A DNA stretch of 17,735 nt from Candidatus Nanopusillus sp. (GTDB lineage Archaea > Nanobdellota > Nanobdellia > Nanobdellales > Nanobdellaceae), in the NCBI GenBank assembly GCA_046536775.1, contig JAWDMD010000010.1, positions 1-17,735 of the forward strand. Direction: 5' to 3'. Numbering within the stretch: the stretch's first letter is position 1; every line of letters begins with the position of its first letter. The notes below the pieces were generated by a model. The model was not told the origin of the DNA, did not search any database, and saw only the letters and a list, made by a program, of their open reading frames with translations. Positions 1 to 17,735 of the stretch are shown in pieces. The position numbers were made by a program, and so were the translations under genes.

Positions 1-234
1 TTTCTTAGCAAAATATAATGGCGTATCTCCAACATACGCGCCTGCTGTAATAACGGTTCTCCCCGTTAAGTCAAAGTCTATGAAATGGATATCATAGAGG
101 AATGTCTCAGCGAAAATTAAAGTATCAAAACCATCGATTAGAAATTTTATTCCATCTGGAGTAATTATTATATTGTTTTCAGGGTCTAACTTCCAATCAG
201 ATCCCCACTTAACGCCATATTTTGCAGAAAACAT
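1..234 (-). CDS. SAM-dependent methyltransferase, FkbM-like (N-terminal 78 codons only; gene continues past the left edge)
   Basis: Not in the supplied ORF track because it is open-ended. A reverse-strand ATG at 234-232 opens a stop-free 78-codon frame ending exactly at base 1: MFSAKYGVKWGSDWKLDPENNIIITPDGIKFLIDGFDTLIFAETFLYDIHFIDFDLTGRTVITAGAYVGDTPLYFAKK. The segment DLTGRTVITAGAYVGDTPLYFA resembles the glycine-rich SAM-binding motif I of FkbM/Methyltransf_21-type enzymes (consensus recalled from memory, roughly vIDiGAniGD.slyFA). Confidence 0.55.
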   Translation of the reverse strand, partial: MFSAKYGVKWGSDWKLDPENNIIITPDGIKFLIDGFDTLIFAETFLYDIHFIDFDLTGRTVITAGAYVGDTPLYFAKK

Positions 235-686
235 GTATAAGTTTAAAATGTCTTGTTTGCTTACATCTCTCTAGAGTCTTATTGTATTGATGTCAAGATT
301 AAACTCTACATAAGTTGAGGTAAATTTGGGTTTAAAAGTAATAACAGATAATTCTATTATCCCTAGATGTGAACGTAAGCTTGTGAAACTTTTATGGACA
401 AATCTATTAAAAGTGCTCTTTAGATTATTGCTAAAGATTTTTTAATCAATACCCCTAATAAAAATGTACTATTACTCCTATAAATTTTTAGTAGTTAACT
501 ACTTATAAAAAGCTAGTAATCTCTTTAAGAAGGCATAATTGCTAAGGCATTCTAGATTAATTGGGTAATTTATTGTATTGGTTTTTTGCTGGAATTAGAT
601 TAAGACACTATACTGAAGGGCTTTTTATAAAATTTTGCCAGGTGGATTAAATGTAGTTCTATTAGTTTAAGTGAGTTTTCTAACTT

Positions 687-1101
687 ATGGCAATTAATAG
701 AGAACAAAGAGTTAGGAGGTTATCTACTAGAGGTATGATATTGGTTTTTATATCATTTTTATTGATGATGACTTTAAACTTTAATTTTCCCTATCCAGAA
801 TTTGCATTATTCTTATTTTTAGCATGTGTTGGTAATGGATTCTTTGTTTACTCAAATACGCCATCTATAATGAATTCTGTACTACCAAATCATAGGGGGA
901 TTGTATTAGTTATGAGAGCAGTAATGGCAAATATAGCAAATGTTATAAGCATTAATTTGCATTTTTCATTATTGCTTTTGCTTTAGAAGCAAAATTGCTG
1001 GAGCTTTATGTTATGGTTTAATATCAGCTTATTTTCTAAATAATATTGCTTATTTAATATCTAAGATACATCATACAGTTGCTCTTTTCGTGGTATTTTA
1101 G
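687..1101 (+). pseudogene. MFS-type transporter remnant (C-terminal ~135 aa only, with a +1 frame break near 960-990)
   Basis: The 99-aa ORF 687-986 is all TM-helix-like and contains ...ACVGNGFFVYSNTPSIMNSVLPNHRGIVLVMRAVMANIANVISI, which looks like the TM10-11 region of an MFS permease. An in-frame stop lies immediately upstream (681-683), so the first ~270 aa of a normal MFS are missing. After the TAG at 984-986, hydrophobic coding continues in the +1 frame from 988 to the TAG at 1099-1101 (SKIAGALCYGLISAYFLNNIAYLISKIHHTVALFVVF). Confidence 0.4.
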
Positions 1102-1449
1102 ATTATAGTACGTGCAAACAGTTTTGAATAATTTACCTAGCCTAGTTTAACAATTAAGCAAAAGTAATTCCAATGGATTAAGTGATATGTTTAGCAATAC
1201 TTGATTTCCTAATGTTATTGCTTAGCTTTCGTGTCTTTCATGTATGCTCTTAAGTCTGTTTTAATAATTATCTTCAATAATTGTTACAAGTATATTCATT
1301 AATCAATTATCTCTAACCAATAGATTTATATAAAGCATTATAATAATAAGAATTTATAAGCCCTTTGCATGAGCATTGAAAGCAATAGAATAATGGAACA
1401 TTATAAATATAATAAAACAAACTTCACTCCTCAATAATTATATAAAACA

Positions 1450-1462
1450 TTTAAATTTATAT
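1450..1462 (+). promoter_or_regulatory. candidate TATA box for the first glycosyltransferase gene
   Basis: TTTAAATTTATAT lies 36-48 nt upstream of the ATG at 1498. A G-run (AAGGGGGGT, 1481-1489) sits 8 nt upstream of the ATG as a possible ribosome-binding element. Called on position and composition only. Confidence 0.3.
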
Positions 1463-1497
1463 TATTAATACTGAGAAAATAAGGGGGGTATTTAAAA

Positions 1498-2583
1498 ATG
1501 ATATCAACATTAATTGTAATATTGCTTATAACGTTAATAACGCTAATTACATTACATATTGGGCTACCGATTTTTTACTATTTATACATGAAAAATAAAG
1601 AAGAAGATTTTGAAAAATATATTAATAATGAAATAAGCTATCCATTAGTTTCAATTATAGTTCCAACATATAATGAAGAAAAAACTATAAAGGATAAGAT
1701 TGATGACATATTATCTCAAAATTATCCAAAAGATAAGATTGAAATAATATTGGTTGATTCAAATAGTACTGATAAAACGGTAGAAATAGCAAGTAAATAT
1801 AATGTAAAAATATTAAAGCAAGAGAAGAGGATGGGAAAAGCAAATGCTTTAAACTATGCCTTAGCAAATGCAAAAGGAGAAATTATAATTATAACTGATG
1901 CAGACTCCAAATGGGTTAATAAGGATGCAATAAAAATCTCTGTTGAATTTTTAAACAACAAAAAAATAGGTGCAGTAACATGCATTAAGAAACAATATGA
2001 TGAAAAAATAGAAAAGTCTTATAGAGACTTATATAATGTTATTAGACTAGGTGAAAGCTCTATATTTTCAACTTCAATTGCTCATGGAGAATTCTTTGCA
2101 TTTAAAAAAGAATATCTAACTAACTTCGATGAAAATATGGGAGCCGATGATAGCTATGCGTCTCATAAAATTACTCTTAATAATTTAAGGTCTTTAGCAG
2201 TTAAAGAAATTATTTGTAATGAGTTAGTTCCGAAAAAGGGCTATTTTCATTGGAGAGTTAGGAGAGCCCAGCATTTAGTCCAATATTTTAGTGTTGCAAT
2301 AAAAGATTATAAAAAAATTAGAAATAAAGATTATAAAAAAATAATATTGGTAGAATATTTTTTACATTTGATTAATCCATGGTTACTTTTACTTTCTATA
2401 TTTATAGGGATTTATTTACTGCTATTACACAATCTAATTTCAATAATATTATTTATAATATTTTTAGTTTCATTAATATCTAAAACCGTAAGAACTTGGA
2501 TTTTAACGCAAATATTTTTAATAATTGCCCAAATAAAAAATTTATACAATAAAGAGATTATTTGGGAAAAAGAAGAGAAGTAA
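1498..2583 (+). CDS. membrane-embedded family-2 glycosyltransferase (TM - GT-A domain - C-terminal TM bundle; synthase-like architecture)
   Basis: The 361-aa ORF has an N-terminal TM helix. It then shows the classic GT2 signature VSIIVPTYNEEKTIKDKIDDILSQNYPKDKIEIILVDSNSTDKTVEIA...GKANALNYALANAKGEIIIITDADS (a DxD-type DAD), and later HWRVRRAQH (a weak Q/RxxRW-like motif). The hydrophobic C-terminus has about 3 TM helices. ATG start. Confidence 0.9.
   Translation: MISTLIVILLITLITLITLHIGLPIFYYLYMKNKEEDFEKYINNEISYPLVSIIVPTYNEEKTIKDKIDDILSQNYPKDKIEIILVDSNSTDKTVEIASKYNVKILKQEKRMGKANALNYALANAKGEIIIITDADSKWVNKDAIKISVEFLNNKKIGAVTCIKKQYDEKIEKSYRDLYNVIRLGESSIFSTSIAHGEFFAFKKEYLTNFDENMGADDSYASHKITLNNLRSLAVKEIICNELVPKKGYFHWRVRRAQHLVQYFSVAIKDYKKIRNKDYKKIILVEYFLHLINPWLLLLSIFIGIYLLLLHNLISIILFIIFLVSLISKTVRTWILTQIFLIIAQIKNLYNKEIIWEKEEK
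2302..2342 (+). repeat. in-frame 24-nt-period direct repeat (17-bp perfect core AAAGATTATAAAAAAAT at 2302-2318 and 2326-2342)
   Basis: Read directly from the sequence. The two copies are offset by exactly 24 nt (8 codons) and encode KDYKKI twice (IKDYKKIRNKDYKKII) in the juxtamembrane linker of the 361-aa GT2. Each copy contains an A7 run. Confidence 0.9.
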
Positions 2584-2624
2584 GGTTTATATAATGCTTT
2601 TTTAATTATTAAAATGGTGAAAGT

Positions 2625-3515
2625 TTGTGTAAATTAAACGATATAAATGTTATTATTCCTACATTAAATGAAGAAGATGGAATAGGCCCAACAATAGATG
2701 ATATTTTAAATTATGTTGAAAAAGATGACATTATAGTAGTTGATGGAAATAGCATTGATAATACAAGAAATGAAGTAGAAAAAAGAGGTGTTTTCGTATT
2801 TACGCAAAGCCAGAAAGGGAAGGCAAATGCCATAAAAGAGGCATTAATGCATGTAAAGAAAGATTATATTTTAATCATTGATGGCGATTATACTTACCCA
2901 GCTAAATATTTAATTGATATGCATAAATTAATCAAAAATGATGAATATGATGAAGTAATAGGTGTAAGAAATAGAAAAAACCAAAACATCATATATAGAT
3001 TCGGAAATTGGTTTTTAACAAAATTTTTTGATATATTATTTGGGGTTCATTTAAGAGATGTTTTAAGCGGCATGTATTTAGTAAAAAGAAAAGCTTTAGA
3101 AGGAGCTATTTTTGAGATGAAGGGATTTAGCGTTGAAAGTGAAATAGCAGCACATATGTCTTCTGTTGGAAATAAAATAGGAGAAGTTGATATTGAATAT
3201 AGAGAGAGAAAAGGAAGAAAAAAGTTAGGAATAAGACATGGATTATCAATAGCAATTGATATGGTAAGACTGTCTTGGCGTTATAATCCGGTGATGGTTT
3301 TCTTTTTAGTTGGATCATTATTAATGATTCCAGGAATAATATTAGGCATATACACAGTTATAGATTATGTGTATTTACACATAGATCATTTTGTTAAAGC
3401 CATAATTGCCTTGATTTTAACCGCAACAGGATTCCAAAGTTTGATGCTAGCTGTGTTAAGCACGTATTTAAGGAGAATGGAATACAGGATAAAGAATTAT
3501 TTAAAAGAAAAATGA
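2625..3515 (+). CDS. family-2 glycosyltransferase, polyprenyl/dolichyl-phosphate sugar synthase-like (DPM1/GtrB-type, GT-A domain plus 2 C-terminal TM helices)
   Basis: The 296-aa ORF reads INVIIPTLNEEDGIGPTIDDIL...IIVVDGNSIDNTRNEVEKRG...KGKANAIKEAL...YILIIDGDYTYP (DxD = DGD). Two C-terminal TM helices follow (VMVFFLVGSLLMIPGIILGIY; AIIALILTATGFQSLMLAVL). The TTG start at 2625 is preceded by GGTGA at 2616-2620 with a 4-nt spacer. Confidence 0.85.
   Translation: MCKLNDINVIIPTLNEEDGIGPTIDDILNYVEKDDIIVVDGNSIDNTRNEVEKRGVFVFTQSQKGKANAIKEALMHVKKDYILIIDGDYTYPAKYLIDMHKLIKNDEYDEVIGVRNRKNQNIIYRFGNWFLTKFFDILFGVHLRDVLSGMYLVKRKALEGAIFEMKGFSVESEIAAHMSSVGNKIGEVDIEYRERKGRKKLGIRHGLSIAIDMVRLSWRYNPVMVFFLVGSLLMIPGIILGIYTVIDYVYLHIDHFVKAIIALILTATGFQSLMLAVLSTYLRRMEYRIKNYLKEK
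3503..3512 (-). terminator. candidate oligo-T transcription terminator for the long minus-strand operon
   Basis: On the minus strand, 8-17 nt downstream of the TAG at 3522-3520, the sequence reads TTTTTCTTTT (T5-C-T4). Archaeal RNAP terminates at oligo-T tracts. The tract lies inside the last codons of the convergent GT2 gene. Confidence 0.3.
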
Positions 3516-3519
3516 TAAA

Positions 3520-5238
3520 CTATTTAAATTTATCAAATATATAATCTGTTGGTGTCATCAAAATTACGTTTGATTGAGAAGTTACCATATTTAGATTATT
3601 TAATAAATATGTAACATTTGGATTTATTGAATAGACACCATAGATAAAATATGATAAGGCATATTCATAATAACTAGGAGATGAATTTTCCGTTAAAATT
3701 GAACCATAGTCTACATAATAATAAAAATTAAAGTTTGGAGCAGTATAGTTAGTTATTCCAATTCCAATACCAGCTTCTCCAAACGGTTCACTATCAGGAA
3801 ATGCTACCGTAGAATAACCTGCAAATGTAGCAAATAAAGATAATACTGAGCCAACTATTATAAAAATGATTCCAAATCCTTTTATAATATTTTTAATTTT
3901 CTTTTTATTTAGGTTTTCTTTATCATAAAAAATAATAGACGAAAATGAAAATGCAAGCAATGGAAGTAAATCTTTTGGCAACCTATCAGCCCATCCAACT
4001 CCACCCATCCCGATTACTTGAAATGCTGCTATAGCTCCACTAAATATTAATAAAAGAAAGATTATCTTATATTCTATCTTTTTACTGTTAAAACTTAAAA
4101 TAAAAAGTGTAAAAAATGGGACTGTTAACAAATATATATAATCAATTTCCTTAATTCTAACTGCTAATGCATAAGATGGTAGAGCTCTTATTGATTCAGT
4201 TATTAAGCTACTTGAACTAGGCTTTCTTAGTAGAGCAAATAATGAATTGATGCCGCTAGATATACTAGATAATACATACGTGATATTGGACTGTAATAAA
4301 TTTCCTGATGCATATATTATTCTTAATAAATATGCAATAATAAAAGTTGATAACAAATAAAAAACATTAGACTTTGTTACTATCTTTTGAGGAAATATTA
4401 GTAAAATTAAAGAAATCCCTAGAACTCCAAAGGAAAGCCATAAAGATATGAGTTGATGATTAAACATAGCAAATAAAGACAAAATAAAAAATGTTAAATA
4501 ATCCTTTTTTTCTTGCGATTTTATTGCTTTAATGAAGAATCCAGATGCTAACGCGTATGGTAATAATGCATAATCATTTGAAACAACATAAGAGTATTCA
4601 GATGAAATTATTAAATAAACTATTAATGCTAAAGAAGATTTCCTATCATCAAATCCGTACAGTTTCATAGTTATATAAACTATTGGTATAGATAAAATTA
4701 TGAAAATTGTTGTATACCACTTTAATATGAAATAAAATGGCTGAGAAGTTATGCTATTAGTTTTACCAAATATTAATAATATTATTTCAGCTAATGTTAG
4801 CCAGAATCCCGGTTGAAGAGAAGAATAAGTATTTGGTTCTATATGCCCATAAGTTGTTATATAAGTTGACTGAAAATTATGGTTAAAAGAGTCCTCAAAA
4901 TCAGTCATATAATAATAATTAGAAAAGTCGGGCCAGAAATATCTGAGAAATATTATTAATGAAATAGAATAAATTATTATATAATAGTATTTTTTGTTTT
5001 CGTTTAATGCAAGTAAAGATGCAATAAATAATGTTGATTCCGATAATATTAAAAATATACCTGACATTGGCTCTCTTGATAGAGGGCCGTATATATCATA
5101 AACTCCGTAAACACCCTTTAACCCAGATTCAAACATATAATAAGCATATAATATACCAAATAATGTACCCAAAATAATAAAAAGGTATAGTAAGAATCCT
5201 TTTTTATTTAAATTCAATAACACCACCTGCAATTTCAT
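3520..5238 (-). CDS. large polytopic integral membrane protein (about 12-14 TM plus a Tyr/Asn-rich C-terminal ectodomain); possible GT-C-fold transferase or Wzy-like polymerase
   Basis: The 572-aa ORF is hydrophobic throughout and contains no cysteine. The C-terminal ~90 aa are non-hydrophobic with sequons (NYT, NVT, NSS). It is the last gene of the operon, directly after DUF58. The start is ambiguous: ATG 5238 has no SD, whereas TTG 5217 is preceded by AGGTGGTG (5221-5228). The function is inferred from architecture only. Confidence 0.7.
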   Translation of the reverse strand: MKLQVVLLNLNKKGFLLYLFIILGTLFGILYAYYMFESGLKGVYGVYDIYGPLSREPMSGIFLILSESTLFIASLLALNENKKYYYIIIYSISLIIFLRYFWPDFSNYYYMTDFEDSFNHNFQSTYITTYGHIEPNTYSSLQPGFWLTLAEIILLIFGKTNSITSQPFYFILKWYTTIFIILSIPIVYITMKLYGFDDRKSSLALIVYLIISSEYSYVVSNDYALLPYALASGFFIKAIKSQEKKDYLTFFILSLFAMFNHQLISLWLSFGVLGISLILLIFPQKIVTKSNVFYLLSTFIIAYLLRIIYASGNLLQSNITYVLSSISSGINSLFALLRKPSSSSLITESIRALPSYALAVRIKEIDYIYLLTVPFFTLFILSFNSKKIEYKIIFLLLIFSGAIAAFQVIGMGGVGWADRLPKDLLPLLAFSFSSIIFYDKENLNKKKIKNIIKGFGIIFIIVGSVLSLFATFAGYSTVAFPDSEPFGEAGIGIGITNYTAPNFNFYYYVDYGSILTENSSPSYYEYALSYFIYGVYSINPNVTYLLNNLNMVTSQSNVILMTPTDYIFDKFK

Positions 5239-6361
5239 TGAAAGAACTAAAAACTTTTGACCCTAATTCTTTGATTTTGTTCAAGTTTTTTTCATACATT
5301 TTCCTTATATTGTAAGATGTTTCTATATCATCTATGTAAACCCAAGGTTTAGTGGGTTGAATTATATAAGCTTTTGGATATTTAAAGGCTAGTTCGCTTA
5401 AAATTTGAGTTAGAATAATATACCTGTCTTCTTTGCTATTTGTATTAAAATTATCTTTCTTTTTATTTTTCAAATAATCATAGATATCTTTAAAATCTAA
5501 TACTCTATTTATTTCTGGATAATACTTTTTCATCATATCAACTATGTATATGAAAGCGGAATAAACATCTTTTCTAAGATTTTTAATATTTTGGCCATCG
5601 TAAACATAAATATTTCCCTGGAACAAGTTTGAATACTTAATCAAATTTAATGCTTCTGTTGCTAGATCATCAGCTGAATTTTCATCGGTAGATTCTAAAT
5701 CTATTATAATTCCTATATTACCGTAAAGATCCCAATAGTATCTCTTAACCATTATGTCATTATATTTTGCTGTTTTTTTCCAATCTATTCTCCTAAAATC
5801 ATCATTATTACTAAATTTATCAGTATATGCAAATTCTTCTCCTCTACCTATTATATTTGATTGTGATGTAAATCCTTTGGAAAAATAAGTTTGCAATTCT
5901 TTAAATAGTAAAAAAGACTTGGGATATACTGTTAATCTTATTTTAGGCCTTATTAACACTTCTATCTTTTTCTCGAATAAAATAGACCTATATAATACAT
6001 GAAGTTTATTAATTTCATAGATACCAGATCTTAGACCCCTTATTTTTAAATTTATTCTAAATTTATTAAAATCACTTTTTGTATTAATTATTAAACTAAC
6101 AAAATTGTATGGAGAAATAATTTTAATTTTTTTATTATAGCTATAATATAGTGGAATTTCTACTTCTTCACCCCTAAATAACTCAACATTGTTTATGGGC
6201 GATTCAAAATAAAATCTTGGTTTCATGAAAAATAAAAAAGTATAGTCTATTAATATAAACAAAAGAAATGCTAAAGAAACGTATATAAAATCATAAATTT
6301 TAAATGCGACTCCAGTTCCTAATACAATTAAGGAAAAAAATAAAAATAATTCATATCTCAA
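5204..6361 (-). CDS. DUF58-family protein (MoxR partner), N-terminally membrane-anchored
   Basis: The 385-aa ORF has two N-terminal TM helices. It carries the DUF58 hallmark GRGEEFAYTDKFSNNDDFRRIDWKKTAKYNDIMVKRYYWD (codons at 5729-5848), compared with the recalled consensus G.G.eF...R.Y.pGD..R.IDWkatAr...l.vre. The TTG start at 6361 overlaps the MoxR stop (TTGA), with AGGTG at 6370-6374. Confidence 0.8.
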   Translation of the reverse strand: MRYELFLFFSLIVLGTGVAFKIYDFIYVSLAFLLFILIDYTFLFFMKPRFYFESPINNVELFRGEEVEIPLYYSYNKKIKIISPYNFVSLIINTKSDFNKFRINLKIRGLRSGIYEINKLHVLYRSILFEKKIEVLIRPKIRLTVYPKSFLLFKELQTYFSKGFTSQSNIIGRGEEFAYTDKFSNNDDFRRIDWKKTAKYNDIMVKRYYWDLYGNIGIIIDLESTDENSADDLATEALNLIKYSNLFQGNIYVYDGQNIKNLRKDVYSAFIYIVDMMKKYYPEINRVLDFKDIYDYLKNKKKDNFNTNSKEDRYIILTQILSELAFKYPKAYIIQPTKPWVYIDDIETSYNIRKMYEKNLNKIKELGSKVFSSFNEIAGGVIEFK

Positions 6362-7278
6362 ATTTTAGGCACCTTTATCTTTTTCAATACTATTTCTATT
6401 AAGGAATCTGCATTTAATTCTTGGCTAAATATTCTATGCCTTAATACAGGAAATGCAGCTTTTTTCACATCATCTGGAATAACAAAGTCTCTTCCATTAA
6501 GATAAGCAATTGCTCTAGAAATTTTATAAAACCAAATAGAAGATCTAACGCTTATCGCATCGTTTATATCATTTTTCCTTAGTTCATTTAGGATATCTAG
6601 CATATAGTTTGCTACATTATCATTAACTTTAACACTTTTAACCTCTTCTCTCATAATTCTTAAATCTTCAATTGAAACTATTTTTTCTACTATAGGTTTA
6701 TCAATACTATCAATTTTTCTTAGTATTTCCAATTCTTTGTCTCTATCTGGCATTTTAATAATGATTTTTGATGAAAATCTATCTAATTCAGTAATGGTTA
6801 AAGGAAATATACCTCCAGTATCGTTAGGCACTTCAGTGGCTATTATAAAAAATGGATCTGGAAGCGATAGAGTGTTAATATCAATTGTTACCTGTTTTTC
6901 TTGCATTGCTTCTAATAATGCAGATTGGGTTCTAGGAGGTGCCCTATTAATTTCATCTATTAGTATTATGTTGCTAAATATTGGTCCTTTTCTTATTCTG
7001 AACTCTTTTTTTTCCAGATCCCAAACTAATGTGCCTAATATATCTGATGGTAATAAATCTGAAGTCATCTGAATTCTTTTAAAATCAACTCCAATAGCTT
7101 GAGAAAATAACTTGGCTAGTGTTGTTTTACCTAATCCTTGCGTTCCTTCAAGAATAACATGGCCTTCTGATATAAGATTAGCCAATAGAATTTCTATAGA
7201 ATCCTCACCACCTATATAATACTTAGATATTTCATTTACTATTTTTTCTTTAATATTTAAAGCCTTATTTGGATTCAT
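6358..7278 (-). CDS. moxR: MoxR-type AAA+ ATPase (AAA_3 family)
   Basis: The 306-aa ORF has Walker A ILEGTQGLGKTT (7120-7146), the MoxR-typical FKRIQMTSDLLPSDILG, Walker B IILIDEINRAPPRTQSALLEAMQEKQVT, the Arg-finger region ELDRF, and the sensor-2/lid region SVRSSIWFYKISRAIAYLNGRDFVIPDDVKKAAFPVLRHRI. Confidence 0.92.
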   Translation of the reverse strand: MNPNKALNIKEKIVNEISKYYIGGEDSIEILLANLISEGHVILEGTQGLGKTTLAKLFSQAIGVDFKRIQMTSDLLPSDILGTLVWDLEKKEFRIRKGPIFSNIILIDEINRAPPRTQSALLEAMQEKQVTIDINTLSLPDPFFIIATEVPNDTGGIFPLTITELDRFSSKIIIKMPDRDKELEILRKIDSIDKPIVEKIVSIEDLRIMREEVKSVKVNDNVANYMLDILNELRKNDINDAISVRSSIWFYKISRAIAYLNGRDFVIPDDVKKAAFPVLRHRIFSQELNADSLIEIVLKKIKVPKI

Positions 7279-8185
7279 TATTTTTCTCCTCTAAAATTTC
7301 ATTTATAAGATTCTTATCCCAATCGGGGTGTTCTTTCATTATTTTATTTATATTATAGGAATTATTAACTTTTGCCTCTTCTTTTAAGCTATAAACAAAA
7401 ATTGAAGCAATGAAAAATGTCGATAATAAAATTATTTGCATGTAAAGTTGAGAAATAAATTTTGATAAATTATTAATTTGTATTTTTAAAAAAAGATATG
7501 GTGTTTCGTTTTGAAGAAAAGTTGCAATATAATATTTTTCTCCATTTGTTAAGTTAAAGAAGAATTTTTGGTTATTTCCTAAATTAAATACATAATTTAA
7601 TATAAAATAAGGGTCTGATATAACAATTATTTTACCCTTGTTTATGTATTCTTCAGAAGAAACAGTAAATGGTCCATATATTAAATTTGATCCATTTTTT
7701 ATGTAACTGAAAAAAGAAGTATTAGCTATTGGAGTGCCGTTGTTTAAATACGATGTATAAAATAAAACTAATTTCTCCTTATTGTTAGTTAATGCTAAAG
7801 GGAAAATATTTGACTTATAATTAAATATATCATCATAAACAATTTCATTATTTGTAATAATATTTCCCCCAAGTAATTTAATTAACCCATTAACTAAATT
7901 TCCATCACCAAATATAATAATTTCATTCCCATTTTTTAAAAAGTTATTAAGATTTTGTATATCCTTATTTGTAGGCATTTTCTCTGGATTTACTATTACT
8001 AATACTCCATTAAAATTAAGCATCGAGCTTGAAGTTATCAGTCCAGAAGAATTTTTATACAATGAAGAAATACCATTCCATCCATTATTAAATGGTGAAA
8101 AGGGTTGAGTATTTGGAAAATAAGAAATTAAAATCAACATAACAAAAATAAACGTAATTAACCCTATATTAATTTTTGAGATCAT
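7265..8185 (-). CDS. DUF4350-like bitopic ectoprotein (N- and C-terminal TM anchors, glycosylated middle)
   Basis: The 306-aa ORF begins with an N-terminal TM helix. It then reads NNGWNGISSLYKN...FNGVLVIVNPEKMPTNKDIQNLNNFLKNGNEIIIFGDGN and later GKIIVISDPYFILNYVFNLGNNQKFFFNL. This matches my recollection of DUF4350 (G..al..ll...tlvv..P...e...L..fv..GG.lvl ... vvvl.D...l.N..l...gNa.f.lnl). It has at least 7 sequons and a C-terminal TM helix. The ATGA overlap with the upstream gene is at 8182-8185, and GGGTGAT lies at 8191-8197. Confidence 0.6.
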   Translation of the reverse strand: MISKINIGLITFIFVMLILISYFPNTQPFSPFNNGWNGISSLYKNSSGLITSSSMLNFNGVLVIVNPEKMPTNKDIQNLNNFLKNGNEIIIFGDGNLVNGLIKLLGGNIITNNEIVYDDIFNYKSNIFPLALTNNKEKLVLFYTSYLNNGTPIANTSFFSYIKNGSNLIYGPFTVSSEEYINKGKIIVISDPYFILNYVFNLGNNQKFFFNLTNGEKYYIATFLQNETPYLFLKIQINNLSKFISQLYMQIILLSTFFIASIFVYSLKEEAKVNNSYNINKIMKEHPDWDKNLINEILEEKNNESK

Positions 8186-10020
8186 TTAAAATCACCCAAT
8201 AAAAGAGTAATTAATTCATCGAATTCATTATAATTTAACCCAAAACCATAAATTTCCCTTTCAAGTAAACTTAATAATCTCGATATTTTTTCTTTAGAAA
8301 TAATTTTGGTATTTAAAATTTTAAAATACTCTCTAAGAGTCATTGAATCTTCCAAAATTAACCCGTAATTAAAGTAAATATTGCTGACAAATTTTGAAAA
8401 TGCATCACTTAATATTTTCTTTCTAGTTGATAATATCTCAGGGGTTTTGTTATTCTTCTCTACCTCATTACTTATATTCTTACTTTCCTTTTTTCTTTCT
8501 TTATCATAAATATACTTCAGAGAAGATAATAAAATTGCAGTCCCTAAAACCAATGCTATTGGATTTATAATAAAAACCTCTCTGCTTTCTGAAATTTGAG
8601 AAAAATAACTTTCATTGGGGATTAATAGTAATGTAACGTTTATATGGGAATTCATATATGTTGGAGGAATAGTAATTTTAGCTTGAAATTCCCCTTTTGA
8701 ATTAGTTTTTGTAATAATATTATTTCCTAAATAGCTTATTTTTATCACTGAATTATTTAAATAAGTATTATTAAAATAAGCCACGCCCTTTATTGTTATT
8801 GTTTCTCCAGAAAGTGCTGTTTTAGCCATAGTAAAGTTAATTTTTGGTATAAGTCTGTAAACGTTAATATTAGTTACAAACTGTGCTTTATTGTATATCC
8901 TATTTGACGGTAAAATAAATATTAAGGTATAATTGCCATTAGGTATATCTGGTATTAACAAATTTGTTGAAAAATTATTATTACTTATATTTATCACTTT
9001 TATTAAATTAATTTGTCTAATGTAAATTATTATAGATTTATTAATATAAGGACTTATGTTGAGCAATATCCCATATATTTTTAAATATGTATTGGGTAAA
9101 ATCTTAGTCTTATTTATATGAATTTCAATTTTAGGATTAATAAACAGATTTTTTATGCATATAATTGAAGAATTTTCATGCAAATAATTATATAATTTGT
9201 TAGGTATAAATATTGCATAAATGCAAGTTTTATTATCATAGATATAAGGTATTTTGTAATTATATGAAAATTGTCCATAAGAATTTGTTGTTACATTTAT
9301 TGAATAATCTGGAAAAATCAATTCTACAGTTGCATTACTTATATAGTTATGTAAATATGTTACATTACCATAAATTCTTGTTACATTACCAACCCATGCT
9401 TCAGTTACGTTTGAATATAAATTAACAGTTACATTACCTTTATACGAATTAATTTTTTCCATTAGTTGGTTTATTTGATATGTTAAATTACCTTCAGAAA
9501 TTTCAATTTCATTTAGTCCTTTTTGTAAATAATTGTAAGGGCCTATGCTATTATATATTTCAGAATAAAGATCAGATAACCATATAGTAGAGTAATTTGC
9601 ATTTTCAATTGATTTAAAAGCTTTTTTAGATAAATTATATGCGTAGGATACATTACCTATATTTAAGTAATAATAGCCTAAACTTATGTTTTCCTTTGTT
9701 TCGTTTAATTGATTTATAATTAAATCAAGAAATATATTAACCCTATTAATTAAATTTTCTATGTTTTGATTTATTAATACAGAATTATTAATGCTTTTTA
9801 GAATTAATTTTGAATAAGAATAATTTTGCAAATAAGCCTCATGCATAACTTTATAGTAAGCTAGTGAGAACAATATATTTTGTTGACTAACATGAACATT
9901 AATGTTAAATAAGTTTTTATAATTATAAAAATAAATAGCTGGTAAAGCGATGCTTATACCTATAATAAATAGTAAAAACAGTGAAATTAAAACATTATAT
10001 TTTTGGTAAGTTGAAACCAA
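8182..10020 (-). CDS. large glycosylated bitopic surface protein: helical N-domain, three beta-sandwich-like repeats, TM helix, cytoplasmic DUF4129-like tail
   Basis: The 612-aa ORF has TM1 at about aa 10-32 and TM2 at about aa 487-505. I count 27 N-x-S/T sequons between the two TM helices. Three ~90-aa repeats each contain a ...N(S/N)xG(Q/E)F...IP... core (TNSYGQFSYNYKIP; ISNNNFSTNLLIPDIPNGNYTL; TNSKGEFQAKITIP) and end in NPKI/IPKI/IINP. The C-terminal MTLREYFKIL...ISRLLSLLEREIYGFG resembles the DUF4129 consensus (TPREY....L..L..lYE.aRYG). The TTG start at 10020 has GAGGTG at 10031-10036. Confidence 0.65.
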   Translation of the reverse strand: MVSTYQKYNVLISLFLLFIIGISIALPAIYFYNYKNLFNINVHVSQQNILFSLAYYKVMHEAYLQNYSYSKLILKSINNSVLINQNIENLINRVNIFLDLIINQLNETKENISLGYYYLNIGNVSYAYNLSKKAFKSIENANYSTIWLSDLYSEIYNSIGPYNYLQKGLNEIEISEGNLTYQINQLMEKINSYKGNVTVNLYSNVTEAWVGNVTRIYGNVTYLHNYISNATVELIFPDYSINVTTNSYGQFSYNYKIPYIYDNKTCIYAIFIPNKLYNYLHENSSIICIKNLFINPKIEIHINKTKILPNTYLKIYGILLNISPYINKSIIIYIRQINLIKVINISNNNFSTNLLIPDIPNGNYTLIFILPSNRIYNKAQFVTNINVYRLIPKINFTMAKTALSGETITIKGVAYFNNTYLNNSVIKISYLGNNIITKTNSKGEFQAKITIPPTYMNSHINVTLLLIPNESYFSQISESREVFIINPIALVLGTAILLSSLKYIYDKERKKESKNISNEVEKNNKTPEILSTRKKILSDAFSKFVSNIYFNYGLILEDSMTLREYFKILNTKIISKEKISRLLSLLEREIYGFGLNYNEFDELITLLLGDFK

Positions 10021-10273
10021 TTGAATTTAACACCTCAAGTGCAGCTATAAACAAAAATAATAAAAGTAAGGTGAAGCCTAACAAAGTTATTTTAATTTTT
10101 GATGTTAATACTCTATATGATAAAAAATAAGAAATTGCATATAATCCTAAATATGGACCTAAAACTTCTATATTTAAAAGTGTTAATGATATGAAACCTA
10201 GTGAAATTAAAATTGATAGAATTATAACAAATTTCTTTTGTTTATTCAATTTTAATAACCTCCGCTCTAACAA
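9995..10273 (-). CDS. small 3-TM membrane protein (84-92 aa), unknown function
   Basis: The ORF is hydrophobic throughout. The track start TTG 10273 lacks an SD, whereas TTG 10249 is preceded by GGAGGT (10258-10263, 8-nt spacer) and gives MNKQKKFVIILSIL.... It overlaps both neighbours. Confidence 0.55.
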   Translation of the reverse strand: MLERRLLKLNKQKKFVIILSILISLGFISLTLLNIEVLGPYLGLYAISYFLSYRVLTSKIKITLLGFTLLLLFLFIAALEVLNSIGFNLPKI

Positions 10274-10931
10274 TGATTCCTTGATCCGACTTTATCTCTT
10301 CTATTAATCTTACTGGTTTTCTATAATAGGTGGAGAGAGCACTTAAAGTTATACTTGTTTCTAAAGACCCTAGACATTTATAATATCTAGGAATGTTTAA
10401 ATAACGTCCTTTAGGTTCATTTATATTAACTGTTATTAAATTATTTTCCTTTAATATTTTTACATTGCTAGCCAAATTTAAATCATCAACAATTATGCTG
10501 TTTATCCATGATTCATCACTTACTTTATAATTATATTCAACCTTATGAAAAGGAGGGAAAATAATTATGCCTAAATCATTTGAAACCCTTAGAGGTATCT
10601 TCTTTATATAATCAACTAAATAATAATAATTTTCATCTTCCTTATATGGAATAAATGCTATATTTCTATCATCTTTTTCCGTGTATATAGCCTTACCTAA
10701 AGTATTATATTCTTCCAATAATGCTTCTATATTTAATACAGATGATTCTATCATTTTTCTTAAAGTATATGGTAATATATTGTTATCATCGATACTAAAA
10801 GATGATAGACCAATAACTAATATACCTAATGATACGTAAAACATTTCCATATAGTTTAGGATAAATATGGAAAAGACTGATAATGGAATAGATATAATTA
10901 TTAATATTAATCCAAGTTCTTTAACTTTCAT
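10242..10931 (-). CDS. membrane-anchored protein of unknown function (2 N-terminal TM helices plus a ~170-aa soluble domain)
   Basis: The 229-aa ORF has an ATG start and contains no family motif that I recognise. The soluble part has almost no sequons, which suggests it faces the cytoplasm. It sits in an operonic position and overlaps both neighbours. Confidence 0.6.
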   Translation of the reverse strand: MKVKELGLILIIISIPLSVFSIFILNYMEMFYVSLGILVIGLSSFSIDDNNILPYTLRKMIESSVLNIEALLEEYNTLGKAIYTEKDDRNIAFIPYKEDENYYYLVDYIKKIPLRVSNDLGIIIFPPFHKVEYNYKVSDESWINSIIVDDLNLASNVKILKENNLITVNINEPKGRYLNIPRYYKCLGSLETSITLSALSTYYRKPVRLIEEIKSDQGIIVRAEVIKIE

Positions 10932-11508
10932 TTTTTATTACCCATCTAATTTTTTCATATTGGTATTTTCTATACTTAGCTATAAACAATACTGCAAGCG
11001 TAAAAATATAAATTGATATAGAAACACTATATACATTTAGACCTATTGGTAGTAAATTTAAAATTAAACCCAATAGTGGTAAAATAGCTAAACTCATGCC
11101 TATTGATAATGCACCTCTTTCCAGTTCGCTCCATTCTTCTTTTTTAGGATAGATGCTTTCAATAATTCCATAACCAGGATAAAAAAACAACAAAGGTGAA
11201 ACAACTATGCCTTTTATTAATATATATTTATTGCTCATTAAGATCGATGAAATTAATGATAGAGTTATTACTATAATAGAAAACAAATACCAAGAATTTT
11301 CTATAGAAAAGAAATAAGAGATAAAGCTCCTTTTTTTATTTTCCACTAGCTTAATTTTATTCTCTTGTATTAAATAATAAATTTGTCTTGAGAATTCAAC
11401 TTTATTAATTTTTCCATGTTTTTCTTCTAAATACTTTAATATTTCTTTTATCCTTGTTTTTTCCAAATTTTTGTTCAAATAATTCAAAATATCTTCTTCA
11501 AAAGACAA
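10921..11508 (-). CDS. wHTH-like N-terminal domain fused to a DUF1616-like membrane core
   Basis: The 195-aa ORF has residues 1-57 (MSFEEDILNYLNKNLEKTRIKEILKYLEEKHGKINKVEFSRQIYYLIQENKIKLVE) that look like a small winged-helix domain. Residues ~100-180 read LLFFYPGYGIIESIYPKKEEWSELERGALSIGMSLAILPLLGLILNLLPIGLNVY. This matches my recollection of the DUF1616 membrane signature (lF.PGYal..alfP.k..l..iER.alS.glSla..pl.gl.LN..p.Gi). The TTG start at 11508 has GGTGG at 11516-11520. Confidence 0.6.
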   Translation of the reverse strand: MSFEEDILNYLNKNLEKTRIKEILKYLEEKHGKINKVEFSRQIYYLIQENKIKLVENKKRSFISYFFSIENSWYLFSIIVITLSLISSILMSNKYILIKGIVVSPLLFFYPGYGIIESIYPKKEEWSELERGALSIGMSLAILPLLGLILNLLPIGLNVYSVSISIYIFTLAVLFIAKYRKYQYEKIRWVIKNES

Positions 11509-11510
11509 TT

Positions 11511-11984
11511 TTATGCCACCGTAGAGTTTATATATAATTGATTATATAATCCAGTAAAAACAAAATTTGTACCATTAAACATATATAGCAAAATAACTAT
11601 TTTATAATCTCCTTGTTTGTTAAAAGTTACATTAAAAGGAATAGTATCATTTTGGTTATTGTTTATTAGATCGTAAAATACATAATAAGGTTTCCAATTA
11701 GGATAATGCGTTGAATTGACTATAAAAGAAGAATTAACTATATAAATCTTTATTTGGTATAATGCTATTTTGTTTTCATGGTTTTCTATATATACGTACA
11801 GACTTGTTGAAGAATTAACTGGAACTTGGCTTGGATATCCGCCAAGCTCTTTATTATCGTTTAGTAAAGCTAATAAACTATATGGACCAGGTTTCCAATA
11901 ACTCATGGCAAAATTTATTGAAATTATTACAGCTATAATAATAAAAAATCCTGTAGTGAAATTCCTTATCTTTTTGTCAATCAT
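11511..11984 (-). CDS. N-terminally anchored ectoprotein resembling the extracellular (C-terminal) part of DUF1616 proteins
   Basis: The 157-aa ORF has one N-terminal TM helix. It then reads YSLLALLNDNKELGGYPSQVPVNSSTSLYVYIENHENKIALYQIKIYIVN, which resembles the recalled DUF1616 segment (.eFYiL.....a..YP..l..ge...l.vgI.NhE.....Y.l.v). It has several sequons. The ATG at 11984 has a strong SD, GAGGTGA, at 11991-11997. Confidence 0.5.
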   Translation of the reverse strand: MIDKKIRNFTTGFFIIIAVIISINFAMSYWKPGPYSLLALLNDNKELGGYPSQVPVNSSTSLYVYIENHENKIALYQIKIYIVNSSFIVNSTHYPNWKPYYVFYDLINNNQNDTIPFNVTFNKQGDYKIVILLYMFNGTNFVFTGLYNQLYINSTVA

Positions 11985-12423
11985 TTTTCTTCACCTCATA
12001 GTTTTCATGAGTTTTAAGCCATAACCACCAATAGATTGAAGTTAAGTATTTATATGATAAATATGAAAAAACTAAAAATACAATAATGATAAAAATATTC
12101 TCTATTAATTTTATGTAATATTGCGTCTCTGCTTCATTTAAGATCTTCTGTCCATTTAATGATATATTTTTAGATATAATGTAGGAGTTCATACAAGAAG
12201 TTTCATTATTATAATTTATGCCTGTATTTAAATAATTGATAGATTCCTTAAGATTAATTATATAGTCAGAACTATAGCCAAGTGATGAGGCTTTTGCTAA
12301 ATAGTTATATGAGTTTTCAACTTCTATTAAACTTTGATTGCAAGTAATTGTTAATGCATTTGCCTTAATTGATACGAATAATATAAGAAATATAGGTATT
12401 ATTTGAAGTATTTTTTTGTTCAT
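11977..12423 (-). CDS. small secreted, C-terminally anchored protein (signal peptide, helical Asn/Tyr-rich domain with 2 Cys, C-terminal TM helix)
   Basis: The 148-aa ORF starts MNKKILQIIPIFLILFVSIKANA, which is signal-peptide-like. Its only two cysteines (C28, C77) lie in the ectodomain, and it has sequons NQS, NET, NIS. The C-terminal TM helix is IFIIIVFLVFSYLSY. It is the first gene after the 100-bp gap. Confidence 0.6.
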   Translation of the reverse strand: MNKKILQIIPIFLILFVSIKANALTITCNQSLIEVENSYNYLAKASSLGYSSDYIINLKESINYLNTGINYNNETSCMNSYIISKNISLNGQKILNEAETQYYIKLIENIFIIIVFLVFSYLSYKYLTSIYWWLWLKTHENYEVKKND

Positions 12424-12523
12424 GCATACCCCCTTTTAGTATTTTTTCCTTTATATTATAAATTTTTAGATTTATAAATAACGCAATACCGAAATTTTAT
12501 TTGTACATTTTATTAAATAAATT
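12424..12523 (-). promoter_or_regulatory. only sizeable intergenic gap inside the minus-strand block; candidate internal promoter
   Basis: The palindromic TATA-like ATTTATAAAT lies at 12470-12479, 47-56 nt upstream of the ATG at 12423. A second TATA-like TTTATAATATAAA (minus-strand reading) lies at 12450-12462. GGGGGT (complement of 12429-12434) lies 5 nt upstream of the ATG. There is no strong oligo-T tract after the upstream stop, so read-through is also possible. Confidence 0.35.
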
Positions 12524-13174
12524 TTATTTAGTTATTACAGTTCCATCTTTTATATAATATAATTTATCTGGTAAATCCTCTATTAAATAAGGAGATGAAA
12601 AAATAATAATTTTATTTTCTTCTTTAAATTTTCTAATTAATTTTCTGATTATTTCTTCTCCTGTTTCATCTTGACTGGAAAATGGCTCATCCAAGACTAA
12701 TAATTTTGGATCCTTAATTATGGAAGAGGCTATGCACACCCTTTGTCTTTCTCCCCCACTTAATTTGTCTATATCCTCATATTCTAAGCCTTCAAGTCCG
12801 AAATCTTTAATTAGTTTAATTGCTTTATTAAATGCTATTTTTTTGTCAACTTTCTTAAGGATTAACGGTAACATAATGCTTTCTATAACGTTGTTACCTT
12901 TTATTAGCCTGTAATCTTGCTCAACATATCCTATATAGTTTAATCTAATCTTTGCTAGTTTTGAATCATTAAATGAACTTATATCGATGTTGTTAAATAT
13001 TATTTTTCCTCTAGTTGCTTTCTCTATTAATGAAATAATTTTCAGAAGAGTTGATTTTCCAGATCCATTCTTTCCATATATTTCTATTAAGCTACCTTCT
13101 TCTAGCTTTAAGTTAATATTTTTTAACACGATTTTTCCGTTTCTTTCATAAAAAACATTTTCTAAAACCATCAT
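12524..13174 (-). CDS. ABC transporter ATP-binding protein (MacB/LolD-like NBD) with a non-canonical H-loop
   Basis: The 216-aa ORF has Walker A GKNGSGKST (13049-13075), a Q-loop (VEQD), the ABC signature LSGGERQR and Walker B LLVLDEP. The D-loop reads SSQD. The expected switch-His position reads IIIFSSPY (12587-12601) and has no His. GGTGA at 13181-13185 lies 6 nt upstream of the ATGATG start. Confidence 0.93.
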   Translation of the reverse strand: MMVLENVFYERNGKIVLKNINLKLEEGSLIEIYGKNGSGKSTLLKIISLIEKATRGKIIFNNIDISSFNDSKLAKIRLNYIGYVEQDYRLIKGNNVIESIMLPLILKKVDKKIAFNKAIKLIKDFGLEGLEYEDIDKLSGGERQRVCIASSIIKDPKLLVLDEPFSSQDETGEEIIRKLIRKFKEENKIIIFSSPYLIEDLPDKLYYIKDGTVITK

Positions 13175-13180
13175 ATAATT

Positions 13181-14719
13181 TCACCCATAATAAAAAACAC
13201 TTAGATAAGGGGAAGATAAAACGAGATTATTATAAGATAGGGGTAGGCTTTTCAAGTTAATAATTCCGTCCTGCAAATAATAACCCAAATAATAATTGCC
13301 CTTATATAATAACAACAAACCGTTCAAGTTTCCCAATAACGGTTGATTTACATTTATATTAGCTAAATTTGAAAAGAAATAGCTAACTTTAATATCTCCA
13401 TACATAGTTAGGTTTAATCCATTCAATTTATATGCTGTTATTGCACTATTAACAAATCCAAATGAATACCTCCAATTAGATGATAAAAACCAATGAAGTT
13501 GATAAATGAGGTTTGTTGATAATATAGTTATTGTTAACCCCCCGGTTAACAATGATATTAATGATATTAAAGCTGTAAATTTCTTTATTTTTTTGTTAAA
13601 TCCTGATATTAATCCTATAGTTATTCCTCCCCAAAAAATTAAATAATTAGTAAGACGTATTGTTACAATTTGAAGTATAGGATTTGAAAAAATTGTATAT
13701 AAAATAGAGGTAATGGTTAATATAAATAATGAGCTAGGGATTAAATGATTTTTAGTTTTTGAGAATTCAAGCTTAAAGCCGGAAGGAACGAGAAATACAA
13801 GGGGGATGCCTAAAATAATTATTTGCCAATAGTATTCCTTATCATAAAATAAGGAAATATTTTGGAAACTAGACAACAGCAAAAGAATTATTCCTAATAA
13901 TATGGTTAGCATATAAGTAAATTTATTTAAGTTTCTATTTTTCGGAGAAAAAATAACATATGTAAAAGTAATAAAAAATAAATAAATAAAAAACGTAAAA
14001 TTAAAGGAATTTAGATAATATCCTTTAATAGCATTTATACCGTATGTATAGTAATAAATTAAATATGACATTAATGTAAAAATACCCGTTATAATAAGAT
14101 ATTTATCGTTTTTGTAATCATAATTAATATGTGATACATAATTTACCCCTCTTTTTATTATGGGGATTAATAATGTTATTCCAATTATTAGAACTGTTGG
14201 TAAAGGATGGGTTAAAATTAACGATGGTATAGAAATTATAATTGGTATAAGGTCTTTTATTTTATTTGAAAAATAAGATAAAAACAAAATTAGGAAAAAT
14301 ATTGGATAAGCGTAAACCTCTTTTAATAGTGATGAGGTAAAAATTAAAAATGACCCTATAAAAAATGAGAAGGCAATAGATATAATTCCATTTCCTCCTA
14401 ATTTTTCTACTAATATATAAAATAATAGCATAGTTTCAGGTATTATTAAAAATGAAAATAAAGAGAAAATGTAATAAGGTGAAATCCCAGTTGAAATAGA
14501 TACTATTTGAGAAAATAGTAAAACGCCTGGAATTCTATTATTATAACCCCCTAATGCTGTGTTGTTCCATATTTTTACGTTATTAATTAACAAATTCCCT
14601 TCATGAATTAATGGCCATACATCGGTTGATAATGGTTCTCTTAAAAAAATAAATGGGATTAACCTTAAAGCTATTGCCATTGATATAATGAGAATTATTA
14701 ACATTGATTTTTTATTCAT
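13181..14719 (-). CDS. large polytopic integral membrane protein (about 12-13 TM plus a ~100-aa C-terminal ectodomain); possible GT-C-fold transferase or polymerase
   Basis: The track gives GTG 14728. I prefer ATG 14719 (MNKKSMLIILII...) because it forms an ATGA overlap with the upstream stop (14716-14718) and is preceded by AGGTGGT (14724-14730). The first extracytoplasmic loop after TM1 carries PLSTDVWPLIHEG, an acidic residue placed as in GT-C first loops. The protein has no WWDYG motif and no cysteine. Confidence 0.7.
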   Translation of the reverse strand: MNKKSMLIILIISMAIALRLIPFIFLREPLSTDVWPLIHEGNLLINNVKIWNNTALGGYNNRIPGVLLFSQIVSISTGISPYYIFSLFSFLIIPETMLLFYILVEKLGGNGIISIAFSFFIGSFLIFTSSLLKEVYAYPIFFLILFLSYFSNKIKDLIPIIISIPSLILTHPLPTVLIIGITLLIPIIKRGVNYVSHINYDYKNDKYLIITGIFTLMSYLIYYYTYGINAIKGYYLNSFNFTFFIYLFFITFTYVIFSPKNRNLNKFTYMLTILLGIILLLLSSFQNISLFYDKEYYWQIIILGIPLVFLVPSGFKLEFSKTKNHLIPSSLFILTITSILYTIFSNPILQIVTIRLTNYLIFWGGITIGLISGFNKKIKKFTALISLISLLTGGLTITILSTNLIYQLHWFLSSNWRYSFGFVNSAITAYKLNGLNLTMYGDIKVSYFFSNLANINVNQPLLGNLNGLLLLYKGNYYLGYYLQDGIINLKSLPLSYNNLVLSSPYLSVFYYG

Positions 14720-15786
14720 AGGGACCACCTTATATTTATAAAAGTACTTATTGAAGATATAATAAATATTGAGAGAGTAGAGATTACTATTTCTTCATTA
14801 ATTTGTGGTATTAAATATAAACCCAAGATATTTACAATTACAAATTTACTAAAACAATAATATAATAATATTGAAATAGGAATTGATGCAATAAAAGATA
14901 AAAGATTGATAATTATCGAAATTACTGCCAAATTAACCTTTGAGATTCCATAAAAATGTAGCAACTCTAAGTTATCTTTTTCAGTTAAAACCAGCACTTC
15001 CCCATTTATATAAGAGCCTATTGATAGAATTATTATAGAGGCTATAGCTAGAGATGTAAAAGCAATCTTTGGGATTCCTAACTTGTTATAATAAACTTCT
15101 GATATTTGATTTAGTTCTTGTTGTAATTTTTGATTATTTAAATTTTCTACTATTAATGTAGCCTTTTCTAATAAGCTGGTTTCTTCGCTTGGCATTTGTA
15201 ATGCCTTCATAACATTTATTTTATATGAATTGTTAACTAAATTTATTATAGCGATTGAAGCTAAATTATTATTAATTCCATTTCCATGGATTTGATACGC
15301 TATATTATTACTAACCTCTATTCCAAAAGATAAATTTTTTTCAAAACCACATATAATCAATTCTATAGGTAAATTAGAAAATGCAGGATAAACTATAAGC
15401 GTTTGATTAATTTTTAGATTCATCATTTTTTTAACAGTAATGCTTGGATACGCACAATAATTATTATAATCTTTATATCCTATGAATGCAATGTCTTTAC
15501 CATTTACATTTCCTAAAGATAATATAATAAATTGAATATTTTTTATTCCAGAAACATTATTAAGTTTAGTCAATAAATTTTCCTTGTTTATTAATGAAGT
15601 AAAAGGAGATAATGAATAACTAGTTATAATAATTCCATTATTTCCTAAAGAATTAATTTCGTTGTAAATATTATAGAGTCCAATAACCTCTGATGATATA
15701 ATAAGAGAAGAGGTTTCTATAGCAACAAAAATTAATACTAATAAAATTATAGTATATTTTCTAAATCCTTTAAATGCTCTAATCAT
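14716..15786 (-). CDS. FtsX/MacB-like ABC permease, long ectodomain (~205 aa)
   Basis: The 356-aa ORF has a basic N-terminus plus TM1 (FKGFRKYTIILLVLIFVAI) and a sequon-bearing ectodomain at about aa 35-240. Three C-terminal TM helices follow, with the FtsX-type intracellular motif LTEKDNLELLHFYGISKVNLAVI (compare the recalled ER.rEiGiLkAlGa....I). AGGTG lies at 15794-15798. Confidence 0.7.
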   Translation of the reverse strand: MIRAFKGFRKYTIILLVLIFVAIETSSLIISSEVIGLYNIYNEINSLGNNGIIITSYSLSPFTSLINKENLLTKLNNVSGIKNIQFIILSLGNVNGKDIAFIGYKDYNNYCAYPSITVKKMMNLKINQTLIVYPAFSNLPIELIICGFEKNLSFGIEVSNNIAYQIHGNGINNNLASIAIINLVNNSYKINVMKALQMPSEETSLLEKATLIVENLNNQKLQQELNQISEVYYNKLGIPKIAFTSLAIASIIILSIGSYINGEVLVLTEKDNLELLHFYGISKVNLAVISIIINLLSFIASIPISILLYYCFSKFVIVNILGLYLIPQINEEIVISTLSIFIISSISTFINIRWSL

Positions 15787-16645
15787 GATTTAGCACCTGA
15801 AAGTAAGAAGATATTGTTGAAACAACTATTGAATACAAAGATACAATTATCAATGAATAAAGACCTGGGGTATTAATAATAAAATTAGCATAGTTTAAAT
15901 GATATAAAACGGATATTCCTAATTGAAAAATTATTATACCAAAAGCAAGTCCGTATAAAGTAAATAGTGTAGAAATTATCAATGATACAATTAAATAATT
16001 TAATTTTATTATATTATGAGAGATACCAATATATTTTAAGTTATTGAAAGCATCGGATAAACTTAAGTAGATTTTTTTATATGAAAAGTATTGAGCTGGA
16101 AATGATAAAGTAATTAATATAAACGATAATATAATTGATAAATATCGTAAAGAAGACAGCATAGATGACATGATATTTTTTAGCCCTCCACCAACTGTTA
16201 TGCGGGTAGATTGATTATAGCTAGGCAATATTACTAAATTTAAATTATTGGGAGTATTTATTATACCTGTTACTTGATAAGAATTACATGAGCCTGAAGA
16301 ACATAATATTATCTTACTGTTTTTAGATATATTTAAGGAATTACTCACTAAAACACCTTCCTTCCCATATAATAAATTAATATTAAAATAATTTAAGATA
16401 TATGATTCGTTATTGCTAGACAATATATTTACTTGAATTGATTTGTTATCATTCTTTAATGTAGCTAATGATATATTAATAGTTATAAAATTACTTGTTG
16501 AATTAATTTCAATTGTATTTATTGAATTTGGTATAGAAAGCAGTGAACCAGATAATGCCAATGGTATAGATATAGATAATAAAAGTAATATAAATGATTT
16601 TTTATAAAGCAGTGATTTTAATGTTTGTTTAATTATGGTTGTCAT
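15779..16645 (-). CDS. FtsX/MacB-like ABC permease, short ectodomain (~125 aa)
   Basis: The 288-aa ORF starts IKQTLKSLLYKKSFILLLLSISIPLAL, which is typical of FtsX-family N-termini. The ectodomain contains GVLVSNSLNISKNSKIIL...YQVTGIIN and a CSSGSC pair. Three C-terminal TM helices follow, with LKYIGISHNIIKLNYLIVSLI. The ATG at 16645 has a strong SD, AGGTGAT, at 16651-16657 (5-nt spacer). Confidence 0.65.
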   Translation of the reverse strand: MTTIIKQTLKSLLYKKSFILLLLSISIPLALSGSLLSIPNSINTIEINSTSNFITINISLATLKNDNKSIQVNILSSNNESYILNYFNINLLYGKEGVLVSNSLNISKNSKIILCSSGSCNSYQVTGIINTPNNLNLVILPSYNQSTRITVGGGLKNIMSSMLSSLRYLSIILSFILITLSFPAQYFSYKKIYLSLSDAFNNLKYIGISHNIIKLNYLIVSLIISTLFTLYGLAFGIIIFQLGISVLYHLNYANFIINTPGLYSLIIVSLYSIVVSTISSYFQVLNHD

Positions 16646-17095
16646 TTATAATCACCTTTGTTTCTATGATATCAATTTTTGTATAGATAGTTTCAACGTT
16701 TCTTTAATATAATTTTTACAGCTAATTAATTTTTTGTACATAACAATAAAATTAAAAATTTTATATCAATTTACAATTTATTTAACCTTTAATAGAAAAT
16801 TATTGATTTTGATAATTTATCGATGCTGCTAAATATTATTATAGAAAAGAAGCCAGATCAATAAGCAAATTTCCTTTTCTTTTACTAGTCAATCTCTTTT
16901 GATATTATGAAAGAATTTAAATTAATGCTCAATGGTTATGGCTAAACTATATAATATAACTATTATATAGTTTAAAAAGAAGTATTGTTCTTCAAAAATT
17001 AACATAATTAAATACCATTAAAATATAAATTTGAATAATAAATAACACATTAGATTTTTATAATACTATTTTTCAAATAATACAGGGCAGTATAT
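16646..17095. promoter_or_regulatory. 450-bp divergent intergenic control region between the 14-gene operon and the flippase gene
   Basis: The region has no ORF of note and is extremely AT-rich. Minus-direction TATA candidate: AAAAATTATATTAAA, complement of 16703-17, about 65 nt from the ATG at 16645. Plus-direction TATA candidate: ATTTTTATAATA at 17054-17065, about 36 nt from the ATG at 17096. Positions are suggestive only. Confidence 0.5.
16943..16974. repeat. perfect 14-bp inverted repeat with a 4-nt spacer (TAAACTATATAATA-TAAC-TATTATATAGTTTA)
   Basis: Read directly from the sequence. The segment 16943-16956 is the exact reverse complement of 16961-16974. It lies in the divergent control region, about 300 bp from the operon ATG and about 120 bp from the flippase ATG. 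Confidence 0.9.
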
Positions 17096-17735
17096 ATGCA
17101 ATATAAAGCAAAAGTGTTTACTGGAAGCATAAAGCTCATTAGCTCAAATACAATAGTTTATTTGTTGCAGTTTGCTTTCTATTTAACAATAGTTAGAGTT
17201 TTAAAACTTGAATACCTTGGTATCTACCAAGCAACTGCCCTTATTTTTGTTTTGCTTAATTTTGCATTCACTTGGCCTAATTATGGATTTAATAGATATA
17301 TAACAGGCTATTATCAAACAAATAAACAAGAAGAGGCTAGAGGCCTTTATCTGATAGGAATAGCTTTGGGCTTAATAGGAGGATTTATAATTATAGCTAT
17401 ATCATGGTTTTTTGGGCAATATTTATCTTTAATCTACTTTGGCAACATAAATTATGTATTAATACTTAGACTCATGGCCCTTGATTTACTTGTTAGCGCG
17501 TACAATTATTATGCAGGCATTTCATTAAATGCATCTATGAGATTCGGTAAATATGGCTTTATTCAAGTTATTTGGGCGGTCCTAAGGTATGGAACAGGTA
17601 TTATGTTACTTTTCATGGGATTTGGGCCAATAGGCCTAATAATAGGGTGGATTGCTGGAGATCTAGGATCAGCCGCTTTTTATACCTATTGGTCTCTTGA
17701 CTTTATTAAAGGTCCAAAAAGTAAACCACCAATAA
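17096..17735 (+). CDS. Wzx/MOP-superfamily oligosaccharide flippase-like polysaccharide biosynthesis protein (N-terminal 213 codons; runs off the right edge)
   Basis: Not in the ORF track because it is open-ended. The ATG at 17096 opens a stop-free frame to the end of the window: MQYKAKVFTGSIKLISSNTIVYLLQFAFYLTIVRVLKLEYLGIYQATALIFVLLNFAFTWPNYGFNRYITGYY...GPIGLIIGWIAGDLGSAAFYTYW. The N-terminal pattern (...n.....l.F.....i.R.L....yG.y..a.a...l......g......r.i) and the serial TM helices fit the PST/Wzx family. Confidence 0.65.
   Translation, partial: MQYKAKVFTGSIKLISSNTIVYLLQFAFYLTIVRVLKLEYLGIYQATALIFVLLNFAFTWPNYGFNRYITGYYQTNKQEEARGLYLIGIALGLIGGFIIIAISWFFGQYLSLIYFGNINYVLILRLMALDLLVSAYNYYAGISLNASMRFGKYGFIQVIWAVLRYGTGIMLLFMGFGPIGLIIGWIAGDLGSAAFYTYWSLDFIKGPKSKPPI

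Follow-up and report, generated by a model that had tools for sequence, protein, structure and literature searches.

The 17,735-nt stretch of archaeal DNA analysed here (the window) carries a 14-gene cluster which we interpret, with moderate confidence, as two envelope modules, each conserved in archaea, that are joined in one composite and usually cooperate on a glycosylated surface structure. The first module (G1-G4) would be a LolCDE-like transporter whose operon carries the GT-C-like protein G3; the second (G5-G13) would be the arCOG01314 system, to which a GT-C paralogue, G14, appears to have been appended in Caldisphaera. The ORF listing of the window gave exactly 14 minus-strand ORFs at 16645..3520, labelled G1-G14, which is the co-directional layout that an earlier note on this DNA had described. 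The features of the cluster and its flanks are as follows:

15779..16645, minus strand: G1, 288 aa, FtsX-type (type VII ABC) permease subunit 1 (family profile and hydropathy)
14716..15786, minus strand: G2, 356 aa, second permease subunit of FtsX type, its extracytoplasmic domain MacB_PCD-like (homologues, profile)
13181..14728, minus strand: G3, 515 aa, predicted GT-C-fold membrane glycosyltransferase-like protein (AF2 and Foldseek); gene flanked by those of the permeases and of the NBD
12524..13174, minus strand: G4, 216 aa, ABC nucleotide-binding subunit (NBD) of the LolD/FtsE/MacB-like group (PF00005, 1.5e-31)
12424..12523, minus strand: intergenic gap, 100 nt, with the TATA-like box TTTATAAA and a GGGGGT Shine-Dalgarno-like motif before G5
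11977..12423, minus strand: G5, 148 aa, small membrane protein, bitopic; N- and C-terminal TM, helical ectodomain (hydropathy)
11511..11984, minus strand: G6, 157 aa, TM anchor and Ig-like ectodomain equivalent to the C-terminal part of DUF1616 (PF07760, 1.2e-8, profile 162-286)
10921..11508, minus strand: G7, 195 aa, polytopic N-terminal part of DUF1616 (PF07760, 5.4e-21, profile 4-120)
10242..10931, minus strand: G8, 229 aa, two N-terminal TM and an alpha/beta domain, related to Pfam DUF7982
9995..10273, minus strand: G9, 84-92 aa, small membrane protein with 2-3 TM (hydropathy)
8182..10020, minus strand: G10, 612 aa; N-terminal TM, helical region, Ig-like/CarboxypepD_reg repeats, second TM, DUF4129-like tail
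7265..8185, minus strand: G11, 306 aa, DUF4350/GldG-like ectodomain between two TM, then a cytoplasmic tail (PF14258, PF09822)
6358..7278, minus strand: G12, 306 aa, soluble MoxR-type AAA+ ATPase (PF07726 AAA_3, 1e-51; AAA_lid_2, 6.6e-15)
5204..6361, minus strand: G13, 385 aa, DUF58 (vWA-like) with an N-terminal TM hairpin (PF01882, 4.7e-5)
3520..5238, minus strand: G14, 572 aa, polytopic protein, remote paralogue of G3 (hhalign)
2625..3515, plus strand: ArnC/DPMS-like GT2, a type that includes polyprenyl-phosphate-sugar synthases, convergent on G14
1498..2583, plus strand: membrane GT2, closest PDB entry 6yv7 (E 1e-75)
17097..17735, plus strand: beginning of a flippase gene of the Wzx/Polysacc_synt type, divergent from G1 (PF01943/PF13440, matched by this gene in locus L004 and mapped back)

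From G1 to G14, the junctions measure -8, -13, +6, +100, -8, +2, -11, -32, -26, -4, -14, -4 and -35 nt; 12 of the 13 are overlaps or gaps of 6 nt or less, and the sole real gap is 12424-12523. The near-contiguity described earlier was confirmed, as were all three stop-start overlaps (ATGA at 14716-14719 and 8182-8185, TTGA at 6358-6361). A GGTG/GAGG Shine-Dalgarno-like motif was found no more than 20 nt 5' of 12 of the 14 starts; the GC content of the DNA is 25%. In a crude hydropathy scan, TM-like segments were present in 12 of the 14 products and absent from G4 and G12, in agreement with the earlier claim that an ABC NBD and a MoxR ATPase form the only soluble pair. In Caldisphaera lagunensis DSM 15908, the 14 genes are all found again with their order unchanged (phmmer E 6e-25 to 6e-203), and the arrangement is therefore not due to chance; an identical cluster is present on at least six metagenome contigs. 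The 100-nt gap may hold an internal promoter. In C. lagunensis, exactly the gap between G4 and G5 is occupied by an opposite-strand GT2 gene, so G5-G14 need their own promoter there.

The FtsX/MacB type proposed for G1 and G2, and the ABC assignment of G4, stood up to profile searches. The G1 protein of the window alone had no match in Pfam or NCBIfam; its hydropathy gives TM1, an extracytoplasmic domain and then TM2-4, its C. lagunensis orthologue matches Pfam FtsX (E 0.0015), and its family profile (A7, 34 sequences) matches YbbP (3.5e-17), LolE (6e-8) and LolF in the PDB. Homologues of G2 (P0020-22, E about 1e-17) bear PF12704 MacB_PCD, and the G2 family profile (A6, 36 sequences) matches LolC (2.5e-8), as well as LolE, YbbP, BceB and YtrF. 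G1 and G2 probably form a heterodimer in the style of LolC/LolE. The best NCBIfam matches of G4 are L_ocin_972_ABC, LolD and FtsE. It retains Walker A, Q-loop, signature and Walker B, while the H-loop histidine is replaced (P195); at this position, quartet NBDs have T in 40 cases, P in 3 and H in none. The absence of the histidine throughout is new here, and because of it ATP hydrolysis may be weak. Module A is thus a LolCDE-like type VII ABC system with two different FtsX-type permeases and an H-loop-less NBD. G1-G2-G3-G4 lie on one strand in 31 of the 33 survey loci with room for them; this near-invariant quartet is a unit, which is also new here.

Two polytopic proteins of about 500 aa had previously been listed without a family. 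Both G3, from its fold model, and G14, from profile comparison, are predicted to be GT-C-fold glycosyltransferase-like proteins, an assignment made here for the first time. Translation of G3 probably begins at the ATG at 14719, for a product of 512 aa. Its family comprises 147 clusters at 50% identity, with D36, P67, K136, E137 and R358 invariant. When the AF2 model of G3 (pLDDT 90.8, pTM 0.91) was compared with the PDB using Foldseek, the top 22 matches were all GT-C enzymes (STT3, PglB, ALG12, ALG9, ArnT, DPY19, AftA; best E 1.6e-5, TM about 0.5-0.56). Pfam PMT_2 is matched by 3 of 60 family members, and the Desulfurococcus homologue is named 'RgtA/B/C/D-like' in UniRef. BLASTP alone revealed no likeness between G14 and G3; hhalign of G14 (A10) against the G3 family gave a probability of 90% (E 1.6e-6) over 176 columns spanning the conserved D/KE/H region. 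As a remote paralogue, G14 is probably a second GT-C-like enzyme, and a homologue of it lies near the S. islandicus cluster. In Sulfolobales, a G3-family gene is located directly upstream of G5 with ABC genes absent (hhalign 99.8%, E 1e-29). D36 and E137 are apparently missing from the S. islandicus homologue, and a non-catalytic role is therefore possible for G3-family proteins.

Among the MoxR-side products, the MoxR assignment of G12, the DUF4350 assignment of G11 (PF14258 at 2.4e-7, 31.6 bits against a cut-off of 30.4; PF09822 ABC_transp_aux at 2.3e-7) and the DUF1616-like pieces in G6 and G7 were all recovered as claimed. DUF58 in G13 held for the family, with 11 of 13 members matching (best 4e-10), while the window protein itself is marginal (23.1 bits, cut-off 23.4). 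A DUF4129 tail in G10 was not matched directly; three homologues match DUF4129 over the full profile (1.3e-4) and share an invariant T-x-R-E...E...Y tail (T561, R563, E564, E587 and Y591 in G10), and homologues also match CarboxypepD_reg (best 4e-11). NxS/T sequons are enriched in G10 (29 observed versus 10.9 expected) and G6 (8 versus 2.4), and number zero in G8 and G13. We infer that the sequon-rich repeats of G10 lie outside the cell and its DUF4129-like tail in the cytoplasm, where the alpha/beta domain of G8 and the body of G13 are probably also located. The tail of G11 contains an invariant HPDWD motif (alignment A1). G5, which has no Pfam match, stays adjacent to G6/G7 in Sulfolobales and many survey loci, and G9 stays upstream of G10 in 25 loci. 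G8 has only five homologues in a large database, the most distant of which bears PF25939 DUF7982, and its AF2 model (pLDDT 74) had no significant fold match in the PDB. A cytoplasmic winged-helix-like N-terminus of G7 is possible, judging from matches that all fall below threshold (MCM4_WHD 0.006).

The MoxR half is not new: G5-G13 corresponds to the 'arCOG01314 putative secretion system' that Makarova et al. predicted in 2015 (PMC5898192). DUF4350 is related to GldG, which serves an ABC transporter as an auxiliary protein (PMC5898192), a point in favour of cooperation between the two modules. The 2015 prediction would fit protein secretion or surface-protein assembly, with the ABC module powering export or release of Ig-like proteins (G6, G10, S-layer-type cargo) that the GT-C and glycan genes merely decorate. 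G6 and G10 are both Ig-like and rich in sequons, two TM segments anchor G10, LolCDE-type transporters pull out membrane-anchored proteins, and LolC/LolE are the best matches of G1 and G2. However, there is no conserved, identifiable gene for a free cargo and no sign of a channel, and the ABC operon invariably has the GT-C gene inside it, as a component and not as an accessory. We therefore consider secretion improbable. Still less probable is a stress, quality-control or regulatory module of the envelope that senses or repairs membrane or surface damage and is not biosynthetic. MoxR and DUF58 are indeed paired in bacterial Bat-type and mycobacterial MoxR operons, an NBD without an H-loop could act as a switch and not as a motor, and the winged helix possible in G7 would suit such a role, as would the shape-linked protein abundance of region hvo_2160-2176 of Hfx. 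volcanii, in which the DUF1616 protein HVO_2173 is encoded (PMC10869688). Yet the BatA-E-type vWA/TPR proteins are missing here, glycosyltransferase surroundings are consistent across lineages, and residues of catalytic type are invariant in the GT-C family.

The linkage of the two halves was surveyed in 79 G3-anchored metagenome loci, which are contig fragments with G3 relatives sharing one sequence pattern; clusters at 70% identity or more (40) or at 50% identity (21) were counted as lineages. A MoxR-side core gene (G8-G13) shares a contig piece with G3 in 15 of the 40 lineages, and any of G5-G13 does so in 20; at 50% identity, the numbers are 11 and 13 of 21. With at least 6 kb on both sides, they rise to 4/5 and 5/5. 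In L037, L027 and L086, 15 genes form one co-directional array in which the ABC quartet is placed between G5-7 and MoxR...DUF58; elsewhere the quartet comes after DUF58 (L019, L039, L044) or is divergent (L013-L017, L042, L062), and DUF1616 directly precedes G1 in L046, L054, L059, L071, L083 and L091. A neighbourhood kept despite rearrangement is a classic signature of functional coupling.

Two functionally independent systems sharing a glycan or 'envelope' island, i.e. an ABC and GT-C unit for its own lipid-linked glycan and a separate MoxR/DUF58/DUF4350/DUF1616 system, would explain why the quartet stands alone in Desulfurococcus amylolyticus, where its neighbours are housekeeping genes, and in L052, L069 and L085 (roughly 8-10 kb of sequence each side of G3), and why G5-G13 occur with no ABC gene within 10 kb in Sulfolobales (S. 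islandicus, Sulfolobaceae RB850M) and in a Crenarchaeota MAG, L011 being among these loci without ABC. The halves are separate transcription units in C. lagunensis, split by the opposite-strand GT2, the only real gap of the window falls between them, and no ABC transporter is among the arCOG01314 components given by Makarova et al. (PMC5898192). Against this, with a MoxR gene present once or a few times in a genome, chance would bring the halves together far less often than in the 11 of 21 distant lineages observed, gene orders are interleaved, with ABC between DUF1616 and MoxR (L027, L037, L086), DUF1616 genes adjoin G1 in many lineages, and the Sulfolobales MoxR cluster includes a G3-family gene. 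Full independence is unlikely. We conclude that the link is real but facultative and that the modules are separable. Besides this separability, the missing H-loop histidine, the apparent absence of D36 and E137 from the S. islandicus G3 homologue and the lack of a fold match for G8 count against the cooperative reading. The single system proposed earlier gains real support from the recurrent neighbourhood in many distant lineages, in varied orders and orientations, but not as an obligate unit.

The flanks contain the genes expected from the glycan island described before: two GT2 genes, the Polysacc_synt/Wzx-type gene and, at the low end, a Methyltransf_21 gene. In the PDB, GT2 2625..3515 is matched best by ArnC (3.9e-7, over the full length) and by DPMS of Pyrococcus (1.6e-6), which makes it a candidate donor-maker for the GT-C enzymes; a GT2 of equal size comes after DUF58 in L011, in surroundings with GlmS, GT1, GT2, carbamoyltransferase and a PMT_2-like gene. 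GT2 1498..2583 is the 56%-identical orthologue of the C. lagunensis GT2 between G4 and G5; this 6yv7-like enzyme shifts position there yet remains with the cluster. Genes for dTDP-rhamnose lie around L008 and L012.

Gene content, families and folds, sequon enrichment and repeated co-localisation are observed; for the two cooperating modules, we infer the topology, donor, acceptor and every step as follows. The ArnC/DPMS-like GT2 would make a dolichol-phosphate sugar that reaches the outer leaflet, from which G3 and G14 would move the sugar to an acceptor on the outer membrane face. The ABC module would then transmit ATP-driven mechanical force to its ectodomains, without passage of a substrate through the membrane, and a membrane-bound product would be released or handed over. 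Its receiver would be a scaffold of G10, G11 and the DUF1616 proteins, assembled or reset by MoxR-DUF58. The extracellular parts would be the N-glycosylated Ig-repeat protein G10, the GldG-like DUF4350 protein G11 and the Ig-like DUF1616 part G6, with G7, G5 and G9 in the membrane and the vWA-like G13 and the ATPase G12 in the cytoplasm; the MoxR target would probably be the DUF4129-like tail of G10 together with the HPDWD tail of G11. The cluster may in this sense function as the 'dual-ATPase machine' suggested earlier. It is a composite form, new here, of a system that has been predicted but not characterised; the GT-C assignment of G3 and G14 sharpens the glycan hypothesis, and the two halves, being adjacent in many archaeal lineages, probably cooperate on a sugar-coated surface structure.

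The 14 ORFs of the cluster, G1 to G14 in the order of transcription, run exactly from 16645 down to 3520 on the minus strand of a window of ca. 25% GC. The distances at successive junctions are -8, -13, +6, +100, -8, +2, -11, -32, -26, -4, -14, -4, and -35 nt, negative values being overlaps. The tight coupling described in the earlier note was thus confirmed, with overlaps or gaps of 6 nt or less at 12 of the 13 junctions, and so were the stop-start overlaps that it had listed (ATGA at 14716-14719 and 8182-8185, TTGA at 6358-6361) and its view that nearly all products are membrane proteins, since hydropathy revealed TM-like segments in all of them except G4 and G12. A Shine-Dalgarno-like GGTG or GAGG was found no more than 20 nt upstream of 12 of the 14 starts, those of G1 and G5 included, in this 25% GC DNA. 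G9 and G14 (as called) have no such motif, which suggests that their true starts may differ. The features used below are as follows.

16930-16987, inverted repeat of 27 nt around a 4-nt spacer, imperfect (78% complementary), in the divergent intergenic stretch of ca. 450 bp that separates G1 from the flippase gene
16665 down to 5239, minus strand, 20 nt 5' of each start, scanned for Shine-Dalgarno-like motifs
12524-13174, minus strand, G4, nucleotide-binding domain (NBD) protein, Pfam ABC_tran PF00005 (1.5e-31)
12424-12523, the sole gap of more than 6 nt, between G4 and G5
10921-11984, minus strand, G6 and G7, the two parts of DUF1616
8182-8400, minus strand, tail of G10
7265-8185, minus strand, G11, with a conserved C-terminus
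2625-3515, GT2 glycosyltransferase, closest to ArnC and archaeal DPMS in a PDB search
1498-2583, GT2 glycosyltransferase, matching PDB 6yv7 (1e-75)
687-986, plus strand, 99-aa hydrophobic, membrane-protein-like ORF

A TATA-like box in the 100-nt gap was discounted as promoter evidence because the DNA is 25% GC. The inverted repeat upstream of G1 could be an operator, or a chance match in AT-rich DNA; the repeats of the window look like AT-rich chance matches, and neither Rfam families nor tRNAs were found in it.

At least six metagenome contigs from hot springs carry the identical cluster. NCBI labels the window contig 'Candidatus Nanopusillus sp.' (RXN79_*), while a Caldisphaera sp. MAG (WP_410713447) carries the same proteins and identical DNA. 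In C. lagunensis DSM 15908 all 14 genes were found with their order kept (phmmer E values from 6e-25 to 6e-203), and the local GC of the cluster there is 25.7%. Taken together, the shared MAG sequence, the synteny with C. lagunensis, and the local GC point to Caldisphaera (Acidilobales) as the carrier; the Nanopusillus label probably reflects an error of binning rather than gene transfer between host and symbiont. In one metagenome variant (locus L002, 11522-13240), an in-frame stop divides the counterpart of G14 into ORFs of 65 and 462 aa, reflecting either a pseudogene at the level of the strain or an error in sequencing. The 99-aa ORF may be a gene remnant. The flank matching its region in another variant contig (L003) contains a 355-aa GT2 gene, and so this flank differs between strains.

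Direct Pfam or NCBIfam matches were obtained with G4, G6, G7, G11, G12, and G13, and are absent in the other eight products; the permeases G1 and G2 of the window had no Pfam match on their own. Distant homologues of G2 carry MacB_PCD (PF12704). Profiles of 36 relatives of G2 and 34 relatives of G1, built from survey loci, matched LolC/LolE (2.5e-8) and YbbP (3.5e-17), and also LolF, BceB, and YtrF, whereas shallow profiles of five to six sequences gave non-significant E values of 0.9-3 against the PDB. The family-profile matches span TM2-4, with a hydropathy pattern consistent with an FtsX-type permease. The G2 profile (A6) aligns on the LolC/LolE periplasmic region at query positions 76-181; for the G1 ectodomain, an alignment to YbbP 570-741 is the sole support of the MacB_PCD type. 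BLASTP of G1 against G2 gave nothing significant, their relationship being visible by profile methods only. Based on the MacB_PCD homologues and the deep-profile matches, we conclude that G1 and G2 are two different FtsX-type permeases, predicted to form a LolC/LolE-like heterodimer. These family profiles, together with PF00005 in G4, support the FtsX/MacB-type ABC transporter proposed in the earlier note.

The nearest NBDs to G4 are of the LolD/FtsE/bacteriocin type. Its Walker A, Q-loop, signature, and Walker B motifs are intact, and the H-loop histidine is missing (P195). In the quartet NBDs of the window and of loci L013-L095, the H-loop position is occupied by T (40 cases) or P (3 cases) and never by H, which is present at this position in nine unrelated ABC NBDs from the same loci. 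An NBD of this kind may have slow or regulated hydrolysis. With two FtsX-type permeases that have a large ectodomain between TM1 and TM2, and one NBD gene, the transporter resembles the mechanotransducing (type VII) ABC transporters LolCDE, MacB, and FtsEX. Unlike LolCDE, however, it belongs to an archaeon, which has no outer membrane or Lol pathway, it has a GT-C gene (G3) between the permease and NBD genes, and its NBD family is devoid of the H-loop histidine.

The G3 family comprises 147 clusters at 50% identity and has five invariant residues, D36, P67, K136, E137, and R358. D36, invariant in 73 sequences, is located seven residues past the helix at 6-29, in the first extracytoplasmic loop after TM1. 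An AF2 model of G3 (pLDDT 90.8, pTM 0.91) was compared with the PDB using Foldseek, and the top 22 matches were all GT-C enzymes (STT3, PglB, ALG12, ALG9, ArnT, DPY19, AftA), with a best E value of 1.6e-5 and TM-scores of ca. 0.5-0.56. Three family members match PMT_2, and the Desulfurococcus member is named 'RgtA/B/C/D-like' in UniRef. As modelled, G3 is a protein of GT-C fold, with a polytopic membrane core and a conserved N-terminal module. For G14, BLASTP detected no similarity to G3, and its family profile (A10) matched no PDB sequence. When this profile was aligned with the G3 family by hhalign, a probability of 90% and an E value of 1.6e-6 were obtained over a region that holds conserved acidic, KE, and H positions; on the strength of this alignment alone, G14 is a putative second GT-C-like protein. 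The two polytopic products of ca. 500 aa in the earlier note thus receive a GT-C-like assignment, putative in the case of G14. A 561-aa gene between G4 and MoxR in locus L037 was considered as a relative of G3 or G14 and rejected, no relationship being detectable. In Saccharolobus islandicus (locus L012, 4587-6020), a full-length homologue of G3 was found (hhalign 99.8%) with Ile at the D36 position and Asn at E137, an uncertain reading of a single-sequence alignment. This protein, from a lineage without the ABC genes, may be a non-catalytic or divergent GT-C.

ArnC/DPMS-type enzymes make the polyprenyl-phosphate sugars that are used by GT-C enzymes. The GT2 adjoining G14 could accordingly serve as the source of a putative donor, a polyprenyl-phosphate-linked sugar, for GT-C transfer. 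The arrangement recalls the ArnC/ArnT, GtrA/GtrB/Gtr-type, and DPMS/PMT pairs, in that an ArnC/DPMS-like GT2 adjoins proteins of GT-C fold. It differs from them in that G3 and G14, as putative enzymes, are outside the curated GT-C families (no Pfam or NCBIfam match), are shorter than STT3/AglB, and are encoded inside ATPase-containing operons. The second GT2 of the window, a membrane protein encoded beyond G14, has a 56%-identical orthologue in C. lagunensis (locus L008, 7324-8403), where the gene occupies the G4/G5 interval in opposite orientation.

In the remaining genes, G5 to G13, the assignments of DUF4350 and MoxR made in the earlier note held in the window proteins themselves. G11 matched DUF4350 (PF14258; 2.4e-7, 31.6 bits against a cut-off of 30.4) and ABC_transp_aux (2.3e-7), and hydropathy placed its TM segments at residues 1-27 and 244-269. 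G12, which overlaps G11 by 14 nt, matched MoxR AAA_3 (1e-51). The other two assignments stood in part. DUF58 was matched by 11 of 13 members of the G13 family, the window protein included, with E values of up to 0.01 and a best value of 4e-10, but G13 itself (4.7e-5, 23.1 bits) fell just below the cut-off of 23.4. DUF4129 (PF13559) was not matched by G10 of the window; three of its homologues (those of L013 and L015 and one more) matched it over positions 1-69 of 69 with E values from 1.3e-4 to 4e-3, below the 24.8-bit cut-off, and G10 aligns with them at a cytoplasmic DUF4129-like tail that shares invariant T561, R563, E564, E587, and Y591. The pattern T-x-R-E...E...Y of this tail is kept in all 11 homologues. 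At the C-terminus of G11, HPDWD past the last TM segment is likewise present in all 12 aligned homologues. Judged from this conservation, both cytoplasmic tails are plausible candidates for docking sites or handles for DUF58/MoxR.

G6 matched the C-terminal part of the DUF1616 profile (162-286; 1.2e-8, 35.0 bits) and G7 the N-terminal part (4-120; 5.4e-21, 75.5 bits), both above the 31.6-bit cut-off. The domain is therefore split and 'permuted' in the window, the C-terminal Ig-like portion (G6) being encoded ahead of the N-terminal TM portion (G7); in several other lineages, DUF1616 is one undivided ORF of ca. 330 aa located immediately 5' of G1. G10 homologues match CarboxypepD_reg Ig-like domains. 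G8 is tied to Pfam DUF7982 through its most distant homologue, and an AF2 model of G8 (five sequences, pLDDT 74) had no Foldseek match in the PDB at E of 0.001 or less, the best being BcsD (0.024). NxS/T sequons are in excess in G10 (29 versus 10.9 expected) and G6 (8 versus 2.4; shuffle P < 0.0005), and are absent from G8, G9, and G13. This pattern fits a topology in which the ectodomains of G10, G6, and G11 are outside, and the bodies of G8 and G13 inside.

A set of parts much like G5-G13 has been predicted before, as a putative archaeal secretion system. As far as its published description goes, the arCOG01314 system consists of DUF4350, MoxR, a vWA protein, DUF1616/COG4743, Ig-like 'S-layer-like' proteins, and small TM proteins (PMC5898192), and a 2019 source still counted it among the uncharacterised dark matter (PMC6393860). 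G5-G13 fit the core of this arCOG01314/arCOG02884 system as there outlined, including a membrane-anchored DUF4350 protein of the flavodoxin/GldG-like kind, G13 as the probable vWA/DUF58 member, DUF1616 proteins with an Ig-like ectodomain, and small proteins of 2-5 TM segments. The same nine-gene block was found with its order kept in S. islandicus, a Sulfolobaceae genome, and a Crenarchaeota MAG, and in none of them is an ABC gene located within 10 kb of it. The earlier note had stated that no characterised system is known to string MoxR-DUF58 and FtsX-ABC pairs together with DUF1616-like pieces. This is correct for characterised systems, but as a prediction the combination of MoxR-DUF58-DUF4350 with DUF1616 is preceded by PMC5898192, and, given the fit and the same-order blocks elsewhere, the statement of novelty is outdated in that respect. 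The MoxR half is already known as a prediction, made in 2015. The window differs from the system in having DUF1616 divided over two genes in reversed order. An ABC transporter and a GT-C protein are absent from the system as described in that source, whereas G1-G2-G3-G4 (the quartet) is attached to it here and in many lineages. Thus, the composite of the ABC/GT-C quartet and the MoxR half is new, and the MoxR half alone is not. In the literature searched, we found no functional study of the DUF1616/DUF4350/DUF4129/MoxR system, no link between an archaeal GT-C enzyme and an FtsX/MacB-type transporter, and no ABC transporter attached to arCOG01314. A protein secretion or assembly system to which glycosylation is incidental would agree with the original prediction; with GT-C-like genes in the cluster, we consider it improbable.

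Other systems share fewer parts. Bacteroidota gliding GldA-GldF-GldG also has a GldG-like ectodomain protein (as G11) encoded with an ABC transporter, but GldF is an ABC-2-type permease and not FtsX, and MoxR/DUF58, DUF1616, and GT-C are not found there. Bacteroides Bat operons and actinobacterial MoxR-DUF58-DUF4129/DUF4350 clusters have in common with the window the pair of MoxR and a probable DUF58 protein, and membrane partners of the DUF4350 and DUF4129-like type. In contrast to these bacterial operons, the window cluster is without BatA-E vWA/TPR proteins (no vWA or TPR Pfam match was found in the 14 products) and without a transglutaminase core on the DUF4129-like tail, and its DUF1616 and DUF7982-like partners are archaeal-specific. 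The cluster for the archaeal thread pilus (Saci_0404-0409), considered as the identity of the Ig-like pieces, was dropped by description only; no MoxR, DUF58, or ABC is described for it (PMC9715654). HVO_2173, which represents DUF1616 in Hfx. volcanii, is an N-glycoprotein (PMC8241124), and protein abundance in the region that holds it, hvo_2160-hvo_2176, shifts with rod or disk cell shape (PMC10869688). An envelope stress or regulatory module, which might be set beside such shifts, is a very improbable reading of the cluster as a whole.

To see how the two halves are distributed, a metagenome survey anchored on the G3 family was mapped with iterated HMMs. It yielded 79 loci, and with G3 as the anchor there is no bias toward MoxR. 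The quartet was intact in 31 of the 33 loci with room for it. When G3 was clustered at 70% identity or more, a G8-G13 gene was found in 15 of 40 lineages and any G5-G13 gene in 20; at 50% or more, the numbers were 11 and 13 of 21, and, for the five such lineages with 6 kb or more of sequence on each side, four and five. The arrangement of the halves varied. In L037, a series of 15 co-directional genes has the quartet inserted between G5-G7 and MoxR...DUF58; the quartet follows DUF58 in L019, L039, and L044 and is divergent in L013-17, L042, and L062, while DUF1616 is immediately 5' of G1 in L046, L054, L059, L071, L083, and L091. Distant homologues of G2 (26% identity) were found in a G1-G2-G3-G4 quartet divergent from a rearranged MoxR cluster, of the order MoxR, 230 aa, 83 aa, DUF4129 protein, DUF4350, DUF58-like, and DUF1616. 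In Sulfolobales, a G3-family protein is immediately 5' of G5 (hhalign 99.8%, E 1e-29). A search of genome contigs with a DUF4350 alignment gave three loci, and the direction anchored on the MoxR side rests on a few genomes.

The quartet is amid housekeeping genes in Desulfurococcus amylolyticus and stands on its own in several long survey loci, and the opposite-strand GT2 in the G4/G5 gap of C. lagunensis indicates two transcription units there. Such cases are what independent neighbouring systems would produce; set against the repeated association of the halves, this explanation appears unlikely. The claim of a single system in the earlier note therefore stands as a recurrent association, but not as an obligate single operon, the modules being separable. 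We conclude that the cluster is made of two modules in recurrent functional association, with a facultative link between them.

A mechanism that would unite the two modules has four steps. The ArnC/DPMS-like GT2 would produce dolichol-phosphate sugar, and G3 and G14 would transfer the sugar at the outer face of the membrane. The LolCDE-like ABC transporter would supply mechanotransmitted energy for releasing or handing over a product bound to the membrane, while MoxR-DUF58 would assemble or reset the scaffold of G10, G11, and DUF1616 proteins. The product of the pathway would be a glycosylated surface structure. Of the explanations considered, this model as a whole, with that product, is the most likely, and we give it about an even chance of being right. 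A more specific proposal is that the quartet defines an unrecognised class of archaeal envelope machines, in which an H-loop-less LolCDE-like ABC transporter, obligately paired with a GT-C protein, would power glycosylation or the handing over of a polymer on the outside of the membrane, docked onto a MoxR/DUF58-controlled scaffold of DUF4350, DUF1616, and DUF4129 proteins; this is tentative, and we would sooner expect it to be wrong than right.

The arCOG01314/DUF1616 system is counted, as far as the sources describe it, among the sets of membrane genes that are widely conserved in archaea and obscure in function (PMC5898192, PMC6393860), and the building and upkeep of the crenarchaeal surface beyond AglB-type N-glycosylation is itself largely obscure. 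Three testable parts are added here: a nearly invariant ABC and GT-C quartet, a putative second GT-C-like protein, and a GT2 of the polyprenyl-phosphate-sugar type. Carriers in culture include C. lagunensis and Desulfurococcus, and the block from the G3-like gene to DUF58 is present in the tractable hosts Sulfolobus/Saccharolobus. A type VII ABC transporter tied to a GT-C enzyme, and with an NBD consistently devoid of the switch histidine, would be a new case for studies of ABC-transporter mechanism. If the proposal for the quartet is true, the decade-old arCOG01314 system would acquire its first concrete function, the building of the crenarchaeal glycocalyx or of an S-layer-associated glycoconjugate.

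Follow-up and report, generated by a model that had tools for sequence, protein, structure and literature searches.

A Caldisphaera copy of a predicted envelope complex of archaea, arCOG01314 (DUF4350)–MoxR–DUF58, with a nine-gene conserved core

The gene cassette on the window, the 17,735-nucleotide stretch of DNA analyzed here, is best read as the Caldisphaera version of a predicted archaeal envelope complex that combines arCOG01314 (DUF4350), MoxR, and DUF58. Four minus-strand ORFs with overlapping ends at positions 5204–10020, which the earlier note had taken to be the whole module, form part of a conserved core of nine genes, namely, p148, two DUF1616 halves, p229, p92, the 612-aa protein, DUF4350, MoxR, and DUF58, whose order is kept in the Thermoproteota loci sampled. 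The earlier note had also regarded the client of this MoxR as not one of the known types; however, the neighborhood was published in 2015 and is annotated by PGAP in haloarchaea. [quoted passage not shown] Our analysis adds a DUF58 domain that is probably cytoplasmic, an HP[DE]W[DN] tail on DUF4350, and a putative DUF4129 tail that links the cassette to the bacterial MoxR–DUF58–transglutaminase operons.

All genes described below lie on the minus strand. The first gene of the core, p148 (11977–12423), encodes a protein with a signal-peptide-like N terminus, a small ectodomain, and a C-terminal transmembrane segment (TM). DUF1616 is split in the window into two swapped ORFs, with Pfam E values of 5e-21 and 1e-8 for the two halves. 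The p157 protein (11511–11984) consists of a TM anchor and the sequon-rich, Ig-like ectodomain half (profile positions 162–286), and p195 (10921–11508) contains the transmembrane half (profile positions 4–120) preceded by an extra, probably cytoplasmic winged-helix domain (aa 1–65), which is conserved in all orthologs and is a weak call (E 3e-3 to 6e-3). [quoted passage not shown] The nine-gene order is kept in Caldisphaera lagunensis, Saccharolobus islandicus, a Sulfolobaceae isolate, and a Crenarchaeota metagenome-assembled genome (MAG). Matching portions of the core also occur on partial contigs of three further origins, a Desulfurococcales MAG, a Bathyarchaeota MAG, and an uncultured archaeon; the short Bathyarchaeota contig shows only the last four genes. 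The core families also co-cluster in haloarchaea, including Halogeometricum.

Downstream, the stop of DUF58 is overlapped by p572 (3520–5238), a polytopic membrane protein with at least nine TMs, for which the Pfam search gave no family and which is kept after DUF58 in Caldisphaera. An upstream block (12524–16645) comprises an ABC ATPase (12524–13174) and the polytopic membrane proteins p515, p356, and p288, all three of which have loops that contain sequons. The genes around the core in Caldisphaera encode an ABC ATPase, polytopic membrane proteins, and glycosyltransferases. Genes for glycosylation adjoin the cassette in four lineages, and whether the cassette includes the ABC transporter and glycosyltransferases varies among lineages.

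The previous domain calls and gene order for MoxR and DUF58 hold in the Pfam search and the ORFs. MoxR (6358–7278; 306 aa), whose ORF shares 14 nt with the end of the DUF4350 ORF, is a soluble AAA+ ATPase that matched AAA_3 (E 1e-51) and AAA_lid_2, retains intact Walker A, Walker B, and arginine finger motifs (GTQGLGKT, ILIDEINR, and LDRF), and aligned with the MoxR of PDB 2r44 over aa 9–305 (E 1.5e-65). The DUF58 protein (5204–6361; 385 aa) has hydrophobic segments at 5–23 and 28–46, which form an N-in 2-TM hairpin, followed by an Ig-like β-sandwich (aa 58–146), the DUF58 motif (DDFRRIDWKKTAK), and a MIDAS-less α/β domain. Its Pfam DUF58 score was 23.1 bits, in the motif region only, against a cut-off of 23.4, and its orthologs scored 28.5–37.3 bits. 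A comparison of the window DUF58 family with a haloarchaeal DUF58 using hhalign gave 97% probability (E 1e-10), and this haloarchaeal homolog has an overlapping VWA_2 signal. In the AF2 model, pLDDT was about 80 for the Ig-like part, which alone was matched by Foldseek, and below 60 for the C-terminal α/β part, where only the succession of helices and strands hints at a vWA fold. None of the nine DUF58 orthologs has the DxSxS MIDAS motif; after the first β-strand they show D-L-E-S-T, D-I-R-S-P, D-E-R-A-P, or S-N-Y-N-I, and a Pfam search of the window gave no VWA match. The literature treats DUF58 as the vWA-class partner of MoxR (PMC5898192, Table 2; PMC3495828). The earlier statement that no VWA MIDAS protein is present thus stands for the motif but is misleading about the partner, since DUF58 is itself a degenerate, MIDAS-less vWA-type partner of MoxR.

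The DUF4350 protein (7265–8185; 306 aa) consists of a TM, a GldG/IFT52-like ectodomain (GIFT, flavodoxin-like), a second TM, and a 38-aa cytoplasmic tail, with hydrophobic segments at 5–23 and 244–268. The earlier family call is borne out by a Pfam score of 31.6 bits, over the cut-off of 30.4, and ABC_transp_aux (GldG-like) scored 30.8 bits, slightly under its own cut-off. Against PDB, the family profile matched IFT52 (E 1e-3) and Wbp1/OST48 (E 0.014). The tail contains an HPDWD motif (7316–7330), a candidate docking peptide, that is invariant in 11 Thermoproteota/Bathyarchaeota homologs and occurs as HPDWDE in Halogeometricum and HPEWNE in L011; the HP[DE]W[DN] motif is thus conserved from Thermoproteota to Halobacteria. 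None of the searched papers that name DUF4350, the name rather than the motif phrase being the search term, has this motif as its subject.

The 612-aa protein (8182–10020) is bitopic, with hydrophobic segments at 11–29 and about 486–505. Its N-terminal TM is followed by a helical ectodomain (about aa 46–192), three Ig-like β-sandwich domains (aa 197–485), the second TM (about aa 486–511), a K/E-rich linker, and a cytoplasmic tail (aa 528–608; 8197–8439) that AF2 predicts to be a four-helix bundle. The model showed pLDDT values of 80–93 across the β-sandwiches, and its Foldseek matches were tandem Ig/MG/adhesin/S-layer domains only. In line with the earlier note, no Cys-His-Asp core of transglutaminases was found: Pfam was blank, with no Transglut_core match among the operon proteins, and the model contained only helices and the three β-sandwich domains. 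The proposed DUF4129-like tail fared less simply. Pfam DUF4129 (PF13559; gathering threshold, 24.8 bits) gave nothing at E ≤ 1 on the window's own protein, but the collinear ortholog L006:4625-6457, which aligned with it across the tail (BLASTP, 6e-28), scored 27.1 bits at aa 533–599. Because this ortholog passes the threshold in exactly the aligned region, we regard the tail as probably DUF4129-like, as judged by orthology. The Bathyarchaeota ortholog (L004) scored 22.9 bits and P0020, a short protein whose gene immediately precedes DUF4350 in another cassette and thereby takes the place of the 612-aa gene, 14 bits; P0020 was recovered by an exhaustive search of 1.8 billion proteins with a tail-only profile. 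It is the tail that is conserved in the 612-aa family, with the motifs T-[LVI]-R-E-[YF] and E-x-x-[LVI]-Y-[GS]. The top non-self match of an extended tail profile was the Halogeometricum DUF4129 region (E 0.21), the link to haloarchaeal DUF4129 being weak in sequence.

The inside/outside layout given by the earlier note agrees with both the sequon statistics and the charge flanks. Sequons mark potential sites, not demonstrated glycosylation, and pooled counts were 44/884 for outside and 5/1037 for inside regions (odds ratio 10.8, P=1e-10). In the 612-aa protein, 27 of the 29 sequons sit between the TMs, compared with 9.5 expected from composition for this ectodomain (P<0.0005). The p157 ectodomain has seven (2.2 expected, P=0.0005), and p157-type DUF1616 ectodomains across orthologs have 38 (9.7 expected). 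For the DUF4350 ectodomain, the enrichment was not significant in the window alone (7 versus 4.8 expected), and 39 sequons were found across orthologs against 24 expected. MoxR has one sequon, and the soluble part of DUF58 has none (2.8 expected, P=0.047). DUF58 and p229 are both membrane-anchored, with positive charges flanking and a bulk without sequons; for DUF58, these traits and the 2-TM hairpin suggest that the domain is probably cytoplasmic and not secreted. By contrast, Makarova et al. placed vWA/DUF58 outside, as "likely secreted". Sequon-rich Ig-like, GIFT-like, or helical ectodomains occur in four to five proteins (the 612-aa protein, DUF4350, the DUF1616 Ig half, and p148). Two of these proteins cross back into the cytoplasm, where their conserved tails contain the four-helix DUF4129-like bundle and the HPDWD peptide, respectively.

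All four features of the 2015 system that were examined are found in the window: a membrane-anchored DUF4350 protein with a flavodoxin/GldG-like ectodomain, a MoxR/GvpN ATPase, an Ig-like and vWA (DUF58) protein, and DUF1616 (arCOG02884; pfam07760) with further Ig-like "S-layer-like" proteins and small 2–5 TM proteins, here p92 and p229. DUF4129 is not mentioned in that paper. Among bacterial systems, the MoxR–DUF58–transglutaminase operons (YebA/TgpA type; Bifidobacterium PFNA cluster) likewise have MoxR then DUF58 beside a membrane protein with an extracytoplasmic domain. TgpA itself presumably ends in a C-terminal DUF4129. The mycobacterial Rv3689-Rv3695 cluster has the order DUF4350–MoxR–DUF58 in Rv3691-3693, which are co-regulated in M. 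chelonae; in Streptomyces, DUF4129 and DUF58 lie within four genes of each other, and the Bifidobacterium cluster includes an FN3 β-sandwich protein. The window differs from these operons in its Ig-like-repeat ectodomains, in having no transglutaminase or peptidase, and in its archaeal extras (DUF1616, p229, p92, and p148); without the Cys-His-Asp core, it is not a YebA/TgpA operon. Bat-type MoxR (MRP) operons (BatA-E; Borrelia BB0170-0176) share MoxR then DUF58 and membrane-anchored partners but have MIDAS-containing vWA/TPR proteins, whereas the window operon has no TPR protein and no MIDAS (DxSxS...T...D), which excludes a canonical Bat-type MoxR–vWA pair. Nor does it resemble a MoxR–vWA conflict/defense system (bpMoxR ternary): PADLOC gave only weak generic P-loop matches for MoxR, bpMoxR scored 28.5 bits, far weaker than AAA_3, and the operon showed no propeller, kinase, or effector.

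We assign a probability of about 0.5 to the reading of the cassette as an arCOG01314 (DUF4350)–MoxR–DUF58 envelope complex as a whole, including the following steps. By analogy with other MoxR–vWA pairs, a MoxR hexamer would dock on the membrane-tethered, MIDAS-less vWA-like DUF58 adaptor, which may engage the tails that the ectoproteins extend into the cytoplasm. Hydrolysis of ATP would then serve to assemble an extracellular glycoprotein scaffold or to switch its oligomeric or conformational state, and the scaffold may take part in biogenesis or remodeling of the cell envelope (S-layer or surface glycan), possibly with the neighboring ABC transporter and glycosyltransferases. Transmission of ATP-driven remodeling across the membrane is plausible and indistinguishable here from one-time assembly chaperoning.

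A sharpened form of the 2015 model would instead make the complex an exporter that secretes or assembles a surface protein or glycoconjugate. DUF4350 would be the auxiliary, GldG-like subunit of an exporter of the ABC type, an extracellular conduit or scaffold would be built from the Ig-like and DUF1616 proteins, and MoxR/DUF58 would act only as an assembly chaperone or regulator. The published prediction (PMC5898192), the ABC_transp_aux score, the GIFT-domain relatives IFT52 and Wbp1/OST48, and the nearby glycosyltransferase and dTDP-sugar genes favor this idea, as does the ABC ATPase with polytopic membrane proteins that immediately precedes the core in Caldisphaera and, as annotated, in Haloferax. 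In a comparison with GldA/GldF/GldG, an ABC_tran ATPase is present and the GldG-like match falls just under threshold; however, Pfam recognized no ABC permease family for p515, p356, or p288. The ABC genes are also missing from the Saccharolobus, Sulfolobaceae, and Crenarchaeota-MAG cassettes, no cargo candidate was found, and the conserved cytoplasmic tails would go unexplained, so we consider an exporter possible but unlikely.

Signaling in the opposite direction appears still less probable. The extracellular Ig-repeat and GIFT domains would act as receptors for a signal from the envelope or the environment, and the tails would pass it to MoxR–DUF58 and an output such as the membrane-tethered winged-helix p195, analogous to MoxR–vWA threat-sensing. 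The Esr pathway of Actinomycetota, which links a surface sensor with Ig repeats to MoxR, vWA, and transglutaminase, is a precedent (bioRxiv 10.64898/2026.09.08.750141), the probable winged-helix domain of p195 is kept in all orthologs, and the Haloferax cluster adjoins shape-regulating genes. Against this, Pfam detected no kinase, phosphatase, FHA, propeller, or effector domain in the operon, the ectodomains have no variable sensor module such as a β-propeller, and the weakness of the winged-helix call and of the PADLOC matches also counts. Membrane-proximal degradation or quality control, in which MoxR unfolds substrates recruited by DUF58, has been proposed for MoxR–vWA–YebA/TgpA transglutaminase operons, with which the cassette shares the MoxR–DUF58 pair and the DUF4129 tail (PMC3495828); Haloferax annotation also lists HVO_1941 as MoxR and HVO_1943 as an endoisopeptidase/DUF4129 protein. 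We find this very improbable for the window, as Pfam revealed no peptidase or transglutaminase domain in any cassette protein, and AF2 and Foldseek none in the 612-aa protein.

Haloarchaeal relatives of the envelope complex lie on Halogeometricum borinquense pHBOR01 (HBOR_RS15055-15085) and in Haloferax volcanii (HVO_2163-HVO_2173, including the annotated ABC transporter HVO_2163-2165), in the order DUF4350, MoxR, two hypothetical proteins, DUF58, a DUF4129 protein, and DUF1616. The DUF4129 protein combines an MG4 β-sandwich with a C-terminal DUF4129 and has no transglutaminase (PGAP), and the DUF4350 tail has HPDWDE, like the window motif. These clusters differ from the window in gene order and strands, in an unsplit DUF1616, in a DUF58 score of 71 bits, and in their neighbors, which are giant surface proteins, a tubulin/FtsZ-family gene, or the rdfA/sph3/ddfA shape genes instead of glycosyltransferases. 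N-glycopeptides have been found experimentally in Haloferax for HVO_2167, HVO_2172, and HVO_2173 (PMC8241124), which by position correspond to DUF4350, the DUF4129 protein, and DUF1616, with the orthology of HVO_2167 and HVO_2172 based on gene order only. MoxR3 (HVO_2168) and the adjacent ABC transporter were more abundant in disk-shaped cells (PMC10869688), and this correlative proteomics, together with gene adjacency, links the HVO_2163-2173 region to cell shape.

The window has a G+C content of 25%, and a genome-contig scan, which returned six loci, showed it to be 100% identical to a contig of the Caldisphaera sp. MAG F8S.bin.6. Fourteen minus-strand ORFs run from 16645 down to 3520 with ends that overlap or almost abut, the sole gap being approximately 100 nt (12424–12523). 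Within this run, ORF calls confirmed the four genes named in an earlier note, namely, those for a 612-aa protein (8182–10020), a DUF4350 protein (7265–8185), MoxR (6358–7278), and a DUF58 protein (5204–6361). They are present as described, but the module that they were thought to form is larger: it is a nine-gene order shared with other lineages, p148–DUF1616 Ig half–DUF1616 TM half–p229–p92–612-aa protein–DUF4350–MoxR–DUF58, whose first five genes lie at 9995–12423. The complete order was found in Caldisphaera lagunensis (45–55% identity), Saccharolobus islandicus L.D.8.5, a Sulfolobaceae isolate, and a Crenarchaeota MAG. Truncated or divergent contigs showed parts of it: one each from a Desulfurococcales MAG and an uncultured archaeon, and a Bathyarchaeota contig that covers just the final four core genes.

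In Caldisphaera, the core is preceded by genes for an ABC ATPase and three polytopic membrane proteins and followed by one for a polytopic 572-aa protein. The preceding block (12524–16645, minus strand), in which p515, p356, and p288 (515, 356, and 288 aa) lie upstream of the ABC ATPase, is conserved in C. lagunensis. Two of the three polytopic proteins have one N-terminal TM segment, a loop bearing sequons (potential N-glycosylation sites), and a C-terminal TM cluster, which is an FtsX/MacB-like layout; these two had no Pfam match, and sequence and profile searches of the PDB found nothing for p515. The 572-aa protein p572 (3520–5238, minus strand), whose gene shares 35 nt with the end of the DUF58 gene, has nine or more hydrophobic segments, and its C-terminal region carries sequons. 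C. lagunensis also encodes it after DUF58, and Saccharolobus has a relative near its cassette; p572 had no Pfam, NCBIfam, or PDB match, and a GT-C-like glycosyltransferase or polymerase is only a guess. The operon diverges from genes (1498–3515, plus strand) for two glycosyltransferases of family 2 that have C-terminal TM segments. A homolog of the first lies within the C. lagunensis cluster, and one of the second lies directly after DUF58 in the Crenarchaeota MAG.

The earlier note had held that the client of this MoxR is not of a known type. This claim did not stand, because the neighborhood of arCOG01314 (DUF4350) was already described in 2015 by Makarova, Galperin, and Koonin with MoxR, an Ig+vWA protein, DUF1616 (arCOG02884), Ig-like S-layer-like proteins, and small membrane proteins, and was predicted to encode a secretion or membrane-remodeling complex (PMC5898192); a 2019 review says likewise. 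The window cassette is a further member of this known, predicted, and uncharacterized system, not a new kind. In Halogeometricum pHBOR01, DUF4350, MoxR, DUF58, a DUF4129 protein, and DUF1616 stand side by side (PGAP annotation), the DUF4129 protein having an MG4 beta-sandwich and a C-terminal DUF4129 without a transglutaminase. The order is matched by the annotated run of Haloferax volcanii, HVO_2163–2165 (ABC), HVO_2167, HVO_2168 (MoxR3), HVO_2171 (DUF58), HVO_2172, and HVO_2173 (DUF1616). As in Caldisphaera, an ABC ATPase, here annotated together with two permeases, precedes the Haloferax cassette. N-glycopeptides were found on HVO_2167, 2172, and 2173 (PMC8241124). Disk-shaped cells contain more of both MoxR3 and the ABC transporter, and hvo_2160–2176 has been called a region important for shape regulation (PMC10869688). 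On pHBOR01, a tubulin/FtsZ-family gene (17183–18361) adjoins DUF1616, and its position is occupied in Haloferax by the shape genes rdfA/sph3/ddfA. As for bacteria, MoxR–vWA(DUF58)–transglutaminase operons have been described as very common (PMC3495828), DUF4350–MoxR–DUF58 (Rv3691–3693) is co-regulated in M. chelonae, DUF4129 lies four genes from DUF58 in Streptomyces, and the PFNA cluster of Bifidobacterium has an FN3 protein in addition. In the literature searched, DUF4129 appeared with DUF4350, DUF58, or MoxR in a single paper, and there only in a gene table, and was not found named as a coupling element.

The product of 6358–7278 is unambiguously a MoxR protein; it matched AAA_3 (E 1e-51), AAA_lid_2, and PDB 2r44 (E 1.5e-65), and its Walker A, Walker B, and arginine finger are all intact. 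The 306-aa protein (7265–8185) passed Pfam DUF4350 (31.6 bits against a cut-off of 30.4) and almost reached the GldG-type ABC_transp_aux model, and its family profile gave weak PDB matches to IFT52 (E 1e-3) and the OST subunit Wbp1/OST48 (E 0.014). GldG, IFT52, and OST48 are related through the "GIFT" domain, and the weak matches agree with this relationship and with the glycosylation-rich neighborhood. Beyond the Pfam model, the 38-aa cytoplasmic tail carries an HPDWD motif (7316–7330, minus strand). All 11 aligned homologs, which range from Bathyarchaeota to Sulfolobaceae, carry it unchanged; its counterpart is HPDWDE in Halogeometricum and HPEWNE in a further lineage (locus L011).

The 385-aa protein fell slightly short of the DUF58 cut-off (23.1 against 23.4 bits), with the match covering the signature DDFRRIDWKKTAK region, and its orthologs scored 28.5 to 37.3 bits. 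Its family aligned with the haloarchaeal DUF58 protein at an hhalign probability of 97%; the latter scored 71 bits on DUF58, with a weak overlapping VWA_2 match. An AF2 model from a five-sequence alignment comprised two TM helices, a confident Ig-like sandwich, and a low-confidence C-terminal beta-alpha domain, whose modeled order of elements is compatible with a vWA/Rossmann-like fold. Foldseek of this model against the PDB recovered the Ig-like domain only, without a match for the vWA/Rossmann-like fold, and PDB searches with the crenarchaeal profile or the haloarchaeal protein found nothing. The DxSxS motif of the MIDAS is absent from all nine aligned orthologs, as the earlier reading of a missing MIDAS had it.

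The DUF4129 tail ascribed to the 612-aa protein was supported by way of an ortholog and not in the window protein itself, which had no Pfam or NCBIfam match of its own (nothing for DUF4129 at E ≤ 1). A C-terminal block, AF..F...LE..MTLREYF...LLE[KR]EIYG.GL, is kept in five close homologs, and the motifs T-[LVI]-R-E-[YF] and E-x-x-[LVI]-Y-[GS] also occur in Saccharolobus, Desulfurococcales, the Crenarchaeota MAG, and the uncultured archaeon. The ortholog from the latter (locus L006), which aligns collinearly to aa 81–598 of the window protein (BLASTP 6e-28), passed Pfam DUF4129 with 27.1 bits precisely in the aligned tail, and the Bathyarchaeota ortholog scored 22.9 bits. An exhaustive HMMER search of 1.8 billion representatives with a five-sequence tail-only profile gave only six matches and did not reach bona fide DUF4129 families. 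Two of the six (P0018 and P0019) were low-complexity false positives; another, P0020, had a weak DUF4129 match, and in a further cassette its gene directly precedes that for DUF4350. The tail profile did not match the Halogeometricum DUF4129 protein significantly by hhalign, and with an extended 10-sequence HMM the tail of that protein was the top non-self match, though only at E 0.21. Because of the L006 pass, the Bathyarchaeota score, P0020, and the motif conservation, we accept the tail as DUF4129-like, probably through remote homology. In the AF2 model of the protein, a TM helix is followed by a helical ectodomain of low confidence, three confident beta-sandwiches (pLDDT 80–93), another TM helix, a K/E linker that is disordered, and a four-helix tail (pLDDT 70–79). 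Foldseek matched only tandem Ig, macroglobulin, adhesin, and S-layer-type domains and found no papain/transglutaminase fold, in line with the claim that a transglutaminase is missing here. Protein-homolog searches returned only 5 to 11 relatives each for the 612-aa, DUF4350, and DUF58 proteins; deep alignments were therefore impossible.

Sequon counts and charge bear on sidedness. In the 612-aa ectodomain, 27 sequons were counted where its own composition predicts 9.5; the corresponding figures are 7 and 2.2 for the DUF1616 Ig half and 0 and 2.8 for DUF58, and MoxR has one. Between pooled putative outside and inside regions, the difference is tenfold (P=1e-10), and the pattern is also seen across orthologs. 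DUF58 orthologs have a K/R-rich N terminus and post-TM2 segment with a short, uncharged inter-TM loop, indicating an N-in/C-in hairpin; in the 612-aa protein, a K-rich stretch that follows TM2 puts the tail on the cytoplasmic side. The soluble part of DUF58 comprises aa 47–385, and the tails of the 612-aa and DUF4350 proteins comprise aa 512–612 and 269–306. This evidence supports the inside/outside layout first proposed, and the components of the cassette and their sidedness are taken as shown. The probable cytoplasmic location of DUF58, supported by these sequence features, disagrees with the "likely secreted" assignment of the vWA/DUF58 protein in 2015 (PMC5898192). It is a refinement worth keeping, and so are the DUF4129-like tail, as a link to the transglutaminase operons of bacteria, and the HP[DE]W[DN] motif conserved in the DUF4350 tail.

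DUF1616 is encoded by two ORFs in swapped order (10921–11984, minus strand), the Ig-like half first (Pfam profile 162–286) and the TM half second (4–120). This arrangement is kept in Caldisphaera, Saccharolobus, Sulfolobaceae, the Crenarchaeota MAG, and the uncultured archaeon; in L011 and haloarchaea, DUF1616 is one unsplit gene. Ahead of the TM half, p195 has a conserved winged-helix-like domain (aa 1–65; 11314–11508, minus strand) with weak matches to Z-alpha 1sfu (E 3e-3), MCM4_WHD (E 6e-3), TBPIP, and PqqD, and it is probably a cytoplasmic, membrane-tethered wHTH.

MoxR proteins have established vWA partnerships in RavA–ViaA, CbbQ–CbbO, NorQ–NorD, and midasin. By analogy with these pairs, the MoxR ring would bind DUF58 as an adaptor tethered to the inner face of the membrane, without a metal site. 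Conservation and position suggest that the clients may be the DUF4129-like bundle and the HPDWD peptide, and that ATP hydrolysis may assemble or switch the ectoprotein scaffold. The scaffold might serve envelope or surface-glycan biogenesis because glycosyltransferases, dTDP-sugar genes, and an ABC transporter lie nearby and because of the Haloferax proteomics. Alternatively, the neighboring ABC ATPase and the near match to GldG could belong to an ABC/GldG-type export machine with MoxR as its assembly chaperone. The complex could also be an outside-in sensor with the probable winged helix of p195 as its output; in Actinomycetota, an Ig-repeat surface sensor signals via MoxR and vWA (2026 preprint, bioRxiv 10.64898/2026.09.08.750141). 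A further alternative is a degradation system, for which a peptidase is missing here.

Returning to client handling by MoxR–DUF58, we tentatively propose, at a probability of about 0.2, that DUF4129 and the HP[DE]W[DN] peptide serve MoxR–DUF58 machines in general as cytoplasmic client handles and that the archaeal complex is an inside-out actuator. If so, archaeal Ig-repeat ectoproteins and bacterial TgpA-type transglutaminases would have these handles in common, and cytoplasmic ATP hydrolysis would pull on or reorganize the tails to switch a glycoprotein scaffold outside the cell, by which the S-layer or envelope is shaped. The adjacency to cell-shape genes in Haloferax would then be explained, and the published extracellular-vWA model would have to be inverted. 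Among prokaryotic AAA+ modules that still have no known client, MoxR–DUF58 pairs rank with the most widespread. The layout supplies concrete candidates, namely, two ectoproteins with conserved cytoplasmic tails, and a testable topology with DUF58 inside the cell, unlike the published cartoon. Genetically tractable hosts, S. islandicus and H. volcanii (HVO_2167–2173), carry orthologous cassettes, and the question of client and topology is therefore directly addressable. In S. islandicus, the cassette lies at 953–964 kb of CP001731.

Membership of the cassette in a defense system was rejected, as PADLOC gave only weak generic P-loop matches. No tRNA or Rfam features were found in the window. A 111-aa ORF antisense to the MoxR gene (6737–7072, plus strand) was dismissed as spurious, since it lies wholly inside a strongly supported gene; most likely, it arose by chance in AT-rich sequence. 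A 99-aa ORF (687–986, plus strand) matches the MFS_1 model over only its final ~75 positions (E 6e-4) and may be the remnant of a transporter gene.
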